IMG/VR virus record: IMGVR_UViG_3300022918_000180
Length of the DNA: 64,000 nt
Origin: a virus
Reading direction: 5' to 3' (one strand)
The notes under the pieces are model-generated. The model saw nothing but the letters and a program-made list of their open reading frames with translations. It was not told the DNA's origin and did not search any database. The position numbers and the translations under genes were made by a program. How positions within the stretch are numbered: position 1 is the first letter of the stretch; every line of letters begins with the position of its first letter. Shown piece by piece: positions 1 through 64,000 of this stretch.

Positions 1-107
1 GCGATCTCGTCACGGAGCGCGACGAACTGGCGGAATGAGAAGTCGAACACGACTTGGCTGTTGACGTGGATGACGATTTTCTCGGCGGTTTCTCGGTGGG
101 TGTTCAT
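1..107 (-). CDS. hypothetical early protein, 5' part only (runs off the left edge)
   Basis: ATG at 107 overlaps the TGA of the upstream MBL gene (ATGA coupling); frame stays open to the window edge. Confidence 0.5.
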   Translation of the reverse strand, partial: MNTHRETAEKIVIHVNSQVVFDFSFRQFVALRDEI

Positions 108-886
108 GAGTTTTCGATTTCAAGGTTGAATGTCTGGCCTTTGACCACAAAGCCGGCAAACAGGTGGCCTAACGGATGCGTCGGATCACCGTGATGGTAA
201 AGGTGCGTTTTATTCGTGATGGTGTATGGCAGACGGGCCAGGTCGGTGATGTGGGCGTGGACTCCGGACCGGTGTTCCGCCGGCAGCGTCTCGCAGTCGT
301 GGAAGATGATGTCGGCTTCGGTGTAGAACGGTGCCAGCAAATCGGGGCAGAACATCGTGTCCGTTGTGAAAAACACGGACTTGGACGGCCCAAATTCCCG
401 CCGGAAGAAAAGGCCGTAGGAGTGCTTGATGGTGTAGCCGCTCACGATATGGACGGTGGGGACGGCCTTGAACATCCATCCTTCCCAGCGGAAGAAGCCG
501 TTGGTCATCGGTTCGCAGTCGAAGTAGTCGGTCAGAGTCATCATCTTCCCCTGCACCGAGTCCAGACCGCCGCGGAGGCTGCGGTTCCAAAGCTCATCGA
601 AAATCTCCGGGACACCAAAGAGCTTCGGCCGCACCCGCGGCGGGATGAAGTAACGGGAGAAGGCGAACTGCTCCAGTCCCCCAATGTGGTCGGAATGGCA
701 GTGGCTGACGTAGACGCCGTCGATGTCCGCGAACGGGATACCCATCTCGTCCCGCAGGACGTAGGGCGCGGTGGTGCCGAAATCGACGAGCAGGCGTTTG
801 CCGCTTTCGCTGGTGAGCAGCAGGTTGGAGTTGCCGATGCTTATCGGCGAAAACGCGCCGCCGGATCCAAGGAATTGAAGTTTCAT
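104..886 (-). CDS. MBL-fold metallohydrolase, Apyc1 (anti-Pycsar)-like cyclic nucleotide phosphodiesterase
   Basis: Start MKLQFLGSGGAF at 886, ATGA-coupled to the upstream gene; HCHSDH metal motif, GGLE, VH, TTDT, FHDC, VHA and YHH motifs in the Apyc1/RNase Z-like arrangement. Confidence 0.8.
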   Translation of the reverse strand: MKLQFLGSGGAFSPISIGNSNLLLTSESGKRLLVDFGTTAPYVLRDEMGIPFADIDGVYVSHCHSDHIGGLEQFAFSRYFIPPRVRPKLFGVPEIFDELWNRSLRGGLDSVQGKMMTLTDYFDCEPMTNGFFRWEGWMFKAVPTVHIVSGYTIKHSYGLFFRREFGPSKSVFFTTDTMFCPDLLAPFYTEADIIFHDCETLPAEHRSGVHAHITDLARLPYTITNKTHLYHHGDPTHPLGHLFAGFVVKGQTFNLEIENS

Positions 887-1167
887 ACTGGTGGTGTCGG
901 TTGCAGTTTGGTGATCGCCACTGTCAGCCGTTCCCGGTCCTCCGGGGCGAGGGACGGCAGGGTGAGGATGTGACGGAGGATGTGACGGAGGTGGGTGAGC
1001 GTAAACACCGGCGATGCGCCTTCCTCGACCCAGCCGAGCGCCCGCTCGACCCAGCGGCTGGTGGTGAGTTTGGACGCCTCGTCGAACGCGGCCTGGGCGC
1101 GGGCGTCGTCCTCGGCGGTGCGCATCCGCAGTTTGATCCGGCGCGGCCGGCGGGGGTTGGTTTTCAT
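883..1167 (-). CDS. hypothetical protein
   Basis: 94 aa ORF, ATGA-coupled at both ends, C/A-rich leader. Confidence 0.6.
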   Translation of the reverse strand: MKTNPRRPRRIKLRMRTAEDDARAQAAFDEASKLTTSRWVERALGWVEEGASPVFTLTHLRHILRHILTLPSLAPEDRERLTVAITKLQPTPPV

Positions 1168-1430
1168 GTTGGTTCGGAAGGGTTGGCGCCGACCCAGGCG
1201 GCGGTGGTCTCCAGCATGACCGCCGCCTGGCGGGTGTAGGTCGGATGGGCGAGGCGGTCCGCCGTGCGCCGCGTGAGCAGGGCCAGCAGGCGCAGGGCAT
1301 CGGCGGGGCTAAGGGCGTCGAGGAGGCGCTCGGCGTGCTGCCGGGTGGTGAGCGAGGCATCCGGCATCGGGCGGATGATCTCCACTTTGGTCTCGGGGCG
1401 GTTGAATGGAGTCGGTGGGGTGGTGTTCAT
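1164..1430 (-). CDS. hypothetical protein
   Basis: 88 aa ORF in an ATGA-coupled chain. Confidence 0.6.
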   Translation of the reverse strand: MNTTPPTPFNRPETKVEIIRPMPDASLTTRQHAERLLDALSPADALRLLALLTRRTADRLAHPTYTRQAAVMLETTAAWVGANPSEPT

Positions 1431-1714
1431 TCTGGTTCGGATTCTGGTTCGGGGAAATGCATCAGGAGCAGAACTGCGAGGGCCTGAGCAGCCTCCATGG
1501 TCAACCCGAAAACCAGTTCGCTCACCTTGCCGTCATCGGTGGGGCGGAAAATGCGCACGCACAAAGCGTCCTGCCCATCGATCTTCCACACTTCGAGAGA
1601 GCGGTCGCCGCTCAGTTTGAAGCCCTCTCCGCTGTTGAGGACGACCTGTGCGGCGCGGTGTAGGTCGGCTTTGTCAAAAGGGACGAATTCAGGTGTGGGT
1701 GGGTCGTTGTTCAT
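1427..1714 (-). CDS. hypothetical protein
   Basis: Start MNNDPP at 1714, coupled overlaps on both sides. Confidence 0.55.
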   Translation of the reverse strand: MNNDPPTPEFVPFDKADLHRAAQVVLNSGEGFKLSGDRSLEVWKIDGQDALCVRIFRPTDDGKVSELVFGLTMEAAQALAVLLLMHFPEPESEPE

Positions 1715-1902
1715 ACTGGTGTTACGGTGATTTTGTGGACGGAGAGGCCCCACTTCTTCCGCGTATCCTCCCATGTTTTGCCCGGCTCGCAGATCGACCC
1801 GGTGGCTTCGGAACGCATGTAGCGCACGGTGGTGGCGAGGAGGTGACCGCCTTTGTTGAAGACGGCCCAGCAGGTGGTCGGGCGGGGAGGAGTGGGTTTC
1901 AC
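1711..1902 (-). CDS. hypothetical protein
   Basis: GTG start overlapping the upstream stop; 63 aa. Confidence 0.5.
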   Translation of the reverse strand: MKPTPPRPTTCWAVFNKGGHLLATTVRYMRSEATGSICEPGKTWEDTRKKWGLSVHKITVTPV

Positions 1903-2165
1903 GGTTTGGCTGTGATGACAGCTTCGTGAAACGAAGGGTTGAACCCGCGGGTCTTGCCAGTGCGGGTGTTCTGGATGTTCATCTGGCCGAGGTAGTAGCG
2001 CGAAGCGCTGGGCTCGCTGATTACGCGGGCGGTGATGATGGTGCCGTGGTTGATTGCCACAGTGAGGTGAGTGCCGATGGGGTATTCAGCGGCGATAGCG
2101 GCGCAGTATGCCTCCTGCGCGACGGACAGCGCGGCTTTGGCGCGTTGGATGGTTTCGGGTATCAT
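1899..2165 (-). CDS. hypothetical protein
   Basis: 88 aa ORF with C/A-rich leader. Confidence 0.55.
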   Translation of the reverse strand: MIPETIQRAKAALSVAQEAYCAAIAAEYPIGTHLTVAINHGTIITARVISEPSASRYYLGQMNIQNTRTGKTRGFNPSFHEAVITAKP

Positions 2166-2183
2166 ATAGGGTGTTGGTTGAAA

Positions 2184-2636
2184 TTAAGCAGCGGAATTGA
2201 ATAGGGCTTTGGCCTCCTCGACGGTGACGCCGGCGAGTTCGGCCGCATCCTTCCATGGAGTGAAGGAACGGCGGGCGGCGACGATGATGCTTTTGCGCCA
2301 ATCTCCAGGCGGCGGGGACTTCTCGCCCTCCCGGGTCATCCGCCGCTCCTCGGCTGAGGGCGCATCGACCTTGTATGCAGCGTGCTTGTAGGCGCTCTTC
2401 GGGCTGACGGGGCCCTTTGGTTTGCCGGCGCGTTGTGTGTAGACCTTGGAGCAGCCGCAGTGCGTGGCCGGGTTCGTGCGTCTGGTCAACCACTCCGCTC
2501 TGAACGTGCGCTCGCGGCCGCAGTCGCAGCGGCAGAGCCACACAGCCCGGGCGGACTTGCCGTCTCCATCCGTGTGGCTGAAGCGGAGGACGGTGAGCAT
2601 CCCGTATTTCAGGCCGGTATGATCTTTGCGGGTCAT
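2184..2636 (-). CDS. protein with the N-terminal domain of AP2/HNH-type homing endonucleases
   Basis: DHTGLKYGMLTVL...WLCRCDCG...HCGC signature; SD-like GAAGGAGG upstream; no HNH catalytic motif seen. Confidence 0.6.
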   Translation of the reverse strand: MTRKDHTGLKYGMLTVLRFSHTDGDGKSARAVWLCRCDCGRERTFRAEWLTRRTNPATHCGCSKVYTQRAGKPKGPVSPKSAYKHAAYKVDAPSAEERRMTREGEKSPPPGDWRKSIIVAARRSFTPWKDAAELAGVTVEEAKALFNSAA

Positions 2637-3055
2637 CGCGCGGTCCCTCCTTCGAACGCCGCGATGGCGGCCCGGGCCTGCACGCAGGCGTCGCTGCAGC
2701 ATGGCATCAGCGGGTGACCGAGGGACATCCCACAGAAGCAACTGGCGCTGCTGCCCCGCAGCGCTGTGAGGGCGGCAAGCAGTTCGCTGCCGCAGGTGTG
2801 TCGCTCGATGACCCCGGCCATCCACTCTTCCGAGTGCCAGCGTTCGAGACCGTCGTTGATCTCCTCGGCAGCGCTCAGAGCCCTGGCGGAGGGGGTTGCA
2901 GGCGCGGTGAACTCTTTCACGATGATCGCCTCGATCCGTTCGATCATCTCCGACGGGGTCAGCGGATCCTGCGGGGCGAGCGCGCGGCTTTCGAAGAGGC
3001 TGTGGATGTCCTCGGCGGCGCGCCGGGGGCCGGAGGGTGGGATGGGTTGGCTCAT
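2633..3055 (-). CDS. hypothetical protein with Cys cluster
   Basis: 140 aa; CFCG and CCSDAC near the C-terminus; ATGA coupling. Confidence 0.55.
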   Translation of the reverse strand: MSQPIPPSGPRRAAEDIHSLFESRALAPQDPLTPSEMIERIEAIIVKEFTAPATPSARALSAAEEINDGLERWHSEEWMAGVIERHTCGSELLAALTALRGSSASCFCGMSLGHPLMPCCSDACVQARAAIAAFEGGTAR

Positions 3056-3070
3056 AAGTGTGGGTGGGCT

Positions 3071-3274
3071 TCAGGACCAGGTGACGACGCCGCGGTGGGT
3101 CAGAATAATGAGGGCCCCGACGACGGCCCAGCAGAACCAGGCGGAGTAAAAGATGCGGCCCTGGGTTTGCTCACTGACGATGCCGTCGAATAGGGTGCAG
3201 GTAACGAGAGCCGCGAGTAGCGAGGCCGGGATGAGCAGGACCCAGGGGAGTATGGTGGTGATCGGGATGTCCAT
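3071..3274 (-). CDS. small two-TM membrane protein
   Basis: Two hydrophobic stretches; first gene downstream of the leftward promoter. Confidence 0.55.
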   Translation of the reverse strand: MDIPITTILPWVLLIPASLLAALVTCTLFDGIVSEQTQGRIFYSAWFCWAVVGALIILTHRGVVTWS

Positions 3275-3318
3275 GCGGATGGTGCGTCACCTGCAACTCG
3301 CAGGATCCGCATGCCGGG

Positions 3319-3347
3319 ATATTAGTGGACAGTTTTAAAGATTGCAA
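3319..3347 (-). promoter_or_regulatory. sigma70-like leftward early promoter
   Basis: TTGCAA-17 bp-TAATAT on the minus strand. Confidence 0.55.
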
Positions 3348-3872
3348 GTTGTTTCGGCGGAAATCTTTTCGATCGATGTAGTTTGACCGGCTGCACCGGA
3401 CGAAAAACCGCTGCGCCGGTGGCAAAAACACCTCTGAAAAAGCAAAAGCCCAAATGAAAAGTTTACCTTTTTAAAACCTTATCATCGCAGCAATTTACCA
3501 AAAATGGCTTAAAATGTCTAAAACTGCTGCGATGATAGGTCATTTTAGGGGGGTCAAAAGTCTTGTAAGAGAATTTAATTTTTTGCCCATTTTGGGCCAA
3601 AGACGGCCAAATAAAAAAATTCCCTATAGGACTTTTACCCCCCTGTTTTGCGTTGCACCGATGCACTCGATTTCGGCGTCGGGGAGATGGCAGAAACCCC
3701 CAAAAACCCGACTGCTGCGATGATAAATCCAGACGCCTCAAACTTTACCCATTGCGTTTCACTTTTTAAACGCCCCTTTTTTCCTTGCTTTTCCAGCCCT
3801 CCCGGCCTAAACGTAGCGCGGGCTGCATTCCCGGTCGGAAGGCAGCCCGCTGAAACCAGTCATAAGCTAACT
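3330..3872. other. putative replication origin / divergent control region
   Basis: AT-rich noncoding stretch directly upstream of the primase-helicase; three copies of TGCTGCGATGATA (3480-3492 inverted, 3525-3537, 3713-3725). Confidence 0.5.
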
Positions 3873-6476
3873 ATGAAAGATCCCTTGCCGGACTCTAGGG
3901 TCCCCGCGTCTAAAATCAAGTCCTACTACGGAGATTCCGATGTCCGAAGCGGAGTCATCAAACTTCTGAAGGGCACCACCTTCCAGGAATTCCACCAGCA
4001 CCACTTCGTCCGCCCGGTGATGGTGCCCCGCACCCGGGCCGAGTTCGATCTGATCGGCCACCCTCCCCGGACGGAGGATCAGGATGATGACGCCTACAGC
4101 AAGGCGCTTGCGGTGGGAAAGCGGGAGCAGGGGAAGATCAAATTTGCGCCCTACTACATCGCCGGCACCGCCGTGGGCCCGTGCGAGCGCAGCGGCGCCC
4201 CTCTGATCGGCTGCTCTCTGATCACCATCGACATCGACAACTCCACCGACGCCGCCCCTCTGGTGACGAGCAAAGGCCAACTGGTGGCTCAGACCATCCC
4301 GTGGAACTTCATCCTGCACCACACGCTCTCCTCGACGCCCCACATGCCCCGGGTGAGGTTGGTGATCGACGCCGACCTCTTCCCCGAGGAATCCTACCTG
4401 CAGGCGGTGGCCTACATCTGCGACCGCCTGGGGGTCACTCCGGACCCGGCGTGCCGGAACCCCCGGCAGCCGATGTATGTGCCGACGACGTGCTCGGATG
4501 ACCCCCTGCCCATCATTGCGTCCCGCCTCGTGGGGCCTGCCATTCCCAAATCCGCGTTTGAGAACCATCCTCTCAGTGAGAATGACCTCGGAACCTTCAC
4601 CGGGAATGCCACCTCGTTCTCCCCGCCGCTGCGGGGGGTGAGCGATGAGATGGTGAAATCGCTGCTGGAGTGCCTTGAAGATCCGGATGAGTCCTACGAC
4701 CTTTGGATCAACATGCTGATGGCCCTCCAGCACCAGTTCGGCCAGGGCACGGCCGAGGAGGAGGAAAAGGGCTTCGACTTTTTCAACGAGTGGAGCCAGC
4801 GGGGGGCCAAATACGACGGCCACGATGTCACCTACCGCAAATGGAGGAGCTTCAAGGCGTCCCCCGACAAGATCCGGCCCACCACCCTGGCGACGATCAT
4901 GATGACCGCCAAGCAGCGCGGGTGGTCCCACCACGCCGCAGAGGAGGACATGCACGCCGATCTCGTGGCCATGATCGAGGCGGAGACCAGCCCGGAAGCC
5001 CTCACCACCACCTGCCTGAAGGCCATCGCCGAGAACACCGCCCTCGGGGACCTGCAGACGCAGATCCTCCTGACCCAAATCCATGAGAAGCTGAAGAAGA
5101 CCGCCTCCAAGGTCAACATGCCCTCCCTGCGCCGGGAGGTCCACCGGATGCGCAAGGCCAAGGACCGGGAGATCAAGGAGACCAACGAGACCACGCCGTC
5201 GTGGATGGAGGGGTGGGTTTTCCTCGCCGACAGCAATGTGTTCGTCCACGCCCACAACGGGCAGGTCCTGCCCCGCCAGGGTTTCGATGGGTTCTTCACC
5301 AACGAGGTCATCGCCGACGACGCCAGCAGGCCGCCCTTCCCCTCCACCGTGGCGCTTCTCCATCCGAGCTTCCAGCGCGCCATGGCCACGGAATACAACC
5401 CCTCCCGCCCGGGAGACCTGTTTTACACCGAGAACGGCCGTGACCTGATGAATTCCTACCGCGCGGATTACATCGAAGCGGACGAGTCGCGCTCGGAGGA
5501 GGCAGGCATGATCCTGCGCCGGCACACCGCGATGCTCTTCCCCGACCCGCGCCATCAGGACATCCTCCTGAGCTTCTTTGCCTACCTCGTGCAGAAGCCC
5601 GGGGCCAAGATCCGCTGGTGCGTGTTCATGCAGGGAGCCCCTGGCTGCGGCAAAAGCATTTACGCCGACATGATGGCGGGGGTCCTCGGGCCCAGCAACG
5701 TCAACATCATCGATCAGAACAAACTCAACAGCAGCTACACCGACTGGTATCAGAGCAGCCAGCTTCTGGCCTTCGACGAAATCGTCGTCGGCGAGCACCG
5801 CAAGGACCTGATGGAGCGGCTGAAGACCCTGATCACCAACGAAACCCTGGCCCTGACGCAGAAATACAAACCGTCGTCCACCGTGAGGAACTACACCAAC
5901 TCGATGTTCACCTCCAACCACCGGAACGGGATCCACATCGACGACACCGACCGCCGCTACTTTGTCCTCTGCACCGCCCAGCAGAAAAAGGAGGACGTGA
6001 AGGCCATTAATCCGGAGTGGTTCAGCGATTTTGGCCGGCTGGGCCGCGACCTCGCCGGCGGGGCGCGCCATTTCCTTGCCAACTTCAAACTGCACCCGGA
6101 GTTCGAACCCGACCGCGGGGCCCCGGAGACGGTCTACCGGGACACGGTGATTGGCACCAGCGAGAGCGAGCTGACGTTCGCCATCAAGGAAGCCATCACC
6201 CAGCACGTCCATCCGATGATCACCGAGGACATCATCAACTCCGTTCAGTTGGGTGTGGAGCTGCGGGGCACCCGCGGGGCCAGTGCCAAAGGCATCTCCG
6301 TGGCGCTCGACAAACTCAACTACGAGAAGATGGGCAACCCCATGATTGACGGCGTCCACCGCTGGCCCGTGTGGGTCCACCGGGAGTCCGATGCCTACAT
6401 CATCGGCGACTGGCTGGAGGAGTATAAAGCCCGTGTGGAGAAAGCGAAGACCGGAGATTTCAAAGAACTAACCTAA
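3873..6476 (+). CDS. primase-helicase (AEP-type primase, PriCT-2 domain, SF3/D5-like helicase)
   Basis: IDID and HHTLSS..PRVRL primase motifs; YDLWINMLMAL...WSQRGAKY PriCT-2 pattern; Walker A GAPGCGKS, Walker B AFDE, SNH, DRRY. Confidence 0.88.
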   Translation: MKDPLPDSRVPASKIKSYYGDSDVRSGVIKLLKGTTFQEFHQHHFVRPVMVPRTRAEFDLIGHPPRTEDQDDDAYSKALAVGKREQGKIKFAPYYIAGTAVGPCERSGAPLIGCSLITIDIDNSTDAAPLVTSKGQLVAQTIPWNFILHHTLSSTPHMPRVRLVIDADLFPEESYLQAVAYICDRLGVTPDPACRNPRQPMYVPTTCSDDPLPIIASRLVGPAIPKSAFENHPLSENDLGTFTGNATSFSPPLRGVSDEMVKSLLECLEDPDESYDLWINMLMALQHQFGQGTAEEEEKGFDFFNEWSQRGAKYDGHDVTYRKWRSFKASPDKIRPTTLATIMMTAKQRGWSHHAAEEDMHADLVAMIEAETSPEALTTTCLKAIAENTALGDLQTQILLTQIHEKLKKTASKVNMPSLRREVHRMRKAKDREIKETNETTPSWMEGWVFLADSNVFVHAHNGQVLPRQGFDGFFTNEVIADDASRPPFPSTVALLHPSFQRAMATEYNPSRPGDLFYTENGRDLMNSYRADYIEADESRSEEAGMILRRHTAMLFPDPRHQDILLSFFAYLVQKPGAKIRWCVFMQGAPGCGKSIYADMMAGVLGPSNVNIIDQNKLNSSYTDWYQSSQLLAFDEIVVGEHRKDLMERLKTLITNETLALTQKYKPSSTVRNYTNSMFTSNHRNGIHIDDTDRRYFVLCTAQQKKEDVKAINPEWFSDFGRLGRDLAGGARHFLANFKLHPEFEPDRGAPETVYRDTVIGTSESELTFAIKEAITQHVHPMITEDIINSVQLGVELRGTRGASAKGISVALDKLNYEKMGNPMIDGVHRWPVWVHRESDAYIIGDWLEEYKARVEKAKTGDFKELT

Positions 6477-6483
6477 CAAAACC

Positions 6484-6774
6484 ATGAATATTTCAACAAT
6501 TACCGAAGACGAGAGGTTTTACGGCTATGTCGTCGGGCTATATCTGAGGGCGCGTCCGGGAGCCAGGGAGGGCGCCCCGCCTAACGCCCTTTACGCTGAT
6601 TTTTCATATAATGGAACGGTGGAAACCTACATAGTTCCTGATCATGAGCTTTTCGCAAAACTGCTGATCATCCTCTCCAAAAACGCTTTTGAGCGCGTAA
6701 ACGATGGCTCATATGGGATTGGTAAAGTGTGGATCAGTAAAGACAGTGGAGAGTGGTCCGTGAACCTGCCGTAA
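6484..6774 (+). CDS. hypothetical protein
   Basis: 96 aa ORF, AT-richer than its neighbours. Confidence 0.55.
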   Translation: MNISTITEDERFYGYVVGLYLRARPGAREGAPPNALYADFSYNGTVETYIVPDHELFAKLLIILSKNAFERVNDGSYGIGKVWISKDSGEWSVNLP

Positions 6775-6795
6775 AAAGAAATTCAAAAATAAATC

Positions 6796-6823
6796 TTGAA
6801 AACTGTCCACACTGTGCCATACT
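6796..6823 (+). promoter_or_regulatory. putative promoter
   Basis: TTGAAA-16 bp-CATACT, containing the ACTGTCCAC motif, 12 nt before the ATG at 6836. Confidence 0.45.
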
Positions 6824-6835
6824 CCTGTCACACCT

Positions 6836-7675
6836 ATGAAAGCACGCACCATTGAAAAAATCCTCCGCAGGAAATTCGACGCCTTTACCGCGACGATCAC
6901 CGACCAGTTTGTCAAGGCGCTCGTCATGAAGAACTCCCTCATCACCGGCGGCAGTATTGCTTCCATGCTGCTCGATGAGCAGGTGAATGACTACGATGTC
7001 TACTTCACGGATGCCCCCACTGCGCTCGCCGTGGCCCGTTACTATGCCACGATTTTCAGCACCACCCCGCCGGAGGTCACCCTCGACGAAGCCGGCCGTG
7101 TGTTTTTCAAGGCTGACCGCATCGGCGGCAACCCGGCCCTGCGGATGGATGATCCCAACCCCGAGGACTCCGGCGCGCAGGAAGCCATCGACGCGGCCGC
7201 CAACGACGGCACCTACCGCCCGCTCTTCATCTCCCCCAATGCCATCACGCTGTCCGACGGCGTGCAGATCATCATCCGGTTCTACGGATCGCCTGACGAG
7301 ATCCACTCCAACTACGATTTCGTCCATTGCACCAACTGCTGGGAAAGCAGCACCGGCAAACTCACCCTGCGTGCGGCGGCGCTTGAGGCCCTGCTCACAA
7401 AGGAGCTGCGTTACGTCGGCAGCAAATACCCTCTCTGCTCGATCATCCGCACGCGCAAATTCATCAAACGCGGGTGGAGCATCAACGCCGGTCAGTATCT
7501 TAAAATGGCCCTGCAGTTGAACGAGCTGGACCTCCTCGACATCTCCACCCTCCAGGATCAGTTGATCGGCGTGGACTCCGCCCACTTCAGGATGCTGCTG
7601 AGCCAGATCGCGGAATCGGACCCGGAGAAGGTCAACACCGGTTACATCATCGAGATCATCGACCGTCTTTTCTAA
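6836..7675 (+). CDS. nucleotidyltransferase-fold protein (Pol beta superfamily)
   Basis: ITGGSIAS-x7-NDYDVYF (hGG..DxD) motif; DFVHC and RKFIKRGW motifs as in phage tRNA-NTase/poly(A) polymerase-like proteins. Confidence 0.65.
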   Translation: MKARTIEKILRRKFDAFTATITDQFVKALVMKNSLITGGSIASMLLDEQVNDYDVYFTDAPTALAVARYYATIFSTTPPEVTLDEAGRVFFKADRIGGNPALRMDDPNPEDSGAQEAIDAAANDGTYRPLFISPNAITLSDGVQIIIRFYGSPDEIHSNYDFVHCTNCWESSTGKLTLRAAALEALLTKELRYVGSKYPLCSIIRTRKFIKRGWSINAGQYLKMALQLNELDLLDISTLQDQLIGVDSAHFRMLLSQIAESDPEKVNTGYIIEIIDRLF

Positions 7676-7676
7676 T

Positions 7677-7883
7677 ATGAAAACCTGGGACGATCCTCAC
7701 CTTCACCTCGGAGCACACTTCCGTGACCTCAACACCGGCCGCATCCTTCAGGTCCGCGCATTCGATGCCGACGAGGACTGGATCCGGCTCATGCCGGTGC
7801 CGGCGGAACCGGGTGTCCTCGCGGTGCTCGTCACTTACGAAATGATCCAAACCAACTACGTCCCCTGGGACATCAGCGCATGA
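7677..7883 (+). CDS. hypothetical protein
   Basis: 68 aa ORF in a coupled chain. Confidence 0.55.
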   Translation: MKTWDDPHLHLGAHFRDLNTGRILQVRAFDADEDWIRLMPVPAEPGVLAVLVTYEMIQTNYVPWDISA

Positions 7884-8101
7884 ATACAACACCCTGCCCT
7901 CTTTGCTCGCACCTCGAACCCACGGGCACATTCCAAACTCACATCACGGATAAGGTCCCTCTGAAGTCCTTCCGCGTCCAGCACGAGAAAGAAGGCCGGA
8001 CAATCGTCTACGGCGAGTATGATACCATCGAAGCCGCGCGTGCCGGCGCATGCAACCTGACTGCTCAAATCCTCACCCGCGAAAAAACTACACCGGCATG
8101 A
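7880..8101 (+). CDS. hypothetical protein
   Basis: 73 aa, ATGA coupling. Confidence 0.55.
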   Translation: MNTTPCPLCSHLEPTGTFQTHITDKVPLKSFRVQHEKEGRTIVYGEYDTIEAARAGACNLTAQILTREKTTPA

Positions 8102-8319
8102 CCACCCTCAAGGACTATCATAAGTTCCTCGGCGACCGGATCGAGAAGCACGGTGACGGTCCGCTGAATGCGCACGGATACACGTCCGCCTTCTACCTTT
8201 ACACCGTTGCCACCGAGCAACTCCGCTGCCTGAACAAAGGCATGGAGCGCAAGAACCGACTGATCGCCCGCCTGCGGGAGCAGGTCAAACAACTCAAAAA
8301 CCCCACCACACCCCAGTGA
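8098..8319 (+). CDS. hypothetical protein
   Basis: 73 aa from MTTLKD, ATGA coupling. Confidence 0.55.
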   Translation: MTTLKDYHKFLGDRIEKHGDGPLNAHGYTSAFYLYTVATEQLRCLNKGMERKNRLIARLREQVKQLKNPTTPQ

Positions 8320-8498
8320 ACATCCGAGAAGTTATGGACCAGTTAGCGTCCCTCGCCGCCGTCCACGGCGATCACCTGCGCGTCTATGCCCGCGACTCCT
8401 CCGGCGACGGCAAGGAAGTCGAGCAGATCCTGCCCGATGTGGAGTGTCATAATGGACGCGAGACTGAATTTGTTTTCATCAGCACCAACCCGGCATGA
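8316..8498 (+). CDS. hypothetical protein
   Basis: GTGA-coupled 60 aa ORF. Confidence 0.5.
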   Translation: MNIREVMDQLASLAAVHGDHLRVYARDSSGDGKEVEQILPDVECHNGRETEFVFISTNPA

Positions 8499-8710
8499 GC
8501 ATTCAGGATTCCCACGCCTTTGTCCTGGAGCAGTCCCGTGCCAACATCGAGTTCATCAAGCTCAACCCCGCCCATGTCAGCCAGGGCAAACAGATCAATG
8601 CCGCGCTCGCCAACATCGTCGCCTGTGAGCGCAATGACATCATGCGCAAAGCCCTTGAGCGGGCCATCCGACGGGATCACGCGGACCTGCCGGGACTGCC
8701 ACAGTCCTGA
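8495..8710 (+). CDS. hypothetical protein
   Basis: 71 aa, ATGA coupling. Confidence 0.5.
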   Translation: MSIQDSHAFVLEQSRANIEFIKLNPAHVSQGKQINAALANIVACERNDIMRKALERAIRRDHADLPGLPQS

Positions 8711-9020
8711 CCTCGTCCCCCGCGGTTCGTCCTTCCGCAACCGGTGCCACGGCTGCTGGAACAAAATCCAGCGCGACCGGTGGGCCACCAACCGGGAGAC
8801 CTGCCGCGCCGCCAGCAAAGCCAATTACCGGAAGCATTCAACCAAACGCCGGGCCGAAGCCTCCGCCGCCAAAACCGCCAACCGCGAATACTACACCCTG
8901 GCCGAATGGTTCCGCCGCAAAGGCATTCCAATCGCCCACGTTCCAACGGACGATCTCACCGCCTTGATCGAAATGAAACGGGCGCTCAAAACCTCGAAGA
9001 TACTAACTAAAACATCATGA
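8634..9020 (+). CDS. basic Zn-finger-like protein
   Basis: CRDC...CHGC followed by an Arg/Lys-rich helix; start uncertain (overlaps the previous ORF). Confidence 0.45.
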   Translation: MTSCAKPLSGPSDGITRTCRDCHSPDLVPRGSSFRNRCHGCWNKIQRDRWATNRETCRAASKANYRKHSTKRRAEASAAKTANREYYTLAEWFRRKGIPIAHVPTDDLTALIEMKRALKTSKILTKTS

Positions 9021-9196
9021 ACTACTTTGCTATGATCCACTGGCGCGAAGGCGTCATCTCCCCTGTCGAAAAGGAAGACGATGAAAATGGCAACGCCGCA
9101 CTGTGGGATACCTACGAGGAGGCGGAAGCCGGCATCGAGAAGCTGCCCATCTACCAAGCCAAGGAGATAACAATTCACTCCACTGCCGGCGAATGA
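9017..9196 (+). CDS. small acidic hypothetical protein
   Basis: 59 aa ORF below the track cutoff (MNYFAMIHW...), ATGA-coupled at both ends. Confidence 0.5.
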   Translation: MNYFAMIHWREGVISPVEKEDDENGNAALWDTYEEAEAGIEKLPIYQAKEITIHSTAGE

Positions 9197-9450
9197 ATAT
9201 CAAACCGCTCGAATGGACGCCAACGACCCGGGGCTTCTGGATTTCCGATACTTGCCTAGGCAAGTTCGCCATACACAACACTCCACCCGGATGGTGGAAG
9301 GCCCATGACGTTACCCGTGGCGCCGGTTTCAAACACGTTCGCAGCCGTGCCGAAGCGGAAGCCCAGATAAAAAACCACATGGCGCGACAGCTCGCCGCCA
9401 TGATCGCTGAACTCACCGAGCCGGAAGAAACTCAAAACATTCTCTTGTAA
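9193..9450 (+). CDS. hypothetical protein
   Basis: 85 aa from MNIKPLEW. Confidence 0.5.
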   Translation: MNIKPLEWTPTTRGFWISDTCLGKFAIHNTPPGWWKAHDVTRGAGFKHVRSRAEAEAQIKNHMARQLAAMIAELTEPEETQNILL

Positions 9451-9482
9451 ATCATTCAATCTGTCTATAACCTGCCACAACC

Positions 9483-10070
9483 ATGACCGACCTCGAAAAC
9501 CAACTCGCCGACGCCCTTCTGAACGCCGCCATCCAAATGTGCAATGAGCCATATACCGAGATGGCTCCGAATCGGCATGTTGAAGCGTATGCTCTTCTTA
9601 TTGACGCTTCGAGCCGTCGTCAGTATCTGGAGCTTACCAAGTGCGACGGTGCAGCCGTGATTGCTGATGACAGCGGTGGAGCCACTCCGATTGCTCCCGA
9701 CGCTGCCGTCCAACCCGCTGCCACGGAGAAGGCCCCGCGCAAACCCCGCGGCAGCAGGGCCACCCCCGCCGCGCAGGAACCCGAGCCCCCGGCGCCGGCT
9801 ACCACGGAGGAGCCCGCCGCCACGCCAACCCCGGAGCCGGCCGCAGCCGAACCGGCGGTGACGGTAACCCACGAGGACTGCCGCAAGCTCTACACCGAGC
9901 GCGTGAGCGTCCTGCGCCCCAACAACGCCGTCACCCCGGAGAGCGCAGCATACACCGATCGGGTGAAGGCTTTGGTGACCGAGTTCAACGCGGCGTCGAT
10001 GGCCAAGGTCAAGGAGTCCGACCTCCCCGCCTTCCACGCTAAACTGCTGGCCCTGCCCATCGCCCCATAA
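9483..10070 (+). CDS. Pro/Ala/Glu-rich protein of the APSE-type replication module
   Basis: Low-complexity linker plus C-terminal helical domain; position upstream of the DUF2800 gene. Confidence 0.65.
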   Translation: MTDLENQLADALLNAAIQMCNEPYTEMAPNRHVEAYALLIDASSRRQYLELTKCDGAAVIADDSGGATPIAPDAAVQPAATEKAPRKPRGSRATPAAQEPEPPAPATTEEPAATPTPEPAAAEPAVTVTHEDCRKLYTERVSVLRPNNAVTPESAAYTDRVKALVTEFNAASMAKVKESDLPAFHAKLLALPIAP

Positions 10071-10080
10071 CAATTTTTAC

Positions 10081-10179
10081 GAGGCCGATTAATTGGGAAT
10101 ACTTCGGGCGCGCTTGCGGAGGGTTGATCTCCTCCACTATTAACCGAAATGGCAGGTTCAAGTCCTGCCGGCCTCGCCA
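10081..10179 (+). ncRNA. tRNA-like RNA 1 (non-canonical anticodon domain)
   Basis: GAGGCCG/CGGCCTC acceptor stem, GCAGG-TTCAAGT-CCTGC T arm, encoded CCA; anticodon region is TTCGG/CCGAA enclosing a 36-nt insert. Confidence 0.6.
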
Positions 10180-10219
10180 AACTTTCCGCCCCCGCGGATC
10201 ACCAAACCCCAGTGACCCC

Positions 10220-10252
10220 GCTGCCTGCGGGGCGATACCACCCGCAGGCAGC
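10220..10252 (+). other. 12-bp GC-rich hairpin
   Basis: GCTGCCTGCGGG-9 nt-CCCGCAGGCAGC between the tRNA-like RNA and the next gene. Confidence 0.6.
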
Positions 10253-10269
10253 ATCAAATTTCCTGACCT

Positions 10270-10620
10270 ATGAATCCTGAAATCACCAAACTCATCACCG
10301 ACCTTGCCGCCAAGCTCGGCACCACCGCCGATCATCTTTGGGGCGTGCTGGTCAAGCAGGCGCCTATTGAATCCTTCTCTTCAATCGCAGCCTATTTGTT
10401 CACTATTCTCGTGATTGCAGCGGTCATTTACTATGGTTACCGGGCAGTAAAGTGGGGCATGGAGAACGATGATGAGGTAAAGGAAGGCGGCTGGGTCCTC
10501 ATTGGGGCAGCCTGTTTGGCCCTCTTTATCTGGTCTGTGTGCCTCAGTTTGGATTTAGGCAGGATCGTGAGCGGCTTCCTGAACCCCGAGTATTGGGCGT
10601 TGAAACAAATTCTCAAATAA
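10270..10620 (+). CDS. two-TM membrane protein
   Basis: Two hydrophobic helices; C-terminal NPEYWALKQIL motif seen in phage membrane proteins. Confidence 0.65.
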   Translation: MNPEITKLITDLAAKLGTTADHLWGVLVKQAPIESFSSIAAYLFTILVIAAVIYYGYRAVKWGMENDDEVKEGGWVLIGAACLALFIWSVCLSLDLGRIVSGFLNPEYWALKQILK

Positions 10621-10624
10621 CAAA

Positions 10625-11869
10625 ATGTCCGGACATTCCCGCCTATCACCTTCGGCCGCCAAAATGTGGTCGTCCTGCACGGCATCCCTTTCTTTGATAG
10701 CCGCCAACGCCGCGCGCATCGGCCCGGACCGCAGCTCCTCCTACGCCGACGAGGGCACCGAAGCCCATAATCTGGCTGAGAAACTCCTGACCGGGCAGAT
10801 CACCGAGGACGATGTGCCGGAGCAGTTCGCTCCCGTGCTCGAATACGTCCGCGCCTGCCGGACGCTGATTCACCGTTGGGACGGCGAGGTTTTCATCGAA
10901 GCCAAAGTCCCCCTCTTCTACCTTTTATCGGAAACTGGCACGGTCGATTTCTGCATCGTCACCAACGACCGCGTCATCATCCGTGACCTCAAGTATGGTG
11001 CCGGCCAGTTCGTCGATGCCACCGACAACCAGCAGCTTGCCATCTATGCGATGTCCTTCATCCGGGACAACGACGTGACGTTTGGGTTCGCCGATGAAGA
11101 CATCGTAGACATCGGCATCATCCAACCGCGCTACGCCGGCGAGGAAACCGAGCGCAACTGGACCCTGACCGTGGGTGAGCTGCGGAAGTTCTGCGAGCCC
11201 ATCGCCGAGGCCGCCAAAGCAATTTTGCGCGGCTGGGACGACGCGGAATACGCTGCTAAATACTTAGTTTTTAGACCATCATACGATGCGTGTTTTTGGT
11301 GTAAGGCTTCGAGAGCCGGCATATGCAAGGCGAAGAACGAAAGTCTCAATGCTTTGAAACCCGGGCTCCTCGACGGCTTCGACACCGAGACGGCTAATGT
11401 CATCGAGATGGAGCTTGTCGAGCAGGTGCAAGCCATCGAGACCCGCACGGTCACTGACGCGCAGATCGTCGCCATCATCCGCCACTCGAAGCTGATGGAG
11501 TCGATCATCGAATCCGCCAAAGCGTATGCCAACGACCGCGCGAACGCCGGCAATCCTCTACCCGGCATGAAGAGGGTCGAAGGAAAGCAAGGCAACCGCG
11601 CCTGGTCCGACGAGGTGCTTGCCGCTCAGATGGTCCGCGAGAGCGCCATTAAGGACGCCGCTTTCGAGACCAAACTGAAATCACCTACCCAAGTTTTGAA
11701 GCTGCTGAAAGATGGCGGCTTCAAGGCCGCGATCCCTTCCTTCGAGACCATCGTCCAACGCGCGCCCGGCAAGCCGGTAGCGGTTATGCTGGAAGACCCG
11801 AGGCCCGAACTAACCAGCCCCCTCGAAGGCTTCGACGATTCAAAACCCACCGAACAAGATGGCAGCTAA
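10625..11869 (+). CDS. DUF2800-family Cas4-like PD-(D/E)XK exonuclease
   Basis: HSRLSPSAA..W..C, EGTEAH, GTVD, DLKYG, QLAIYA, CFWC motifs. Confidence 0.85.
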   Translation: MSGHSRLSPSAAKMWSSCTASLSLIAANAARIGPDRSSSYADEGTEAHNLAEKLLTGQITEDDVPEQFAPVLEYVRACRTLIHRWDGEVFIEAKVPLFYLLSETGTVDFCIVTNDRVIIRDLKYGAGQFVDATDNQQLAIYAMSFIRDNDVTFGFADEDIVDIGIIQPRYAGEETERNWTLTVGELRKFCEPIAEAAKAILRGWDDAEYAAKYLVFRPSYDACFWCKASRAGICKAKNESLNALKPGLLDGFDTETANVIEMELVEQVQAIETRTVTDAQIVAIIRHSKLMESIIESAKAYANDRANAGNPLPGMKRVEGKQGNRAWSDEVLAAQMVRESAIKDAAFETKLKSPTQVLKLLKDGGFKAAIPSFETIVQRAPGKPVAVMLEDPRPELTSPLEGFDDSKPTEQDGS

Positions 11870-12110
11870 ACAACTCCCAAAAAGACGCTGGACCCGCCGC
11901 GCTTACGACTTTGAGTCTCTCAAAGTTGGAGACACCCTCGACTGCAAACAGAGCGTCGCGTCCTTCCGCTCCCTCGCCAGCAAGTGGTTCCGCGGCCGGC
12001 TGATCGACGGCAAGCGCGTGCTCCCCTACAAGGGCCCGCCCCGCGACTACATGGTCGTGAAGAGCATGGTCAAAGGCAAGGAGACCGCGGTGCTGACGAG
12101 GATGGTCTGA
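11859..12110 (+). CDS. hypothetical basic protein
   Basis: 83 aa; YDFESLKVGD pattern of small phage DNA-binding proteins. Confidence 0.55.
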   Translation: MAAKQLPKRRWTRRAYDFESLKVGDTLDCKQSVASFRSLASKWFRGRLIDGKRVLPYKGPPRDYMVVKSMVKGKETAVLTRMV

Positions 12111-12125
12111 AACACTTTTACCTTT

Positions 12126-12305
12126 ATGACAAACACATCCGCCAACCAGGACGCCGTCCTCCGCAGCTTTGAAAACATGCACTCCGCCGTGGAGGACGTT
12201 ATCATTGACCCCGACGACCGGCTTACCGAAGCTCTCGCGGCACTTGATCAGCAGGAGGAAATAATCAAGGAGCTGCGGGCCGAGATCGAGACGCTTTCAG
12301 AGTAA
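12126..12305 (+). CDS. small acidic coiled-coil protein
   Basis: 59 aa ORF below the track cutoff (MTNTSANQD...). Confidence 0.45.
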   Translation: MTNTSANQDAVLRSFENMHSAVEDVIIDPDDRLTEALAALDQQEEIIKELRAEIETLSE

Positions 12306-12391
12306 AACACTTTCGCGGCATCCGCCGCAAAACCGCCGCGCCCGGCGGAACCAAGGGCAAAGAATACGTAACTAATAAAATACCGACTAAC

Positions 12392-12973
12392 ATGAATTCC
12401 GAATTGATGCTCCGTAATGTCCGCCTCGCTTTCAGCGACGGACTCGTTTCCCCCAAAGCCATTGCCGGCGGCAAACCCCGCTACAGTTGCAACCTCATCA
12501 TCGAAGACCCTGTCACGCTTGCTTCCGTGCAGAAGGCCATCGACGAGATTGCAAAATCCGAGTTTCAAGGCAAAGCGCCCAAGGACAAGGACTGTGCCCT
12601 GCGCGATGGTGACGACAACATCTCCAAGGACGGGGAGCCCTACAAAGGTTTCGCCGGTAACCACTACCTCAGCGCCAACCGCGCCGAGTCCCAGGGGCCA
12701 CCGCTGGTGATCGACAAACGCCGCGGCGAGATCACGACCGACCGCCGCCACGCGGAGTTCCCGGAAGCGGGTGACTACGTGAACGCCAAAGTTCAACTGT
12801 TCAGTTTGAACGGGAAAAATGATAAGAAAAATGCAGCAAGTGCCGCCTACGGCAAGAAGATTTGCTGTTCAATCGAAGTCGTTCAGCTCCTGAAGAAGGG
12901 CGAACCCTTCGGCGGAGGCGGCAAGCCAAGTGCCGCCGGGTTCGAAGACCTGCCGGAAGAAGAGGAAGTTTAG
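12392..12973 (+). CDS. DUF2815-family ssDNA-binding protein (gp2.5-like)
   Basis: NVRLAF, KPRYS, LRDGD, VQLLKKGEPFGGG motifs and acidic C-terminal tail. Confidence 0.85.
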   Translation: MNSELMLRNVRLAFSDGLVSPKAIAGGKPRYSCNLIIEDPVTLASVQKAIDEIAKSEFQGKAPKDKDCALRDGDDNISKDGEPYKGFAGNHYLSANRAESQGPPLVIDKRRGEITTDRRHAEFPEAGDYVNAKVQLFSLNGKNDKKNAASAAYGKKICCSIEVVQLLKKGEPFGGGGKPSAAGFEDLPEEEEV

Positions 12974-12981
12974 CCTCACCC

Positions 12982-13009
12982 GCGGCGGCACTGTGACCGG
13001 TGCCGCCGC
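12982..13009 (+). terminator. hairpin after the SSB gene (terminator or processing site)
   Basis: GCGGCGGCAC-8 nt-GTGCCGCCGC; U-tract weak and offset. Confidence 0.4.
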
Positions 13010-13065
13010 ACCACCTATTTTCGTTGAAACCCGCCGCCGGTCGGAGGCTTCCGGCATACACCACC

Positions 13066-13428
13066 ATGGCCAACATTCATTTTAAAGCAGCGTCAGCATG
13101 GAACCAGAACGGAGATCACCCCGACGACTATGCAAAGGATAAACTGGGGTTTGAAAACGGAGAGTTGCGGACTTGGTCCGGCCAGGAGTGCCGCGAGATG
13201 GATTGGGAGGGGCAGGTCGTTCGTTACTACCGCCACCCGGCCATCGGCGGGGGTCAGCAGTGCGCGCACTGCGGGCGCAACCTGCATGATCACGGGTGGA
13301 TCGACGAATCAGAAGGAGGTCTGACGGTGTGCCCCGGCGACTGGATCCTCACAACTGTGACAGGCCACCACATTCCGTGCAAACCGGAGGTTTTTCACCT
13401 CATCACAGGCCTTACCGGGGGAGGCTAG
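13066..13428 (+). CDS. conserved phage protein (CPGDW/PCKP motif family)
   Basis: VVRYYRHP..CAHC..HDHGWID..VCPGDWI..PCKPEVF. Confidence 0.7.
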   Translation: MANIHFKAASAWNQNGDHPDDYAKDKLGFENGELRTWSGQECREMDWEGQVVRYYRHPAIGGGQQCAHCGRNLHDHGWIDESEGGLTVCPGDWILTTVTGHHIPCKPEVFHLITGLTGGG

Positions 13429-13542
13429 TCAACCTGACCATGGGACACACCGAGACCGGGCCCATTCAGATCCTCAGCGTCCGAGACCGCTTTACTTTAA
13501 TGGGTCTCGACTATGACAAGGTGCTGCTTCTTTCAGGAACCG

Positions 13543-13959
13543 ATGAAATTCATCCTCAAGACCAACCCCAAGCCGGGGGCCTGTCCGGTGAAATTCTGCA
13601 GGCGGAAGTCGGGTTGCAAGAAGCGCTTGTGCGACCGCCATCACCACCAGCAGTGGCGGATGAAGAACCCGGTGCGGGCCGCCTGGATCAACCTGCGCCA
13701 TCACGCGGCCCAGCGCCGCAAAGAATTCACCCTGTCATACGACGAGTTCGTGACCTTCACGTCCAAGAACTCCTACCTCGATGACAAGGGGAACACCCGG
13801 CTTGCCTTACACTTGGACCGGATCGACGACACGCTCGGATACACCGCCTCCAACATTCAGGTCCTGACCTGCTCGGAGAATGTCATCAAGGAGAACGACC
13901 GGAAGAAATACGTGAAATATTTTCAGGAGCTTGAAGCTGCCTCCAACTGCCCTTTTTAG
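13543..13959 (+). CDS. HNH/His-Me-finger endonuclease-like protein
   Basis: LDRIDDTLGYTASNIQVLTCSEN resembles the DRIDNxxGYxxxN motif; N-terminal Cys/His cluster. Confidence 0.6.
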   Translation: MKFILKTNPKPGACPVKFCRRKSGCKKRLCDRHHHQQWRMKNPVRAAWINLRHHAAQRRKEFTLSYDEFVTFTSKNSYLDDKGNTRLALHLDRIDDTLGYTASNIQVLTCSENVIKENDRKKYVKYFQELEAASNCPF

Positions 13960-13969
13960 AATCCTAACC

Positions 13970-16111
13970 ATGTTCCATGCTGACTTCGAGTCCTACTCAG
14001 AAACTGACATTCGTGCCTGCGGGGCCTTTCGATACGCGGCCTGCTCTTCCACGGAGATCACGCTCATGGCTATTGCCGAGGACGATGCCCCGCCGCTGCT
14101 TTGGGACGCGTTCGCGTCGGCCGCGGACAATGCGCCGGCGCTTGCCCTCATCCGCAAAATGGTCAGCAGTGACGGGCTGATCTATGCCCAAAATGTTAAG
14201 TTTGAAATGGCGATCATGCACTACATTTGGGAGCGGACCTTCAATCTCCCAGTGCCCGAACGCAGCCGTTTCCGCTGCACTCAGGTGATGGCCAACATGG
14301 CAGGCATTCCATCTTCGCTCGATGGGGCCTCCACCTTTCTCAAGCTGCAGGATGGCAAGGATCCGCGGGGCAAGAAGCTGATCCAGGTCTTTGCAATCCC
14401 TGACAAGAAAAAAGGTCGCAACCTTCCAACGGATGAAGGTTTCATCACCGTCGCCGGCGAGAAGATGACCTACCCTCAAGCATGGGCGCTCTTCCGCAAC
14501 TACTGTCTCCAGGACGTGGTTGTCGAACGCGGTATTCACAAGGCGCTTGCGGTCATGGAGTTGAAAGGGGCGACGCTGGACGCTTTCCTTTTCGACCTCG
14601 ACATTTGCTTCCGGGGCGTGCCGGTGAACCTCAAAGCGGTGGACGCCGCGCTGAAAATCGAAGCGGAATGCACGGAGAAAGCCGGCCGGGAATTTGAAAA
14701 CCTAACAGGCGTGAAGTTTACCCAACGCGGCAAAGTGCTGGAGTGGCTGAAGGCCCGCGGGTATCCCGAAGACGATATGAAAGCCACCACAGTGGCCAAG
14801 GTCCTGACGGGGGTCGTCCTCAATGACGACGGCGAGGAGACGGGCGAAGTGGACAAGCCCAAGATCGACCAGATGGCGCCCGAAGCCGTGGACGCCCTGC
14901 GCCTGCGCGGCGGCCTGACCTTCGCCGCCGTTAAAAAAATCCAAAAGATGAAAACCGTGGCCTGCCCCGATGGGCGCATCCGCGGCATGATCAACTTCTA
15001 CGGCGCCGCCCGCACCGGCCGGTCATCCTCACAACTGGTCCAGATCCAGAACCTCCGGAAAAGCTCCTTCTCCGACAGCGGCATGATGTATCGCATGATC
15101 GAGGCGGGCACGGTGGACGCCGATGACCTCGACCTGATGTGGGGTCCGCCGGTCGAGTGCCTCGCCTCCTGCATCCGCCACTTCATTGACCTTGGCCCTG
15201 AGCGCCAGCTCAACAGCAGCGATCTGAGCCAGGTGGAGAGTCGTATGTTAGCGTGGTTGTGCGATGACAAGCTCAAACTCCGGGCTTTCAAGGATGGACT
15301 CGATATTTACAACGTTGTTGCAACGCAGATGTTCAATGTCGAATATTCCGAAGTCTCGAAAGAGCAGCGGACAAGGTCCAAAGTGGCCGAACTCAGCCTT
15401 GGCTTTCAGGGTGGGCACAACGCGCTGCTCCGGATGGCCGAAATGTATAAGATGGAACTGAGCGAGGAGAAGGCCCGGGAACTGGTGAAAGCCTGGCGAG
15501 CGGGGAACCAAGCCATTGTGAAAATGTGGAAGACCACTCAGGAGGCTGCGCTTGAGGCCATCAACCGCCCGGGCAACTGGGTGCGGGTGAACGACAAACT
15601 GCGGCTCGCGGTGACGCGGAAGATGGGCTTCCCCTCCCTCATCATGGAGCTTCCGTCCGGGCGCTGGCTCAGTCACCCCCTGCCGCAGGTTCACTGGACC
15701 TACAAAATCAAGGACCACCAGAAAGACAAATGGGTGGACATCTCCGAGGCCCGGGCGCTCGGCGGCGATGGTGAACCGCGCGAAGGCGTATGGGCCACCC
15801 AGCAGATCACCTTTTACGGAAAGCTCGAAGGCAAGTCCGTGTGGGGACGAGTCAATACCCATGGCGGCTCGCTGCTCCAATCGGCCACGCAGGCCGCCAG
15901 CGGCGACCTGATGTGGCATGGTTCGGTCACCGCGCAGAAAGCCGGGCTGAAGTGCCTGTTCCCCTGCCACGATGAACTGGTGACGGAGTATTGGCCTGAG
16001 CATGGCGACACCGTTGAGAAACTGGAGAAGTGCATGGAGAGCCTCCCGGACTGGGCTTCCACATTCCCTACAAAAGCCGTTGGGGGTCTGAGCCCCTTCT
16101 ACACAAAATAG
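13970..16111 (+). CDS. polA: DNA polymerase, family A (APSE-like) with 3'-5' exonuclease
   Basis: ExoI ADFESYS; motif A SDLSQVESRMLAW; motif B RTRSKVAELSLGFQGG; motif C CHDELV. Confidence 0.93.
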   Translation: MFHADFESYSETDIRACGAFRYAACSSTEITLMAIAEDDAPPLLWDAFASAADNAPALALIRKMVSSDGLIYAQNVKFEMAIMHYIWERTFNLPVPERSRFRCTQVMANMAGIPSSLDGASTFLKLQDGKDPRGKKLIQVFAIPDKKKGRNLPTDEGFITVAGEKMTYPQAWALFRNYCLQDVVVERGIHKALAVMELKGATLDAFLFDLDICFRGVPVNLKAVDAALKIEAECTEKAGREFENLTGVKFTQRGKVLEWLKARGYPEDDMKATTVAKVLTGVVLNDDGEETGEVDKPKIDQMAPEAVDALRLRGGLTFAAVKKIQKMKTVACPDGRIRGMINFYGAARTGRSSSQLVQIQNLRKSSFSDSGMMYRMIEAGTVDADDLDLMWGPPVECLASCIRHFIDLGPERQLNSSDLSQVESRMLAWLCDDKLKLRAFKDGLDIYNVVATQMFNVEYSEVSKEQRTRSKVAELSLGFQGGHNALLRMAEMYKMELSEEKARELVKAWRAGNQAIVKMWKTTQEAALEAINRPGNWVRVNDKLRLAVTRKMGFPSLIMELPSGRWLSHPLPQVHWTYKIKDHQKDKWVDISEARALGGDGEPREGVWATQQITFYGKLEGKSVWGRVNTHGGSLLQSATQAASGDLMWHGSVTAQKAGLKCLFPCHDELVTEYWPEHGDTVEKLEKCMESLPDWASTFPTKAVGGLSPFYTK

Positions 16112-16116
16112 CTGTT

Positions 16117-16398
16117 ATGGCCCTCGAATCCACCCTTGAACGCCGCCTGCGTGATTACTGTAACCGGCTGGGCATTTACACCCGGAAATTTGTTTCCCCC
16201 GGCAACCGCGGCGTGCCCGACCGGGTGATGCACTACCAGAAGAAAACCCTCTACATTGAACTCAAGGCCCCGGGAAAGAAGCCAACACCATTGCAGCTCC
16301 GCGAGATCAGCCTTCTCAACGCCCAAGGCATCCCGGCTTTTTGGACCGACGATCTCGACGCCTGCAAGGCGCTGATTCAAATCCACCTCCTGACATGA
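16117..16398 (+). CDS. VRR-NUC domain nuclease
   Basis: ESTLE..GVPDR..IELKAPGKKPTPLQ. Confidence 0.88.
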   Translation: MALESTLERRLRDYCNRLGIYTRKFVSPGNRGVPDRVMHYQKKTLYIELKAPGKKPTPLQLREISLLNAQGIPAFWTDDLDACKALIQIHLLT

Positions 16399-17750
16399 TC
16401 CAGCCACCTCTTCCTCAGCAAGAGGTGATGACCAATTACACCTTGGAGCACGAGGAGTGCGGCATCTTCGCGCATCCCGGGACCGGGAAAACGAAAGCGA
16501 TTTTGGACGCCATCACTTTCCTTCTGAGCGATCTCGCCATCAAGGGCGTGCTCATCGTTGCCCCTTTGCGCGTGGCCACCCTAACATGGCCTAACGAAAT
16601 CGAGCTTTGGGCACCGCACCTTTCGGTGGCCAACCTCCGCACTCCGGAGGGGTTGAAAGCCTGGGACGAAGGCGCCGCGGAGGTATTCACCATCAACTAT
16701 GACATGCTGGATAAGTTCGTCGATCGCTGCCTGAAAAAGCGCAAGCGCATCCCGGTGGACATGGTGGTTTGGGACGAAATCTCCAAAGCCAAAAGTCACA
16801 CTTCCAAGCGCATCAAAGCCTTTTTACCCTACCGCAAAATGTTCAGCCGGCACGTCGGCCTCACCGGCACGCCGCAGCCGAACTCCGCGCTCGATCTGTT
16901 CGCGCAGATCCGGCTCCTCGACGGTGGTGTGCGCCTCGGCACCTCCTACACCAACTTCCGCGACCGCTACGCGACTGGGGATTTCATGGGGTGGAGTTAC
17001 GAACTGAACGAAGGATCGGAGGAGGCTATCCGCGACAAGATCAAGGACATGTGCCTGGTGATCCGCCGCGAGGACTGGGCCGGTGCCGTGGACATCACTT
17101 ACGAGGACATTGACATCGCGCTCCCGCCGGCGGTGATGAAGGACTACAAGAAGATGGAGAAGGACTTCCTCGTGGAGATCGCCAGGAAAGAAGTGGTGGC
17201 CCTCACCGCGGCCACGCTGGTCCAGAAGCTCCTGCAGTTCACCAGCGGGGCGTCCTATTTCATCGACGACACCGGCAACCGTGATGTCGTCAAAATCCAC
17301 GACGCCAAGACCTCCGCGCTCCTCAAGCTCCATGAAAGCCTCGGCCGCAAGCCGCTCCTCGTCTTCACCCAGTTCAAGCACGAGGTCCCGCGCATCATGG
17401 AGGCCATGCCGTGGGCACAGGAGTTCGACGAAAACCGCATGCAGGAGTGGAACGACGGCAAGATCCCGCTGTGGATCTGCCACCCGAAGTCCATGGCCCA
17501 CGGCCTCTCGCTGCAGGGCACCTGTCATCACGTCTGCTGGTTTTCTTTGACCTACTCGAATGAGGACTTCATTCAGGGCAACGCGCGCATCGCCCGCACC
17601 GGACAGAAAAACCCAGTCACGGTCTATCGCCTGCTGGCGAACAAGACCGTGGACTGGGCTGTTTCGGAAACGCTGCGCCGGAAGGAAACCTCGCAGTCGG
17701 CACTGATGGAGACGTTGCGGTTTGTCAGGAAAGTGGCCGAAGCCTCCTAA
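16395..17750 (+). CDS. SNF2-family helicase
   Basis: PGTGKT, VWDEIS, LTGTP, HGLSLQ, QGNARIARTGQ motifs. Confidence 0.9.
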   Translation: MIQPPLPQQEVMTNYTLEHEECGIFAHPGTGKTKAILDAITFLLSDLAIKGVLIVAPLRVATLTWPNEIELWAPHLSVANLRTPEGLKAWDEGAAEVFTINYDMLDKFVDRCLKKRKRIPVDMVVWDEISKAKSHTSKRIKAFLPYRKMFSRHVGLTGTPQPNSALDLFAQIRLLDGGVRLGTSYTNFRDRYATGDFMGWSYELNEGSEEAIRDKIKDMCLVIRREDWAGAVDITYEDIDIALPPAVMKDYKKMEKDFLVEIARKEVVALTAATLVQKLLQFTSGASYFIDDTGNRDVVKIHDAKTSALLKLHESLGRKPLLVFTQFKHEVPRIMEAMPWAQEFDENRMQEWNDGKIPLWICHPKSMAHGLSLQGTCHHVCWFSLTYSNEDFIQGNARIARTGQKNPVTVYRLLANKTVDWAVSETLRRKETSQSALMETLRFVRKVAEAS

Positions 17751-17950
17751 CGTCCAAACGGACGACAGCCATCAATATTCAAATGCGGCTCGCGCAGGCT
17801 GATGCGGTGGTGCAGCTCCAACCGGTTCTCCTGGGCCGCGCGGAACGAGACCAGCTTTTTCTTGTGCTTGTGTTTGCCGAGGAGCCACAGCGCGGCGCAG
17901 GCGATGAGCATGATGGTGAGTCCGAGGACGATGGCGACGGGCGGATACAT
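17747..17950 (-). CDS. small membrane-anchored protein
   Basis: N-terminal TM followed by a basic stretch. Confidence 0.45.
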   Translation of the reverse strand: MYPPVAIVLGLTIMLIACAALWLLGKHKHKKKLVSFRAAQENRLELHHRISLREPHLNIDGCRPFGR

Positions 17951-17955
17951 GGCAG

Positions 17956-18228
17956 TTATTTTCGGAGAGGGTTTTGAGGATTTTCGTCCCACGCTTTTCT
18001 GATCTTGGCGTAGAAGGATATTTCGCATTCCTTTGAGCAAAACGGAGGCTCGACCGGCAGGCCCATGCATCCGCAGTGAGCCCCGGAGCAGCAATACTCA
18101 GCCACGTATCCGGGGATGATCGTGCCGCAATGGTCGCAGGGAGTGTCACATGGGGGCGCCTTTTCACTGTCATCCGGGGGCCGCTCCCTGTCTTCCTGCA
18201 TGGCGATGAACTCTTCGACAGTTGTCAT
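17956..18228 (-). CDS. Cys-rich small protein
   Basis: 9 Cys in 90 aa, including CDHC and YCCSGAHCGCMG. Confidence 0.6.
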   Translation of the reverse strand: MTTVEEFIAMQEDRERPPDDSEKAPPCDTPCDHCGTIIPGYVAEYCCSGAHCGCMGLPVEPPFCSKECEISFYAKIRKAWDENPQNPLRK

Positions 18229-18233
18229 AAGTG

Positions 18234-18626
18234 TTAGTGGGTGAGATCGCAGCAGGTGTCGCACGGGCATTTGCCGTTGTGCGGAAAAGTAGTGGCGCGG
18301 ATCACCGCGTCCTTCGGATCGGCCCCTTCCATGAGCATGCCCGCCATGACGCGGCAGATGTGCCCGGAGAAGGTTGGCGAGTGCGACTCCACGAGGATCC
18401 GCTCGGCTTCCAAGTAGGCGAGCTTCAACTCCGCCGCGCTCATGCCGTTCACCGGCGGCTCGATGTCGTGCTCGCTGACGGTGATGCACGACGGCGTGGT
18501 GTCGGCGTAGTCGTCGAGCAGCGGGGCGCGTTCGCACCAGTAGAGCAGGACCAGCAGCCCGGTGATGCCAACGCCCGCGCAGACGAGCATGATCTGCCAT
18601 TGGTGGGGAGTGATGCCGGCGATCAT
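18234..18626 (-). CDS. membrane-anchored hypothetical protein
   Basis: AGGAGG SD, N-terminal TM. Confidence 0.55.
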   Translation of the reverse strand: MIAGITPHQWQIMLVCAGVGITGLLVLLYWCERAPLLDDYADTTPSCITVSEHDIEPPVNGMSAAELKLAYLEAERILVESHSPTFSGHICRVMAGMLMEGADPKDAVIRATTFPHNGKCPCDTCCDLTH

Positions 18627-18994
18627 TTGGCCCTCCTTTTCTTGGGAGTGGCCAAAGCGTTTGATGCGATCTTTCCAATTTGACGCAGCACAAATTTCAG
18701 CGTGTCCGGGCATTGAACCATTGGTATTGGCGTGTCGTTAATAGCTTCCAGTGCGCTCCTCAAAGCCTCCCGCTGCTCCAACAGCGTGCTGGCTTTCAAG
18801 CCGGTTCGGGCGTGGATGTTCAGGGCTTCGGCTGCGATTCCGGTGAGTTCAATTGCTCGCTTATAACTTCCCTCGGGCGGATTGCCCCGGAAGATCCTCA
18901 AAGAAAAACCTTCGGGGTGGCCGGGCTCTGCCGCGATTGTTGCGCAAGGGTTATGTTCGTCGAGGATCCAAACGTTTACGGGCGTGGCGGTCAT
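18623..18994 (-). CDS. hypothetical protein
   Basis: AGGAGG SD, ATGA coupling. Confidence 0.55.
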   Translation of the reverse strand: MTATPVNVWILDEHNPCATIAAEPGHPEGFSLRIFRGNPPEGSYKRAIELTGIAAEALNIHARTGLKASTLLEQREALRSALEAINDTPIPMVQCPDTLKFVLRQIGKIASNALATPKKRRAK

Positions 18995-19344
18995 TTGGCC
19001 CTCCTCTCCTTTTCGGCCAGCATGGCGTCGGCCTGCAGGTATGCCCAACTGGCAAGCTGTGCGGCCGGGATCTGCTGCTTGGTGTCGGAAGCCAGCATGC
19101 CGGCCAGTGCTTGTGCGGCGAACCAATCCAGCGTCGAAACACCGGTAGTTATTGAGCAGTAGGAATCCGGTTCAACGAATGGAAACGCCGGGCCGCCGTC
19201 GTTCACGCCTTTTGGCGCGGCCGGCATCTGGATGACCTTGCCTTCGAACCAGTCCTCCGCCTGCTCCCGGGAGATGCCCGGCCCTTCGCGGTCTTCCTTC
19301 GCCGCGTCCTGCGGATCCTGTGGTGTGTTGCCGAAGTATTTCAT
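18991..19344 (-). CDS. conserved phage protein (NDGGPAFP motif)
   Basis: NDGGPAFP...DWFAAQAL...AY..ADAML pattern. Confidence 0.7.
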   Translation of the reverse strand: MKYFGNTPQDPQDAAKEDREGPGISREQAEDWFEGKVIQMPAAPKGVNDGGPAFPFVEPDSYCSITTGVSTLDWFAAQALAGMLASDTKQQIPAAQLASWAYLQADAMLAEKERRAK

Positions 19345-19514
19345 GATTTTTTAGGTGTGGCTTTGGGGGTTTTCTTGTCGAAGCTGTTGATGAACTCAAC
19401 CAGCTTGTCCCTGGCGAGGCCGGACTTGCTGCGTCTGAGGCCGGCGGCGATGACGGCAAACTTGGTGCCTTCCGGCTCCTCCAGTTTGAATCCGATGAAT
19501 GTTCCTTTGGGCAT
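19341..19514 (-). CDS. ribbon-helix-helix (CopG-like) DNA-binding protein
   Basis: 57 aa below the track cutoff: TFIGFKL strand, then two helices with RRSKSGLARDKL. Confidence 0.55.
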   Translation of the reverse strand: MPKGTFIGFKLEEPEGTKFAVIAAGLRRSKSGLARDKLVEFINSFDKKTPKATPKKS

Positions 19515-19528
19515 AATGTTGTGTTAGG

Positions 19529-20122
19529 TTAAAGTTGACCCCACTGGGCAGCCATGGCGTCGGCGATACCCTGGAAGGTTGTCGAGCGGAGTTTCCAGCG
19601 GTCCGCCGAAGGGGCGAGTTTGTTCTGACCGGAGTCGGTTTGATTGCCCCACCGTGATTTCCCGTCAACAATCCGAGGAGGGACGGAGATGGTGGGCTTG
19701 AGCAGCGGCAGGTTCTTCAGCCACAGGCAGGTCGCCTTGCTGGCGTCATTACCAAACTGGTGGGGTTGGATGATCTGGTCCGGTTTACGGATGCGGCTGG
19801 AGATAATGGAAACCGGGTTCTCCAAGGCGATGCGGTCAATGGGCGCCGCCATCAGCAACCGGACGAAATCCAGTGCCTCGTGGGTGTTCTCCCAGCCGCG
19901 GCCCCGGTCGTTCCAGTGGATGCCGGAGACCGACAGGTAGGTGCAGGGAGGGTGAAATACTGCCAAGTCAAAATGCTCATCCAGCAAGTCCCGGATGTCA
20001 CCCTGATGATGCGGGCCGGATCTTTCACTCGGGAGCAGGTCACACGAAATTGCGTCGTGTCCCTGCGCTATGAAAGCGTCCCGGACTACCCCCGAATATT
20101 CACAGCCTACGAGTATTTTCAT
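19529..20122 (-). CDS. DNA cytosine-5 methyltransferase, short phage type
   Basis: ILVGCEYSG motif I, CDL, HPPCTYL catalytic PC, IALENP motif VI. Confidence 0.85.
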   Translation of the reverse strand: MKILVGCEYSGVVRDAFIAQGHDAISCDLLPSERSGPHHQGDIRDLLDEHFDLAVFHPPCTYLSVSGIHWNDRGRGWENTHEALDFVRLLMAAPIDRIALENPVSIISSRIRKPDQIIQPHQFGNDASKATCLWLKNLPLLKPTISVPPRIVDGKSRWGNQTDSGQNKLAPSADRWKLRSTTFQGIADAMAAQWGQL

Positions 20123-20125
20123 GTG

Positions 20126-20233
20126 TTAGGTGATTTTGAAAAACAGGACCAGCATGACGAGCACGAAGCAGGTGGCCGGGTTGTTATGGTTGAAGTGGTG
20201 GATGGCCATGAGGAAGAGGATGATTTTAAGCAT
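20126..20233 (-). CDS. 35 aa two-TM peptide
   Basis: MLKIILFLMAI...FVLVMLVLFFKIT; preceded by TTGACT-16-CATTCT. Confidence 0.4.
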   Translation of the reverse strand: MLKIILFLMAIHHFNHNNPATCFVLVMLVLFFKIT

Positions 20234-20338
20234 GGCGGTGGCCGTAGAATGGCATCCCCGCCGCAGGAGTCAATATTATTTTTTCAAATTTTCAAATTTT
20301 TATTTGCTTCCGGCAAATCCGCGTGATAGGAAACACCC

Positions 20339-21514
20339 ATGGCCAATATCACGACCCGCGAAAAATCACCCTTCTGGATCGCCTGCTACACCGATGCGAA
20401 TAAAAAGCAGATGAAGCGATCCACCAAACTCGCCGCCACGGAGGAGAACAAAGCCGCAGCGATGGAGATGGCCCAACAATTCGAGAAGGCCGCCACCGGG
20501 CAGCTCTCCGTCGCTCAGGCCCGCACGGTCCTGACCGATCTGATGGCCGCGAGCGGACAGGCTATTGAGCCCGTCACCATCCGGCAGTGGACCGAGCGCT
20601 GGCTCGCCCGCAAGAAGCCCGAAGTGGCGAAGACCTCCGGCCTCTTCTACGAGGGCACCATCAACATGTGGATCAACTGGCTCGGACCCAAAGCGTCACT
20701 CGGACTGGCATCCCTGACGCTTGAAAACCTCGTGGAGTTCCGCAACTGGCTGGCCACCCGGGTGAGCAACACCAGCGTGAACCACCGCATGGGGGCCATC
20801 GTCTCCATCCTCCGCGCGGCCCATGCCGAGAAGGTGATAGACTCCAACCCCGGCGAGCACCTGCGGATGCTCAAGAAAGGCGCGGGCGGGCACGGGCGTC
20901 AGCCGTTCACCCCGCAGCAGATCCGCGCCCTCCTGCAGGTCTCCGATCCCGAGTGGCGCTCGATGATCATCCACGGGGCCTACACCGGCCAGCGGCTCTC
21001 GGACGTGGCCATGCTGCGGTGGGAGAACATCGACCTTGCCCGCAAAACGATCAACCTGCAGACGCGCAAGACCGGGCGCTGGATGAACCTACCCATGGCC
21101 GACGCCCTCTACGACCACCTGCTGGCGTGGAACGCCGGCCGGGAGAGCCGCAACACCCAGTTCCCGGAAAAGGTCCACCCCTACGTCCACCCGGACTCCG
21201 CGGGCCACGTCCTGCGCACTGGCCTCTGTGCCCGCCTGAGCAACGAGTTCGCGGAGATCATGGTCAACGCCGGCATCCGCAAACTGGACGCGGAGGTTGC
21301 CGAACCGGACCGCTCCGAGGAGCGCACCCAGTTCTCCCACAGCTTCCACTCCCTGCGTCACACCGCCACCAGTTGGATGCGCGAGGCGGGCGTCTCCTCT
21401 TCCGTGGTCATGGAGTTCATCGGTCACGATGACGCCACCATCAGCCGCATTTACACCCACACCGGGGACGACGCCATGCGGAAGGCGGCGGAGTCCCTGC
21501 CAGCTTTAACCTAA
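20339..21514 (+). CDS. int: tyrosine recombinase / integrase
   Basis: TGQRLSD (R), TRKT (K), HSLRH, IGH, IYTH catalytic residues. Confidence 0.93.
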   Translation: MANITTREKSPFWIACYTDANKKQMKRSTKLAATEENKAAAMEMAQQFEKAATGQLSVAQARTVLTDLMAASGQAIEPVTIRQWTERWLARKKPEVAKTSGLFYEGTINMWINWLGPKASLGLASLTLENLVEFRNWLATRVSNTSVNHRMGAIVSILRAAHAEKVIDSNPGEHLRMLKKGAGGHGRQPFTPQQIRALLQVSDPEWRSMIIHGAYTGQRLSDVAMLRWENIDLARKTINLQTRKTGRWMNLPMADALYDHLLAWNAGRESRNTQFPEKVHPYVHPDSAGHVLRTGLCARLSNEFAEIMVNAGIRKLDAEVAEPDRSEERTQFSHSFHSLRHTATSWMREAGVSSSVVMEFIGHDDATISRIYTHTGDDAMRKAAESLPALT

Positions 21515-21521
21515 CACACTT

Positions 21522-21848
21522 ATGAAACTACAACCTACGGATATTGAAGAGGGAATCATGCTGGCTGCGCTCTACAGAATCGGCAAGGCTCACCCATATG
21601 CCGAGTTGAAGGCGAACGAGATCGGAGACATTGTTCTGGATGCCATGAGGTCCAATACCGAAGTCGTCACTAAAGAACGGGATGCACTCCGGGAGGCTTT
21701 GCGGAAAGTATTGGCTCCGTATGACGTGATGGGAAATTTCGGCGGAAGCGAGTGGGGGCATAGAACGGAAAACATAAAGCAGGCGAGGAGCCTCGCTTAT
21801 CCCAACACCAAGGACTTCCTCTACACCCCGCAAGCGGAATGGAAATGA
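21522..21848 (+). CDS. hypothetical protein co-oriented with the integrase
   Basis: 108 aa; CTAACACAC leader. Confidence 0.6.
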   Translation: MKLQPTDIEEGIMLAALYRIGKAHPYAELKANEIGDIVLDAMRSNTEVVTKERDALREALRKVLAPYDVMGNFGGSEWGHRTENIKQARSLAYPNTKDFLYTPQAEWK

Positions 21849-21861
21849 TGCCACCTGCGGG

Positions 21862-24800
21862 CTAGTAAACCGTCTTTTTGCTGACCTTCTTTTTCTTCGG
21901 CTTCACCGGCTCCTTCGCTTTGATCGCGTCCAGTCCGGCCTGATGCGCCGCGGCCCCGATGTCCTCCAGAATCTCACCGGCTTCGGACAGGGCTGCCTTG
22001 TCGTCAGGGTCGATGTCCGCGAGGCCCTTTTTCATGGGCTTCAGCTTCTTCGTGCCGTCGCGCACCCGGTCGATCTTGAGCGTGCCGTCGATGGCCTGCA
22101 GCATGCCGGCATACCGCGCCTTGCCCGAGACCAGGCTGTAGTCATACCACTCGGCATCGGTCAGGACCCGTTCGACCTTCTTCTCGATCTCCGGACGGGA
22201 GTAGGTGGTGGGCTGCTTCCCGGTCTTCGACATGAACCCGTAGACCTTCTGATCCTCCTCGGTGATCTCGCGGGAATACCCGGGAGGCAGCCCGCTGAAC
22301 TGGCGGTTGGTCAGCTCCGAGCCGGAAGGGTCCGGGCGCAGCGGCTGACCAAACATGTTGATCGCCGGTTTCAGATCGTTCCAGTAATGGGCAAATGGCA
22401 GGTTGCTCCGGAGCCCCAGTTCGAGCTGCTCCGGGTGACTCCACGTCCTGATCCAGCGCTCGCTGCCGCTGTAGGGCAGGAGCGGGGACAAGCTGAACCC
22501 GGCCTGCGAGCCGAGTTTGTTCACCGTCATCCCGCGCTGCAAAGAGTCGCGCATGCCGCCGATGTTGCGCATGCCGGTGGTGATGCTGGCCAGACCCAGT
22601 TGCTTCATGGCCCCCCACAGCGCCATCTCCGGCCGCAGGGCCTCTTCTTTTTTCAGCTTGCTGTCCATGGTGGCATCACTCACGCCGGCCAGCATCATCA
22701 GCGGTGCCTTCAAAGGTTCGAGCGTGCCCCGCTGGAAAGGGATCACTGTGACCTTGCCGTCCTTGTCCGTCTTCTCGATGGCGAACGGAGTGTGGGTGCG
22801 CCGCCAGGCTTTGGCCTCCTCGGGGAACCGGGAGGCGTCGGGGCCGTAGCCGTTGATTTTCCAGTCGTCATCGTCCTGCCACTCCTTCAGAGCGGCCAGA
22901 GCCACCGCCAGAATGGCGTTGCCGACAATGGCTTCCTTCATGCGCTGGCGCACCTGCATGGCGTTGCCGAGACTGCGCTCGTAGGGGTTGTCCTTCTTCC
23001 GGTCGCCCTTGGCCCAGGCGCGGTAGTTCATGAAGCTCAAAAGCGCGAATGGCGAATACCACAGGGAAGCGCGCGCGGCGTTCAGCGGGATGCCGACGAA
23101 GCCCAGCATGCCGCGCCAGAAGATGCGCTGCAGGCTGCCCTCCATGGCGTTCCCATCCTCGATCTCCTTGCGCGCGCGGCGGAACTGGTCCTCGCCGATC
23201 TGCTGGGCTTTGCCTAACGCCCAGTCCGGCACGTTCCAGATGCTGGGCCGGTCACGTTTGTTGCCGACAAAGGCTTGGAAGTCCGCCTCGTCCGTGGCGT
23301 CTTCGAGCAAAGTTGACATGGCCTCGCGGTGCGCTTCCGGAGTGTCCTTGTGCGCGGCCACCAGTTCTTTCCAGCGGGCCCATTGACGGTCCTGCACGTA
23401 GCGCCGTTTGAGCGTGCCGTCGTAGCCCAGGGCGTCGGCCTCCAGCTCGATGGCGTCGGTCGTGAATCCGTCGGCCTTCATCGCGGTGGCGATTTCGGCT
23501 TTGGAAATGCCGCTCTTGCGCATCAGACTGCGGACCTCACGGGTTTCGAAGTAGCGTTGGAAGCCGGCCACGGAAGCGGAGTCCGCGGCGTTCATCGCCT
23601 GCCGGAGATAGTCCTGCGCGGACCGCGCGAACCGCACCACGGCCAACCCCTTTTGCAGAGTGGTGGACGCCGGGTTGGCCAGCACTGCGCGCTGCCTGGC
23701 CATGTCCCGCTTGAGCGCCGAGACCTCACCCAGGCTCACCGCGGAGTCGCCCATGAAGTTGCCGCCGCTGTCGTATTTGAAGGCGTTGGGCAGCTCCGCG
23801 GCGTAGACATCGACCGCGGAGAGGAAGGAGTCCATGACATCGCGGGTCTTCGTGGGGCTGCCGAGACCGAGCATCAGGTCGGTGCCCAGCGTGGCCGCTA
23901 GCCGTCCGACCGGGCCGCTGAACTGGACGGCCATGGTGGTGCCGCTCGACAGCGCGGAGGCGTCGTAGCTGGCAGCCAACAACTCCCAACCACTGGCGGC
24001 TTTGCCGAACTTGCGGTCGATCAGGTCCCGCAGTTTGGCGGAGGCTACGCCTTTCTCGGAAGGGAAATATTGGTCGCCGGAGAGGATCGTCTCCCAGGTG
24101 GCGATCTGCGCGTGTTCGGCGGCGGTCAGCGGCTGGATGCCGGTCACGCTGGAGAACCACGCCTGCCAAGGGGTGCCGTCGGTCATGAGCCCAAAGCGGA
24201 TGGCCTCGCGGATGGACTCCTTGTTGTTCCGGTATTTCTCCGCGAATTCCGCATTGCCCACCGCCTGCGAGCCCACCCCGCGCCGGCGGGTGACGTATTT
24301 CTCCTGCTCCTGATAGATCACGTTCGCCATCACACGCGAGACCATCTCGTCCATGGAGACGGACAACCGCGCGGCGAGGGCGTCGTCGATGCCATTGTTT
24401 TTGAGCCAGTTGGTGATCTGAAGCTGCCGCCATGCCGCGCTGTTACGGTGCTCCGGCGGGGCCTTCATGAAGGTTTTGACGATGCTGCTGACGGGTAGCT
24501 TCCTGACCAACGGACCGATCTCGTCGTCGAGAATGGATTTACCAGCCCGCAGTGAGGCATTCAAGGCACGCTCGGATTTCATCCGGGCTCTTTTTTCCTC
24601 AGCCGAAGCAGCCAGCAAATTGGCAGATTGAGCGGAAAGACCGAACGACCCGAGAATTTCGGCGAGCTTTGCTTCCGAAGTGTCGCCGCGCATCCATTCA
24701 AAGATCGCTTTTTTCAGCCGTTGTTGCTCCGTCGGAGGCACCTTGGCTTTGGGGTCCCTTAGAAGCTCCTCAGCCAACTGTTCGGCGTATTCATCCAGGC

Positions 24801-27423
24801 TTTTGGGTTTGGTTTTTCGCGTGGACGAGCCTTTACCTGTCGGGTCAGCGGTTTCCGCCTGCACCGCCGCGGCGTCCGCGATCCGCTGCAGCGTGGCCAG
24901 CGCACTTGCCACCCCTGGTCCTTCCGGGGAGGTGTTCGCGCTGGCGAAGATGTCCTCGACCTCATTGGCCGTGAGGGTGCGGGTGGCCATGGCCTGACCC
25001 AACGCTTCGATGGAGGCGTCGGTGAACCCCATGGCCTTGAACGCGAGCTGGTGCGATTTAGAGATTATCTGCATGAACTCCGTGAGCCGGGCTCCAACGC
25101 CGGCACTGGATCCGAGCAGCCGTCCGCGGTCACCACGGGTCAGGGCACTGGTTCCGGTATCGAGGATGAGTTGGTCATTGGAGATGCCCATGATGCGGGA
25201 AAACGCACCCGTCTGCCCATGGATCGAAGACAGTGCGGCGGCAGCCTGCACCAGGTTTGTGTATTGCAGATCAGCGGCGGAAATATTACGTTGGCCGGCA
25301 AGCTCCGGCACGGTGTTCAGGTAGGCGCGCAGCTCGTTGGCATATTTTGCGGCGTCTTCTGCGCTACCGGTCAGGCGGCTGAGGTCCGTGTTAATTTTAT
25401 CGTGGAGGGCATTGCGCTGCTGTTCCGTGAGAGTGGAGAGCACGGATTCAATATCAGATCCCGGAACATGGTTCTCGATGATGCCGTCGAACAGAGGAAC
25501 CTCCAAGGCTTTCCGGGTGGCCTTCCTCGCTTCGTAAAGTTTGGTCTCGTTCACCAGCCTTTTGTCGAAGCCGAACCACTTTTCGAAGATCCCCGGCGCG
25601 CCCTCGGGAGATGGCAGGGTGACATCCGGGCTGCTCTCCGCGAAGAGCTTGTTCAGGTAGGGCCGGACATCCTCGCCGAACTCCGTCACCATGTCCCGGC
25701 TCCAGGCTGCGAAGTCGCGCACGCCGCGGGCCACCAGCAGGCTGCCTTTGACGGCGTAGGCCGCGAGCAGCTCAGGGTTGGGCACGCCGCTCAGGAGTTG
25801 CCCGCGGTTCTCGACGATGGTGCGGTTGGCCCACGCCTCTGCGCGCTCCACCACTCCGGGGGCGGGCGTCTCGGATTGAGCAGCGGACTGCTCAATTGGG
25901 GCCTCAGCGGGGCTATTTGGGAGAGATTCTGCGCTTGGTGTTTCGATGGTCAGCGGTTCAGCACCAGCGGGTAATTCGGGAATTAGGGCTCCGGCGCTGT
26001 CAATCACTGGTTGAACGCTACCCACGTTGCCGCTCAAAATGGGCGCTTCCTGAGTGACAACGGAGGGCAATGCAGGCGCGGCTCCTTCCGTCATGGGGAT
26101 CCCCATATCGACCGCCGGAGGGGCAACCGATGGGATTTCCGACATCGGAATTCCGGCATCGACGATTGGTGCCGTCAGTTCTACGGAGTCCTGCGATGTT
26201 CCACGTAGAACTTCCGGTTCCACAGCAGGAGGTTCCACAGGCACGATCACCTCCTCAGCCGGAGCAGTGTCCTGTCGTTTCGCCTCAATCTGTGCCGCGA
26301 TCTGCGCGGTCTTCAGGACCTCGGCTTCAACCTCGGGAGTGGGTGCCACCGCCAAAGCACCGGCGACCACGGCGATCCGCTCGGGCGGGGCCTTGGCTTC
26401 CATGGCCGTCAGCTCCTCCTCGGTGATGGGCGCGGGGGCTGCCACCGGGCGGATGCTCTCAACAGAGGCGCGGCCGGTTGCGGGACGAACCACCGGCGCT
26501 GTCGGAGCGCCGGGCTGCACGGGAGCAGTGAACCCGGCAGGCGGAGGGAGATTGGTGACGGGCGCGCGGGTGGCACCGAGCAATGGCAGGGACATCACGC
26601 CGCCGGCGACACCGCCGAGGGCTCCGGCTTCGAGGTTGCCTTCGAGATACCCCGGGCGGCGCTGCCCGGCGGCTGCGGCTTCCTCCTCGGAGACCGCCGC
26701 GTTGACCAAAGTATTGTTGAGAGTGTTGGCGGCGACTTCCTCCCCGGCCTCCTGCCCCACGGCCATGCCGTAGCCTACCGACGGGCCGCCAATGCCGCCC
26801 ACGCCGAACCGGCGCGCCAAAGCGGATTCCGCACCGAACCCGCCGAGTTTCTCCGTCCCGGCTTCAATGACCCCGCCGGCCAGGGTGAACGCGGCTTTCT
26901 TCCACGGGTCGTCATCGACTTCGAACTGGCGCGCTGTGTCCTCACCGGCGTCCGCGCCTTTGGCGAACATCGAGCCTGCCGCCATCTGACCCACGCGTCC
27001 GATCTGTCCGGCAGCCCCAAGGAGCTTGGCACCGGTCGCGTATTCGAGCACCTGCTCGGCAGCCCCGCCGACGACTTCCCCGGCCTTCACCGCGAACTCG
27101 TCCTGATTGGCGGGGTTCACCGGGAAGGTCTCGGCTCCGAAGGCTTTCACGTCGCGCCCGGCCTGCTGGAAACCGTTGTCGCTCAGACCCGGGATCAGGG
27201 AGCCCAGGTCACCGATGCCTTCGATCAGCGAGCCCACGCCGCCTACCGCGCCACGCCCGGCCGCATTGCCTGCGGAGGCAGCAACGGACTGTCCGGTGTT
27301 GGCATGCTGGTTGCTGATGTTGGACACCTCGGCGTCCAGTTCCGCAGGCGTTAGTTCACGGTCGGACTCAACAACATATTGGGTGCCGTCCGGCAGGTCG
27401 ATAGTCCATTCGTGTTCAGCCAT
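21862..27423 (-). CDS. large internal virion / DNA ejection protein
   Basis: 1853 aa; Ala/Gly-rich N-terminus, Pro/Glu linker, helical body, no Cys; last and largest of three genes after the nozzle gene. Confidence 0.65.
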   Translation of the reverse strand: MAEHEWTIDLPDGTQYVVESDRELTPAELDAEVSNISNQHANTGQSVAASAGNAAGRGAVGGVGSLIEGIGDLGSLIPGLSDNGFQQAGRDVKAFGAETFPVNPANQDEFAVKAGEVVGGAAEQVLEYATGAKLLGAAGQIGRVGQMAAGSMFAKGADAGEDTARQFEVDDDPWKKAAFTLAGGVIEAGTEKLGGFGAESALARRFGVGGIGGPSVGYGMAVGQEAGEEVAANTLNNTLVNAAVSEEEAAAAGQRRPGYLEGNLEAGALGGVAGGVMSLPLLGATRAPVTNLPPPAGFTAPVQPGAPTAPVVRPATGRASVESIRPVAAPAPITEEELTAMEAKAPPERIAVVAGALAVAPTPEVEAEVLKTAQIAAQIEAKRQDTAPAEEVIVPVEPPAVEPEVLRGTSQDSVELTAPIVDAGIPMSEIPSVAPPAVDMGIPMTEGAAPALPSVVTQEAPILSGNVGSVQPVIDSAGALIPELPAGAEPLTIETPSAESLPNSPAEAPIEQSAAQSETPAPGVVERAEAWANRTIVENRGQLLSGVPNPELLAAYAVKGSLLVARGVRDFAAWSRDMVTEFGEDVRPYLNKLFAESSPDVTLPSPEGAPGIFEKWFGFDKRLVNETKLYEARKATRKALEVPLFDGIIENHVPGSDIESVLSTLTEQQRNALHDKINTDLSRLTGSAEDAAKYANELRAYLNTVPELAGQRNISAADLQYTNLVQAAAALSSIHGQTGAFSRIMGISNDQLILDTGTSALTRGDRGRLLGSSAGVGARLTEFMQIISKSHQLAFKAMGFTDASIEALGQAMATRTLTANEVEDIFASANTSPEGPGVASALATLQRIADAAAVQAETADPTGKGSSTRKTKPKSLDEYAEQLAEELLRDPKAKVPPTEQQRLKKAIFEWMRGDTSEAKLAEILGSFGLSAQSANLLAASAEEKRARMKSERALNASLRAGKSILDDEIGPLVRKLPVSSIVKTFMKAPPEHRNSAAWRQLQITNWLKNNGIDDALAARLSVSMDEMVSRVMANVIYQEQEKYVTRRRGVGSQAVGNAEFAEKYRNNKESIREAIRFGLMTDGTPWQAWFSSVTGIQPLTAAEHAQIATWETILSGDQYFPSEKGVASAKLRDLIDRKFGKAASGWELLAASYDASALSSGTTMAVQFSGPVGRLAATLGTDLMLGLGSPTKTRDVMDSFLSAVDVYAAELPNAFKYDSGGNFMGDSAVSLGEVSALKRDMARQRAVLANPASTTLQKGLAVVRFARSAQDYLRQAMNAADSASVAGFQRYFETREVRSLMRKSGISKAEIATAMKADGFTTDAIELEADALGYDGTLKRRYVQDRQWARWKELVAAHKDTPEAHREAMSTLLEDATDEADFQAFVGNKRDRPSIWNVPDWALGKAQQIGEDQFRRARKEIEDGNAMEGSLQRIFWRGMLGFVGIPLNAARASLWYSPFALLSFMNYRAWAKGDRKKDNPYERSLGNAMQVRQRMKEAIVGNAILAVALAALKEWQDDDDWKINGYGPDASRFPEEAKAWRRTHTPFAIEKTDKDGKVTVIPFQRGTLEPLKAPLMMLAGVSDATMDSKLKKEEALRPEMALWGAMKQLGLASITTGMRNIGGMRDSLQRGMTVNKLGSQAGFSLSPLLPYSGSERWIRTWSHPEQLELGLRSNLPFAHYWNDLKPAINMFGQPLRPDPSGSELTNRQFSGLPPGYSREITEEDQKVYGFMSKTGKQPTTYSRPEIEKKVERVLTDAEWYDYSLVSGKARYAGMLQAIDGTLKIDRVRDGTKKLKPMKKGLADIDPDDKAALSEAGEILEDIGAAAHQAGLDAIKAKEPVKPKKKKVSKKTVY

Positions 27424-28918
27424 TTGGAGCAGCAGGTGATTTGGTCTTCCGGATAGTTACACCCTGCGTCTTCGGCTGCACAACTTTTCTGCGGTTCAAT
27501 TCCTGCTGGGCCGCGGCTTGAACGAACTCGGAAATGGCCACTTCACCGGTGCGGCCGGTGGCTTCCTTGCGGTCAGCACCGGGGGGCATCTGGAAGTTGG
27601 CTTTGATCCGCTCGGCGATACCTTCCGCGGGGTCGTAGGCCGGGCCGGTGATGTATTCCACGAGGGAGTTGCGGGTGCCGCCCTGGGCGAGCGCCTCCAA
27701 CTCCTCGTTGGTGGCTTCCTTGAGATTTGCCGCGCGGTAGGCTTCCGCTTTCCCGGCGTTCCAGAATTTGTTGGCCTCCTCGTCGGTGGCGGACTTCGGC
27801 AGCAGGCCGATACCCACGGGTGCCGGCTCGGCCTGGGCGGCGGGAACATCCGCTTCCAGATTCCCGGTCGCGCGGTTCAGGCTCAGGGTCTGCCCCGCCC
27901 GGCTGTTGGGGTCCTGCTCGATCCGGGGCGCGTCAGTGAGCACCTCCGCGCGCGGAGTCGGAGCATTCAGCTTTTGGATAGCACGGTTCACGGTCTCAAG
28001 CTCGATCTCTGCGGCCGGATCCGGTTCGCCATCTTCCAAAGCTGCCTCGGCTTTCGCTTTCCGTGAGAGCAGGCCGTTCATGATGGAGTTCTCCGACTTC
28101 ATCCGGTCGTCCTCCATCTTCTGACGGCGGGCGATGGAGAGCGGGTCCATGGGGAGTTGACCCTGCGCACCCACGGGCGGGGCCGCGGTGAACGCTGGAG
28201 CAGGCGTTGCATAGCTCGGAGGAGCACCGGCGACCGGAGTGTTGTCCACGGGGACCACTGGCGGGGCCAGCAGGTCCGCGCCGCCACCCGCGTCCGCCGG
28301 GTCATATGTGCCGGCCGGGATTGGCTCCATGATCAGCGGGTCCGCTCCAGGCCCCGAGGTGGTGGACGGCAGGTCGTAGCCCGGGTCGGTGTAGCCGGGA
28401 CCGGCGGAAGGGGTGTATCCAGACGCGCCCGACGGCTCGTAGCCCGCAGGCTGAATGACCGTCACGGCGTGGGGAGGCGGCATGCCCATGGCCACGGCGT
28501 CGGCATTGGCTTTGTTCTGCACGGCGGTGAGCGGGATGACCTTGGGGCGGCTCGCTGCGGTGGGCCGCCAGAACTTCTCCGGATTGGTGCGGCGCTCTTC
28601 CGCCAACATGCGGGCCTCCTCCTGCGCGGCAATCGACGCGGCGTCACGGTTGATGTTCGACATGGTGGCGGCGTAGTTCAACCCGCCGGGCTGGTCCTGC
28701 GCCTGCTGGTAGGCAAACTTCATTTCCGTGAGACCATATTGCGCCATCTGCTGCTCGTGCTGCCGTTGGCGGTTCTGCTCCTCCAGGCGTTGGTTCTCCT
28801 TGGCCCGGCGGTCGGCGATCATCATCTGTTCGCGGGCGAGCCGCTGTTGCAGGCCGAGCGTGACCGCGCCGAGCACGTTGGGCTGCTGACGTTCGTAAAA
28901 GTTGATGGGGATGGCCAT
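27416..28918 (-). CDS. internal virion / ejection protein
   Basis: 500 aa, Gln/Pro/Ala-rich, no Cys; podovirus-type synteny. Confidence 0.55.
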   Translation of the reverse strand: MAIPINFYERQQPNVLGAVTLGLQQRLAREQMMIADRRAKENQRLEEQNRQRQHEQQMAQYGLTEMKFAYQQAQDQPGGLNYAATMSNINRDAASIAAQEEARMLAEERRTNPEKFWRPTAASRPKVIPLTAVQNKANADAVAMGMPPPHAVTVIQPAGYEPSGASGYTPSAGPGYTDPGYDLPSTTSGPGADPLIMEPIPAGTYDPADAGGGADLLAPPVVPVDNTPVAGAPPSYATPAPAFTAAPPVGAQGQLPMDPLSIARRQKMEDDRMKSENSIMNGLLSRKAKAEAALEDGEPDPAAEIELETVNRAIQKLNAPTPRAEVLTDAPRIEQDPNSRAGQTLSLNRATGNLEADVPAAQAEPAPVGIGLLPKSATDEEANKFWNAGKAEAYRAANLKEATNEELEALAQGGTRNSLVEYITGPAYDPAEGIAERIKANFQMPPGADRKEATGRTGEVAISEFVQAAAQQELNRRKVVQPKTQGVTIRKTKSPAAPNG

Positions 28919-28921
28919 GAT

Positions 28922-30091
28922 TTAACCGCCGTAGCTGGCGCTGAGGTTCCGGACCGAAGTGGTGTCCTTGTAAGGGGAGTTGACGTTGGCATACTGCCCG
29001 CCGGTGTTCAGGCCGGTGCTGCCACCGCTGCCGCCCATGCCGCCGAACATGCTGCCCATGCCACCCATCAGGGCTCCCCAGTCCATGCCACCCATCCCGC
29101 CGCTGCCACCTGAACCGCCACCTGCTTTGGCCAGTTGCAACGCGAGGTCCTTCTCGAACATGCCCTTGGCCATCGGGTCCGGAGAGGCCCACAGGTTGTT
29201 GGCGTTCTGGTCGGAGGCGTATTGGTTCTCGGCCTGCTGGATGGCCAGCGAGGAAAGTTTGAGGTTCTCGTCGATCTTCCAAGGCACCGTCTCCCGCGGG
29301 GTGAGTTGGTATTCCTGCGGAGTGCCATAGTTGCCGCGCGGGTCGAGTTGCTCGGCCTGCTGGATGGCAGCACCGTTCAGCGCCACGCCCCGCTGGCGCA
29401 GGTCCATGTCGAGCAGGCCCAGGTCACGCGCGGTCAGCGCCGCCCCGGTGCCGGGAGTGCCCACGCTGCCGTTGATGCCGGTGCTGCGGGCCACGGTCTC
29501 CATGGAGTCACTCCACGATGCCTGTCCGTTCAGGTATTGATTGGCGAGATTGCTGGTGGTGCCGACGTTGCCCCACAGCGCGGGGCTGAACCCGTCCGCG
29601 CGGTTGCGGCTGGTGTCCTGATTGATGTCGGCGTTCTCCCGCAGGAGCCGCCAAATCTGCTGATTGGACGCGATGTTATCGTTGATCGTCTGCTGTTGGA
29701 TGGCACCGTAATCCTGCTTCTCCAAGGGCACCTCCTGATATTGCGCGGCCTCGGGGACGTAGCCGAACGCCGAGCGGTAGGCCCCGCCTGCGCCGCCCCC
29801 GGCACCACCGCCGGAGTTGGCAAATGGGTTGCCGGTGCCGCCGCCCTGGGCCACGGTGTCACCGCGCTCGACGTGGGCTTCGTAAATGGGACCTTCCGCG
29901 TAACCGTCGATGGCCCCACCGATGGCCCCGCCCCAGCCGCCCCACATGCCGCCGTATTTGCTGCCCTCGTTGTAGCCGGTCTGCGCGCCGTTGAGCGCAC
30001 GCTCCCAACTGGACATGTTGGCAATGCGGTCCCGCTCCGCCTTCTGACGGGCGGCGAGATCCTGTTCGTAGGTGGGAACGCGGGAGGCCAT
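28922..30091 (-). CDS. DNA pilot / ejection protein
   Basis: 389 aa, Gly/Gln/Asn-rich with amphipathic GG repeats, no Cys. Confidence 0.55.
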   Translation of the reverse strand: MASRVPTYEQDLAARQKAERDRIANMSSWERALNGAQTGYNEGSKYGGMWGGWGGAIGGAIDGYAEGPIYEAHVERGDTVAQGGGTGNPFANSGGGAGGGAGGAYRSAFGYVPEAAQYQEVPLEKQDYGAIQQQTINDNIASNQQIWRLLRENADINQDTSRNRADGFSPALWGNVGTTSNLANQYLNGQASWSDSMETVARSTGINGSVGTPGTGAALTARDLGLLDMDLRQRGVALNGAAIQQAEQLDPRGNYGTPQEYQLTPRETVPWKIDENLKLSSLAIQQAENQYASDQNANNLWASPDPMAKGMFEKDLALQLAKAGGGSGGSGGMGGMDWGALMGGMGSMFGGMGGSGGSTGLNTGGQYANVNSPYKDTTSVRNLSASYGG

Positions 30092-30094
30092 AAG

Positions 30095-31093
30095 TTACAT
30101 GCCGACGAAATTGCTCGGCTGATTGAAGGTGTCTTGGAAATTCATTTTGCGGCGGTGGCCGGTATCCTCCACCGCGGCTTCCGCGCCGATGAAGGCATCG
30201 AACATATTCTGCTTGAACATGGCGTTGGCAATCTCCGCCTGATCCATTTTTGAGGCGGCGGTGGTGCGGATGAACTGCGCGCCGGCGACCCAGGCCACGC
30301 GGTTGTCGTGCTCCACGATGTCGAGTTGGTCGTAAAGACGGGTGAAGCGGCGGAGGCCCTTGACGGCGATGGTCTTCCCCTGACCACAGACGCAGTCTCC
30401 GTTGATCCGGATGCGGCGGTAGGTGGGGACATCCTCGCCGGCGTCCCACTGGGCCACGTCCACGCCGTTGGCGCGCACCTTGACCGGACCTTTCAGGTCG
30501 AGCGGCAGGCGCACACCGGAGGGGGCCATGCTCTTTACCTTGGTGGGGAACGCGGTCCACTTGCCCTGCACCAGCGGGATGGAGTGGGTGACGAACTGAC
30601 CGATGTCGTCGATGTAGGAGGCGGTGACCAACTGGCCGGATCCGCACTTGGTGCCCATCACTTCGAGGATGAAAGGCTCGGTGCAGCCGGGATCACGCTC
30701 GAAGACATAGGTGTCACCCATGTCCTCGAACTTCCATTCAAAATTCTGCGATGCCTGCGGTTCGTAGGAAGCCCATCGGGTGACGTAGGGTAGAGTCACG
30801 CCCTGCCGGAAGATCATCACCGCCTGCTTCATCCACTTGGGCAAAGTGACCCCCGCCCACGGCTGACCGGAGGCGCTGCAGCCGCAGTAGCCGGGGTCGC
30901 ACGCCGGGCAGAAGCACTGGACGGGGACACAGATGTAGGAGGGCTTGGCATGCTCCAGCACCTGCCGGTTGTTGTAAGCCATCTGCCGGATGTCGTTCAT
31001 CAGCTCGATGAGCTTGTCCCGGTCGCATACCGCATCCTTCCCGATGGCTTCGGCAAGCCATCCGACAACGCGGCCAACAGTGGTTTGGTTCAT
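30095..31093 (-). CDS. virion structural protein, probable head-tail adaptor
   Basis: N- and C-terminal helices flanking a beta region; 11 Cys including CVPVQCFCPACDPGYCGC. Confidence 0.45.
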   Translation of the reverse strand: MNQTTVGRVVGWLAEAIGKDAVCDRDKLIELMNDIRQMAYNNRQVLEHAKPSYICVPVQCFCPACDPGYCGCSASGQPWAGVTLPKWMKQAVMIFRQGVTLPYVTRWASYEPQASQNFEWKFEDMGDTYVFERDPGCTEPFILEVMGTKCGSGQLVTASYIDDIGQFVTHSIPLVQGKWTAFPTKVKSMAPSGVRLPLDLKGPVKVRANGVDVAQWDAGEDVPTYRRIRINGDCVCGQGKTIAVKGLRRFTRLYDQLDIVEHDNRVAWVAGAQFIRTTAASKMDQAEIANAMFKQNMFDAFIGAEAAVEDTGHRRKMNFQDTFNQPSNFVGM

Positions 31094-31611
31094 TAGACTT
31101 GGGCGGTGACGATGACGGGGACTTCATTGTCCGAGGCGTAGGCCACGGTGACGGAGTTAGCACTGCGCTGGACAATCCACCAGCGCGTATTCGTGCCGGG
31201 GTCGCCAATAAAAGCAGCGTTCACGGTGTAGGGGCCGGTGAACAGAGCGGGATCGAGGTCCAGTGTGACTTCGGAAACGGTGCCGTTGGAGGTGCGCTGC
31301 ACACTGACGGTGGTGCGGTCGGGCACGTAAATGCCTCCGTCGCTGCCCAGCACCGCGAGGTTGCCGGCGTCATTGGAGACCTGCGAAAGGTTGATAGCGC
31401 CGCTGGCCTGCAGGTTTTTCAGCGTCTCGAAGAACGCCTCCTGGAGGGAGTTGATAACGTCTTTGGGGAAGACGATGATCATGGACTCGATGATCGTCCG
31501 CAGCAGGGCGTCGGTCTCCGGGTCGCGGTCAAGGTCCGGACGCGGCAGGACATCCAGTGTGGTGCCGTAGGTGTTGACACTGGAGGGGCTCAGGATGTGC
31601 GGGTTTTCCAT
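31093..31611 (-). CDS. virion structural protein
   Basis: VSNDAGNLAVLGSDGGIYVP motif seen in phage tail proteins. Confidence 0.5.
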   Translation of the reverse strand: MENPHILSPSSVNTYGTTLDVLPRPDLDRDPETDALLRTIIESMIIVFPKDVINSLQEAFFETLKNLQASGAINLSQVSNDAGNLAVLGSDGGIYVPDRTTVSVQRTSNGTVSEVTLDLDPALFTGPYTVNAAFIGDPGTNTRWWIVQRSANSVTVAYASDNEVPVIVTAQV

Positions 31612-33461
31612 TATGGTGTGCAGGATTCGATGATTTTGTCAGCCCAGTCCGAGCCATTGTTATACTCGTAGTCGTCGTCCACATACAAGTCCGGACATGG
31701 GTATTGTCCTTTGGTGTTGGTGTTTTCCCCCAAGGTGCCAGCAGGCTTCGGACCGAACCGGAGCATGACCGATGCCGCGCCCTGCCACCGGATCATGAAT
31801 TCGATCCGCTGCTCCTTCTCAGGCTGCGGAGGAAAAGCGCCCACCGATCGCAGACCATTCTTGAGCCCGCCCCGCTGCCACGTCTCGTGCCGGCGGCCCA
31901 GCGTCTTCCACTTTCCGCGCGGCTCGCGGTGCAGCACTTCCCACGTCAACGGGCCAACGGCGTCCTCCACCAGCAGGTGGACGAAGTCGCCATCCGTGCC
32001 TTGAAACATGGAGGATCCGAACTGCGGCGTGACCACGCGGGATTGGATAGGCTTTTTGTTGCCGCCTTCCAGAATGTCGTGCTCCAGATCCGGGCGGTAG
32101 CGCCAGACGGTGTGGCGCTGCTTCGAATGGTTCCAGCAGATGGCGAAAATTTCCTCCCGCTCCGAAAAGATGCCGCCGACGAACTGGACGGGACCACCGG
32201 CCTCGGGCGGCAGGCAGCGCAGGCCCTCCCATGCACCGAGACTGGAGCCGTCGGTGGGCACGCCCTGCTCCGGATCCTGACAGGCGGTGATGAAGCCGCG
32301 GTGCCAGCGGTGGAGACCGCGGCTGAAGTTATAGACTGTGCAGAAGATCCGCTGCTTGGTCTCGTGACGGATCATGGAGTTGAAGCGCAGCAGCTCCGCG
32401 AAGTCGCCGGCCATGGCGTAGCGCATCGGCCCGGCGAGATCATGGTAGGGGCTGCCGGGGGTGTTGCGTTCGGCCCGGGCGCTGCGCAGGGACTGGATGC
32501 CTTTGCGGGAACGGAAGGCGATGTCTCCATCCCAGTGGCATTGGCCGAACGGCCCGGAGGCCGCGGTATTCAAAATCGCGTGTTTGGAGATCACCTTGGT
32601 CCCCCAGTCGGTGCGGGGCCAGACGTTGGTGTCCGCCGACCAGGTGCCGCCGGGGTTGGGGCAGAAGGCGATCATCTCGCCGTGGCCATGCTGGGTGTCC
32701 TGCAACGGAAGGATGTCCAGCGAGAGGATCGGCCCCATGTTGGAGGGTGGCGAGAGGAACTGACCGGTGGCCAGATAGACCTGCTCGGTGGTGGCGAGGA
32801 TGTTCTCCGCGCTGCTGTAATTGGTGCGGTGGACCGGGTCACCCACGATCACGGCGTTCATGCCATTCATGCGCACCCCGATGTGGAGTTTGGCATGGAG
32901 GTAGCGCACGGGCCCCGCGTAATTGGGGAGCTGGGAGTTGTCCTTGTCGATGACGTTATACCCGCTGCTCCACCGGGTGGTGTTGTCGCGGCCGTCGATG
33001 ATCATCGTCAGGCCGACGCTGTCCGTGCGGATGAAATAGTATTCCGCTCCCTCGCCCCAGGCGAGCTGCACGTTCTCGGAAGAACGCAGGCCGTTGCTGG
33101 CGTCCTGCAGCGTGAAAGTGAACCGTCCGTTGGTGCGGTTGGGTTTGAGCCGGAACATGCGGCCCTTGACGGAGTGGAGGATCTGCGCGGCCTCTTCGGC
33201 AAAACGGATGGCCGATTGCCCGAGGGCCGGGTTAAAGTAAAATGCACCTTGGGTGTTGCCGGTCCGCCAGTCGTTGAGCAGCCCCTCTTCGCCCTCCACC
33301 GGGACATGCTCCCAACCGTGGGCGGTGCGGGCCATCCGCAGATGCAACCGGATGTTGGTGGCCCGTTGAATCTGATCGTTCCCGAGGATGAACGGATGCA
33401 CCTCGCTGCGCACTCCACCGGTCGGGAAGCCTAGCGGAAGGACATTTGCAGGCAGAGCCAT
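31611..33461 (-). CDS. tail nozzle / tubular protein B-like
   Basis: 616 aa beta-rich; N-terminal FPTGGV..N pattern of nozzle proteins; start MALPANV at 33461. Confidence 0.55.
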   Translation of the reverse strand: MALPANVLPLGFPTGGVRSEVHPFILGNDQIQRATNIRLHLRMARTAHGWEHVPVEGEEGLLNDWRTGNTQGAFYFNPALGQSAIRFAEEAAQILHSVKGRMFRLKPNRTNGRFTFTLQDASNGLRSSENVQLAWGEGAEYYFIRTDSVGLTMIIDGRDNTTRWSSGYNVIDKDNSQLPNYAGPVRYLHAKLHIGVRMNGMNAVIVGDPVHRTNYSSAENILATTEQVYLATGQFLSPPSNMGPILSLDILPLQDTQHGHGEMIAFCPNPGGTWSADTNVWPRTDWGTKVISKHAILNTAASGPFGQCHWDGDIAFRSRKGIQSLRSARAERNTPGSPYHDLAGPMRYAMAGDFAELLRFNSMIRHETKQRIFCTVYNFSRGLHRWHRGFITACQDPEQGVPTDGSSLGAWEGLRCLPPEAGGPVQFVGGIFSEREEIFAICWNHSKQRHTVWRYRPDLEHDILEGGNKKPIQSRVVTPQFGSSMFQGTDGDFVHLLVEDAVGPLTWEVLHREPRGKWKTLGRRHETWQRGGLKNGLRSVGAFPPQPEKEQRIEFMIRWQGAASVMLRFGPKPAGTLGENTNTKGQYPCPDLYVDDDYEYNNGSDWADKIIESCTP

Positions 33462-33466
33462 CGGGG

Positions 33467-34663
33467 TTACGGGAGGAGGGCGAGGACGTAGACGACCGCC
33501 AGATGCGAGCCGACATTGCCGGCGAAGGCGATTTGATAGAAGTTGTTGATGTGCAGGATGCCGTCGTCGGGGATCGGGATCTCCACGGTATTCTGGTTGT
33601 CGTTGGACGCGCTGTCCGCCGCGCATGCATTGCGGGCATACTCCTTACCATTGATGGCAATCCCGGCATCGAAATGCTGGGAGATCGTGGTGGACTTGCA
33701 GTGGATGTGCAGGCGGACCGTCTTGTGGCTCGGCAGGTAACCGGGCAGCAGGGTGAGATCGACGGGGAAATCCGGGTTGGCTACAACCGGCAGCGCGCCG
33801 GGAGTGTTCACCGATGGGAAATAGCTGATGCCGGTGATCGGTCCGACGGATTTGTGCTGGAGGTAGACTTCTTCCCACGGCTCGAAGATCACCGGGTCTC
33901 CGATCCCAAGCAGGCGTTTGACCTGCGTCCAGTTGGCCCCGATCAGCTTTTTAACTTTGTTGCTGCCGTTGGTGCAGCCTTCCTCCCGCCAGAACGCGAG
34001 GCTCAGTTTGATGTCCTCCGGGTCCTCGGCGTCGATGAGGTCAGCGTCCACCACCGGGTCCACGACGGCCTGCTGCCATTGGTCGAGGGAATACCAGGTG
34101 TAGTTGTCGATAACCTCACCGCCGGTCAGCGTAACACTGTCCTTGATGTAGCCGAGCATCTTGGGGGACACGCAGTTCCCACCCGTGTTTTGCTTGCCAG
34201 CTCCGAGAAGTTGAGGGTTGATCGATACCGGCTTACCGGAACTTGGGCAGCTCTCCCGCTGCCAGCCGTGGATGAACCCGGTATTCGAAGCCGCGGGAAG
34301 CATCTTGACCAGTTTCAAAGGATCGACAGCGCAACCAGTAGTGGTTTCGAAGTATGCAGGCCAGTGGGATTTGGTGGCATCGGCAGCAGGTATGTTGGAA
34401 AATTCGGGAGCATCAAGGGGCCCCACGTAATCAGGGCCGCCGCAGTTGTCAGGATTATGCTGCCAGCTTCCTTTTATGGTTTGAGGTTGGCTTAGACAAC
34501 CTGTGACAGTGTCCAACGCTGTCAGTGTGGTCCCCTGCGAGGCATCGCTGGGTGCCAGTCCGATCAGCCTGGCGTCACAGAACCTTGCGGCGTTAGGATC
34601 GCCGACGAAGTCGAAGTTCTCCGGAATCGGGGGTGAGGAGCAGGGTGAGTTTGGGCACGCCAT
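33467..34663 (-). CDS. Cys-rich virion structural protein
   Basis: Start MACPNSPC; 11 Cys in 398 aa; C-terminal beta-sandwich-like region. Confidence 0.5.
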   Translation of the reverse strand: MACPNSPCSSPPIPENFDFVGDPNAARFCDARLIGLAPSDASQGTTLTALDTVTGCLSQPQTIKGSWQHNPDNCGGPDYVGPLDAPEFSNIPAADATKSHWPAYFETTTGCAVDPLKLVKMLPAASNTGFIHGWQRESCPSSGKPVSINPQLLGAGKQNTGGNCVSPKMLGYIKDSVTLTGGEVIDNYTWYSLDQWQQAVVDPVVDADLIDAEDPEDIKLSLAFWREEGCTNGSNKVKKLIGANWTQVKRLLGIGDPVIFEPWEEVYLQHKSVGPITGISYFPSVNTPGALPVVANPDFPVDLTLLPGYLPSHKTVRLHIHCKSTTISQHFDAGIAINGKEYARNACAADSASNDNQNTVEIPIPDDGILHINNFYQIAFAGNVGSHLAVVYVLALLP

Positions 34664-34719
34664 GATGGGCCGGATTTTAGCCGGGCCGTTCTGAAACACA
34701 AGTGCGAAGACACGCCCCA

Positions 34720-34747
34720 TTGACTTTGATCGTATTTACCGCAAAAT
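34720..34747 (+). promoter_or_regulatory. putative promoter for the portal operon
   Basis: TTGACT-16-CAAAAT, 9 nt before the portal ATG, in a divergent intergenic gap. Confidence 0.45.
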
Positions 34748-34756
34748 GGGCCACAG

Positions 34757-37150
34757 ATGGACGCTACCTTAGACAAAGACCCGGCTGCCCCCGACGCCAC
34801 CAAGTCGGAGATGACCGAGAAGGTCGATAGCATCCTCCATCTGGTAGACGACTGGAAGCAGAAGAATTTCCATGCCAATCGAAATTACGCGGAACTGCTG
34901 CGCCACTTCAACGGCGGGAACCTGACGGTGGCAAAGGACAAAGAGGGCAAAGAGGTCGCCGCCTATGCGAACTTCAACGTGGCCCGCAGCCGGTTGCAGA
35001 AGATCGGCCGGGAGATGATGTCGATTTACTACTCGAAGATGGGTATATTCGACCTGAAGATTACCGGAGAGGATCTGAAGAAGACCCCGGGACTCGAACT
35101 GGCAGCCAATGAGGCCCTCGCCAAAATCTTCCGCTCCGACATGCGGTTCACGCCGCAGTATGAGACCACGGTGCAGGACGCCATTCTCTGCGGACGCGGG
35201 GTGATGTGGCGCCGGAGCAAGACGCATATCATCCCCGAGCGCGCCCGCCTCCTGGCCGATCCATCCTGCATGGCCTCCGTCCGGGATGACTCGTTCGCCG
35301 AGTGGGCCTTTGAAAGCACCGTCAAAGCCGCGGACCTCTTCCGAATTTCCAAGAGCACCGAGGATCCGGAGCTGAAGTCTCAAGCCGCCAAGCTGCTCAA
35401 GGCCATCGTGAACCGCCATTCCTGCGAGTCCACGCTGCTCAACTGGCCCGTGCATGAGGAGTGGGAAGACTTTGAGACCGTCCTTCGCACCACCACGGTT
35501 GGCCGGCAGGCGCTGGCCACGGTCATCCCCTGCTACTGGTATTTCGAGAAGGACCTCTCCGGCAACCCCGGCAAGCGGCCGGTGACGGTGTTCTGCGTGG
35601 CGCGTCACGGCGTTGATCTCTCCATCGTCTCAGGTGACGACGGCAAAGTCTCGTCCAGTAAGACGGAGACCAAGGATGCCGCGGAAGGAATGATCTTCCG
35701 GAAAAAGGATGCTTTCGACGACGTGACGGATTGTGTGTGGTTGCTGGGGCGCAACCAGCAGTTCGGCGGCGCGCCCACCCTGGGGGCCTGCAAGGGTGAA
35801 GGCGAGATTCAATACACCGGCGACATCCGCATCCAGAAGATGCTCAACTCCATGGTGCGCCGCATCGAGGTGGAGAACCTGATCCTGCTGAAGAACACCG
35901 GCGGCGGGAACAAAAACGAGATCGACAATTTTTCCAAACTCCCGATCTCCGATCAGGACATCATCCCGGAGGGCGTGGACTTCGTGGAGAAGCGCTTCGG
36001 CGACAAGCCGCTGGCGCAGATGATGGGCTTCGTGGACATGCTCTCCGGCTATGCCGCGGACCACGCCGCGGTGGACACCGGCCACACCGACGCCCCGCAG
36101 GACGAGGACTTCAAGGCCCAGGTGATGGAGCGTCTTCAGGACCGCGCCGCCGCCAAGAGCGTCAGCGAGAGCGCATGGACGGACGGGTTGGACAAGCTGG
36201 CCACGGCTCTCGGGGTGGCGTTGTTCGACTCCACGCTGGTGGATGCCGACGAGGCCAAGATGCTTCAGGACGAGTTTTTCAAAGAGCTGGAGGACGCCGG
36301 GTTCAAGGACATCAAACCGAAGGATTTCAAAGGCAACGTCCGGATGTCCGCCCGCCGCATGCCCGGTCACGGCGACCCGGCGGTGGCCATGGCCCGGGCG
36401 GATGCCAACATCGCGCTCGCGCAGATGACCGGACCGGAGGCGGTGAAACGCGCGGTCTTCGAGAAGGCCGTGCTGGTCAATGGCGGCGACTACCAGAAGG
36501 CCATCACCCTGCTGGGCGGCGTGCCGGACGGACCGGCCGAGCCGCAGTCGATGGACGTGCATATCGCCTCCGCGCAGATGTCTTTGATCCTCAGCTCCGG
36601 AGTGCAGCTCGCGCCGCAGGCCGGCGACAATCCTTTCGTCCACACCATGGTCCAGATGTCCGTGCTGGAGAACATGCTGGGCAATTTCCAGAAGCTCGGC
36701 GGCTGGACGGCCTTCGAGCAGTCCTGCTGGGACGCCGCCCTGGCCCACGCCATCGCCGATGTCATGCGCATGCCCATGGAGGACGCGCAGAAGGAGTCCA
36801 TGAAGCGGATCAAGGTCATCCAGATGGCGGCCTACCGCCTGGAGGTCTTCAAGCAGGGCGAACCCGAGGTGGACCCGCTCGACTTGATGAAGCTCCAGCA
36901 GAACGCCGAGGAGCTGGCTCGCAAGAAACAAAAAGACCTCGACGGCAACCAGAAGTGGGTCATCACCCAACAGAACCGCGAGACCATGGGCGGACGGCAG
37001 ATGGCGTTGCAGGAGCGGCAGACCATCGTCAACGAGTCCCGTCTGGAGAAGAAGGACAGCCGCGACGCCGCCAGTCAGAGTTTGAATGACGCCATTTCCC
37101 TGAACGAGGCCACGCGGCCTGAACCGCCAAAAGAAAAATCCGCCGCATGA
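34757..37150 (+). CDS. portal protein (probable)
   Basis: 797 aa, helical, with C-terminal coiled coil; first gene of the operon containing scaffold and TerL. Confidence 0.6.
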   Translation: MDATLDKDPAAPDATKSEMTEKVDSILHLVDDWKQKNFHANRNYAELLRHFNGGNLTVAKDKEGKEVAAYANFNVARSRLQKIGREMMSIYYSKMGIFDLKITGEDLKKTPGLELAANEALAKIFRSDMRFTPQYETTVQDAILCGRGVMWRRSKTHIIPERARLLADPSCMASVRDDSFAEWAFESTVKAADLFRISKSTEDPELKSQAAKLLKAIVNRHSCESTLLNWPVHEEWEDFETVLRTTTVGRQALATVIPCYWYFEKDLSGNPGKRPVTVFCVARHGVDLSIVSGDDGKVSSSKTETKDAAEGMIFRKKDAFDDVTDCVWLLGRNQQFGGAPTLGACKGEGEIQYTGDIRIQKMLNSMVRRIEVENLILLKNTGGGNKNEIDNFSKLPISDQDIIPEGVDFVEKRFGDKPLAQMMGFVDMLSGYAADHAAVDTGHTDAPQDEDFKAQVMERLQDRAAAKSVSESAWTDGLDKLATALGVALFDSTLVDADEAKMLQDEFFKELEDAGFKDIKPKDFKGNVRMSARRMPGHGDPAVAMARADANIALAQMTGPEAVKRAVFEKAVLVNGGDYQKAITLLGGVPDGPAEPQSMDVHIASAQMSLILSSGVQLAPQAGDNPFVHTMVQMSVLENMLGNFQKLGGWTAFEQSCWDAALAHAIADVMRMPMEDAQKESMKRIKVIQMAAYRLEVFKQGEPEVDPLDLMKLQQNAEELARKKQKDLDGNQKWVITQQNRETMGGRQMALQERQTIVNESRLEKKDSRDAASQSLNDAISLNEATRPEPPKEKSAA

Positions 37151-37866
37151 GCTTCCTCGACACCCTCAAAGGTCTGTTTGGCCGCAAGCCCGATCTCCCC
37201 ACCGCGCCGAAGCCTTCCTCCGAGGCCCGCCGTTACTGGCTGACCAAGGACGACGATCTGATCTGGAGCACCGTGGAGGAAGCCCGCAAGGCCCTCGGCA
37301 ACTCCGTCGCCATTGTGGGCAAAGTCATCGACCTGAAAGGCGGGGTGATCGACGGCACCAAGCTGCCGCGGCCGAAGGACTCGCAGAACGAGAACGCCAT
37401 CGCCCTCGTCATCGCCGGCAGCAACTTCACCCTGACCAATGGCTGGGTGCGCGGCATCCCCGGCGGCATCGTGGTCAAGCGCGAGAACTGTGCTTTCGAG
37501 AAACTCAAGTTCATCGACATCGGTGAGGACGCGCTGTCCACGGTCGGTGAAGACGCCACGGGGATCCGGATTTCCTCCTGCGAATTCTGGAACGACCGCG
37601 ACGGCGACAAGTCCATCCAGTTGAACCAGGCCTACGGATCTACCATCCGGAACTGCCGCATCGTTGGCGGCGTCACCGGTGCCCGCATCCAGAAGGACAG
37701 CTACAAAACGCCGAACGTGACTTGTGTTATTTCCGGCACCACCTTCGAAGGCTGCGAGACCGGATTCAACGTCGCGGGCAAGGCCACGGTGCGGCTGACG
37801 GACTCAAAATTTAAAAATGTGAAAAAACAATACGTGACGGGAAGCGGTTCCCGTGTTTTAAAGTAG
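37147..37866 (+). CDS. parallel beta-helix protein, pectate lyase (PL3)-like
   Basis: DIGEDALS and DGDKSIQLN match PL3 EDA/DKxxQxN motifs; repeated beta-helix rungs. Confidence 0.6.
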   Translation: MSFLDTLKGLFGRKPDLPTAPKPSSEARRYWLTKDDDLIWSTVEEARKALGNSVAIVGKVIDLKGGVIDGTKLPRPKDSQNENAIALVIAGSNFTLTNGWVRGIPGGIVVKRENCAFEKLKFIDIGEDALSTVGEDATGIRISSCEFWNDRDGDKSIQLNQAYGSTIRNCRIVGGVTGARIQKDSYKTPNVTCVISGTTFEGCETGFNVAGKATVRLTDSKFKNVKKQYVTGSGSRVLK

Positions 37867-37869
37867 GTG

Positions 37870-38319
37870 ATGATTCAATACAGTCCGCTCTTCCATCAGC
37901 ACACCGCCGGCATCAAGCCAGTCCTTGGCCGGACGCTCATTCTGAAGCACAAGCCCATCGCCAAAATCGGCAGCCTCCATCTGCCCGAGCAGTATCAGGG
38001 CACCACCCAGGAGGACTGGCGCGCGGAGGTGGTGGCCAACGCCGAGCAGGGCGGCTGGCGCAACGGCGACCTGCACGAGCGGGCGTTTGTAAAGTGGGCA
38101 CACCTGCTCGATATGTATCCCGGCGACATGGACCCCAAGATCCGCAAGGACCGGTCCATCTGGAAGATCAAACCGTATTTCGTCCATAAACCGGAAGTCC
38201 CGGTCGGCACCAAAATCATCTGCTGCTGGCTCTCCGGCCAGCCCATCATTTCCCTCAATGATCAGGAGTATTACCTGACCGATGGCGAACACGCCTACAA
38301 AGGCATCATCCTCAATTAA
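37870..38319 (+). CDS. GroES-like co-chaperonin (tentative)
   Basis: IKPVLGRTLILK..KIGSLHLPE..AEVVA resembles the GroES N-terminus, mobile loop and EVVAVG. Confidence 0.4.
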   Translation: MIQYSPLFHQHTAGIKPVLGRTLILKHKPIAKIGSLHLPEQYQGTTQEDWRAEVVANAEQGGWRNGDLHERAFVKWAHLLDMYPGDMDPKIRKDRSIWKIKPYFVHKPEVPVGTKIICCWLSGQPIISLNDQEYYLTDGEHAYKGIILN

Positions 38320-38324
38320 GACCC

Positions 38325-39593
38325 ATGAGCACCGAAACTCTCGAACCGCCTGCCGCCGAACCGGCGGAAAATCTTTTTGCCCAGTTGGATAGCCTGCTGG
38401 CCGGCGACTACTCCGACGATCCCCCACTGGAGACCGAGCTGGCGGTTGACCCTCCACCTGCAAAAGAGGACGCCCCTCCGGTTGAAGCTGACAAGAAGCC
38501 CGATGACGAGGCCCCGCCGGCCGAGCCCTCACCCAAACCCGGTTCCTTCAAAGCCCTGAAGCTGGAGAAGGAGCGTGAGATGGCCGAGACCAAGGCCAAG
38601 TATGAAGCTGATCTGGCGGAGGCCAACGAGCGTGCTGCGAGGTTTGAGACCGAGGCCAAAACCCACGCGGAGAAGGTCGGCTCGGCGGAGGCACTGCGGC
38701 TGGCCCATGAGAAGGAGCTGACCGAATTGCAGCAGAAGATCGTCGCTGAATACGAGACGCCCTACTCCCTGGAGTATGATCCCGATGCTCAGAAACCACT
38801 GGCGGATCTGCGCGAGTCCGAGAAGATGCTCGACCACGCCGTGCGTCAGGCCGCCACCAGTCTCGGCTCCAACCAGCAGGCGGCCAACGCCATCTTCCAG
38901 AACAAGAAACTCTTCGCCGGTGTCCTCGGGTCCATGGCCCAGGGGCTGACTCCGGACGTGGAACACGCCGACTATCTGGTCACGGAACTCGGGAAGATGG
39001 GAGTGGCGGTCTCCGCCGAGGATGCGAGGGACGCGGTGCGCGGACTGAAAACCGCCGTGCCCCAACTGGGCCGCTATCAGGACATCACCCAGTATCTGAA
39101 GAACCTGCAGGCCAAAAACGAGCCAGAGTGGACCAACCAGCAGGCCGCCCGTCACGAAGCCTACCGCCGCGAGGTGTTGAAGCACGCGGACGTGGCGGAC
39201 GATGCCGCGGAGGGCGATGACGCCACCATGGCGGCCATTCTCAAAGCCAACCCGGAACGCCGGACGAAGTTGCAGGCCGAGGCCGACCGCCTGAGTGCTC
39301 AGATCATCGGCCCCGCGCCCGGCAAGGCTACCGCCGCCGCCGTCCGCGCCGCGCCGCAGGTGCTCCATCAGAACGCCGTCAAAGCCGCGCGGCTGCCAGT
39401 GGCTCTGGAAGCCTACCGCGAGACCTCCGCGGAGAACGCCACTCTCAAAGCACGGGTCGCGGAACTGGAGGCGCGCATCGGCAAGGAGTCCGGCGGCATC
39501 CCCAAACCCGCGGGCACCGTGACGCCGGTGAAGGCCACGCTCTCCGGCAAAAATCTCGATGACGAGCTGAAACGCGCGTTGGAAATGAAATGA
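38325..39593 (+). CDS. capsid scaffolding protein (probable)
   Basis: Acidic Pro-rich N-terminus, long coiled coils, basic C-terminus; between portal and TerL. Confidence 0.55.
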   Translation: MSTETLEPPAAEPAENLFAQLDSLLAGDYSDDPPLETELAVDPPPAKEDAPPVEADKKPDDEAPPAEPSPKPGSFKALKLEKEREMAETKAKYEADLAEANERAARFETEAKTHAEKVGSAEALRLAHEKELTELQQKIVAEYETPYSLEYDPDAQKPLADLRESEKMLDHAVRQAATSLGSNQQAANAIFQNKKLFAGVLGSMAQGLTPDVEHADYLVTELGKMGVAVSAEDARDAVRGLKTAVPQLGRYQDITQYLKNLQAKNEPEWTNQQAARHEAYRREVLKHADVADDAAEGDDATMAAILKANPERRTKLQAEADRLSAQIIGPAPGKATAAAVRAAPQVLHQNAVKAARLPVALEAYRETSAENATLKARVAELEARIGKESGGIPKPAGTVTPVKATLSGKNLDDELKRALEMK

Positions 39594-41677
39594 GCATCGT
39601 CACCCGCATACCCTATCCTTCGGCGATTTTCGAGGACTTCGAGTTCCTCGTCGATCCGTTGCAGGGTATGACCTACCAGCACGAGTGGGCCACGAAGAAC
39701 AGACGCCCGTGGAATGCCGTTTCACAACTGGAGGCGGAGGCTGCCATCCTCCGGGAGTGGTGCGAGGACAACGCCATCCATCTGCCGGCCAAGCGGATCG
39801 AGTTCCACTACATCCGCTACGCCACGCTGTTGATGAGCTGGAAAACCCGCAAGGGTGCGCGGGCGTTTGACCCGGATCCGTGGTATCAGGAGAACGTCTG
39901 GTGCTGGTTCCGCTCGATGCGCGAAGACCGCGCGGGCTCCTGCTTTTTCGGCAACCAGAACCAGGGCAAGTCCGAGTTCTTTTGTCTGCAGGCGGTGTGC
40001 CTGGGGTGCCTCCACCCCCACAGCACCAACCAGATCATGATGGCGCCCGTGAAGCAGAACAACACGGTGGCGATTTGGGGGCGCTTCCTGGAAATTGCCA
40101 AGGGAGTTTCCCTCCACTGCAAGGCGCAGGTGGCGGCGCTCGGCGCGGACATCGACTTTGTGGAGTCCTCCGCGGTCATTTATTTTACAAAAACCCGGCC
40201 CGGCGGATTCATCCGCCTCACCGCCGCCTCCGAGTGCGGCGGCGTGCAGGGCACCAAGGAACGCGAGGACGGGTTCCTCGTCCACTATCTGGACGAGATC
40301 GGGAACGACTATCCGAAGGGTGGTGCCGGATGGCTGGCCACCATCCCCAACATCTCCTCGAATAACCGCTACTTCTGCATGCTCTCCGCCAACCCGCGCA
40401 ACCAGATCGGCGGTCTGGACAGCGAGATGGAACCCTACGAAGGGTGGGGGAGCCAGACCGAGAACGACTACTTCTGGAAGGCCGGGCAGCACAACATCAA
40501 CGTCTACCGGCGCGCGGGGCATCAGTCTCCCAACTTCCGGCACGAGGTGGGCGGGCTGCCCATCGACGAGGCCATGTCCACCCGCGACAAGGACCGCCGC
40601 GTGGGCCTGCACGGTCCCTACCCGTGGCTCTACAACGGCCGCCGCGAGGCTAAACTGCTGGCCACGGTCAGCGGCAACCGCAACGACCCCCGCTACAAGG
40701 AGCAGGCCCTGGGCATGATGCCCGCCATGAGTCTGACCCTGCGGGTGATCACCGAGGCGGACGTGAAGGCCAGCGGGATGGACCTGCCATTCCTGTGGGT
40801 GGCGGCCAAGGGCGAGAAGAACGTGATCATCCACCGAGTGGCGTTCCTCGACCCAGCGAAGACCGCCGGCGGCGACCGCAACGTGCTGACCCTGCTGGAG
40901 GTGGGGAGCCGTCTGGAGGGGGACCTGATCGTCCCGAACATTTTCATCCGCGAACAGATCGAGCTGGTGCCCACCGGCAAAAAGGTGGTGGATCACCAGT
41001 GGCTCCTCGATTGCTCGCGCATCCGGAAAAAGGAGCAGGGCAACGGCAGTCTCGGCGACCCTATTTCGTTTCCCCGGGAGCTGGCCATGCTCGCGGCCAT
41101 CCAGTGCAACGAGTGGAAGGTTCCATTCTCCCACTTCGGCTTCGATGACACCATGTCCGGCGAGGTGACCTTCGCCATGGCCTTCATCTTCGGGCAGGCG
41201 TGCGTGCCGCTGGCCTTCGGCGGCATCGCCAGCAAGCGCCCGATCACGCCCCGCAAATGGTTGGGCGAGGGCAAGGACCGGCAGCCGGTGCGCTACTGCG
41301 ACATTCACAAAAAACACGTCACGGAGCTTTACAGCCGCATGGCCCACTGGATGCGCGGAGGATACCTGCGCATGAACCAGGCGGCCAACGGCAAACCCGA
41401 CCGCTGGATCCGGGAGAGCATCCAGCGGCAGTGCAAGCGCCACAGCGAGACCGGTTGGGACGTGGAGACCAAGGCGGAATACAAGGCCCGCAAATATCAG
41501 GTCTCGCCCGACTTCGGGGACAGTCTCGTGGGGGCGCTGCACATGGTGGAGGTAAAAGGCATGTTGCGGGTTGAAGCTCCGGTCGGTGACGGCGATGATG
41601 ACTACTTCCCCAACCGTAAATCCTTCTCCAAGGACCTCACACTCTCCAACTTCCATTACGAACCTGCCGCCGCATGA
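39590..41677 (+). CDS. terL: terminase large subunit
   Basis: Walker A GNQNQGKS, Walker B HYLDE, SANP coupling motif, nuclease FLDPAKTAGGD and SPDFGDS. Confidence 0.85.
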   Translation: MSIVTRIPYPSAIFEDFEFLVDPLQGMTYQHEWATKNRRPWNAVSQLEAEAAILREWCEDNAIHLPAKRIEFHYIRYATLLMSWKTRKGARAFDPDPWYQENVWCWFRSMREDRAGSCFFGNQNQGKSEFFCLQAVCLGCLHPHSTNQIMMAPVKQNNTVAIWGRFLEIAKGVSLHCKAQVAALGADIDFVESSAVIYFTKTRPGGFIRLTAASECGGVQGTKEREDGFLVHYLDEIGNDYPKGGAGWLATIPNISSNNRYFCMLSANPRNQIGGLDSEMEPYEGWGSQTENDYFWKAGQHNINVYRRAGHQSPNFRHEVGGLPIDEAMSTRDKDRRVGLHGPYPWLYNGRREAKLLATVSGNRNDPRYKEQALGMMPAMSLTLRVITEADVKASGMDLPFLWVAAKGEKNVIIHRVAFLDPAKTAGGDRNVLTLLEVGSRLEGDLIVPNIFIREQIELVPTGKKVVDHQWLLDCSRIRKKEQGNGSLGDPISFPRELAMLAAIQCNEWKVPFSHFGFDDTMSGEVTFAMAFIFGQACVPLAFGGIASKRPITPRKWLGEGKDRQPVRYCDIHKKHVTELYSRMAHWMRGGYLRMNQAANGKPDRWIRESIQRQCKRHSETGWDVETKAEYKARKYQVSPDFGDSLVGALHMVEVKGMLRVEAPVGDGDDDYFPNRKSFSKDLTLSNFHYEPAAA

Positions 41678-42306
41678 ACAAGTGCCTCATCGCCCGCTCC
41701 GACACCTACGGGATTCCCGGCGGGTGGAGGCTCACCCATCCGGCTCTCGGCGGACAGACCATTCTCGAACGCTCGCCTGAGCACGCGGTGGCGGCACTGG
41801 AGGCCATGCTGCGGGTCAACAACTTCGCCACCACCCGTGACGACTTGTGGGCCTATGCGAACGGCGTGTGGGGCCGCGCGGTGATCGCGTCCGGGGAAGC
41901 CGACCGCTGGATGGGCGGCCCGTTGCCGGACGATACGCTCGCAGCCGCGGAGGCGCCGGCGTTCATGCGCCGGCTGCTCAACCCGAAGGACTACGGCGGG
42001 GTCCTGTGGGGCACGCTGCACCTGCTCCCGCTGGTCTGGACCAAAGATGCGTGGATGGCGCACATCGCGCTGATGACCAGGATCATCGAGCCCGGCGGTT
42101 ACGAGCAGGGCTGCCCAATCTGCGCGGCTCACTGGAAGAGCTTCCTGTCCACCACTCCTCCGGAGTTCATCTCGTCAGCGTCGGCGGCGGCGGACTGGTC
42201 CCTGCGGGCGCACAATTCCGCGAGCAGTCATGCCGGTCACCCGCAGTGGACGTGGCGCGAGGCCGCTGAGAAGTGGGGCTGGCCGGGCGAGTGGGAGGCG
42301 GAATAA
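41674..42306 (+). CDS. ERV1/ALR-family FAD-dependent sulfhydryl oxidase
   Basis: NPKDYGGVLWGTLH, CPICAAHW (CxxC-x2-H), DWSLRAHN..S..G..W: the complete Erv motif set; ATGA-coupled to terL. Confidence 0.78.
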   Translation: MNKCLIARSDTYGIPGGWRLTHPALGGQTILERSPEHAVAALEAMLRVNNFATTRDDLWAYANGVWGRAVIASGEADRWMGGPLPDDTLAAAEAPAFMRRLLNPKDYGGVLWGTLHLLPLVWTKDAWMAHIALMTRIIEPGGYEQGCPICAAHWKSFLSTTPPEFISSASAAADWSLRAHNSASSHAGHPQWTWREAAEKWGWPGEWEAE

Positions 42307-42308
42307 AA

Positions 42309-42348
42309 GACCCGCCCAATTACGCATCGTTGAGAGGCGGGGCGGGTC
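42309..42348 (-). terminator. intrinsic terminator between convergent units
   Basis: GACCCGCCC...GGGCGGGTC followed by TTTTATT on the minus strand. Confidence 0.5.
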
Positions 42349-42353
42349 AGAAT

Positions 42354-42460
42354 CGGTGAATGCGGGACGGAGTCGAACCGTCAACGACTGGTTACTGTCG
42401 CGTTTCGCCAGTCAGGCTCCTGTGTCTGCCCGCGTGTCAACCACCCACGCTGCCGCATTC
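42354..42460 (-). ncRNA. tRNA-like RNA 2 (8-bp acceptor, degenerate anticodon arm)
   Basis: GAATGCGG/CCGCATTC acceptor, GACGG-TTCGACT-CCGTC T arm, GCGTG/CACGC D-like stem, long GACTGG/CCAGTC arm; ends A-CCG. Confidence 0.6.
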
Positions 42461-42465
42461 ATAAT

Positions 42466-42540
42466 TGGTGGAAGCGAGCCGGGATTGAACCGACCTGGTG
42501 GCACCTTACGGCACCCCCGTCACCAGATTTCGCCGCATCC
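42466..42540 (-). ncRNA. tRNA-like RNA 3 (75 nt, encoded CCA)
   Basis: GGATGCGG/TCGCTTCC acceptor, GTCGG-TTCAATC-CCGGC T arm, A-CCA end; no canonical D arm or 7-nt anticodon loop. Confidence 0.6.
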
Positions 42541-42556
42541 GCCACCAGATAACGCC

Positions 42557-42709
42557 TCACAGGCGCCCCATCAAGAACAAAATCAGTAAAACCAGCAACA
42601 CGAGGCCCACGCCGCCGTTGACGTAGTGGCCGCCACCGTAGCCGCCGGTTCCGAAGCCACCGAGCAGGACGAGAACGAGGAGGACGATGATAATGGTGGA
42701 GAGGCTCAT
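42557..42709 (-). CDS. DUF3309-like small membrane protein
   Basis: MSLSTIIIVLLVLVLLGG..GY..GGVGLVLLVLLILFLMGRL. Confidence 0.7.
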   Translation of the reverse strand: MSLSTIIIVLLVLVLLGGFGTGGYGGGHYVNGGVGLVLLVLLILFLMGRL

Positions 42710-43041
42710 GGTGCTGGTGTATTTTGGGATTCCACAAAAGCCCGCCATTCGGGCACGGCATTGACGATGGCCCCGAAGGCCTGGGCGACGGTCCCGGTCG
42801 GATCGGACTCCAAGTGGCTGAAGAGCTTGCCGCTCGATAGGGTCAGCCTGGCGCTTTCCGGTCCGAGCTTGTTTAGTGCCCGGTTGTAGGGCATGAGTTC
42901 CATGGAGACGTGCCCGGTGTCGGGGTTCTCCTCGGTGGGCAGAGCGGTGACTTCAATCACCATCTTGGTGATGTAGAGTTCGTCGAATTCTTCCCTTTCG
43001 GTGGGAGGGATCACGAGGGGTTCAGAAAGGGCGATGGGCAT
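42706..43041 (-). CDS. hypothetical protein (possible fibre-associated chaperone)
   Basis: 111 aa acidic ORF downstream of the fibre gene. Confidence 0.5.
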   Translation of the reverse strand: MPIALSEPLVIPPTEREEFDELYITKMVIEVTALPTEENPDTGHVSMELMPYNRALNKLGPESARLTLSSGKLFSHLESDPTGTVAQAFGAIVNAVPEWRAFVESQNTPAP

Positions 43042-43064
43042 ATTTTTGGCAGGTTAAAATGGTG

Positions 43065-44060
43065 TTATCCGATGACCCAGTTAGTTCCATTGCTGTAAAC
43101 CGGGACGAAGTTCGCCCCGCCGCCGGCTACAGTGGTTCCGATATTGGCCCCTGTGTGGGCGACGGTGGCGTCGTTCACCCAGGTTTTTGCTCCCTTGGAT
43201 GAGGCTGCCGTGTATTTCAGAGCCAGAGCAGCGACGGTGAATTCGGAAATCTTGAGGAGATCCACCTCCCAACTCGCGTTAGCCGTATTCCCGGAATTAC
43301 GGGCACGACCAAAACCATCAGCGGAGGCGTCAACCCTGAGTCGGCCGTTAACTACTAATCCCCCCGAAGCAGACGCAATAATGGATCCCGAGGCTGAGAT
43401 TATATTGCCTGCTCCAATAATAGTCCCAGAAGCATTTAGAGCCCCGGAGCTGGTCACGCTAAAAACCGAAGCCCCTCCATTGACATGGCAATCCAGAAAG
43501 TTTCCCGCAAATCCTGATGGGGCATTGATGCCCAGCCAAGTTCCCGCCGTGGCCCAAGTTGTCGCCGCCGCGGTCCCCGCAGGCTGAATCAACCAATGCG
43601 GCATCGTGGTCGTTCCGGTGCCTCCGGTGAAGATGGTTCCGGTCGCAAAGATGGCGGGAGTGCTGGCGGCGGATGCTCCGGATAGCGTCCCCCGCGTAAA
43701 AGCCATGGTTCCCGGGGTCGTTGCGCCGGTGCTGGTTGGGTTGATCGCAGATCCATTGGCAAACGCCAGTGGGCCTGTTCCGGTTTCATCGGTGATGAGC
43801 GCGGCCAGTTGTGCGGAGGTTGTCCCGGCGAACTGCGCCAGTGTTAGGCTTTTGCGGGCAACCGATGAGTCAACGGCAACTGTCTGACCAACTATAGTGA
43901 TGCCGTCGCCAGCCACTGATCCGGACGGGGAGAGCCCGGCAGCGAGTTCGGCTAAACCCTGAAGCAAGGCAAACGTGTCCTGATCGATCCGGTTCAGTCT
44001 GTGCCGTTCCTGAACTTTTGACAAGGTGAAATTCAAAACGTCGTCAAGAAGAGAGGCCAT
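43065..44060 (-). CDS. tail fibre / appendage protein
   Basis: Gly/Thr/Ala-rich beta repeats; VAGDGITI, DETGTG and YSNGTNW fibre motifs. Confidence 0.65.
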   Translation of the reverse strand: MASLLDDVLNFTLSKVQERHRLNRIDQDTFALLQGLAELAAGLSPSGSVAGDGITIVGQTVAVDSSVARKSLTLAQFAGTTSAQLAALITDETGTGPLAFANGSAINPTSTGATTPGTMAFTRGTLSGASAASTPAIFATGTIFTGGTGTTTMPHWLIQPAGTAAATTWATAGTWLGINAPSGFAGNFLDCHVNGGASVFSVTSSGALNASGTIIGAGNIISASGSIIASASGGLVVNGRLRVDASADGFGRARNSGNTANASWEVDLLKISEFTVAALALKYTAASSKGAKTWVNDATVAHTGANIGTTVAGGGANFVPVYSNGTNWVIG

Positions 44061-44072
44061 TGTTTAGGTAAG

Positions 44073-44393
44073 TTAGAGAATTTCAGTCACAATCCAGTTC
44101 GTGCCGTTGGTGCGGACGGTCACTCTCGCGGCTCCGCCTCCGGTTACGGTTGCCCCAATGGTTGGAGCCAAAGCGTTGGTGACTTCAAAGCGGACGCGGG
44201 CGACGGCTCCGGGGGCGGGAAGTTGAGCAACGGTCCTTTCACCGAGCACGTAGCCGCCGAGATTTGCCTGGAACCCCGCCAGTTCACCGAGCCCCTTGAG
44301 AATGGCGTAGGTGCTCTGGTTGATGCGCGCGAGTTCGTGCCGCTCCTGCACTTTCACGAGCGGGTAAATCAGGGCGTCTTCGATGAGGGACAT
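44073..44393 (-). CDS. short paralog of the fibre protein
   Basis: Shares KVQERH.L.RI.Q.T.A.L.GL.ELA and IG.TV.GGGA..V.V..NGTNW with 43065-44060. Confidence 0.65.
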   Translation of the reverse strand: MSLIEDALIYPLVKVQERHELARINQSTYAILKGLGELAGFQANLGGYVLGERTVAQLPAPGAVARVRFEVTNALAPTIGATVTGGGAARVTVRTNGTNWIVTEIL

Positions 44394-44401
44394 AACGGAG
44401 A

Positions 44402-45016
44402 TCAGGTGAGCTTGGGCAGGGGCGCGGTGAAGCCGGCGGCGGCACGGATGTCTTTGAGCGGCAGCGCCGGTCCCGGGTCGTTCTTTCTTCCGGGGCTTAC
44501 GTCATCGTGGCCCACGACATCATCAAGATTGTAGCGTTTCACCAGCACTGCGGCGAGTTCCTTGCAGACGGCAACCTGCTCCGGGGTGTAGGCTTCCCAT
44601 TCCTGCACCGGGCCGCCATTCTTGTGGCGGGCTTTGACGGGGGGCAGTTTGGAATACCGCTCGCGGAGGTTTTTGGACTCCCCGCCATTGGCGATCTCGA
44701 TGCCGATGGAGCAGGAGTTCAGGCCGTCGTAACGCTTGCCGGTTTTGGGATCCACCCAAGCGGACTTGCCTGGGCCGCCGGCGTGGTCCGCGCGCTGGTT
44801 GAAGGGCAGGATCTGGTAAAGAGTGCCGTCGCGGTCGATGATGAGGTGGGCTTCGGCACCTTTGGCTTCAGGGCTGCGCCAGAATTCGACGGAGGACTTA
44901 GCAGAAGCCCCGCTGGTGAAGTGCAGGACGAGAAACCGCCGGATGTTCATCGCGGCCTGGCCCGGATATGGGAGGCGGATCGCGGTATCAATCCAATGGT
45001 CGGAGGTGACTTGCAT
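44402..45016 (-). CDS. endolysin, N-acetylmuramoyl-L-alanine amidase (Amidase_2)
   Basis: VLHFT, AHLII, HAG, NSCSIGIEI, VVGHDDV, RKNDPG motifs. Confidence 0.92.
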   Translation of the reverse strand: MQVTSDHWIDTAIRLPYPGQAAMNIRRFLVLHFTSGASAKSSVEFWRSPEAKGAEAHLIIDRDGTLYQILPFNQRADHAGGPGKSAWVDPKTGKRYDGLNSCSIGIEIANGGESKNLRERYSKLPPVKARHKNGGPVQEWEAYTPEQVAVCKELAAVLVKRYNLDDVVGHDDVSPGRKNDPGPALPLKDIRAAAGFTAPLPKLT

Positions 45017-45088
45017 TTGCCCAAAATGGCGGCCCCCATTGCTGAGGGCCGCCTGACTTTTCCTTTCGCCTTGGAGACGCGGGGAGTA

Positions 45089-45547
45089 TTAAACCGGATC
45101 TTCGCTGCCTGCAACGATTTCCGTGCCGTCCTGGGTGGGGACGGGCGGGGTCACCTCTCCGTCAACTGGCGGGGTGACGGGCTCGGTGGTCGCAGGGTCC
45201 TCCACTGGAGGGTCGGTGGGTTCGGTTGGTGCCGGCGGTGAGATTTTGTCACGCAGGCGGATGAGGGCTTCGTCGCGGACGGCGTTGGCAGCTTCGATGC
45301 CGCGGATGACTTCGCGGAGGCCGAGGTTTTCGTCAGCCAGCGGAGTGAGATCCTGAATGGCTTTTTCCAGAGCGGCTTTTTGGGAGTCGATGAGTTTGAG
45401 TGCATCTTCGATGATGGATACTTCTTCGGTGTCGGTGAGGGAGGCCATGATTTTTTGGAGTGGTGTTTGGGTTTTGTTATATCCCACAGCCTTCCCCAGC
45501 TTTACAAAAGCCTTGGCGAGCCGCGGGGAAATGATCGTGAAAGCCAT
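45089..45547 (-). CDS. coiled-coil protein of the lysis region
   Basis: Heptad segment plus Pro/Thr-rich tail; start could be 45448. Confidence 0.5.
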   Translation of the reverse strand: MAFTIISPRLAKAFVKLGKAVGYNKTQTPLQKIMASLTDTEEVSIIEDALKLIDSQKAALEKAIQDLTPLADENLGLREVIRGIEAANAVRDEALIRLRDKISPPAPTEPTDPPVEDPATTEPVTPPVDGEVTPPVPTQDGTEIVAGSEDPV

Positions 45548-45550
45548 GGT

Positions 45551-45751
45551 TCAGGGGGCAGGATCAACCAGCGCGGGAGTTTTATCACGCCCTTCTCCGA
45601 TTGGCAACGGAGGTTCTACAGGCTTGGGCTTTTTCGGACGGTAAATTTCCACGCCCACGCTGGCTTTGTCCCAACCAATTGTCGCCTTGAAAATGGTGTC
45701 GGCGCAGGACGACAGGAGCACGGTGAGAGCGATGGAGGCCAGCAGTTTCAC
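45551..45751 (-). CDS. small Pro-rich lipoprotein (o-spanin-like)
   Basis: Signal peptide with LSSC lipobox; Pro-rich mature part. Confidence 0.55.
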   Translation of the reverse strand: MKLLASIALTVLLSSCADTIFKATIGWDKASVGVEIYRPKKPKPVEPPLPIGEGRDKTPALVDPAP

Positions 45752-46170
45752 AGGGGCACCTCCACTTCGATCACGGCGAGATACGGCTCGGCACCGGCTT
45801 TGATCCCGATGGCCAGTTCCTTAATGATCATGCCGCTTTGGGACTGCCCGAGCTTCTCGGCAAACTGATTGTAGAGGGAGCCCAACCCGGCGGCGAGGAC
45901 CACCCAGTGGGCTTTTTTACCGGTCTTGGCGATGACGGCCGCCGTCACCTCCTTGCCCGTGGTTCCTTCCGTGGTCAGAAGCTCCAGTCCATTGGCGACC
46001 TCGTAGGCCATGCGGGCTTTGTCGGCGCGGTCCTCATCGGAGACGCCCTTGGCGAGCACCGCGGCGGTGGCAAGGGTCGAAGCCGGGGCGATGAACTGCC
46101 GGGAGGTGGTGGAGCAGGCCGTCATGGAGAACGGCAGCGTCAAAGCCAGGAGGATGGAGAGAGCGTTCAT
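45748..46170 (-). CDS. lipoprotein of the lysis region
   Basis: MNALSILLALTLPFSMTAC lipobox-type signal; helical mature part. Confidence 0.55.
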   Translation of the reverse strand: MNALSILLALTLPFSMTACSTTSRQFIAPASTLATAAVLAKGVSDEDRADKARMAYEVANGLELLTTEGTTGKEVTAAVIAKTGKKAHWVVLAAGLGSLYNQFAEKLGQSQSGMIIKELAIGIKAGAEPYLAVIEVEVPL

Positions 46171-46175
46171 GGATT

Positions 46176-47735
46176 TCAGCGGTTGGTGATGGCGAGAATG
46201 GCGGGGCCGACGAACTCCTCGGCGACCACGCGGCACCCCTCGTCCGTCAGGTGAACGTGGTCGGCATAGTAGGTCGCGTTGTCGGGATTTTGGAACCTTG
46301 GGTCTGCCGCGACATCCACGAGGTAGTCCTGATAGTAGCCGATGGCGCCTGGCGCACGGAGGGCGGCGTTCACTTCGTCCGCTTTGCGGGCATGCTCGGC
46401 GATGGTCACGGTGCCGGCGGGCGGCGGTGAGCCCATCTCGTTGCGGCGGATGACCGTGAGGGCAATGACAATATACCCCTCCGCCTTTTTGGCCAGGTAG
46501 AACTCGCGGCCGGACATCAGCGCGGCTTCCACCGTCCGGTCTCCGGTGGTCCCGGCGATCTGGTTGGAGTATTCCCAAAAGACGCAATATTTCTGAACCG
46601 GGGACCAGTAGCGGCCCTCGTAGTCGGCGGCGGTGAGCTGAGGAGTCTGCCACCCTCCAACCGCCACGTTTTCCGTGCGCCAGCGGCGGTCGTTGCGGAC
46701 ATCGAGCCAGCGCTGCAACTGATCGGGGTAGGTGTTGTTGTTGCCGGTGGTCTGTGCGCCTACAGTGATGGAGTTGCCGGTGCAGACGATGAGCGGGCGG
46801 AACAGGGAGGTGATGGCCAGGTTGTATAGTGCCCCCAGTCGGCTGCTCACTTTGTCGATGGCCGCCGGGTTGCCGTCCGCGGAAAGCGCGATGCTGTAAA
46901 TGTCACCTTCGTAGAGTCCGCCGGCGAGATTGTTGAACCCGATGTTGTTCACGCTGGCAGTGGGATCGATGGCAACGAACTTATGCCACAGGCGCCCATT
47001 GCAGGCGTAATTGGCGTTCCCGGCGTAAATGAAGCCATTGTGCAGCTTGCGCGCGCGGGCCATGGACTCGTTATTGGCAATGGTTTCCGGACGGGATTCG
47101 TCGGTGCTCCCCTGCCCAAGAATGGCAAATCCCTGGCCGTCCCCGGCGCTCGCGGTTTCCCACAGGCCGGAAAAGGCATCGCTCTTCGTGACCAGGGCGT
47201 ATTTGGCGCTGACTGCGTTTTTCTTCGAGATTGCCCACACGGATTTCACGCCGGTCATCAGTTTGAAGTCGTTGGCGACCGGGTCCCAAAACGAATAAGC
47301 CCCGGCCACCAACCGCACCACCGGGTAGCCATCCGTGTCGAATTGCAGGGTGGGAGTCGTTCCAAAATCCCGCGCCTGAAGGCCGCTCACCGGGTCTTCG
47401 ATCATCTTGACCGGGTGCCCCGCCGTGGTGGCCGGAACCGCGCCCGCATAGTCCTGAAACATGTTGACCGGCACTTTGTCACCGTTGTGGGTGCGGAATT
47501 CGAACATCAGCGCCGGCGCGGGCTTGATGGACTCAAGGTAGGCATCCAGCGTGGCTTCGGCGTCGGTAAGGGCTGCTTCCGCGATCAGCAGGACCCTCTC
47601 ATACTCCTCACGCATTTCCTCAGGAAGACTGTCGATTTTCAAAATCCGGCGCATCCACGCGAGATCATTGTACTTCATCGCGGCTTCCCAGTTCCGGCGG
47701 ATTGAGTGAGGGTAGTCGGTAAGAGGCGCGGTCAT
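46176..47735 (-). CDS. virion-associated SGNH/GDSL esterase
   Basis: CTGNSIT block I, NVAVGG block II, DHVH block V; N-terminal helical and beta domains. Confidence 0.75.
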   Translation of the reverse strand: MTAPLTDYPHSIRRNWEAAMKYNDLAWMRRILKIDSLPEEMREEYERVLLIAEAALTDAEATLDAYLESIKPAPALMFEFRTHNGDKVPVNMFQDYAGAVPATTAGHPVKMIEDPVSGLQARDFGTTPTLQFDTDGYPVVRLVAGAYSFWDPVANDFKLMTGVKSVWAISKKNAVSAKYALVTKSDAFSGLWETASAGDGQGFAILGQGSTDESRPETIANNESMARARKLHNGFIYAGNANYACNGRLWHKFVAIDPTASVNNIGFNNLAGGLYEGDIYSIALSADGNPAAIDKVSSRLGALYNLAITSLFRPLIVCTGNSITVGAQTTGNNNTYPDQLQRWLDVRNDRRWRTENVAVGGWQTPQLTAADYEGRYWSPVQKYCVFWEYSNQIAGTTGDRTVEAALMSGREFYLAKKAEGYIVIALTVIRRNEMGSPPPAGTVTIAEHARKADEVNAALRAPGAIGYYQDYLVDVAADPRFQNPDNATYYADHVHLTDEGCRVVAEEFVGPAILAITNR

Positions 47736-47758
47736 GGTTTTGGAGGGTATTTGAAATT

Positions 47759-48016
47759 TTACGCTTCAGGCGGCGGATCTGTTTTAGTGGTGGTCGTTTG
47801 CGTGGTGCTGGATGGTTCCGTGACAAGTCGTGTGTTAGAGAGGATCGTCATCAGACCCCCGCTGAAAGAACCGGTAAATCCGGAAAACAGAGCAATATGC
47901 GCAGGATCCGCTTTATTCAAAATCAAAAAATAAGTCCCGAAGATCCCGAGCGATGTGAAGAACACCAGGGACAGCACCACGATATATATGATGTATTTTG
48001 GCGTCTGTTGCATCAC
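47759..48016 (-). CDS. holin candidate (2 TM)
   Basis: Two TM segments and a polar C-terminal tail. Confidence 0.5.
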   Translation of the reverse strand: MMQQTPKYIIYIVVLSLVFFTSLGIFGTYFLILNKADPAHIALFSGFTGSFSGGLMTILSNTRLVTEPSSTTQTTTTKTDPPPEA

Positions 48017-48444
48017 TTCTTTTTGGCTGGCCTGTCGGCAGGTTTCACGCCAAGGGCGTTGGCGATGGCGGGGATGTCCTGATCCAAAGTGACCCGGGAG
48101 GCGCGGGCTTCTTCGCTGCGGACCCGCATTTCGCTCATGTAAACCTGCTGGTCGTGCTGCAATTTGAGGATCTCCTTCATCCCCGTCTGGATGTCCTTCA
48201 CGCTGGTCTTCACGTCCGCAATCTGCTCCACGTCATACTTCAGCTCCCTCGCGCTGTATTGCGTGCCCTGCCGGTCCATCCGCTCGATGTTCGTCTTCAC
48301 CCATACCATGTCCACCACCAGGGTCCGCAGCGTCTCGTCCTTGCGGGTCACGTAGACGATGCCGCCGCACAATGTCAGTAGCGAGCAGACGATGGACATG
48401 ACATTCGCCACGTTGAACTGGTTTTTGACTTCGGTAAGGGACAT
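48013..48444 (-). CDS. N-terminally anchored coiled-coil protein (holin/antiholin-like)
   Basis: Single N-terminal TM followed by heptad repeats. Confidence 0.5.
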   Translation of the reverse strand: MSLTEVKNQFNVANVMSIVCSLLTLCGGIVYVTRKDETLRTLVVDMVWVKTNIERMDRQGTQYSARELKYDVEQIADVKTSVKDIQTGMKEILKLQHDQQVYMSEMRVRSEEARASRVTLDQDIPAIANALGVKPADRPAKKK

Positions 48445-48459
48445 AGTTTTGATTGGTTC

Positions 48460-49965
48460 CTACCTCTTCACAGGTATCATCCATGCAGGGGCGTCGGTTG
48501 CAAGCTCCAGAGCATCTTCGAAATGGGCCCCGTAGGCTTCCTGCGGCTTCGATTCAAATACTCCCTCGTGGGTGTCGGATTGGGCCCACTGAGCCACGCA
48601 CCAGAACGGATACGGGGAGTAGACGTTGAGCGCGCCCGCCTCCATCATCCGCGAGGTGTAGAGGTCGGCGATGTAGTTGGGGTCGGCCTCGTAGGCGGCG
48701 ATCAGCTTGGCAGCGCCGGAGGGGAAGAGGGCGTAGGCAAAAAGACCGTATCCACGGTTGGCGCGGGAGATGCCGGGGATGTCCGTGGGCTGATACTCCG
48801 CATAGCCCAGCCCCAGGGCGAGCACATCAACGTCCCCCGGCAACCACATTTCGGTGTTCCAGCGTTGGCGGAACTTGCGGCAGAAGATCACGTCGTCCTC
48901 GAAGATGGCCAGTGGTTTGCCGGAAGCCAGACACTGCCTCCACATCGCAAGGTGACTTTGGCAGGTGGCGGAAGCCAGGGCGGTGGCTTTGGCGTGGAGT
49001 TTCGGGCCGCCCTTGCCATCCACGGCGCTCTGCCGGCGGATGGGGATGCCCAGCTTGCCGCACTGCTGCTGCATGTATTCCCAGCGGTCGGGACGGCGGT
49101 CGAGGTTCAGACACAACGCCGCATCGCCGCAATCGGCGGCAGGCGTGAAGAAGAAATTGACGGGTGGGCCCAGCGGGACAACCGCGCCGCCGTGGGCGGG
49201 GGTGATCCGCAGCGGCTGGACGGGAAGGCCGTAGACCGCCGCTTGGCTGGTCAGGCGGTCCCACTTCTCCGGCAGCGGGAAGCAGGCGGCGTGCAGGCCG
49301 ATGATCTCGCGGGGCGCGTGCTCGATGGTGCCGGTGAGACGGAAGTTGTCCGTGTAGTTCATCGCCAGCGGCAGCAGGTCCAGCAGGCCGGACTTCTGCA
49401 CGGCGGCATTCAGGAAGCTCTGCTCGCCGATGTCACCCACGGGAGCGATGCGGCCTTCAAGACAGTCCTCGTTGAACCGGCGGGCGTCCTCGAAGATTTG
49501 GCGGTGCGCCGGGTTGCCCAGGTCACACACGTAGAAACCGGAGTTGAAATATTCGGCAGGCGGGAAGCCGAAGATGTTGGAGTCGTTTACGCAGAACGTC
49601 TCCTGATGGTAGACACCGCGGTCGTGGACGGCGTGGAATTTACCAGTCGCACCCAAGGGGCGGAAGTCGAAAGGCCGCAGCAGCCACCAGTCGGAATCAA
49701 AAAAGACGATGGGACGCGGGCCAATGAACTGGTCGATCAGGAGCTTCGGAGAGAACCCGTCCGCGTCGTCCGCGGTGATCACGATCACATCGAGCCCGGA
49801 AAACTCCTTCATCCGGCGGACGGCCTCTGTTCCCAACTTCTCATAGGCGGGACTGATGACGGTGACGGCGACCATCCCCAGGGGTTTTTTCGGCTTGGCC
49901 ATGACCGGGCATGGCGCGGGATGGTGGTAGTGGCCGGCCCGGGGGGCGTCGAGAATGGTAATCAT
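48460..49965 (-). CDS. bifunctional glycosyltransferase (GT8-like + GT25-like)
   Basis: N half: FFDSD, YFNSG, EQSFLN (GT8-like). C half: CLNLDRRPDRW, SAVDG, SH..W, IFEDD, YAL..GAAKL (GT25). Confidence 0.85.
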   Translation of the reverse strand: MITILDAPRAGHYHHPAPCPVMAKPKKPLGMVAVTVISPAYEKLGTEAVRRMKEFSGLDVIVITADDADGFSPKLLIDQFIGPRPIVFFDSDWWLLRPFDFRPLGATGKFHAVHDRGVYHQETFCVNDSNIFGFPPAEYFNSGFYVCDLGNPAHRQIFEDARRFNEDCLEGRIAPVGDIGEQSFLNAAVQKSGLLDLLPLAMNYTDNFRLTGTIEHAPREIIGLHAACFPLPEKWDRLTSQAAVYGLPVQPLRITPAHGGAVVPLGPPVNFFFTPAADCGDAALCLNLDRRPDRWEYMQQQCGKLGIPIRRQSAVDGKGGPKLHAKATALASATCQSHLAMWRQCLASGKPLAIFEDDVIFCRKFRQRWNTEMWLPGDVDVLALGLGYAEYQPTDIPGISRANRGYGLFAYALFPSGAAKLIAAYEADPNYIADLYTSRMMEAGALNVYSPYPFWCVAQWAQSDTHEGVFESKPQEAYGAHFEDALELATDAPAWMIPVKR

Positions 49966-49968
49966 CGG

Positions 49969-51258
49969 TCAGTGCATGCTGTCGCCAAGGATTTCGTAAT
50001 ACAGCCCCTTTGCCGCAGTGCCAATGTAAGGTTGCCAACCTCTGACACGGGCCACAATGGAAGCTCCGGCCGGAATCCAACGGCCCAGGAGGCTTGTGCC
50101 GGAGACCCGCGCATTTGTCAAAGGAACTTGTGTGGTAATCGGCGTTCCGTTGTAGAAAAATTCGACGGTCTTCGACCCCCCGCCGCTGCCGGCCGTGCCC
50201 ACCGCCAGCAGGACGGAGTGGACGCGCATGCCGCTGGCCACGGTGCCGAGCTTGTAATCGGTGTAGGGATCCGCGGTGTTCACGTCCTCGTCACGCGGGA
50301 AAATCCAGTCGGCCATGCGGGTGGCCCGCGGCGTTTTGTCGTAAATGGAGCGGCTGGACTCCACCGCACCGGTGACGGCGTGGACGACCTCCACCACCAC
50401 GTCGTCGGCAGTGACCCGCAGGCGGCCGATCAGCGGGTCGATGTCGTTCACGAAGACGGGCCAGGCACCGGCGGCGACCGGGTAGGGCCGCACCAGGCTG
50501 GTGCCGCTGGTCTGCACGGATCCGGAGAGGTTGATCAACGGTGTGCCCATCCACACCAGCCACTCGGCCATGTGGACGTGACCGCAAAGGACCGCGTCGG
50601 CTTTGGCCAGCACCACCCAGTCCATCTCGGGGGTGACATCGTGCGAAGGATCGTTCCCGGTGCTGACCGGGGGATGGTGGAGCATGACGATCTTGTGCCG
50701 CGCAGTGGAGGAGTTCAGCGCGGCCTCCAGCCAGACATACTGCGCCCCGCCGGCCACCTGGAGGTCGCCGGGGATGAACGTGCCATTGGTCTTCTTGCCG
50801 GTCTCAATGCCGAAGACCTCCACCAGTCCATTGCCCAGCACGCGCCGCCACCACGGGTTGCTGTCGGTGAAGAGGTAGGGGAACGCGGCGGCGTCGGCGG
50901 CGATGCCCGCGGGGGTGTCCAGAGTGTGGTTGCCCCGCACGCGCAGGTAACGCTGGGTGTTGATCCACGGCAGGAACCCCGCCCAGGCGGCGGGGTCCCC
51001 ATCGAGGTAGTTGTTGTCACCGGCGTCCAACACGTAGTCCGGGCCGAAGTCGGTGATGGTGCTGACGACCGCGGTGAGCGCCGCGCCGGGCAGGCCCACG
51101 TCAGCCACGTAGGCCAGGCACAGCCGGGCGTCGGGGGTTTGGGTGTCTGGAGCCGTGCCGTCGCAGCCCCGGCAGATCGCCAGATAGAGGTCGCGCAGGA
51201 CCTCCTTCAAATCCATGGAGAATGGAAGATAGGCGATCCGCTGGAGCATCGAGAGCAT
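49969..51258 (-). CDS. calcineurin-like metallophosphoesterase with C-terminal beta-sandwich
   Basis: ADVG, AGDNNY, GNH, HHPP, GHVH metal ligands. Confidence 0.85.
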   Translation of the reverse strand: MLSMLQRIAYLPFSMDLKEVLRDLYLAICRGCDGTAPDTQTPDARLCLAYVADVGLPGAALTAVVSTITDFGPDYVLDAGDNNYLDGDPAAWAGFLPWINTQRYLRVRGNHTLDTPAGIAADAAAFPYLFTDSNPWWRRVLGNGLVEVFGIETGKKTNGTFIPGDLQVAGGAQYVWLEAALNSSTARHKIVMLHHPPVSTGNDPSHDVTPEMDWVVLAKADAVLCGHVHMAEWLVWMGTPLINLSGSVQTSGTSLVRPYPVAAGAWPVFVNDIDPLIGRLRVTADDVVVEVVHAVTGAVESSRSIYDKTPRATRMADWIFPRDEDVNTADPYTDYKLGTVASGMRVHSVLLAVGTAGSGGGSKTVEFFYNGTPITTQVPLTNARVSGTSLLGRWIPAGASIVARVRGWQPYIGTAAKGLYYEILGDSMH

Positions 51259-51264
51259 AACGGA

Positions 51265-51702
51265 TCAGGAGGTGGCGATGTTGCCGTGCAGGGTGTAGGC
51301 GTTGGCTGTGGACACGCCGGAACGGACGAGGTAGCCGATGCCACCCGCGCTGACATCCCCGTTGCTGGAGGTGGTTGCGCCATCGGGGGTGTTGAAGGTG
51401 GTCATCGTGACCCCGGAGCCCAGGAGAACCGCGCGGTTCCCTGCGGTGATGTTCCGGAGTTCCACGCGGAAGTAGAAGGGAAGCCCGGGTGGAACCGTGA
51501 CGGTGGAAGCCGCGCCCAGGAGGAACAGCTTGTGGGAGTCGGAAGCCTTGAGGGTGTAGGGCGCGGTCAGGGTGACCGGCGGCGCGAAAAGAGTGGACCG
51601 GAGCGCGGCCACTGCCGCAGGCAGGTTCAGCCTGGCGGCAACACCTGCACGAAAGACGGTGCCTGCGGATCTGACGAATTGAGCCCAGTTGGAAGCGGTC
51701 AT
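51265..51702 (-). CDS. virion decoration / fibre-like protein
   Basis: TAPYTLKASD..STVTVP..NITAG pattern of fibre tip beta domains; immediately after the capsid gene. Confidence 0.5.
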   Translation of the reverse strand: MTASNWAQFVRSAGTVFRAGVAARLNLPAAVAALRSTLFAPPVTLTAPYTLKASDSHKLFLLGAASTVTVPPGLPFYFRVELRNITAGNRAVLLGSGVTMTTFNTPDGATTSSNGDVSAGGIGYLVRSGVSTANAYTLHGNIATS

Positions 51703-51719
51703 GGCTTGTGGATAAAGTT

Positions 51720-51753
51720 TGGCCGGGGACAGACGGTTTGTCCATCCCCGGCC
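51720..51753 (-). terminator. hairpin downstream of the capsid gene
   Basis: GGCCGGGGA...TCCCCGGCC stem just after the capsid stop codon. Confidence 0.45.
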
Positions 51754-51767
51754 GGGTTTAATTTCGA

Positions 51768-53570
51768 TTACACGTCTTCGGGCAGGGCGGGGAAGGCCAC
51801 CACCGTGGTCGTGCAGGACGTGTTGGGGAGCAGCACGGCAGCCTGGGGAGCAGGGAGCACGTTGCTGTAGTTGATGTTGAACTGGGTGCCGGGGGTGGCA
51901 GTCGAGAGCAACGTGACGTTGAAGCACTTGGTGCCGCACTCCTTGTCAGCCCAGGACAACGTGCCGCTGGTCGTGGTGTATTCGTTCCCGGCACCGGCGG
52001 TAGCCGTTCCGGGAGCGGTGGCGTAGTCGAGGGAGACGATACCATTGGCGGCGTAACCGGCAGGGACGGTGCGGGTGACGCAGACCTTGAGGAGCAGCGT
52101 TCCGGCTTCCACTTCCACGCGGCACTCGGTGGTGAAGACACCGTAGGAGAGCGGCAGGGCGGTGGCGGTCGCGCAGGCTTTCTCCTCGGCACAGGTCAGT
52201 CCATCCACGGGGCAGCCCGGGGAAATGCCGACAGGAGCCAGGGCGCGATTGGTCACGGGGTCAAGGCCGATGCGGTTGGCCACCATCTCGTAGCCGGGGA
52301 GGCGGCTCCAGAGGATGGCGGTGGCGCGGGGCTGCTCGGGGTCCATCTTCCACGCCTGCTTCAGGCGGGGTTTGAACTTGTCCTCGTTCTCATTGCACTG
52401 GAGGAACGCACCCCCGATGAACTTGACGGAGCTGGCGATGGACCACGCTTCGGCACCGTTGGTGACCGGGGTGGAGGCGTCCAGACCGATGGGGCGCATG
52501 GAGTAGGCATCCTTGGCGGCAGCCCAGATCGGGGAGACCAGATCGTGGGAGACACCGGAGTTGTCCGTGAAGCGGGATCCCTGGTAACGGGAGTCACTGA
52601 AGGCGCGCACCCCGCGGTTCACCGCCTTCCACAGGCGGCGGTCGATGGGGACGAACTGACGGGTGCTGGGACCGGTCTGCTTGATGTAGCCGAACGGAAG
52701 GTCCGCGATTTTGACGGTGATGCCGTCCACGGAGATGGTCTTGCCCACGCTGTATTCCGGGATCTGCGGTCCCATGAAGTTCATGGCCTGAACCTGGAAG
52801 CCGGCCGAGCCATTGAACTGGCGGGAGAGGAACCAACTGCGGGCGACACGCTCGTGCATGTGCCAGACCTTTTCCCCGGCGAAGTCGTTGCCGCGCAGGT
52901 GCTCCTCGAACATGAGGGCATTGTTGCTGGTGAAGACGCTGTCCGGAGTGTGGGGGATGCTGCCCAGGGTGTAGGCCGGATAATCCTCGCTGATGATCGA
53001 GCTGTTCCAGCCGTTCTTCTGCATGGTCACGAAGATGTTCCAGTCGCGGATGCGCATGGCGGCGCGGCTCAGACCCCGGGTCATGGCTTTGATGTATTGG
53101 GCGAAGAGGCCGCGGTTTTTGCCGCGGTATTCCCAGATGCAGTGCTCCTTGTCCTCGACCTGGATGTATTGGGCCTTGCCGCGGAACTCCTCGGAGCCGC
53201 TGGCCAGCACAGTGAGCCCGCGGGGGGAACAGGCGGTGTGGCTGTCGTCGGCGATGATCGCGGCCACCTGCTCGGTGGACATGCAGTCATTGGGGGAGAA
53301 GTTTTTCGTGGAATCCGTGTGGGTTTCCTTGAATTCGGGGGCCTCCACATAGGTGTTCATGAGGTCCATCGAGTAGATCCGGTTCAGCTCGTCATCCTGG
53401 TAGGATGCCGGGCCCATCTGGAAATGGTTCACGAGGGAGAGTTCGTGCTGGAGGGCCTCGCGGTTGTCCTCCCATCCGCGTTCGCGGATGATGCGTTCGG
53501 CGAGAGTAAGTCCGGCGTCCGCCCAGGAGGCAGGTTGTCCGTTTACGAGTAGATTGCAGCCACAGGCCAT
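51768..53570 (-). CDS. major capsid protein (probable) with C-terminal Calx-beta domain
   Basis: First late gene after its own promoter and long leader, followed by a hairpin; C-terminal VTR..GIVSLDYATAPGTATAG.EY..TSGTLSW matches Calx-beta; 14 Cys. Confidence 0.6.
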   Translation of the reverse strand: MACGCNLLVNGQPASWADAGLTLAERIIRERGWEDNREALQHELSLVNHFQMGPASYQDDELNRIYSMDLMNTYVEAPEFKETHTDSTKNFSPNDCMSTEQVAAIIADDSHTACSPRGLTVLASGSEEFRGKAQYIQVEDKEHCIWEYRGKNRGLFAQYIKAMTRGLSRAAMRIRDWNIFVTMQKNGWNSSIISEDYPAYTLGSIPHTPDSVFTSNNALMFEEHLRGNDFAGEKVWHMHERVARSWFLSRQFNGSAGFQVQAMNFMGPQIPEYSVGKTISVDGITVKIADLPFGYIKQTGPSTRQFVPIDRRLWKAVNRGVRAFSDSRYQGSRFTDNSGVSHDLVSPIWAAAKDAYSMRPIGLDASTPVTNGAEAWSIASSVKFIGGAFLQCNENEDKFKPRLKQAWKMDPEQPRATAILWSRLPGYEMVANRIGLDPVTNRALAPVGISPGCPVDGLTCAEEKACATATALPLSYGVFTTECRVEVEAGTLLLKVCVTRTVPAGYAANGIVSLDYATAPGTATAGAGNEYTTTSGTLSWADKECGTKCFNVTLLSTATPGTQFNINYSNVLPAPQAAVLLPNTSCTTTVVAFPALPEDV

Positions 53571-53752
53571 GATATTTGAAGAGAGTTTGGGAAGCGTTTA
53601 CGATATGCCATACCGCAATTTGCGGTGGCGCGGAATCGCCGGGACGCTAACCCCAACACTGCTCTCGGTATCCGGCCGCCAGTTCTCCACTGAAGGATTT
53701 GCAGGCGGCGTGCCTCGTAGCTTTCTCGACCGGAGGGCCGGTCAGTGGTGGC

Positions 53753-53780
53753 AGAGTGCGTGGATTTATGGGAATTGCAA
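53753..53780 (-). promoter_or_regulatory. putative late promoter for the capsid operon
   Basis: TTGCAA-16-CACTCT on the minus strand. Confidence 0.4.
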
Positions 53781-53792
53781 GCTCAATCGCTA

Positions 53793-53835
53793 AAAACAGG
53801 GAGCCCCTGCCGGTGGGTAAATCCGGCAGGGGCTC
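53793..53835 (-). terminator. intrinsic terminator ending the early cassette operon
   Basis: 13-bp stem GAGCCCCTGCCGG/CCGGCAGGGGCTC followed by CCTGTTTTT on the minus strand. Confidence 0.65.
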
Positions 53836-53967
53836 ATTCTGTGTTTGATGCTTCTGTGGTTTCCGTGCTCCGCCACGGTGCTATTTTTGTATTACATAAA
53901 TGCCGCTTTTTGGTGCGCCTCCGTTGGTATCTATCCCGGAGTTTGGCCCCTGCCGGGTGGGAGAGTA

Positions 53968-54378
53968 TCAGTTGCCGGCCTTGAGCCGGGCTTTGCGTTC
54001 CCGCTTGGCCTGCGCGGCGGCGATGCGCTGCTGGCTGTGGTCGGGGATGGTGACGCCGGATTCGATGCGGGGTGCGGTGTATCCGCCGCCGTAGTCACGG
54101 TAGCCTGTGGGGTTCATCAGCGCGGCAAGTGTGGCCATGGTCCGGGATCGTGCGCGGTGGTAGAATGGGTCAATCTCCAGAGTGAGTGTGCGGGCAGTGT
54201 CGGAGACTGCGGATAGGCCCGTCAGATCAACGTCCCGTCGTTCCTGCTCAACCATGGCTTCTAACTGGTCCAGCACGGCCTGCTTTTCGTCCGGCCTCAA
54301 CTCCTCAATGGACTTGCGTGCGGGGTGACTTGCGCCGGTCACGGCGACGGTGAGATTTGTAAGTTCAGAAAAAGTCAT
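53968..54378 (-). CDS. hypothetical protein
   Basis: 136 aa from MTFSEL; CTAACACAACC leader. Confidence 0.55.
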   Translation of the reverse strand: MTFSELTNLTVAVTGASHPARKSIEELRPDEKQAVLDQLEAMVEQERRDVDLTGLSAVSDTARTLTLEIDPFYHRARSRTMATLAALMNPTGYRDYGGGYTAPRIESGVTIPDHSQQRIAAAQAKRERKARLKAGN

Positions 54379-54581
54379 GGTTGTGTTAGGGTGAGTTGTT
54401 TCGCCGCCGACCGCCTGCGCCGCCACTCGCGGCTGATCCGCACTTTCTTGTCCAGGCACGTCCGGCACCGGGAGGATTCGCCCTCCCGGCGGCGTCCGCA
54501 ATGATCACGGCAGAGGCCGAGATCGTAGAGTTCGGAGACGCGGGCCTTGCGGCGGAGGTATTTGGCGGGGAGGGCGTTCAT
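54375..54581 (-). CDS. basic Zn-finger protein
   Basis: GLCRDHCG...RCRTCL pattern. Confidence 0.6.
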   Translation of the reverse strand: MNALPAKYLRRKARVSELYDLGLCRDHCGRRREGESSRCRTCLDKKVRISREWRRRRSAAKQLTLTQP

Positions 54582-54802
54582 GGTGTATTAGCCAGTGGAG
54601 GTTCAGAAGGGACGCATTCCTCCTCGCCGAAATCGTCAATGGGAACCATGCCGCATTGCTCGGTGTCGGTTGCGAAAACGCGCCATCCGGAGCCGCGCTT
54701 AACCCAACGGGCAATGACACCGATGCCATCGCAGTCAGCAGCGGCCATGACTTCGACAGGGCCGCTGTCATCGGATATTGTGGAGAGAATGTGCCAAATC
54801 AT
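54578..54802 (-). CDS. hypothetical acidic protein
   Basis: 74 aa, ATGA coupling. Confidence 0.5.
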   Translation of the reverse strand: MIWHILSTISDDSGPVEVMAAADCDGIGVIARWVKRGSGWRVFATDTEQCGMVPIDDFGEEECVPSEPPLANTP

Positions 54803-54928
54803 AATCAGTTAGTGTTTTGAACTGTGTTAAGCCTTGTCGTAAAGTCGGCACCCCGGCCGGACGTGGAAGCCCGCCGGCCGGGATGGGTTTATTCCTGGGA
54901 CACCGCACCCGCGGGCCCGGGAAAATGG

Positions 54929-55096
54929 TTAGCGTTTCCGTCGGTTGATGGCTCGGGAGCGGCGGGCCTGCTTATTTTTCGCACGGTCGCCCCTCGCCTT
55001 GCAGTTCTTTTTCCTTGTCGCAGCATCTTCCTTTTTAGTGAGCATGTCGCAGTAGGCTTTGCCCATTGCCCGGTCGAAGCTGTCGTATTGGTGCAT
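54929..55096 (-). CDS. small basic hypothetical protein
   Basis: 55 aa below the track cutoff (MHQYDSFDR...), with the repeated leader. Confidence 0.5.
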   Translation of the reverse strand: MHQYDSFDRAMGKAYCDMLTKKEDAATRKKNCKARGDRAKNKQARRSRAINRRKR

Positions 55097-55129
55097 GATC
55101 TGAATTGTGTTAAGCCTTGTCCCGGTGTC

Positions 55130-55447
55130 CTACCAGTCCCACACCGGCAGATCGCCGATCACGTCGCCGTCCGCGTCGAAGCGGAGGTAATCGTAGCCCT
55201 TCCCCCGGAAGTAGGACACGACGGCGAAAAGCTCCGGGTCCTCCTTTTCGTCGAGATCGTTCTCGTCGATGCAGAGGAGATCGCCGCAGCCGCCTTTCAT
55301 CGTGGCCATGTGCGCCTCCTCCATGATCTCCGCGAGACGCTGGTAAACGTCGGCAGGGAGGTGCGCGGTGCTGATGACAGGCACGGACATGATCCACGGG
55401 CCGTCGAGGATGTTGACGTTTTGGGGGAGTGATTGAATGGCGCTCAT
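55130..55447 (-). CDS. conserved phage protein
   Basis: VISTAHL..YLRFDADG..I.DLP.WDW pattern. Confidence 0.6.
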   Translation of the reverse strand: MSAIQSLPQNVNILDGPWIMSVPVISTAHLPADVYQRLAEIMEEAHMATMKGGCGDLLCIDENDLDEKEDPELFAVVSYFRGKGYDYLRFDADGDVIGDLPVWDW

Positions 55448-55734
55448 GATGGTTTTGAAATTGTGTTAAGATTTGTAATTGGGGTGGTCAGCGGCTCCCG
55501 TTTCACCGGGATAAGTTTGCCGCAGTGTTCTGTCGGACACTGGCAGCACATCGCGGACTCATACCCGGGGATGCGCAGAAGCCGGTCGAACCAGTTGGTG
55601 GCAGGAATGCGGCGGGTGCCCACTTCCATTTCGGAATATGATCAGTCGACAACCGCGCCGCAGCGCAGGCAGGTTCCCCGGTAGGCGGGGATAATGGGCG
55701 GCGGCATCGGAGCGCCGGGAGTGATTATCTTCAT
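55444..55734 (-). pseudogene. Zn-ribbon protein interrupted by one in-frame TGA (55642-55644)
   Basis: MKIITPG..YRGTCLRCG half and CQCP..CG half lie in the same frame on either side of the stop. Confidence 0.5.
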
Positions 55735-55827
55735 GGGTCAGGTGTGGTGGTTGGCCGGTAATTCGACCGTTCAACCTCCCCGCCGGACGGGCGGGGAAGC
55801 TGCGTCGGTGGAATCGGTCCGGAGCTA

Positions 55828-56397
55828 TTAGCTGGCGGTGCTGTTGAGTTCCGCAGCAGTCGCGGCACGGTCCTCGTCGGTGATGTCCGAAGCGTGCGCC
55901 AAGTGGCAGACAGCCAGAACCGCGTCGTCGCTGACGGTGTCCGCAGTCCAGCGGGTCCACCCATCGCCTTCCATGGCGTCAGCATAGGCCCGGCTGACTT
56001 CTTCGAGGGCATACCAGGCCAGCGCGTTGAGAATCAGCGAATGGCAGTCGTCATCAGCGTCCGGGGCGAACAGCGCGGCGGCTACGTCGTCCAGGCCGTG
56101 ATCGTAGTTCTTCAGGCAGCGGAAAGTGTTGACAATCTCCACGGCGGAAGAGCCTTCATCATCCGCCTGTTCCTTCAGAGACTCCCGGATGGCGGGCAGG
56201 TTGGCCACTGCGAACGGCACGGTGTCGGTGTAGTAAGTGAAGCCGGAGAACCTGCCGTCCGCGCCGTGGTTCACAACGTCGGCAGCGTGTTCGGTGAAGT
56301 CCTCCCAGCCGCCAAGCTGGGCGACGACTGCCGCAGTCAGCGCGGCGGGGGTGAAGGACTTAGATGTGAAGGTGTCAAGGGTGAGCATCGTTTTCAT
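55828..56397 (-). CDS. acidic early protein, possible DNA mimic
   Basis: HG..G.FSGFTYYTDT...NALAWYALEEV motif; 33 Asp/Glu versus 10 Lys/Arg in 189 aa. Confidence 0.65.
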   Translation of the reverse strand: MKTMLTLDTFTSKSFTPAALTAAVVAQLGGWEDFTEHAADVVNHGADGRFSGFTYYTDTVPFAVANLPAIRESLKEQADDEGSSAVEIVNTFRCLKNYDHGLDDVAAALFAPDADDDCHSLILNALAWYALEEVSRAYADAMEGDGWTRWTADTVSDDAVLAVCHLAHASDITDEDRAATAAELNSTAS

Positions 56398-56525
56398 ATC
56401 AGTTAGCAGTGTTTCAGGTGTCAGGACCAAACCCGGCCCCGTGCTCCTAATATTGGTCACTTGACCAAAATGTCAAACGAATTATTTGCATTTGACAAAA
56501 ATTATTCTGCGGACAGATTGAGGGT

Positions 56526-56762
56526 ATGCCTGACGATGATTTTCCCGCCTACCTGTCCCGCTTTCCCGTGCAGGACGTGATTGATATTCTCCATTGCTCC
56601 CAGTGGACCGTTTACCAGTATCAGAACGGACGGCGCACGCCGAGGCCCTGGGTGCAGGAGATGATAAGGCGCGAACTCGGACCCGCTCCCGAACCGCAGC
56701 CGCTGCCGGTCGGTGCCACACGCCCGGTGGGACGGCCGCGCACGCTGACGAGCGTTCTCTGA
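56526..56762 (+). CDS. HTH DNA-binding protein, repressor/Cro candidate
   Basis: VIDILHCSQWTVYQYQNGRRTP HTH; monocistronic and opposite in strand to its neighbours. Confidence 0.7.
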   Translation: MPDDDFPAYLSRFPVQDVIDILHCSQWTVYQYQNGRRTPRPWVQEMIRRELGPAPEPQPLPVGATRPVGRPRTLTSVL

Positions 56763-56777
56763 CTTTCGCGGGAAAGC

Positions 56778-56815
56778 AAAAACCCGTCCGCCGGTTGAAC
56801 GGCGGACGGGTTTTT
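56778..56815. terminator. bidirectional intrinsic terminator
   Basis: AAAAACCCGTCCGCCG-GTTGAA-CGGCGGACGGGTTTTT. Confidence 0.85.
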
Positions 56816-56831
56816 CAGTTTGGGGGGAGTG

Positions 56832-57155
56832 TCAGGCTTGTGCGGCTTTTTCCTCATGGCGGTCGCATAACCTCCCGGCTTCCACGATGTTAAAAGCGGA
56901 ACCGATCCTTACACCCTTGAAGCGGGCCACAAAACAATCGTTCTCGCGTTCAATAGTGTAGCCGCTCCCCGCCGGGGCCGGTGCAGGCTTGGCAATGGGC
57001 TGGATGGCGGGGAATTCGAGGGACAGATATTTCTGGATTGCGGCGGAAAGCCGGTTGGTGCTGTAGTGGCCGCCGGGGGCGTCCATGTATGCGCGGCGTG
57101 CGGCGGCGAGGTGCGCGGGATTGAGCGCCGGGGGCGCGGTGGTTTCGGTTTCCAT
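56832..57155 (-). CDS. hypothetical protein
   Basis: 107 aa with the repeated leader. Confidence 0.55.
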   Translation of the reverse strand: METETTAPPALNPAHLAAARRAYMDAPGGHYSTNRLSAAIQKYLSLEFPAIQPIAKPAPAPAGSGYTIERENDCFVARFKGVRIGSAFNIVEAGRLCDRHEEKAAQA

Positions 57156-57185
57156 GGTGATTTGAAGTTATGTTAAGATTTGTAA

Positions 57186-57416
57186 TTAGGCCGGTTTAGC
57201 AGCGCGGACGATAGGCTTGTCGGAACTGTGCTCAAAATGGCGGCGGTTACGCTCAAGCCGGAGGGTGCTTAGCACTTCGTTTACTTTGGTCAGTTCGGAA
57301 GTCAGCGCAGAGATCCGGTCAATCACCTTGGAATCGATGTCCTTAGTGCGGCGGATACGGCGGATCAATTCAGGTCCGGAAATAGTTTCGAGATTTTCAA
57401 CGGATGGCAGTTTCAT
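57186..57416 (-). CDS. hypothetical coiled-coil protein
   Basis: 76 aa with CTAACACCTGACCT leader. Confidence 0.55.
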   Translation of the reverse strand: MKLPSVENLETISGPELIRRIRRTKDIDSKVIDRISALTSELTKVNEVLSTLRLERNRRHFEHSSDKPIVRAAKPA

Positions 57417-57426
57417 AGGTCAGGTG

Positions 57427-57636
57427 TTAGTTAAGAGTGAAGGGATTCGCCGCGTCCGCCATCGGGCGGGCAAGGTTGAGCGCCACCCCGCCGCCGGGCA
57501 GGACGGTCCAGCTGTGCCAGGCCGCACGGGCGGCGGCGTGCCGGCGGGCCATTTCCTTTTCGAGAACATGGCGGGCGTATCCGGGCGGATGGCATTCGAT
57601 GGCAATCAGGATCTGGGAGTCGGTCAGGTGTTTCAT
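57427..57636 (-). CDS. hypothetical protein
   Basis: 69 aa from MKHLTD. Confidence 0.5.
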   Translation of the reverse strand: MKHLTDSQILIAIECHPPGYARHVLEKEMARRHAAARAAWHSWTVLPGGGVALNLARPMADAANPFTLN

Positions 57637-57773
57637 GGCGTTAGTGTTTACGGCAGTAGGCAATGGCGAACGCCCGTTCCTCCGGGGTCAGGCAGGCAAG
57701 CTGCCATCCGTTCGCTTCCAGTTTGGCGGTTATTTGTTGGATAGTCATGGCGGGGGTTAGTGTTGAGTGCTGC

Positions 57774-58004
57774 TCAGTCATAGGGGATGATGTCCATGGG
57801 TGAATCGGAAAGGATAACGAAGGAGATTATTATCGTGTCCTCCTTTGTCATTTCGAAGTCCGCATCATTTAGTTTTGCCTCCTCAACAATATCCAACTTG
57901 AATTGCTGGACCGCTTTGAAAGGCTTTTCTGCCTCATAGGTGAATGCCGAATCTTCATCCGAAAAAGAAATGCGGCCGATGACTGTGTAGTAATCCGTTT
58001 TCAT
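57774..58004 (-). CDS. hypothetical acidic protein
   Basis: 76 aa, first gene after a promoter. Confidence 0.55.
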   Translation of the reverse strand: MKTDYYTVIGRISFSDEDSAFTYEAEKPFKAVQQFKLDIVEEAKLNDADFEMTKEDTIIISFVILSDSPMDIIPYD

Positions 58005-58196
58005 ATTGTGTCAGGTGTATAACCGGCGGGATTGCCGTGTTGACAGATTTATTGCACACGCCAAACCGGAAGGCAAATTAATTCTTTGCAATTGACCAAA
58101 ATTATTCAACGGCTTGCAATCCCGCCGCACCGCGTTATTATCCCACTGTCACGGATGGCCGTTTCCATGCCGTGAGTTTCATATCCGGTGTTAAGC

Positions 58197-58237
58197 AAAA
58201 ACCCCCGACGTGCTGTGCAAGCGCGCCGGGGGTTTTT
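58197..58237. terminator. probable bidirectional terminator
   Basis: AAAAACCCCCG...CGGGGGTTTTT. Confidence 0.6.
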
Positions 58238-58259
58238 CTGTTATTAGCGGTGGCGGATC

Positions 58260-58472
58260 TCAGGGGAGTTGCGGAAGCTGCGCCCGCCCGGTGGCGGTGA
58301 GGTTTGACAGCCGGAGGCATTCCGCAATTTTACGGTCGCCATTCCGGGCGATTTCATAACCTGTTTTCATAGCGGCAATGACGCGGTTCTCCGCCATGTT
58401 CAGGGACTTGCAAAGCTTCCGCCATTCCCGGCGGGAGATTCCGTCTTTCAAAAGTGAGTTTGAGTTTTTCAT
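58260..58472 (-). CDS. hypothetical protein
   Basis: 70 aa, preceded by the 48-bp repeat. Confidence 0.5.
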   Translation of the reverse strand: MKNSNSLLKDGISRREWRKLCKSLNMAENRVIAAMKTGYEIARNGDRKIAECLRLSNLTATGRAQLPQLP

Positions 58473-58477
58473 AGGGT

Positions 58478-58834
58478 GTTTTCAGTTAGTAGCGGCTTCC
58501 CGCCATAGCCGGAGCGGTGGACGGTCAGGCTTCTATACTTTGACGGGAACGCCGCGTTTCATCCACCCACACCAGCAATAGCCGGTGTGCTCAAGAATTA
58601 CGTGGCCTTCCCCGCTGCACCATTCCGTGGCGCGTGGATCATATGGGCGGGAGTCCTGTTCCCGCATCCGCGTTTCCTCAGCTTCAGTGGGAACGCGGGC
58701 GATGCCGGAAATGCAATTGCGGGTCGGGACGAAGATTAGTGTTTTCATATCGGTTTTAAATTGTGTCAGGCTTTGTATTTAGGACGGTTTTCAGTTAGTA
58801 GCGGCTTCCCGCCATAGCCGGAGCGGTGGACGGT
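58478..58834. repeat. 48-bp perfect direct repeat (58478-58525 and 58787-58834)
   Basis: GTTTTCAGTTAGTAGCGGCTTCCCGCCATAGCCGGAGCGGTGGACGGT occurs twice, flanking one small gene. Confidence 0.9.
58533..58748 (-). CDS. hypothetical protein
   Basis: 71 aa between the two 48-bp repeats. Confidence 0.55.
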   Translation of the reverse strand: MKTLIFVPTRNCISGIARVPTEAEETRMREQDSRPYDPRATEWCSGEGHVILEHTGYCWCGWMKRGVPVKV

Positions 58835-58857
58835 GCGGGCGGAAAGCGGGTGATATG

Positions 58858-59157
58858 CTATAGGGTGGCTTCCGCTGCGTCCAGTGGTCCGGCTTCCGCC
58901 GTGAAGTCGCGCAAAGCGGATTCAATGGTTTCCACCGGATCAATGTCCAGGGAGTGGGCAAGGTGAAGGATGTTGGATATCAGGTCGGAAATGTCCTCCT
59001 TCCCCCATGGTTGACTGCGGAGAAACTTGGCGGAAAAGCAGGATTCGGCAGAGTCCGCCTTCTCCTGATTTGTCAGGCTCTGCGGATCGTCCATGCCGTC
59101 AGTGGTTTCGCGGCGGTTAGGGTCGAAGTCGGGGAATTCAGTGTGGAAAAAGTCCAT
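58858..59157 (-). CDS. acidic hypothetical protein
   Basis: EDISDLISNILHLAH pattern common in phage small proteins. Confidence 0.6.
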   Translation of the reverse strand: MDFFHTEFPDFDPNRRETTDGMDDPQSLTNQEKADSAESCFSAKFLRSQPWGKEDISDLISNILHLAHSLDIDPVETIESALRDFTAEAGPLDAAEATL

Positions 59158-59187
59158 GGTGTCAGCTGTTTGGTTGAAGGTGGAAAA

Positions 59188-59340
59188 TCAGACGGCCTGC
59201 AAACGTGGCAGTGCTGCCACCGCTTCCGCGCGGGTCCAGTAATAGTTGATCAGGCGCCCGTTGCGGCGGATGACAAAGCGGGGGAGGGGGTGCCCGCCAG
59301 TGGCGCGGCGGAGAGTCCATTTTGCAGTTTTGGTTTTCAT
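59188..59340 (-). CDS. small basic hypothetical protein
   Basis: 50 aa below the track cutoff (MKTKTAKW...), bounded by duplicated spacers. Confidence 0.45.
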   Translation of the reverse strand: MKTKTAKWTLRRATGGHPLPRFVIRRNGRLINYYWTRAEAVAALPRLQAV

Positions 59341-59372
59341 ATTGTGTCAGGTGTTTGGTTGAGGGTGGAAAA

Positions 59373-59531
59373 TCAGGCGGCGGGTTCGGATATGTCAGGG
59401 CATCCTGCGGAAATCCACGCCGCGTTCCAGATTGCGTGGGGAGCGCTGAGGTATTTCGTCACCTCCCATAGCTGCGGGAAGGCGTCGGGAATCCATGATT
59501 GCAGGTCGATAATGTCAGCTTCAGGTTTCAT
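59373..59531 (-). CDS. small hypothetical protein
   Basis: 52 aa from MKPEAD. Confidence 0.45.
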   Translation of the reverse strand: MKPEADIIDLQSWIPDAFPQLWEVTKYLSAPHAIWNAAWISAGCPDISEPAA

Positions 59532-59725
59532 AGGGTGTTTGGTTTGGGTGAAAACGTGGCGCGGTAACAATAGACTTCGTCACGCTTTCCGCGCCGTGTT
59601 TGGGAGAAACCCCTCACCTTCATGGAGCATTGCGCGGCGATGAATGCTTGCTCCGTCACGCGCTTCCCGTCGATGAAATACCGGCGGTCCATGGTTTCCG
59701 TGTTGTAGGTGGTCAGAGTCTCCAT
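59528..59725 (-). CDS. small hypothetical protein
   Basis: 65 aa; RYFIDGKRVT pattern. Confidence 0.5.
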   Translation of the reverse strand: METLTTYNTETMDRRYFIDGKRVTEQAFIAAQCSMKVRGFSQTRRGKRDEVYCYRATFSPKPNTL

Positions 59726-59772
59726 GGCTTGCGTGCCAGCAATTTGCACCGCGCAATCCACAAAGCAAGATA

Positions 59773-60253
59773 ATTCTTTGCATTTGCACAAAATTATTCA
59801 ACGGCCAGTTACACGGCCATCCGTCCACACAATTTGCGGATAATAGGTTAGAGCGTGCCTTCCGGCATCGCTTCCGCCCGGAATCGGAACAATCGTCCCC
59901 ATGCAATCCGTTCATTCGGTCCGCGCCGCTTCCGGCCATAGCCTTCCATCGTCCGTCCGAACGCCAGGCGTTGGAACATGCGGCGGCGGTTTCTGCGGTG
60001 TGCGTTCATTTATTTACAAAGTCGAGAATGGCCTTCGCTGCCACCGCTTTTCCCTGCTCCCCCATTAGATAGGCGAAACGCTCTTTTGCATCGTCGCGCC
60101 AAAATTCCAGTGAATCGGTAGTCACGCGAAACGCCATGTTGATTGAATCACCGACGCGTTTTCCGTTGACACACAAGTTGCCGTTGAAATCCTGGGTGAT
60201 GGTTTTGATTTGTTTGGCCGTCATGCAATTAATTTTGTGCAAATGCAAAGAAT
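59773..60253. repeat. 24-bp perfect inverted repeat (59773-59796 / 60230-60253), operator or UP-element family
   Basis: ATTCTTTGCATTTGCACAAAATTA and its reverse complement; variants at 56481-56506 and 58081-58106. Confidence 0.85.
60006..60224 (-). CDS. hypothetical protein
   Basis: 72 aa from MTAKQI, possibly leaderless. Confidence 0.5.
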   Translation of the reverse strand: MTAKQIKTITQDFNGNLCVNGKRVGDSINMAFRVTTDSLEFWRDDAKERFAYLMGEQGKAVAAKAILDFVNK

Positions 60254-60336
60254 AGTCAAACGGTATTTGAAAGATTTACACGTTGCAGCGTCCACCATTG
60301 ACTTTTTGGCGTTTGCACAATAATACTGTCCACACA

Positions 60337-60852
60337 ATGTCCGTCGCGTTATCCACCATTCCCACCGCTGCCGGGCCGGGAAAAAAGCGCGGTCCGTATC
60401 GTCTGACCGATGCTGACCGGGAAAACCGCTCCAAACATATCCGGCAATTTGCCGGAATGGGGGGCCGGGCCGCAGCGGCAAAATCAACACCTGAAGAGCG
60501 GAAGGAACGGATGCGCCTTGCCCGTGCCGGACTTACGCGGAAAATGCAGATTATGAAGACTCTAGATGTGCCGGAATCGGTGGAAAACCTGAAGACACGG
60601 CGGAAGCGTCATGAGGCAAGCCGTGAGAAGATTTTGGATACTTTGGTCAAAATGGCCAAAGAACCGGATGCCGAACACCCGATTATGTCCGCCGCGCTGC
60701 GGGAATTGAGGGTGGAAGAGGATAGGCTTTACGCGAAAGAGAAAGAGGCAATTGCCGCCCGCGCTGCCGGTCTGACCCCGAAATCGCCTACTGCAAATCC
60801 GTCAGAATCTCCCTCCGATCCCGACAAGCCCTCCGTTTTGGCGAGTGATTAG
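60337..60852 (+). CDS. basic helical DNA-binding protein, terminase small subunit candidate
   Basis: GMGGRAAAAKSTPEERKE basic motif, helical core, disordered tail; own promoter-like element (TTGACT at 60298). Confidence 0.4.
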   Translation: MSVALSTIPTAAGPGKKRGPYRLTDADRENRSKHIRQFAGMGGRAAAAKSTPEERKERMRLARAGLTRKMQIMKTLDVPESVENLKTRRKRHEASREKILDTLVKMAKEPDAEHPIMSAALRELRVEEDRLYAKEKEAIAARAAGLTPKSPTANPSESPSDPDKPSVLASD

Positions 60853-61358
60853 AAGTATATCATCTAATCGTTTCCCCGTTGGGAAGCGCTTTGAGAATAT
60901 TATTGGGAATAATCCTCGCGTTGAACAGGGCAATTTGCCAGCGTGTGACGTGGGGCTTGAGCTACGGTATGCGTGCTGCGATCCTCTCTGCATTCATTGA
61001 AGGGGCCAGGGGGTAAGGAAACCCCGATTGTGGGAGGGTAGGGGGCCAAAGTAAGCGGGAAATCCTCTGATCCACTCCGCCCGTCATTCCACGCAGTGTT
61101 GACACGTGAGCAGGAGTTGCAGGGTGCCGGTTTCACTCTGTTTTTGTTAGACACCCACCCCTATAAGCAATACCCCCGCCTAACCAATACCCGGACAAAG
61201 GAAATCCCGCGGCACGGGTTACGTGTTGCGGGATTTTGGCACACCGGTGCTCTGCGTAAAGCAGGGCCACAGGTCGGGTGTTATTTCAACCGCGATCCAG
61301 CACTTTTACTATACTTTTTCGGTATGCTGGAGGGGTTGAGCATACCCAAAAGGTATGC

Positions 61359-61733
61359 TCAACTCCGCGGCCGGAACCGGCGGATGTCAAACAGCAGACC
61401 CTCCATGCCCTCGAATGTGTTTTTCCCGTAGGCCCAGTGGCTGTGGTCCCGGTTCCAGCGGTTGGTGGTCGGCCATGCGTTCCACGCCTGCTTGCCCAGC
61501 CGGATGATGAGGCGCGTGTTGCCGGTGGAGTAAATCTGCGCCCCTGTCTCGATGATGTCGCAGCGGATCTGCTCGAAGGTCTTGAGTGGTTTTGGTTCCG
61601 CCGGCGGCTCCGGGCCGGTGGGGCGTGGCTCGTCAATGGCGTCGAGGGCCTCCAGGAGCAGGTGGTGGGTGCGCGTCGGGTTGTGCTGGGCCAGCGCCTC
61701 CTTCAGGATGGCGGGGAGCAGGTGGAGTTTCAT
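61359..61733 (-). CDS. hypothetical protein, paralog of 61960-62286
   Basis: Shared W..WPT...W...EG.E.L..DIRRF C-terminus. Confidence 0.6.
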   Translation of the reverse strand: MKLHLLPAILKEALAQHNPTRTHHLLLEALDAIDEPRPTGPEPPAEPKPLKTFEQIRCDIIETGAQIYSTGNTRLIIRLGKQAWNAWPTTNRWNRDHSHWAYGKNTFEGMEGLLFDIRRFRPRS

Positions 61734-61963
61734 TTCGGTATTGGTTCGAGTTGGACAAGCTGGGTGACGTAGGGGGCACAGCGCGGCCGACGCACCATCG
61801 CCCACTTCCCGGAGACGGCCATAAGAGTGACCTCCCGGCAATCAACCTCCATTATCCCCCGGCTGCACGGCCGGTTCGACGGGCTGATCACGACGTGGTG
61901 ACACTTTTTACCCACTTTGCAGCGGCGGGCAGTTTCGAGCAGGGCGTCTTGTTTAGTTTTCAT
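61730..61963 (-). CDS. hypothetical protein
   Basis: 77 aa, ATGA coupling. Confidence 0.5.
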   Translation of the reverse strand: MKTKQDALLETARRCKVGKKCHHVVISPSNRPCSRGIMEVDCREVTLMAVSGKWAMVRRPRCAPYVTQLVQLEPIPK

Positions 61964-62286
61964 TTTGCAAACCTCCTTATATCCGCGAAGAGCTTCTCAA
62001 TTCCCTCGACTATTCCCTGCGGACTGCCTATGCGCCGCCACTTGTGTCCGGTGGGCCACACCTCCCACTGCCGGCGGTGGGCTTTGATACGCAAATGCGT
62101 AGGCTCCTTGAGCCAGACGTAGGCAATACCCTCCTCGTCCAGCCGGCGCAGGTTGGCAGACAGGATGTTCTCGCGGTCGGGGCCTTCGAGCAGCGTGATC
62201 GCCCGCTCGACTCCGGTTCGGAACGCCTCCCACGTGTCCTCGTTCAGAGTGTCGCGGAGAAGTTGGATGACGTGCGGGACGTTCAC
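61960..62286 (-). CDS. hypothetical protein, paralog of 61359-61733
   Basis: Shared C-terminal motif; SD-like GGAGG upstream. Confidence 0.6.
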   Translation of the reverse strand: MNVPHVIQLLRDTLNEDTWEAFRTGVERAITLLEGPDRENILSANLRRLDEEGIAYVWLKEPTHLRIKAHRRQWEVWPTGHKWRRIGSPQGIVEGIEKLFADIRRFAK

Positions 62287-62489
62287 CCTTCCTCCTTCCC
62301 GTCGTGGGTGTTGACCGTCCGGTAATTGTCATGCGCGCCCAGGTCGCGCTTCAGACGGAACACGATTTCGGAGGCGAGGCTGCGCTCGCTGACCGCGGCG
62401 GCGTCCTGCAGGTAGCACTTGAGCCCGTAGTCGATCGAGATCGAAATACGGGTCATCGTGTCGGCGGATAGATCGAATGGCTCACTCAT
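62283..62489 (-). CDS. Arc-like ribbon-helix-helix regulator
   Basis: TRISISI strand and ERSLASEIVFRL helix (Arc family pattern). Confidence 0.7.
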   Translation of the reverse strand: MSEPFDLSADTMTRISISIDYGLKCYLQDAAAVSERSLASEIVFRLKRDLGAHDNYRTVNTHDGKEEG

Positions 62490-62497
62490 AGAGCACC

Positions 62498-62526
62498 ATT
62501 CTACCGCGCTAAACAGCGATAGTCAA
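62498..62526 (-). promoter_or_regulatory. sigma70 promoter, near-leaderless, for the Arc-like gene
   Basis: TTGACT-17-TAGAAT with the ATG 8 nt downstream of the -10 box. Confidence 0.65.
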
Positions 62527-62533
62527 CGGTTGT

Positions 62534-62737
62534 TCACGGTTTTGCCGGGAAATTCTCCCTCTTTTCCGCCCAAAACGCCCGGACCTGCAGCTTGAATTTG
62601 CGGATTTTGGCCGCTTTGATCTTCTGCGCGGCCAGAGTGGCCGACTGCCGCCGCCCCTTCACGCGGGACGACGGCGCGCCGGTGTGCTTCCGGCCGATTT
62701 TGATCGGTTTGGAGCGCGTCGGATGCGGATTTCCCAT
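62534..62737 (-). CDS. small basic protein
   Basis: 67 aa, Lys/Arg-rich. Confidence 0.5.
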   Translation of the reverse strand: MGNPHPTRSKPIKIGRKHTGAPSSRVKGRRQSATLAAQKIKAAKIRKFKLQVRAFWAEKRENFPAKP

Positions 62738-62741
62738 GGTG

Positions 62742-63038
62742 TTACGCCTGTTGCCCGGCGTCCTGGCAGGGTTTGCAGATGCACATGCCGCCGGTGGTGA
62801 CTTCTCCCGTCGCCAGCAGCTCGTCGCGCTGCTCCGGCGTCAGACCGATCTCGGACAGGGCGTAGTCCGACATGGCGGCAAGCTGGTCGGCGGTCAGGAT
62901 CTCGTCCTCGGGGATGTCCTCGTGGCAATCGCAGTCCGGGTTGGTGCAGACGCCGGCCATTCCGGCCTCGGCCATGGTGTCGGGGTCAGCAGGGAACTCT
63001 TTGCCACAGATTTGGCAGGTGAAGGTAAGGTCGCTCAT
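62742..63038 (-). CDS. acidic Zn-binding protein
   Basis: CQIC, C..PDCDC and CICKPC clusters. Confidence 0.6.
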   Translation of the reverse strand: MSDLTFTCQICGKEFPADPDTMAEAGMAGVCTNPDCDCHEDIPEDEILTADQLAAMSDYALSEIGLTPEQRDELLATGEVTTGGMCICKPCQDAGQQA

Positions 63039-63259
63039 AGTGATGTTGGTTGTTGGTGGGCTTTGGACGTGCGCATCAGCGGTCCGCAGTCCTTCTCGAA
63101 CCGGCGCCGCTTCTCCTCCAGCAGGTCATCGCGCTCGCGGCGGGCTTCGATCAGGAGGCGGATCAGCTCCCGTTTGGGCAGGGTGTTCAGTCCGTGGGTG
63201 GTGCTGGTGAACCTCCACTGGGGAGGGTAGGCGTCTTCGGGCATGGGGCTGTGGCTCAT
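63035..63259 (-). CDS. hypothetical protein
   Basis: 74 aa, ATGA coupling. Confidence 0.5.
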   Translation of the reverse strand: MSHSPMPEDAYPPQWRFTSTTHGLNTLPKRELIRLLIEARRERDDLLEEKRRRFEKDCGPLMRTSKAHQQPTSL

Positions 63260-63516
63260 TTGGTAAGTTCTCCAAAGGTTTGAAAAGCCTCTTCTTCCGT
63301 CATCCATGCGTCCGGGGCGTCCACAATCAGGCGGTTGTAATCATCCTCCCATCCTGCTCCCAAATAACCGTTGCCCCCACCAACTCCGGCAAGCATGCAC
63401 TGCCGACAGTTGGCCCATCGTATGAGGCAGCGGTCATCCCCGTATTTGCCGACGATCATCTCCCCGGCCACTTGTGGGGGCGGACTTGTTCTCCAAGGTT
63501 TTGGTTCGTGGCTCAT
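63256..63516 (-). CDS. hypothetical protein
   Basis: 86 aa, ATGA coupling. Confidence 0.5.
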   Translation of the reverse strand: MSHEPKPWRTSPPPQVAGEMIVGKYGDDRCLIRWANCRQCMLAGVGGGNGYLGAGWEDDYNRLIVDAPDAWMTEEEAFQTFGELTK

Positions 63517-63725
63517 TTGCTGGGGCAGTGGCGGGTTTGGTGTTTGGACGGGATGTAAACATCACTGCGGTTCACCACGACCGGCGGAAGACCGTCGCCG
63601 TCGGGCATGAACACCGAAAAGCGGCCGTTCACCCTGTCAAACTCCGGCTGGTGGACAAAAACGCCCGTCATCCCGTAGGACAGAGCGGGGCGGGTGTTGC
63701 CGACGAAGATGGCGTTGGATTTCAT
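63513..63725 (-). CDS. hypothetical protein
   Basis: 70 aa from MKSNAI. Confidence 0.5.
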   Translation of the reverse strand: MKSNAIFVGNTRPALSYGMTGVFVHQPEFDRVNGRFSVFMPDGDGLPPVVVNRSDVYIPSKHQTRHCPSK

Positions 63726-63964
63726 GCGGCTGGTGCGGGGTAGGAGGGTTTCCTCGGCGTGATCCGGCTGATGGCGGCGTCCGTCTCGCAGACGCCGAAG
63801 ATGAGGTCGGTAAACTCGGTTTCGCCCATGGTCAGCTCGATGCTGCCCAAGGTGTGGGTGCGCATCTCGATGCGGATGAAGCCGTTGGCGGAGCGTTTGA
63901 GGCTGAGGGCGCACCGCGATTCGGCGAGGAGGGCTTTGACGCTGGCGGATTGGTCGGTTTTCAT
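63722..63964 (-). CDS. hypothetical protein
   Basis: 80 aa from MKTDQS. Confidence 0.5.
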   Translation of the reverse strand: MKTDQSASVKALLAESRCALSLKRSANGFIRIEMRTHTLGSIELTMGETEFTDLIFGVCETDAAISRITPRKPSYPAPAA

Positions 63965-64000
63965 GGCTTTTTGCTGGTTGCGTCCGCTTTCCATTGGCGG

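Follow-up and report, generated by a model that had tools for sequence, protein, structure and literature searches.

Why should one set of virion proteins in a phage be rich in cysteine while another holds none at all, and does such a contrast betray a thiol oxidase encoded in the same genome? This question is raised by a 64,000-nucleotide stretch of DNA from the IMG/VR record IMGVR_UViG_3300022918_000180 (hereafter, the window), from an uncultured phage lineage whose host probably belongs to the Sphingomonadaceae. An earlier note made from this DNA had opposed a Cys-rich outer shell to Cys-free ejected and scaffold proteins, and had read both as the substrate pattern expected of an oxidase. 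Its Cys counts were all reproduced (0 in four named proteins; 14, 11, 11 and 8 in the others), and the dichotomy is in fact two independent phenomena superimposed on each other.

The Cys-free half is composed of four proteins:

21862-27423, minus strand: protein of 1853 aa without Cys that is probably internal to the virion or ejected from it, judged from position, size and composition only.
27416-28918, minus strand: 500-aa Cys-free protein, probably an ejection protein by its position.
28922-30091, minus strand: protein of 389 aa, Cys-free and rich in glycine (17% Gly), with a probable ejection role.
38325-39593, plus strand: 422-aa Cys-free, acidic, Ala/Glu/Lys-rich protein, probably the scaffold.

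The absence of Cys from their 3,164 summed residues has a probability of about 4e-21 against the phage's own background of 1.47% Cys, defined by ten early/replication proteins of the window. The same absence was verified in the orthologues of the 1853-, 500- and 389-aa proteins carried by the MAG G001 (53, 39 and 53% identity, respectively), in the 389-aa homologues of the relatives G402 and G403 (362 and 369 aa; 27–29% identity) and in four orthologues of the 422-aa protein at 47–52% identity. At the position of the 1853-aa gene, G402 and G403 encode giant proteins of 4110 and 3987 aa with 1 and 4 Cys, respectively, and the proteins encoded between the portal and capsid genes have 425 and 422 aa with 0 Cys in these two and 448 aa with 1 Cys in G406.

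Similarly, no Cys is found in T7 gp15 (747 aa), gp16 (1318 aa) and scaffold gp9, in P22 gp7, gp20, gp16 and scaffold gp8, or in N4 vRNAP (3500 aa), gp51, gp52 and gp57, and the capsid proteins of these three phages contain 0–0.6% Cys. None of the three is known to encode Erv. The window has in common with T7 (gp14-16/gp9), P22 (gp7/gp20/gp16/gp8) and N4 (gp50-52) three consecutive large Cys-free genes placed downstream of the adaptor/nozzle, the last of them giant, as well as a Cys-free scaffold; the 1853-aa gene closes the adaptor/nozzle operon, like T7 gp16 and N4 gp50. The three candidates of the window presented no detectable sequence or domain similarity to those proteins, and their ejection role is predicted from gene position and size; neither a Pfam domain for the 1853-aa protein nor a family match for the 422-aa scaffold candidate was found. 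The Cys-free half is ordinary for short-tailed phages and unrelated to any oxidase. As an oxidase signature, this half is not supported, given the Cys-free ejected proteins of T7, P22 and N4 together with the T7 and P22 scaffolds and N4 gp57.

The Cys-rich half was sought among the remaining head and tail proteins:

30095-31093, minus strand: head-to-tail adaptor with an inserted beta-sandwich (VIA-align); 11 Cys in 332 aa.
31093-31611, minus strand: 172-aa protein encoded between nozzle and adaptor; 0 Cys (1 Cys in the G001 orthologue, at 32% identity).
31611-33461, minus strand: nozzle- or tail-hub-like protein (ESM Atlas lead); 8 Cys in 616 aa.
33467-34663, minus strand: fast-evolving 398-aa tail-module protein with the N-terminus MACPNSPC; 11 Cys, unchanged if it is read from the first ATG (34720; 417 aa).
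34757-37150, plus strand: portal protein (Atlas structure search); 8 Cys in 797 aa, an average content.
51768-53570, minus strand: major capsid protein, HK97 fold plus a C-terminal Calx-beta domain (Foldseek, Pfam); 14 Cys in 600 aa.

When the capsid, adaptor, 398-aa and nozzle proteins were pooled, their 2.26% Cys exceeded both the phage background (P = 0.004) and a second background of 0.90%, defined by a 25.7-kaa sample of a Sphingomonadaceae MAG carrying a related phage (P = 6e-8). In single tests, the adaptor (P = 0.011) and the 398-aa protein (P = 0.036) alone are set apart from the background, the capsid protein (P = 0.064) falls just short, and neither the nozzle (1.3% Cys, average for this phage) nor the portal (1.0%) is enriched. 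The structural level of 2.26% against 1.47% in early proteins is true only of the capsid, adaptor and 398-aa proteins, to which the Cys-rich half is confined. The claim that the Cys-rich set corresponds to the outer shell did not hold, since the Cys content is average or low in the nozzle, the portal and the fibre-like proteins and high in the cytoplasmic terminase. Two late fibre- or spike-like proteins that the earlier note had left aside contain 1 Cys in 331 aa (43065-44060) and 4 in 519 aa (46176-47735).

The roles of portal and nozzle were supported as Atlas leads only: the portal matched clusters annotated as SU10_portal, P22_portal and Head-tail_con (TM 0.48–0.64), and the nozzle fell among phage clusters, in one of which 17% of the members carry PF11134 Phage_stabilise. 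For the nozzle, the longest ORF, from 33626, would give 671 aa and 9 Cys and overlap the upstream gene. Only C267, C374 and (C442) of the nozzle are kept deep in its family, which is not above chance (homologues in G402/G403 are 31–32% identical), and, of the 8 portal Cys, only 4–5 survive at 60% identity and G402/G403 retain none. In the terminase, portal and nozzle alike, Cys positions differ between clades and counts are similar. Such behavior would be expected if the whole proteome merely tolerated Cys, the contrast being a functionless compositional effect that mirrors the universal avoidance of Cys by internal proteins, and the early proteins, Cys-richer than the MAG sample (1.47% vs 0.90%), as well as the lack of enrichment in nozzle and portal, fit with it. 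This explanation is, however, very unlikely, because in the capsid, adaptor and 398-aa proteins the conservation of individual positions and the co-variation of pairs lie well above what overall identity predicts: their Cys persist to 19–27% identity, far above background identity (P 0.009–0.017).

For the adaptor, the role proposed in the earlier note was confirmed by VIA-align. Its AF2 model (m01fa7dcbc2f0, pLDDT 68.6), compared with 48,161 chains, found podovirus portal-tail or tail complexes in all the best ten matches (Z 10.1–7.0, 164–189 residues aligned), including those of A4, SU10, Moo19, Pa223, GP4, KHP30 and DEV, followed by Sf6 gp7, HK97 gp6 and P22 gp4. All 11 Cys are kept at 66% identity and, across 11 homologues reaching down to 23% identity, C55, C65, C137 and C150 never change and C72 hardly ever does. 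The Cys-rich stretch, CVPVQCFCPACDPGYCGC, places seven Cys within 18 residues in the clade of the window, with C-x2-C and C-x-C spacings, and its deep core is reduced to three, C55, C65 and C72 (C-x9-C-x6-C). The 398-aa protein keeps 8 of its 11 Cys at only 35–37% identity (P = 0.01–0.02), and C3, C29 and C56 are also present in the positional counterparts from G402/G403 (354 and 361 aa; 13 Cys each), with which homology was not detected by BLAST.

The capsid candidate was likewise confirmed as an HK97-fold protein. Its AF2 model (me09cfa2c214f), of low confidence (pLDDT 58.6), matched in the PDB, by Foldseek, the capsid proteins of N4, Moo19, A4, Pan3, DEV and Sf6 with E values of 5e-9 to 1e-5 and probability 1.00, at modest TM-scores (0.26–0.29 by query), and its C-terminus was matched by Calx-beta domains both in this search and in Pfam (23.1 bits). 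Seven Cys are common to the G402/G403 proteins at about 19% identity (P = 0.009). In a set of 14 capsid homologues, P0082 is the sole sequence without C114 and C144, and four sequences lack C483, the very ones that also lack C586; both pairs are thus gained or lost only together, as expected of disulfide partners. These patterns suggest that C114-C144 and C483-C586 form at least two intramolecular disulfides. Moreover, the N-terminus, MACGC in the window, bears a Cys within the first 11 or so residues in every one of the homologues, which makes this universally conserved Cys a candidate for inter-subunit links.

Conserved Cys might otherwise serve as metal ligands (Zn, or an Fe-S cluster in the adaptor) or as functional free thiols. 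The C-x2-C and C-x-C spacings of the adaptor are typical of metal knuckles, its three-Cys core could bind a metal, and a capsid protein that begins with C-G-C and assembles in a reducing cytoplasm is compatible with either role. Nevertheless, capsid Cys co-vary as pairs (114/144, 483/586) rather than in threes or fours, one of these pairs lies inside the Calx-beta sandwich, a domain of extracellular type, and a dedicated predicted thiol oxidase is encoded beside the packaging and head genes, all of which render metal binding or free thiols quite unlikely. Disulfide formation, the reading preferred here, leads to the question of the catalyst and to two adjacent genes:

39590-41677, plus strand: large terminase (terL), non-virion, identified by its motifs; 14 Cys in 695 aa.
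41674-42306, plus strand: two-domain protein, with a phage-specific N-terminal domain and an Erv1/Alr sulfhydryl-oxidase domain (Pfam PF04777).

The terminase carries Walker A (GNQNQGKS), Walker B (LVHYLDE) and nuclease (FLDPAKTAGGD) motifs, whose key residues are invariant down to 25% identity (alignment A5). It is as Cys-rich as the capsid protein, an aspect absent from the earlier note, and equally so in relatives with and without the Erv domain; 12–13 of its 14 Cys are kept within the clade and only one is common to G402/G403 (10–12 Cys elsewhere).

The start of the second gene overlaps the terL stop. Its oxidase domain reached 27.4 bits against PF04777, 0.2 bits below the cut-off of 27.6, and the homologues from G402, G403 and G406 scored 48.3, 40.7 and 34.7 bits. 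The W..LH, G-C-x-x-C and AHN/VHN motifs are conserved in 14 close homologues and in these three distant ones, and the product is thus predicted to carry an Erv/ALR-fold oxidase domain with a redox C-x-x-C. Erv follows terL in the window, in L001–L004 and in G402, G403 and G406, and an Erv-domain gene has this place in every relative with a visible capsid gene; the capsid or the adaptor is Cys-rich in all of these genomes wherever those genes are visible. Both the terL-Erv linkage and the Cys pattern recur in three distant IMG/VR relatives, G402, G403 and G406, in which the string terL-Erv-portal-scaffold-capsid is observed. In G404 and G405 the Erv protein consists of its N-terminal domain alone, and their contigs end before the capsid gene.

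In the capsids of ssRNA phages such as Qbeta and PP7, subunits are cross-linked via Cys pairs, which gives stability outside the cell; these phages differ from the window in fold and virus realm and lack a viral oxidase. It is conceivable that the shell disulfides of the window phage form spontaneously, whether in oxygenated water once the cell has lysed or as a result of assembly, and that Erv serves another purpose, such as an action on host proteins or the folding of one particular protein like the 398-aa tail protein. Spontaneous bonds must occur in Qbeta and in Milano-type phages. The virion of the Agrobacterium phage Milano, whose relatives include 7-7-1 and OLIVR4, contains an experimentally shown disulfide network that is dissolved by DTT, and disulfides join its adaptor-like neck protein to the capsid protein (PMC10491603). 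Cys makes up 1.4% of its proteome and 2.4% of its structural proteins, and the paper (Commun Biol 2023) does not discuss how the bonds form (PMC10491603). Milano and the window are both tailed phages, with an alphaproteobacterial host in the case of Milano, similar Cys levels (about 1.4%/2.4% vs 1.47%/2.26%) and Cys in capsid and neck/adaptor proteins; Milano differs in its contractile tail and unrelated proteins, and its bonds are proven whereas those of the window would be deduced.

The whole 69-kb genome of 7-7-1, a phage whose structural Cys are conserved, gave no PF04777 match at E <= 1, and its Cys contents amount to 2.13% in the capsid, 3.2% in the sheath and 3–5% in baseplate proteins. 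Its tape-measure-like gp115 (778 aa) has no Cys, so that the rich-versus-free contrast exists there too. The earlier note had named equally Cys-rich relatives lacking Erv as grounds against its interpretation, and 7-7-1, an unrelated analogue, is a phage of this kind. The pattern does not diagnose an oxidase, nor is an oxidase needed for such virions, as the proven network of Milano and the missing Erv match in 7-7-1 indicate. The idea of an oxidase substrate pattern stood in part: the conserved Cys, co-varying capsid pairs and terL-Erv linkage support it, and the ordinary Cys-free half and the occurrence of the pattern without Erv do not. The survival of the N-terminal domain alone in G404/G405 also points to spontaneous oxidation, since the catalytic domain would be dispensable in part of the lineage. 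Even so, this alternative is considered unlikely: Erv lies inside the head-assembly string and is kept across lineages only 19–30% identical, which argues for a role in morphogenesis, and it occurs together with a Cys-rich capsid in every relative showing both.

Large eukaryotic DNA viruses form disulfides in the cytoplasm through pathways that include oxidases of this family, as in vaccinia (E10R-A2.5L-G4L), ASFV (pB119L) and baculovirus (P33/Ac92). These viruses likewise place an Erv-family FAD oxidase with C-x-x-C among their morphogenesis genes, virion proteins being the presumed substrates in a reducing compartment. In the window, by contrast, the host is bacterial and the phage-specific N-terminal domain to which Erv is fused is also found alone. 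No counterpart of the thioredoxin-like poxvirus A2.5L/G4L relay was found in the ten small or Cys-rich window ORFs scanned, which had no Pfam match to the thioredoxin, glutaredoxin or Dsb families. A relay partner is not used by every viral Erv system. The nearest IMG/VR Erv sequences outside the phage lineage belong to giant viruses (26–31% identity), and mimivirus R596 is a member of the same disulfide-pathway group (PMC3509050).

Taken together, we judge it modestly probable that the Cys-free half is generic, that the Cys of the capsid, adaptor and 398-aa proteins most likely form disulfides and that Erv is the probable catalyst. The scaffold, which must exit the procapsid, would avoid Cys, as would the three large proteins presumably threaded through the tail into an oxidising periplasm. 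The conserved Cys of three permanent virion parts, namely the capsid with its Calx-beta domain, the adaptor and the 398-aa protein, would most likely be oxidised, and the particle would in consequence be stiffened covalently, much like that of Milano. The probable catalyst is the product of the Erv-domain gene that lies between those for terminase and portal; it would form the bonds with O2 during head assembly despite the reducing cytoplasm. More tentatively, it is possible that these short-tailed phages, a deep and uncultured lineage, possess a disulfide-forming system of their own in the cytoplasm, in which the N-terminal domain would deliver Erv to the assembling head, where it would oxidise conserved Cys pairs in the capsid, its displayed Calx-beta domain included, as well as in the adaptor and a tail protein. 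If true, this would be the first case of a prokaryotic virus that encodes an oxidative protein-folding pathway, and the enzymatic counterpart of the disulfide network that is unexplained in Milano-type phages.

All of the cysteine counts in the earlier note, which had read a cysteine-rich outer shell and cysteine-free ejected and scaffold proteins as the substrate pattern of an oxidase, were reproduced on recount. Ten early and replication proteins of the window set the phage background at 1.47% Cys, and for the Sphingomonadaceae MAG carrying a related phage, a 25.7-kaa sample gave 0.90%. Relative to the phage background, the 1853-, 500-, 389- and 422-aa proteins were devoid of Cys over 3,164 aa (P = 4e-21), and the four proteins described as rich (the capsid protein, the adaptor, a 398-aa protein and the nozzle) reached 2.26% when pooled (P = 0.004). 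When tested singly, enrichment reached significance for the adaptor (3.3%) and for the 398-aa protein (2.8%), with the capsid protein on the border (2.3%); the nozzle (1.3%) and the portal (1.0%) were not enriched, and on these per-protein statistics the view that every outer protein is Cys-rich was rejected. The opposition of shell and cargo was further weakened by two features absent from that note, namely the 14 Cys in the 695 aa of the large terminase and the Cys-poor composition of fibre- and spike-like late proteins, with 1 Cys in 331 aa at 43065-44060 and 4 in 519 aa at 46176-47735.

The identities of these proteins were established to different degrees. PHROGs and Pfam gave no match for most structural ORFs of the window, and the PDB, searched by sequence and by profile, returned nothing for terL, the portal and the capsid body. 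The capsid protein (51768-53570) was modelled from an alignment of 11 full-length homologues gathered by exhaustive HMMER search, and Foldseek grouped it with the HK97-fold capsid proteins of N4, Moo19, A4, DEV and Sf6, its C-terminal ~130 residues corresponding to a Calx-beta domain. The adaptor model (30095-31093), also built with 11 homologues, found no Foldseek match in the PDB; in a VIA-align comparison with 48,161 chains, its best ten matches were all portal-tail or tail complexes of short-tailed phages (Z 10.1-7.0), and these complexes contain the adaptor proteins. The ESM Atlas supports 34757-37150 as the portal and offered a lead to 31611-33461 as a hub (nozzle) similar to P22 gp10. 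The 39590-41677 product carried Walker A, Walker B and nuclease motifs with key residues invariant down to 25% identity, which identified it as the terminase. The scaffold and ejection roles of the Cys-free proteins are putative, being based on position, size and composition.

Relatives were recovered at several depths. The Erv protein had 13 homologues at 53-65% identity, and the homologue sets included 9 for the adaptor and 8 distant ones for the capsid protein. Four syntenic loci were compared, three from metagenomes (L001-L003) and one from the Sphingomonadaceae MAG (L004), and further phage sequence of this MAG was taken from three of its contigs. Capsid and terminase alignments led to three distant IMG/VR genomes, G402 (58.5 kb, 96% complete), G403 and G406, with 19-32% identity to the window and the canonical gene order terL-Erv-portal-scaffold-capsid, followed later by nozzle, adaptor and ejection genes. 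Searches with terL, Erv, nozzle and portal found no relative in 50,697 isolated phages; the 400 Sphingomonadaceae and 400 Alphaproteobacteria genomes sampled likewise yielded none apart from the MAG itself. In G406 the terminase frame (L052:8681-11629, +) encodes 982 aa and aligns with the G403 terminase as two pieces, suggesting an N-terminal fusion or insertion. The pattern of Cys-rich and Cys-free proteins recurred in all three distant genomes.

Cysteine content of virion proteins in the distant genomes G402, G403 and G406
Scaffold: 0 Cys in 425 aa (G402), 0 in 422 aa (G403), 1 in 448 aa (G406)
First two ejection-type proteins: 0 Cys
Giant last protein, in the slot of the window's 1853-aa protein: 1 Cys in 4110 aa (G402, L035:3952-16284), 4 Cys in 3987 aa (G403, 25249-37212)
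Capsid protein: 10-14 Cys
Adaptor: 8-10 Cys
Tail-module proteins: 10-13 Cys (3.6-4.4%)

The Cys residues of the enriched proteins were also conserved by position. Within the close clade, the adaptor kept 11 of 11 at 66% identity and the 398-aa protein 8 of 11 at 35-37% identity. Across the deep split, seven capsid Cys were common to both sides at about 19% identity, and four invariant and one nearly invariant Cys were found in the adaptor, a retention with binomial P of 0.009-0.049; the conserved residues included C5, C114, C144, C392 and C460 of the capsid protein and C55, C65, C137 and C150 of the adaptor. The portal, nozzle and terminase had similar Cys numbers in both clades, without positions being kept between them. 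Moreover, all 14 capsid homologues carried a Cys within the first ~11 residues, and losses occurred in pairs: C114 and C144 were jointly missing in homologue P0082 only, and C483 and C586, placed at the two terminal strands of the Calx-beta domain, in the same four of the 14. Such paired loss is the pattern shown by disulfide partners, whereas covariation among three or four residues would be anticipated for a zinc site.

The Cys-free half of the proposed dichotomy proved to be ordinary. In T7 (gp15, gp16 and scaffold gp9), P22 (gp7, gp20, gp16 and scaffold gp8) and N4 (the 3500-aa virion RNA polymerase gp50, gp51, gp52 and gp57), these proteins contained no Cys, and none of the three phages is known to encode an Erv; hence a lack of Cys is general among proteins that exit the capsid. 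The position of the giant late proteins of G402 and G403, in which no Pfam domain was found, is occupied in N4 by this polymerase. Cys content ranged over 0-1.5% in the shell proteins of T7, P22 and N4 and over 0-0.6% in the capsid proteins of these phages. A full-text search of a review on ejection proteins (PMC8954989) returned no occurrence of "cysteine", so that the Cys-free rule for ejected and internal proteins may be under-described.

The Cys-rich half has a precedent in Agrobacterium phage Milano, in which a DTT-sensitive disulfide network proven by cryo-EM links capsid, neck, collar and sheath, with 1.4% Cys in the proteome and 2.4% in structural proteins (PMC10491603). In its relative 7-7-1, we found 2.13% Cys in the capsid protein, 3.2% in the sheath and none in the 778 aa of the tape-measure-like gp115, and no match to PF04777 at E <= 1 in the whole genome. 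Thus, the same contrast exists at equal magnitude without a detectable Erv, and the Milano group shows that virions of this kind do not need an Erv.

The Erv protein of the window, whose Erv match fell 0.2 bits under the Pfam cut-off, had distant homologues scoring 35-48 bits with the catalytic motifs kept. It comprises two domains, the N-terminal ~100 residues (41674-41980; motifs PGGW and N..W) forming a separate module that may dock onto the head-assembly machinery. This module occurred alone in the terL-portal slot of two of the three relatives without the Erv domain (G404, G405 and G407):

L050:11513-11941, +, N-terminal domain without Erv domain in G404 (E 4e-14)
L051:13557-14012, +, N-terminal domain without Erv domain in G405 (E 1e-15)

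G407 carried neither domain. These three contigs, of 14-17 kb (IMG/VR UViG 3300022562_001869, 3300045684_000044 and 3300044610_000331), end at or just past the portal gene, so the comparison covered terL (1.45-1.9% Cys) and portal (0.5-0.6%), which did not differ from those of Erv-bearing relatives. Cys4 of the N-terminal domain was invariant in the window clade and absent in G403, G405 and G406. Two ORFs of the same slot, both without a Pfam Erv match, have C-terminal parts resembling small, hydrophobic C-x-x-C proteins (CRLC, CRTC):

L054:12046-12609, +, in G407
L051:13724-14290, +, in G405, overlapping in a different frame with the N-domain ORF and thus possibly spurious

No thioredoxin-like partner was found in a Pfam scan of ten small or Cys-rich window ORFs. 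Distant Erv genes were also present at 15 IMG/VR loci (L005-L019); these are giant-virus contigs encoding an NCLDV-type capsid protein as well as PolB and topoisomerase II, and were rejected as phage controls. To our knowledge, virus-encoded Erv oxidases are known from eukaryotic viruses only, and a full-text literature search retrieved no report of a phage-encoded Erv.

The source contig, of about 65 kb and ~60% G+C, belongs to a temperate phage, and its genes include an integrase, a DUF5906 primase, a DUF2800 nuclease and an Enc34-type SSB. A family A polymerase and a SNF2 helicase are also encoded; no tRNA genes were found in the window, and the majority of its late genes had no PHROGs or Pfam match. 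Other ORFs were as follows:

104-1360, -, Anti-Pycsar Apyc1-like metallo-beta-lactamase protein, 418 aa (PF23023, 90.8 bits), probably a counter-defence nuclease against cyclic nucleotides
13513-13959, +, small early ORF, 8 Cys in 148 aa, no Pfam match
18680-19162, +, small early ORF, 11 Cys in 160 aa, no Pfam match; like the preceding ORF, it may encode a zinc-binding DNA-binding protein
37147-37866, +, right-handed beta-helix protein (domain match), between the portal and scaffold genes
46176-47735, -, SGNH/GDSL esterase-domain protein (domain match), probably a tail spike
48460-49965, -, GT25-containing glycosyltransferase (domain match)
49969-51258, -, calcineurin-like phosphoesterase (domain match)

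Of the interpretation put forward in the earlier note, the part that stands is that the Cys of the capsid protein, the adaptor and the 398-aa protein are unusual and conserved; they are probably disulfide-bonded in the manner of Milano, and their putative link to the Erv gene holds consistently across the lineage. The absence of Cys from scaffold and ejected proteins, being shared by T7, P22, N4, the Milano-type phage and this lineage, is not evidence for an oxidase, and looks like a general, little-discussed rule for proteins that must exit the capsid. Disulfide-stitched particles of tailed phages are already known from Milano. If the Erv protein does oxidise the capsid protein and the adaptor, it would supply a mechanism by which disulfides form in, or after, the reducing cytoplasm, would extend oxidative folding by viruses to bacteria, and would provide a compact oxidase, its substrates defined, for producing disulfide-bonded assemblies in the bacterial cytoplasm.

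Follow-up and report, generated by a model that had tools for sequence, protein, structure and literature searches.

A two-domain Erv/ALR-family protein encoded beside the terminase gene of an uncultured temperate tailed phage

Can a tailed phage make the disulfides of its own virion? To our knowledge, the bacterial cytoplasm is thought not to form disulfides, phages are assumed to rely on host Dsb proteins or on air oxidation after lysis, and Erv/ALR enzymes have so far been described only from eukaryotes and their large DNA viruses. The question is raised by one gene in IMG/VR virus record IMGVR_UViG_3300022918_000180, analysed here as a stretch of 64,000 nucleotides (the window). A sequence-only reading had assigned the gene to the Erv/ALR family, placed it in a tailed phage next to the terminase gene, and proposed that its product makes disulfides in the bacterial cytoplasm during head assembly. 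The window encodes an integrase, PolA, a primase-helicase, an Enc34 SSB, Apyc1 and an Amidase_2 protein, which upholds the tailed-phage assignment; judged by this gene content, the source is an uncultured temperate tailed phage. We regard a cytoplasmic, phage-specific, FAD-dependent sulfhydryl oxidase acting on virion proteins as the best explanation of the locus, with a probability of roughly 0.6.

The gene and its Erv/ALR domain

The gene, its domains and the neighbouring signals are located as follows.
34720..34747, + strand: promoter-like site (TTGACT-16-CAAAAT, 9/12 matches), just ahead of the first gene of the + operon
41674..42306, + strand: gene for the two-domain Erv/ALR protein of 210 aa, with an orphan N-terminal domain, a flexible linker and a C-terminal Erv/ALR domain
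41674..41928, + strand: N-terminal domain, residues 1–85, a β-hairpin plus two helices with an IPGGW motif (pLDDT 74–93)
41983..42297, + strand: Erv/ALR-type five-helix domain, residues 104–208, with the helices of the AF2 model mapped onto the motifs
42112..42123, + strand: codons of C147-P-I-C150, the putative redox-active pair, which aligns with the CxxC of Erv1, ALR and pB119L
42309..42352, no strand assigned: GC-rich hairpin between convergent operons, 3 nt past the Erv stop (dG −23.5 kcal/mol, z −3.3)

The Erv gene is the final gene of the + strand late operon. As first read, the 210-aa ORF spans 41674–42306, its translation contains the peptides quoted for it, and its ATG (41674–41676) shares the tetranucleotide ATGA with the TGA (41675–41677) of the upstream 695-aa ORF; no Shine-Dalgarno-like sequence lies ahead of the start. 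The hairpin that follows carries a U-run on the minus strand, and the promoter-like site counts as weak evidence, since it was the sole site found against 1.4 expected by chance. The GC3 of the gene (0.87) equals that of the adjacent genes, and its composition is native. Neither a signal peptide nor a membrane anchor was found in the protein, whose only cysteines are C4, C147 and C150.

Sequence profiles confirmed, at levels well above chance, that the C-terminal part is a genuine Erv/ALR-family relative, as had been claimed. The Pfam search proposed for this claim gave a divided answer for the single protein: PF04777 (Evr1_Alr) matched with an E-value of 4.6e-6 over profile positions 3–92 of 93, at a score of 27.4 bits that falls 0.2 short of the gathering cut-off of 27.6. 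All 43 of the 43 aligned family members matched PF04777 (best 3.6e-13). When the profile of these 43 relatives was compared with PDB sequences, Arabidopsis Erv1 ranked first (E 2.6e-16) and the matches were exclusively Erv1, ASFV pB119L, ALR, Erv2, QSOX and mimivirus R596, with E-values from 2.6e-16 to 5.5e-5. Structure prediction, likewise suggested at the outset, led to the same family. The AF2 model of the 210-aa protein (pLDDT 77.6) places the Erv-domain helices at residues 111–121, 124–138, 148–160, 169–186 and 194–201; the best 34 Foldseek matches in the PDB were all Erv/ALR/QSOX proteins (TM by target up to 0.71), and the best 30 among AFDB clusters were all sulfhydryl or thiol oxidases. 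On the evidence of this model, the protein is predicted to adopt the FAD-binding Erv fold, a four-helix bundle plus a fifth helix.

The residues expected at the active site are strongly conserved. G108, W112, C147, C150 and H180 are invariant across 43 sequences at 19–65% identity and fall on the canonical helices: W112-x3-H116 on α1, W175...H180-N181 on α4, and K200-W201, aligned with the RW of Erv1 and ALR, on α5. The C147-x-x-C150 pair, positioned at the start of helix α3 (model helix 148–160), does not vary among 14 close members of the family or among 43 of the broad set, and 74 of the 79 two-domain representatives carry a CxxC in the Erv domain. The flavin-contact residues are more variable. 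The W...HN.VN..LGK motif invoked by the sequence-only reading is intact in distant relatives, where HNxVNxxLGKP is found, and HNxVN is retained in 35 of the 79 representatives; in the close subfamily, helix α4 has degraded to HNSASSHAGH, which keeps N181 and replaces VN and LGK. H116 is kept in the protein studied here, and many relatives have Asn at that position. Because VN and LGK are lost in the subfamily and H116 is replaced by Asn in many relatives, FAD binding by this protein is not assured.

The N-terminal domain matched no structure in the PDB or AFDB and belongs to no known family, yet 79 of the best 150 representatives carry it together with the Erv domain, and G16, G17, W18, P35, W66 and R78 are almost invariant in 43 sequences. 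The suggestion that it acts as an electron shuttle was rejected, because the family as a whole shares no N-terminal cysteine: C4 is invariant within the close subfamily but not beyond it, the protein has no shuttle disulfide, and no cysteine outside the active site is conserved family-wide (43 sequences). An N-terminal CxxC arm occurs in only 11 of the 79 representatives, on an additional N-terminal extension.

These features bear on a redox-inactive, flavin-free alternative, in which the Erv fold would act as an accessory in assembly or packaging (for example, as a partner of the terminase or the portal) and its CxxC would be structural or metal-binding. The degraded α4 motif, the single-sequence score under the Pfam cut-off and the tight coupling to terL, which hints at packaging, speak for this alternative. 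We nevertheless consider it quite unlikely: CxxC, W112 and H180 remain invariant at 19–65% identity, distant members hold the full canonical motif, the arm present in 11 representatives is shuttle-like and makes sense only for redox chemistry, and viral Erv enzymes that are known to work, vaccinia E10R for one, have also diverged strongly.

The terminase neighbour and the distribution of phage Erv genes

Three further genes of the + operon define the surroundings of the Erv gene.
34757..37150, + strand: portal-sized 797-aa protein, first gene of the + operon; putative portal, from size and gene order
38325..39593, + strand: scaffold-like, acidic, coiled-coil-rich 422-aa protein with zero Cys; putative scaffold
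39590..41677, + strand: divergent large terminase subunit of 695 aa, from Atlas neighbours and conserved motifs; its stop overlaps the Erv start

The terminase label given to the 695-aa protein was supported. Its Atlas feature neighbours (0.98) carry Terminase_6N/6C families, and its predicted structure resembles Terminase_6N clusters in the Atlas (TM 0.52/0.76). It contains a Walker A motif, GNQNQGKS, at 121–128 and a Walker B motif, LDE, at 234–236, and G121, K127, D235, E236 and the acidic residues D421, D429, D519 and D644 do not vary even in sequences of 22% identity. Since Pfam, PHROGs and PDB sequence profiles returned no match, the assignment rests on motifs, predicted structure and gene context, which together support a very divergent large terminase.

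A survey of terL–Erv synteny, as suggested at the outset, showed the pair to be conserved. In 12 of the 12 loci examined, which represent seven lineages, the gene immediately preceding Erv belongs to the terL family, with gaps of −4 to +178 nt; the terL match had E-values of 6e-13 to 9e-29 at distant loci with adequate upstream flank and 5.8e-9 at L032, where the upstream ORF is partial. Across the seven lineages, Erv either separates terL from the portal-sized gene or follows terL as the last gene of the operon, and the order here is portal-sized gene, scaffold-like gene, terL, Erv. The 797-aa protein showed no family match, and its profile gave no usable match against PDB sequences; an HMM of its close subfamily matched the gene directly after Erv in the distant relatives L025 (E 3.8e-19) and L039 (E 6.6e-14). 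The scaffold assignment of the 422-aa protein agrees with where its gene lies, in distant relatives, with respect to the genes for the portal-sized protein and the capsid candidate.

PHROGs contained no family for the Erv protein, 10 distant relatives, terL or most structural genes, and a tblastn search with three Erv family members and terL against 50,697 GenBank phage records returned nothing except the giant virus Mollivirus. In agreement with the earlier remark that no characterised Erv enzyme of a tailed phage was known, neither a characterised nor an annotated one was found in cultured phages, PHROGs or the literature. Scanning with the close-family alignment retrieved only three further metagenome loci, and PF04777 turned up only once among 301 genomes from the family to which the Sphingomonadaceae MAG belongs and once among 401 from its phylum, each time on the MAG contig itself. 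The phage Erv group is diverse, comprising at least 79 clusters at 50% identity. In the Erv-domain tree the two-domain proteins cluster (12 label changes against 52.8 for shuffles), a result that does not establish a single origin, given that there are gene fragments among the 'Erv-only' rows. Glycosyl- and sulfotransferases are present in the same modules of Erv phages. Counter-defence genes also occur: the window encodes Apyc1, and the relative L004 carries Acb3 within its head module.

Fifteen loci returned by an IMG/VR scan turned out to be Erv genes of giant viruses and not of phages. That the nearest IMG/VR relatives by pattern search are of this kind would fit an artefact, either a chimera formed in assembly or contamination by a gene from a giant virus or a eukaryote. 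This explanation is effectively refuted, because the terL–Erv junction is carried by many independent contigs from different samples and assemblers; moreover, the gene has a native codon composition, whereas the giant-virus proteins are 125 aa long, anchored and 26–31% identical.

Cysteine-rich and cysteine-free proteins of the virion module

If the enzyme is a virion disulfide oxidase, its candidate substrates should lie among the structural genes, which include the following.
21862..30091, − strand: three consecutive cysteine-free genes (1853, 500 and 389 aa), presumed internal or ejected virion proteins
30095..31093, − strand: adaptor-like 332-aa protein with 11 Cys (3.3%), candidate substrate; Atlas features 0.98 to SU10_adaptor-bearing clusters
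31611..33626, − strand: 671-aa ORF (9 Cys), perhaps encoding a nozzle or tube protein of the tail; orthologues have 11–12 Cys
33467..34663, − strand: fibre-like 398-aa protein, candidate substrate; start placed at an internal Met by orthologue comparison
51768..53570, − strand: 600-aa Calx-beta-containing protein with 14 Cys, major-capsid candidate and candidate substrate

Five proteins of the virion module, of 1853, 500, 389, 172 and 422 aa, contain no cysteine (joint P about 1.5e-20 at the window's 1.36% Cys). The first three lack it throughout their 2742 residues, and their contents of Trp and Met are normal. In a relative, the counterparts are proteins of 307 aa and 481 aa and the first 2042 residues of one of 3634 aa, again with zero cysteines. 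The 422-aa protein is free of cysteine in all orthologues examined, including two distant ones (alignment A5).

A second set is rich in conserved cysteines. In the fibre-like protein, which has no Pfam match, a conserved, Cys-rich N-terminal part of ~250 aa contrasts with a variable C-terminal part of ~150 aa; eight Cys columns are invariant across seven orthologues against a mean residue conservation of 0.35, and cysteine (0.73) is more conserved than tryptophan (0.52). The adaptor-like protein keeps 11 of 11 cysteines in 68%-identical orthologues. Its cysteines are tightly clustered (C-x4-C-x-C-x2-C-x4-C-x-C) and could equally be metal-binding. The 671-aa ORF matches no family and has eight Cys columns conserved among orthologues; comparison with its 614-aa orthologues suggests that the true start is probably ~50 codons later. 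Among 10 sequences of the 600-aa protein, down to 20% identity, four cysteines (C5, C114, C144, C460) never vary and another four (C96, C392, C483, C586) hardly do. This capsid candidate comes after a scaffold-sized gene in distant relatives and has weak capsid-family leads only (0.81), and its AF2 model was unusable (pLDDT 42.6). Between distant lineages, neither terL nor the portal-sized protein keeps its cysteines at the same positions. We infer the capsid, portal, fibre and ejected-protein identities from gene order and weak leads.

The conserved cysteine split of the virion module is new here. It renders cytoplasmic disulfide formation in virion proteins plausible. The earlier proposals of action during head assembly and of procapsid targeting by the extra N-terminal domain find no support in that form, and the tail and adaptor proteins are as good substrate candidates as the capsid candidate. 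Such disulfides might be real and yet arise by spontaneous oxidation or with the help of host Dsb enzymes, in the periplasm or once the cell has lysed, leaving Erv dispensable or merely accelerating. This is the current default view for phages, in which, according to a 2026 structural paper, no dedicated disulfide machinery is known (PMC13576161). Cysteines that are suitably placed can oxidise in air. The default view leaves unexplained why an Erv with an intact active site is kept in the morphogenesis operon of diverse phages, and we consider it very unlikely.

No thioredoxin- or glutaredoxin-like relay partner was identified by a CxxC scan of all window genes with Pfam searches of the candidates, although a divergent partner may exist. 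A 73-aa protein with a CPLC motif (7880–8101), considered as a glutaredoxin/NrdH, had no Pfam match and was rejected. An active Erv oxidase could instead be aimed at host thiols (glutathione, thioredoxin-dependent enzymes or thiol-dependent defence) or at H2O2, in late takeover or counter-defence. The conserved catalytic motifs would suit such a role, as would the company of Apyc1 and Acb3 and the fact that neither a relay partner nor a proven substrate was found. Yet Erv holds a fixed position near terL in seven lineages, outside the variable accessory islands, and the conserved cysteine split would go unexplained, so that this role seems unlikely.

Proposed role and relation to known systems

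For the virion disulfide oxidase that we favour, we infer FAD binding, oxidase activity and real disulfides. The Erv protein would be produced by translational coupling with the terminase during morphogenesis and would bind FAD, passing electrons from substrate thiols through the CxxC to the flavin and on to O2. Disulfides would be installed in Cys-rich outer virion proteins while these are in the reducing cytoplasm, the putative substrates being the fibre-like 398-aa protein, the adaptor-like 332-aa protein, the 614–671-aa tail protein and the 600-aa capsid candidate. The 1853-, 500- and 389-aa proteins and the scaffold-like protein would stay unfolded or be ejected, and their cysteines would have been purged, avoiding cross-linking. 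The N-terminal domain probably docks substrates or the assembly machinery and would take no part in electron transfer.

More tentatively, and with slightly less than even confidence, we propose that this is the first dedicated, Dsb-independent disulfide machinery of phages, that it shaped the split between Cys-rich external and Cys-free internal proteins, and that together with the glycosyl- and sulfotransferases it amounts to a 'secretory-pathway-style' maturation in a widespread uncultured group, in parallel to giant viruses. If true, a morphogenesis-linked Erv oxidase would overturn, for a diverse set of phages, the assumption of Dsb or air oxidation. It would mean that bacteria-infecting Duplodnaviria, like giant viruses, can make the disulfides of their own virions, and it would explain the cysteine split. 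It might also provide a compact sulfhydryl oxidase adapted to the bacterial cytoplasm for the production of disulfide-bonded proteins, for which yeast Erv1p is the enzyme used today. Because the enzyme and candidate substrates are defined, the question is directly testable.

Among known systems, the viral enzymes pB119L, vaccinia E10R and mimivirus R596 resemble phage Erv in having a single active-site CxxC and a core without a shuttle disulfide. The family profile matched ASFV pB119L (PDB 3GWL) with an E-value of 4.5e-14, and the fold aligned with a TM of 0.69. These enzymes serve in a reducing cytoplasm during morphogenesis, as phage Erv is predicted to do. Unlike them, phage Erv comes from a tailed phage (Duplodnaviria) with a bacterial host, has an orphan N-terminal domain and a terL-coupled gene, and lacks a membrane anchor; the subfamily of the window's protein also has a degraded helix-α4 flavin motif. 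Judged by gene order, placement among morphogenesis genes is common to phage Erv and the viral cytoplasmic disulfide pathways (E10R–A2.5L–G4L and pB119L–pA151R), although no equivalents of the relay proteins A2.5L/G4L (vaccinia) or pA151R (ASFV) were found in the window. The prasinovirus-like giant-virus Erv proteins (IMG/VR L006–L020) have the LWGTLHL motif and the Erv domain in common with phage Erv, at 26–31% identity, but are 125 aa long and consist of a single domain, with a membrane anchor at the C-terminus and the canonical HNLVNARLGKP. An NCLDV capsid, PolB and Topo II are encoded on their contigs, and the proteins form their own clade (SH-aLRT 97).

Cellular Erv1 (Arabidopsis 2HJ3, yeast), yeast Erv2, mammalian ALR and QSOX share with phage Erv the five-helix fold, W-x3-H, the CxxC at α3, W...HN on α4 and the C-terminal (R/K)W. 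They differ in carrying a shuttle CxxC/CxC arm and usually a structural disulfide, both absent from the window's protein, and in acting in mitochondria, the ER or the secretory pathway, whereas phage Erv is predicted to be cytoplasmic. Bacterial DsbA/DsbB yield the same end product, protein disulfides, with an unrelated fold: they combine a thioredoxin fold with a membrane quinone reductase and are periplasmic and host-encoded, whereas phage Erv would be cytoplasmic, flavin- and O2-linked and phage-encoded.

Erv/ALR identity of the phage protein

The sequence-only reading had recognized an Erv/ALR sulfhydryl oxidase in a 210-aa ORF behind the terminase gene, naming PF04777, fold comparison and terL–Erv synteny as the points on which to examine it; the peptides quoted from the ORF are present in its translation.

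41674-42306 (+): Erv gene, 210 aa, N-terminal domain followed by an Erv/ALR domain

The single protein matched PF04777 in Pfam from end to end (profile positions 3–92 of 93, E 4.6e-6), although its score of 27.4 bits narrowly missed the curated cut-off of 27.6, and a single-sequence phmmer search of the PDB matched Erv1 and ALR weakly. Metagenomes contained 13 full-length relatives (53–65% identity), and 184 proteins reached E <= 1e-3 when 1.84 billion representatives were searched exhaustively with a profile. When an alignment of 43 two-domain members (A2, 19–65% identity) was searched as a profile against the whole PDB, it matched Arabidopsis Erv1 (2.6e-16) and ASFV pB119L (4.5e-14), the remaining matches being yeast Erv1, ALR, Erv2, QSOX and mimivirus R596, with no other families; all 43 members matched PF04777. 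The AlphaFold2 model of the 210-aa protein (mean pLDDT 77.6) comprises a small α/β domain at the N-terminus and five helices at the C-terminus, with a disordered linker (residues 88–113). Foldseek analysis returned Erv/ALR/QSOX enzymes alone among the best 34 PDB matches (TM by target <= 0.71), and the best 30 AlphaFold-DB clusters were all sulfhydryl or thiol oxidases.

G108, W112, C147, C150 and H180 are invariant across A2, and the motifs are placed as expected: helix 1 carries W-x3-H, helix 3 opens with the CxxC, helix 4 carries W...HN and helix 5 carries KW. The motif claim held for the invariant CxxC, W and H and failed for the VN and LGK residues of W...HN.VN..LGK, which are substituted in the window's subfamily, where the flavin-contact helix reads HNSASSHAGH. 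The canonical HNxVNxxLGKP persists in distant relatives, P0045 is a relative with the canonical motif, HNxVN occurs in 35/79 representatives, and the H116 position is Asn in many relatives. Given these substitutions, Erv/ALR homology and fold count as established, from sequence and the predicted model, and FAD binding and activity as putative. We put the probability that this tailed phage encodes a true Erv-family homologue at about 0.95, the original assignment being upheld by the family profile, the fold, the invariant CxxC and the phage genes of the window.

Residues 1–85, which carry an IPGGW motif, are modelled as a β-hairpin with two helices (pLDDT 74–93) and matched no known family or fold in Pfam, the PDB (by Foldseek) or AlphaFold-DB clusters. 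Of the best 150 representatives (one per 50%-identity cluster), 79 pair this domain with the Erv domain, an architecture both diverse and consistent. The proposal that it acts as an electron shuttle is unsupported for the window protein because no Cys in the domain is conserved family-wide, C4 being invariant in the close subfamily alone; we infer that the domain would serve docking. Eleven longer two-domain representatives (P0039, P0062, P0064, P0086, P0093, P0113, P0146, P0161, P0163, P0165 and P0167) carry a CxxC at residues 3–8 on an extra N-terminal extension, recalling the shuttle arm of Erv1/ALR. In two family proteins, P0034 and P0053, the interdomain linker contains an insertion rich in Cys.

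Terminase gene, gene order and host

39590-41677 (+): upstream gene, 695 aa, accepted as a very divergent large terminase (terL)
42309-42352: strong hairpin at the operon end (dG -23.5, z -3.3)

The 695-aa protein matched no terL family in Pfam, PHROGs or, using a six-sequence profile, the PDB, and tblastn against cultured phages gave no match. Its language-model neighbours (0.98) are viral clusters with Terminase_6N, Terminase_6C and TerL_ATPase, and its Atlas model aligned with terminase clusters (TM 0.52 by query, 0.76 by hit), including herpesvirus terminase subunit 3. Walker A (GNQNQGKS, 121–128) and Walker B (LDE, 234–236) remain invariant in relatives of as little as 22% identity, as do four aspartates of the C-terminal half. 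Our acceptance of the gene as terL is based on these neighbours, the structure model and the motifs.

As originally read, the Erv ATG shares ATGA with the TGA of terL; no Shine-Dalgarno-like sequence was found before the Erv start, which makes translational coupling of Erv to terL probable. With a GC3 of 0.87, equal to that of neighbouring genes, the Erv gene is compositionally native. Its product, read from sequence, has no hydrophobic N-terminus or membrane segment and is thus predicted to be cytoplasmic.

Twelve loci with sequence upstream of Erv were compared, six of them close-subfamily members and six belonging to distant lineages (including one Tara Oceans scaffold), and in 12/12 the upstream ORF belongs to the terL family, which bears out the synteny. 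The terL HMM, built from the close subfamily only, gave E 6e-13 to 9e-29 for the five distant loci whose upstream flank was sufficient and E 5.8e-9 for the partial upstream ORF of the relative L032; the terL-to-Erv gap ranges from -4 to +178 nt. The distant-lineage order is terL, Erv and proteins of ~750–790, ~90, ~425–480 and ~600 aa, which matches the classical terminase–portal–scaffold–coat order, Erv having been placed behind terL. The plus-strand operon of the window runs from portal-sized (797 aa), β-helix, 150-aa and scaffold-like (422-aa) genes to terL and Erv. The terL–Erv adjacency has outlived the rearrangement between the window and the distant lineages.

Relatives carry a Cpn10 (GroES-like) gene, missing from the window, between the β-helix and 150-aa genes, and one has an Acb3 (anti-CBASS) gene inserted into the head module (Cpn10 and Acb3 sites: L001, 5891-6154; L004, 4941-5201 and 5688-6506). 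Genes for a GT25 glycosyltransferase, a metallophosphatase and an SGNH/GDSL hydrolase lie amid the structural genes of the window (46176-51258, minus strand), and distant relatives encode glycosyltransferase–sulfotransferase fusions beside terL or behind the scaffold-sized gene. The presence of sugar- and sulfate-transfer genes among structural genes hints that virion proteins are glycosylated or sulfated too.

Glycosyltransferase/sulfotransferase-type genes of relatives
L033, 3146-4873
L038, 1437-3065
L039, 8829-10814

The window covers nearly the full length of a 65,352-bp contig and represents a temperate tailed phage. Among its genes are those for a primase-helicase (DUF5906/PriCT_2), a DUF2800 nuclease, an Enc34-type SSB, a DNA polymerase of family A, an SNF2 helicase, a tyrosine integrase, an Amidase_2 endolysin, the GT25 glycosyltransferase and the SGNH hydrolase, and most structural genes had no Pfam or PHROG match. 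A Sphingomonadaceae MAG includes a contig that encodes a relative 62% identical to the Erv protein, which, together with the window GC of 61%, suggests an alphaproteobacterial host, freshwater Sphingomonadaceae being the leading candidates; PF04777 was found in 0/300 other genomes of that family and 0/400 of its phylum.

Other features of the window
104-1360 (-): anti-Pycsar nuclease Apyc1, 418 aa, counter-defence, contig edge (Pfam E 1.3e-25)
7880-8101 (+): 73-aa ORF in the replication module, CPLC at residues 6-9, small-redoxin layout
42557-42748 (-): 63-aa glycine-rich ORF, two hydrophobic segments, end of the minus-strand operon converging on the Erv gene
43065-44060 (-) and 44073-44393 (-): neighbouring genes upstream of the Amidase_2 endolysin, 331 and 106 aa

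A small-redoxin identity of the 73-aa ORF was set aside, being without Pfam support. The 63-aa product is holin-like by shape alone. The 331- and 106-aa proteins, neither with a family match, are clearly paralogous over their first ~40 residues and could represent alternative modules of a tail fibre or spike that share a common anchor.

Cysteine partition among virion proteins

Cysteine content averages 1.36% across the window genes. Five proteins have none, at a joint probability of ~1.5e-20, and their Trp and Met contents are normal.

Cys-free proteins
21862-30091 (-): consecutive 1853-, 500- and 389-aa proteins
31093-31611 (-): 172-aa protein
38325-39593 (+): scaffold-like 422-aa protein
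Relative L035, 12015-20519

A relative encodes 481- and 307-aa proteins that are 40–48% identical to their window counterparts and likewise Cys-free, and the first 2042 residues of its 3634-aa protein (DUF7178), which shares a short local match only with the window 1853-aa protein, lack Cys. The scaffold-like protein is Cys-free in every orthologue examined. Elsewhere cysteines are retained: all 11, also in the orthologues, in the adaptor-like 332-aa protein (30095-31093), which resembles SU10_adaptor by features; eight, invariant in seven orthologues, in the fibre-like 398-aa protein (33467-34663; mean residue conservation 0.35); and, in the 600-aa Calx-beta capsid candidate (51768-53570), four invariant and four nearly so down to 20% identity. 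A 614–671-aa protein with 9–12 Cys also belongs to this Cys-retaining group. The Cys of terL and the portal-sized protein are unconserved between lineages. The capsid, fibre, portal-sized and other virion proteins are candidate assignments from order, size and weak leads.

This split is indirect evidence and fits an oxidising assembly milieu, in which external virion parts would be disulfide-stapled and proteins needing removal or ejection would avoid Cys. The Cys cluster of the adaptor-like protein could bind metal. No thioredoxin-like relay partner of Erv was found among the window genes. On balance, we lean towards an active flavin thiol oxidase making virion disulfides in the cytoplasm.

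Comparison with known Erv enzymes

The sequence-only reading, which knew of no characterized Erv enzyme in a tailed phage, agrees with our searches: no phage Erv was found in the literature (full-text search), and neither PHROGs nor 50,697 records of cultured phages contained a comparable protein. In the Erv-domain tree the two-domain proteins cluster strongly, a pattern compatible with a single origin or with several. The nearest IMG/VR sequences are giant-virus Erv genes (125 aa, with a membrane anchor) on contigs encoding NCLDV capsid and PolB. The nearest analogues are the compact giant-virus Erv oxidases pB119L, E10R and R596, enzymes that form the disulfides of virion proteins in the cytoplasm. 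Compared with these, the phage protein belongs to another virus realm and another host domain, has an added N-terminal domain and no anchor, and is coupled to terL. The enzyme family and the viral strategy are thus already known, whereas the virus realm, the architecture and the genomic coupling are new.

Follow-up and report, generated by a model that had tools for sequence, protein, structure and literature searches.

An orphan abiF-motif hairpin behind two non-decoding tRNA-like RNAs in a temperate phage: a candidate antitoxin-mimic cassette

The stretch of DNA analysed here (the window) spans 64.0 kb of a phage contig of about 65.4 kb, with phage-type gene content and an encoded integrase. 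Its minus strand carries, from position 42540 to 42302, a compact cassette that consists of a tRNA-like RNA (A), a second tRNA-like RNA (B) and an abiF-motif hairpin followed by a U tract. A third tRNA-like RNA lies at a distance on the plus strand. The features and the evidence on which each is called are as follows.

10081..10179, plus strand: third tRNA-like RNA (sequence; acceptor/T scan; ARAGORN negative)
42302..42310, minus strand: U tract UCUUUUAUU after the hairpin (sequence)
42310..42346, minus strand: orphan abiF-motif hairpin, AbiF/Abi_2 RNA antitoxin type (Rfam RF03085)
42347..42353, minus strand: 7-nt spacer ATTCTGA from the 3' end of B to the abiF hairpin (sequence)
42354..42460, minus strand: tRNA-like RNA B, 107 nt (sequence; acceptor/T scan; ARAGORN; Rfam; MFE fold)
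42461..42465, minus strand: 5-nt spacer ATTAT between A and B (sequence)
42466..42540, minus strand: tRNA-like RNA A, 75 nt (sequence; acceptor/T scan against shuffles; ARAGORN; Rfam)
42557..42748, minus strand: gene for a DUF3309 small membrane protein (Pfam PF11752, E = 9.5e-9; GC3 0.78)

The cassette occupies an accessory region downstream of the lysis genes of this temperate phage, which also carries an Apyc1-like gene of anti-defence type (E = 1e-25). The DUF3309 gene lies directly upstream of A, with its stop codon 17 nt ahead of it, and the gene and the cassette probably form one transcription unit. A terminator-like hairpin (42754-42740) stands ahead of the DUF3309 gene, and no sigma-70-like promoter was found in 42100-43300. 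Open reading frames that overlap the RNAs have a GC3 of 0.49-0.61, compared with 0.73-0.87 in real phage genes; because of this lower value the RNA stretch is regarded as non-coding, and a protein-coding reading of the region was ruled out on codon-position GC. Elsewhere in the phage, an NTase-like ORF (6836-7675) was considered as a CCA-type enzyme and gave no Pfam or PDB sequence match, and the terminase-like protein had no match in 401 genomes from the order to which Ruegeria belongs, a result that is uninformative as to the host.

In A, the acceptor is formed by 42540-42533 and 42477-42470 (GGATGCGG/TCGCTTCC), with six Watson-Crick pairs, one G-U pair and one U-U mismatch. The T arm (42494-42478) reads GTCGG-TTCAATC-CCGGC and the 3' end (42469-42466) comprises A73 and an encoded CCA. 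A long hairpin stands in place of the D and anticodon arms, the interior consisting of a CGAAAT linker, a CTGGTG/CACCAG stem and a GTGCC-GTAA-GGTGC tip. The D loop that a tRNA elbow requires is missing from A. B has a perfect 8-bp acceptor (42460-42453 and 42365-42358, GAATGCGG/CCGCATTC), a T arm (42382-42366) reading GACGG-TTCGACT-CCGTC, and A73 followed by an encoded CCG rather than CCA. Its body contains a D-like GCGTG/CACGC stem with GG in the loop, a degenerate 3-4-bp stem closing a 10-nt loop (AGACACAGGA) and a long extra hairpin, GACTGG/CCAGTC. In both RNAs the acceptor is stacked on a T arm of 5 bp that carries a TTCRANN loop and the pair G53-C61, and both are devoid of a 7-nt anticodon loop, of U33 and of a 5-bp anticodon stem. 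The minimum free-energy fold of B retains the acceptor and the T arm. The fold z-scores against shuffles are weak (-0.35 for A and -1.36 for B), and A has a rival fold of greater stability in which it pairs with the upstream leader.

The third element (10081-10179) has the acceptor GAGGCCG/CGGCCTC, which reaches 8 bp if C10080 pairs with G10176, and a T arm reading GCAGG-TTCAAGT-CCTGC that is followed by G and CCA. A 36-nt insert replaces its anticodon loop. It gave no match to the Rfam tRNA family, and no abiF hairpin adjoins it.

A scan of the window for acceptor/T modules, defined by a TTCRANN loop on a 5-bp stem whose 7-8-nt acceptor finds its complementary strand 30-140 nt upstream, returned these three elements only. 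Dinucleotide shuffles of the window gave a mean of 0.3 modules and a maximum of two, and the number of modules observed exceeds the chance expectation. ARAGORN found no tRNA and no tmRNA in the 64 kb. Against the Rfam tRNA-Sec family (RF01852, cut-off 47) B scored 28.6 bits and A 19.1 bits; since tRNA-Sec is the best match of either RNA within the clan, their RF00005 scores must lie below the cut-off of 29 for that family. Among tmRNA (RF00023), Y-RNA-like and other Rfam families, these weak tRNA-Sec matches were the only ones obtained. The resemblance to bacterial tRNA-Sec resides in the 8/5 geometry, an 8-bp acceptor on a 5-bp T arm in both RNAs, and in the long extra arm of B. Neither RNA exceeds 47 bits, and, unlike tRNA-Sec, neither has a 6-bp D stem with a 4-nt loop, a UCA anticodon or indeed any anticodon loop. 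Since the acceptor/T minihelix is kept and a decodable anticodon arm is absent, A and B are considered tRNA mimics and not tRNAs. A preliminary description made from the letters alone had proposed two tandem tRNA-like elements with 8-bp acceptors and T arms, 5 nt apart, at 42354-42540; they are indeed present there. Its view of them as structural mimics rather than decoding tRNAs agrees with the missing anticodon arm, the negative ARAGORN result and the subthreshold Rfam scores, as does its prediction that tRNA finders would return low or pseudo scores.

That description had treated the element behind B as a plain terminator, which does not hold: it is a full-length abiF motif with a U tract, matching RF03085 with 42.7 bits (cut-off 37) over model positions 1-37 of 37. 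The abiF motif is defined here by a 6-bp outer stem, a 3-bp inner stem, a conserved loop of 11 nt and a score of at least 37 bits. The conserved loop CCUCUCAACGAUGC is intact, and the fold is markedly more stable than shuffles (z = -5.0). The preliminary interpretation of the locus is partly supported, with the tRNA mimicry upheld and the setting appearing to be one of anti-defence. Of all parts of the locus, the hairpin tells most about it. The U tract behind it is likely to act as an intrinsic terminator, and the stop codon of a convergent Erv1-like gene, at 42304-42306, falls within it.

The closest of 260 instances of the motif is found in Ruegeria sp. SCP10, where both stems and the 11-nt loop are identical to those of the phage hairpin and the ncRNA copy precedes a genuine Abi_2 gene (E = 1e-50). 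Pseudomonadota do contain AbiF systems whose hairpins are nearly identical to the one in the phage. In the window, no Abi_2 was detected by Pfam searches of 53 ORFs, by a six-frame HMM search or by tblastn. The hairpin is therefore an orphan, with no toxin gene downstream and with the stop of the convergent Erv1-like gene adjoining it. A toxin-less copy of an RNA antitoxin on a phage is one feature of a mimic of the pseudo-ToxI type, and this is the state of the hairpin. It also stands as an RNA payload abutted by a non-decoding tRNA-shaped element, B ending 7 nt ahead of it. A spacer of the same 7-nt length occurs at tRNA-abiF junctions of other phages, with the sequence AACAGAA in loci L028 and L037 and AACAGAT in L135. 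The hairpin departs from both the consensus and the Ruegeria copy in its 3' internal loop (UAAUUG versus CAAAUC). The work on the structure of PbAbiF, in the summary given by PMC12737573, assigns the inhibitory nucleotides to a single-stranded bulge, and the divergence of this internal loop counts against mimicry.

The setting of the motif differs between phages and cells. When the same 15-nt loop word was compared between viral contigs and cellular genomes, an Abi_2 gene was found downstream in one of 140 viral loci versus 33 of 121 cellular loci (Fisher p = 1e-11), and a same-strand tRNA within 300 nt in 30 of 117 viral loci versus one of 121 cellular loci (p = 1e-9). The geometry is fixed, the tRNA ending about 17 nt ahead of the loop word or starting 18-23 nt after it, and in 23 of the 30 tRNA-linked viral loci it is an ordinary decoding tRNA that precedes the hairpin. 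Among 25 phage records in which a tRNA and the hairpin adjoin, eight of them at least 90% complete, not one contains an Abi_2 above cut-off. A perfect 6-bp outer stem is found in 55 of 82 distinct viral hairpin sequences and is built from 32 different stem sequences; judged from this pattern of pairing, the viral abiF hairpins are under structural selection. A U-rich tail follows 43 of the 55 well-paired hairpins, and the Rfam cut-off is reached by only 12 of 25 tRNA-linked ones. In 1.17 Mb of viral loop-word loci there are 17 acceptor/T modules that ARAGORN does not call, versus none in 0.83 Mb of the cellular ones. A 389-aa ORF that follows the viral hairpins of one group of loci (L040) was considered as a hidden AbiF-like toxin and rejected, since neither Pfam nor PDB had a match for it and its sole similarity, of HNH type, was faint. 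Other ORFs downstream of viral hairpins are HNH endonucleases.

The cassette itself has no close relative in the collections searched. Homologs of A and B were not detected by blastn in about 2 Mb of fetched loci or in the phages collection; the exact 22-mers covering each T arm plus acceptor do not occur in IMG/VR, proviruses included, and an exact 36-mer of the hairpin does not occur in metagenome and genome contigs. The 331-aa neighbour protein led to one relative locus. The Erv1-like protein has no relative in IMG/VR and 13 homologs with 53-65% identity in the protein database, for three of which ten loci from related phages were fetched. The cassette is missing from the syntenic site in all ten, which marks it as an acquired accessory element. 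In locus L142 the DUF3309 gene is found at another place, without the RNAs.

AbiF is a widespread abortive-infection toxin and a proposed ancestor of Cas13, and its RNA antitoxin was first characterised in 2025. [quoted passage not shown] The interpretation preferred here, to which we give an even chance, is that the locus is a cassette that mimics the AbiF antitoxin, counters AbiF and is matured by way of tRNA processing, in which A and B would serve as processing and stability modules and perhaps as decoys. Its two components can be rated separately: the hairpin is somewhat favoured to be a working mimic of the AbiF antitoxin, and A and B are rather probably made and processed as non-decoding tRNA-shaped RNAs. 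Transcription of the cassette would accompany or directly follow that of the DUF3309 gene and stop at the U tract of the hairpin. RNase P would cut each of the two tRNA-like RNAs at its 5' end, and the enzymes of tRNA 3'-end maturation would split B from the hairpin, in both cases as in a tRNA array. The freed hairpin could then bind the HEPN dimer of a host AbiF in trans and keep its active site blocked, acting once the host's supply of its own labile antitoxin RNA is exhausted in the course of infection, so that abortive infection would be averted. A and B would mainly be processing and stability modules inherited from a tRNA-plus-hairpin arrangement, with any decoy role secondary. That an ordinary tRNA fills their position in 23 of the 30 tRNA-linked loci speaks for a processing or co-expression role no less than for a decoy role. 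Two counterpoints to their reading as processing handles may be recorded: ordinary tRNAs would suffice as handles, and the third mimic (10081-10179) has no abiF hairpin beside it.

The tRNA-shaped RNAs might instead be anti-defence agents themselves, with A, B and 10081-10179 acting as decoys for tRNA-directed toxins or as copies of the tRNA-shaped partner RNAs of HEPN toxins. All three could likewise join the abiF hairpin in a multivalent RNA anti-defence array, as decoys for HEPN-toxin partner RNAs or for tRNA substrates. Both proposals are unlikely, to a similar degree, although several features speak for them. The acceptor/T minihelix (in B, the GG D-loop too) is kept while the anticodon arm has been swapped for closed hairpins; three mimics and no decoding tRNA are found in one 65-kb phage; A and B directly adjoin a recognisable antitoxin mimic; and the 17 ARAGORN-negative modules of viral loop-word loci have no cellular counterpart. 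PARIS is neutralised by phage tRNAs (Burman et al. 2024, cited in PMC13064643), and Cas13-type HEPN RNases cleave tRNA anticodons and acceptor stems (bioRxiv 10.64898/2025.12.03.690598). However, no toxin partner or target of the mimics was found and nothing points to toxSAS, MenT or PARIS in particular, the searches turned up no bacterial RNA similar to A or B, and A lacks the D loop required for a tRNA elbow. The predominance of ordinary tRNAs ahead of the hairpin in other phages also stands against decoys.

It is improbable that the locus is a remnant, in which A and B would be decayed tRNA genes and the hairpin the leftover ncRNA of a prophage AbiF system that has lost its toxin, serving now only as a late-operon terminator. 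Prophage AbiF systems typically lie downstream of the lysis module, the same slot as here (10.1101/2025.04.15.648962). The U-rich tails on 43 of 55 viral hairpins would end transcription, A and B fold no better than shuffles, and the cassette is private to this phage, all of which would suit such an origin. Decay would, however, not be expected to spare the acceptors, perfect T arms and canonical T loops of three elements and yet remove their anticodon arms, and a terminator has no need of the fully conserved 14-nt loop. Nor is any fragment of a toxin left, the U tract overlapping the stop codon of the convergent gene, and absence of the toxin is the norm among phages (139 of 140 loci) rather than a peculiarity of this one.

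A73, a GG D-loop and a long extra arm are features read by anticodon-independent synthetases, and B has all three; with the 8/5 geometry and the weak tRNA-Sec matches they might suggest that A and B are unusual functional tRNAs, decoding or aminoacylated, of a tRNA-Sec-like or allo-tRNA-like kind, but this is very unlikely given a GUAA-capped hairpin in A and a 10-nt loop in B where a 7-nt anticodon loop with U33 should be, the CCG end of B, the negative ARAGORN result and Rfam scores far below the cut-offs. The attP site of a phage is often a copy of the 3' portion of a tRNA gene, and this phage encodes an integrase; that the tRNA-like pieces are attP copies of host tRNA genes used as insertion sites is nevertheless highly improbable, as A and B have their own 5' and 3' acceptor strands and a non-canonical body, the integrase gene does not adjoin them, there are three such elements, and their T arm plus acceptor 22-mers are absent from IMG/VR, proviruses included.

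The reading of the locus as an anti-AbiF cassette can be compared with several known systems. [quoted passage not shown] It differs in that no AbiF gene is present in the window, in its 3' internal loop, in having a single motif where RCd22 has two, and in being preceded by tRNA-like RNAs instead of its own promoter. The nearest functional parallel is phage PhiTE, which escapes ToxIN abortive infection by means of a pseudo-ToxI RNA, as shown at the bench (PMC3475682). In both cases a phage carries a toxin-less look-alike of a type III RNA antitoxin for which action in trans is proposed. The toxin concerned is ToxN for PhiTE and the HEPN protein AbiF here; pseudo-ToxI consists of tandem repeats that the toxin itself cleaves, whereas the present RNA is a single hairpin behind tRNA-like modules; and the escape of PhiTE is experimental, whereas the anti-AbiF role is a prediction.

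The small non-tRNA RNAs of T4 are likewise encoded with tRNA-type genes and presumably use the same maturation enzymes, but they are surrounded by real tRNAs, of which the window has none. The likeness is one of placement only. In MALAT1-mascRNA and in the TMER genes of murine gammaherpesvirus 68, a non-aminoacylated tRNA-shaped element is cleaved by RNase P or RNase Z, which frees the neighbouring RNA. These also have a tRNA-shaped element directly abutting another RNA, but they are eukaryotic or animal-virus systems with the 3' end of a long noncoding RNA or pre-miRNAs as payload, and the corresponding cleavage in the phage cassette is only predicted. T5 has a tRNA-Lys that resists PARIS (Burman et al. 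2024, cited in PMC13064643), similarly a phage tRNA-type RNA used in counter-defence; it is a decoding tRNA that replaces the cleaved host tRNA, whereas A and B cannot decode. No literature linking abiF-motif RNAs to phage tRNA clusters or to counter-defence was found in a search that did not include the key 2025 Cell paper on AbiF.

The hairpin is almost always toxin-less in phages and often lies in tRNA arrays, whereas in cells it commonly precedes the toxin gene; what is new in this phage is the presence of non-decoding 8/5 tRNA mimics at the position held by a tRNA in other phages. Were the less probable multivalent array to prove true, a 65-kb phage without any decoding tRNA would be using tRNA-shaped RNAs purely for immune evasion, and phage tRNA clusters in general would at the same time be stores of antitoxin-RNA mimics. 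Should the hairpin neutralise AbiF, as the anti-AbiF reading proposes, phages would have a second RNA-based mimic of an antitoxin besides pseudo-ToxI, one that is apparently common. Phage tRNA clusters would then gain a function in expressing and maturing anti-defence RNAs, and a reason would be offered for the existence of tRNA-shaped RNAs that are unable to decode.

The hairpin that closes the minus-strand cassette at 42540-42302, previously labelled a plain terminator, is the abiF motif, the RNA antitoxin of AbiF/Abi_2 toxins. It follows two tRNA-like RNAs as the last of three consecutive elements. These and two other features of the phage are as follows.

42540-42466, minus strand: RNA A, tRNA-like, 75 nt
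42460-42354, minus strand: RNA B, tRNA-like, 107 nt, beginning 5 bases after RNA A
42346-42310, minus strand: abiF hairpin (Rfam RF03085), beginning 7 bases past RNA B
10081-10179, plus strand: tRNA-like RNA, the third in the phage; acceptor perfect over 7-8 bp, T arm canonical, 3' end G-CCA
104-1360, minus strand: Apyc1-like anti-Pycsar protein, 418 aa (Pfam Anti-Pycsar Apyc1, E = 1.3e-25, 90.8 bits, cut-off 50)

The hairpin matches RF03085 over its full length (42.7 bits, cut-off 37) with the conserved loop CCUCUCAACGAUGC intact, and it folds far better than shuffles (z = -5.0). A U tract, UCUUUUAUU, lies directly 3' of it and overlaps the stop codon of a convergent Erv1-like gene. The motif is a noncoding RNA antitoxin of AbiF/Abi_2 HEPN toxins (10.1101/2025.04.15.648962; PMC13064643; PMC12737573): RCd22 of C. 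difficile neutralizes the toxin by direct binding of AbiF, in cis and in trans (10.1101/2025.04.15.648962), and in the Prevotellaceae AbiF complex the HEPN site is blocked by the RNA (summarized in PMC12737573). Among the ∼260 instances collected, the one closest to the window hairpin is the RNA preceding a genuine Abi_2 gene (E = 1e-50) of Ruegeria sp. SCP10; both stems and the loop are identical and the 3' internal loop is the sole difference. Pfam analysis of 53 ORFs, a six-frame HMM search and tblastn found no Abi_2 gene in the window. The phage carries this RNA antitoxin as a copy without its toxin, and being toxin-less is the rule for phage copies.

This rule emerges from a scan of IMG/VR for the 15-nt conserved loop sequence (the loop word), which gave at least 117 loci. 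Among the matches listed, the outer stem retains at least five of six pairs in 109/117 loci and is perfect in 55 of 82 distinct sequences, with 32 different stem sequences; 43 of these 55 listed hairpins carry a U-rich tail. An Abi_2/AbiD gene lies downstream in only one of 140 listed viral loci, and a same-strand tRNA lies within 300 nt in 30 of the 117 listed, ending ∼17 nt before the loop word or starting 18-23 nt after it. In the cellular control, which used the same word and one genome per prokaryotic species (121 cases), Abi_2 follows in 33 and a tRNA adjoins in one; the viral and cellular sets differ with Fisher p ≃ 1e-11 in downstream Abi_2 and ≃ 1e-9 in adjoining tRNAs. A second viral scan, restricted to loop words that have a T loop 15-45 nt ahead of them, returned 25 contigs, in nearly all of which ARAGORN finds a real tRNA ending a few bases before the hairpin (it calls tmRNA in two), often within tRNA arrays of large phages. 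The curated Rfam abiF threshold is reached in 12 of these 25, and none of the 25, eight of which have a completeness of 90% or more, has Abi_2 above cut-off.

Several further RNAs were observed in comparison loci. The large phage RNAs GOLLD and ROOL share tRNA arrays with orphan abiF hairpins (L131:4193-4740, L128:7222-7692 and L124:123-706); the GOLLD-like RNA of L131 scores 92 bits (cut-off 150) and ends ∼95 nt before its hairpin. A phage tmRNA in L126 and L129 (about 8100-8434 in L126; Rfam 71.5 bits, ARAGORN tag DNKVIGHIGASASRLAVAV) has a hairpin with an abiF-type loop word directly 3'; in L126 Rfam does not assign this hairpin to abiF at E ≤ 0.1. In the metagenome contig L272, a tRNA with a four-base anticodon (2688-2764; ggga by ARAGORN, Rfam tRNA 56.7 bits) directly precedes an abiF hairpin that carries a U tract. 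HNH endonuclease ORFs often lie just 3' of orphan viral hairpins (L040, L047, L053, L058, L076, L109 and others), with Pfam matches among 47 downstream ORFs to HNH (six), HNH_2 (five) and HNH_3 (one); a conserved group of 377-411-aa ORFs in this position gives a faint HNH-type signal only. Collinsella genomes (L153, L157, L161, L162 and many more) supply a large share of the cellular matches in a lineage-specific context, and across all cellular loci six of the downstream ORFs encode voltage-gated chloride channels rather than Abi_2.

The acceptor of RNA A (GGATGCGG/TCGCTTCC) is held by six Watson-Crick pairs and a single G-U, with one U-U mismatch; a 6-nt linker and a single long hairpin (CTGGTG/CACCAG, then GTGCC-GTAA-GGTGC) form its middle, and its canonical T arm (GTCGG-TTCAATC-CCGGC) is followed by an encoded A-CCA. 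RNA B combines a perfect 8-bp acceptor (GAATGCGG/CCGCATTC) with a 5-bp D-like stem whose loop contains GG, a 10-nt loop on a 3-4-bp stem, a long extra hairpin, a perfect T arm (GACGG-TTCGACT-CCGTC) and the 3' end A-CCG. Because RNA B ends in CCG, a 279-aa ORF at 6836-7675 (+), flagged preliminarily as a Pol-beta-type nucleotidyltransferase, would be relevant if its product repairs or adds CCA ends; Pfam, PADLOC and PDB sequence searches gave it no match. In the third element, a 36-nt insert replaces the anticodon loop; it lies between two replication-operon genes, and a 12-bp hairpin ∼40 nt downstream (10220-10252) is not an abiF motif.

Nowhere in the window did ARAGORN call a tRNA or a tmRNA, and the sole Rfam matches of RNA B and RNA A are to tRNA-Sec and fall below threshold (28.6 and 19.1 bits, respectively, cut-off 47), the low scores that the preliminary description had anticipated. 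Our scan for a T arm with a closing acceptor recovered RNA A, RNA B and the third element, against a mean of 0.3 in dinucleotide shuffles; by folding energy alone, RNA A and RNA B are indistinguishable from shuffles. Where ORFs overlap the RNAs, their codon-position GC does not fit coding sequence, and they are not genes. On these checks the elements had therefore been described accurately, and their reading as tRNA-like and non-decoding holds. The earlier interpretation as a whole is supported in part; what it took for a terminator is the abiF motif.

RNA A has a competing fold. A 10-nt direct repeat (ATCTGGTGGC/ATCTGGTGAC, 42550-42541 and 42528-42519, minus strand) places one copy in the upstream leader, where, with GUGAGGCG at 42560-42553 (overlapping the stop codon of the DUF3309 gene), it allows a more stable structure that sequesters the CCA end. 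This could be a processing-dependent switch or a duplication scar.

The contig is 65,352 bp long; the window covers nearly all of it and has the gene content of a temperate phage (DUF2800, Enc34-type SSB, DNA polymerase A, primase, SNF2, integrase, beta-helix protein and amidase). The Apyc1-like protein, of metallo-beta-lactamase fold, is likely to be a second anti-defence gene of this phage. The cassette follows the DUF3309 small membrane protein gene (42557-42748, minus strand), which closes the minus-strand operon holding the lysis amidase. Erv1-like homologs (53-65% identity) led to ten loci of related phages; at the syntenic site these leave no room between the genes and show nothing of the RNAs, so the cassette is an acquired accessory insert. 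Since the DUF3309 gene of a related phage (L142:7570-7705) lies upstream of the lysis amidase, gene and cassette may have moved together as one unit.

Antitoxin mimicry is, with moderate confidence, the best-supported mechanism for the cassette. The window hairpin occupies the position in which other phages place it behind a tRNA, and its 7-nt spacer is that of several of them. An acceptor/T module ends within 20 nt of the hairpin in 30 loci; in 23 it is an ordinary tRNA, and in seven, the window included, it is not. RNA A and RNA B may be handles for the hairpin, in a place usually filled by ordinary tRNAs. They may also have a role of their own, for example as decoys: beside its three tRNA mimics the phage carries no genuine tRNA, the mimic at 10081-10179 has no adjoining abiF hairpin, and what the three retain is precisely the portion recognized by tRNA-processing enzymes and by some toxins. 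Modules with perfect acceptors that ARAGORN does not call occur 17 times in the 1.17 Mb of viral loci and never in the 0.83 Mb of cellular loci, and a metagenome scan gave further small tRNA-hairpin-U-tract cassettes, one with a non-canonical tRNA-like element. Three viral contigs carry apparently related ARAGORN-negative tRNA-like RNAs (L002:945-1043, L062:6569-6642 and L111:5929-6005) with a common 5' part of type CAGTCCGAGCYAAYTGGA, a closed hairpin replacing the anticodon arm and an abiF hairpin 8 to ∼500 nt away. The reading of the cassette as an evolutionary remnant draws some weight from prophage AbiF systems, which usually lie in the same slot after the lysis genes (10.1101/2025.04.15.648962), but it does not account for why the abiF loop is intact, why acceptor and T arms are perfect and why no toxin fragment is present.

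Under antitoxin mimicry, the phage would provide an AbiF inhibitor in trans, such that the toxin remains blocked during infection, and the adjoining tRNA-type modules would contribute expression, stability and ends defined by RNase P and 3'-end enzymes; beyond the presence of an orphan motif, we infer the steps of transcription, processing and binding. Phage PhiTE acts on ToxIN through pseudo-ToxI (PMC3475682), an antitoxin mimic supplied by a phage and the same strategy as that proposed here. The cassette joins phage RNA antitoxin mimicry with the small RNAs of phage tRNA clusters, both of known kinds.
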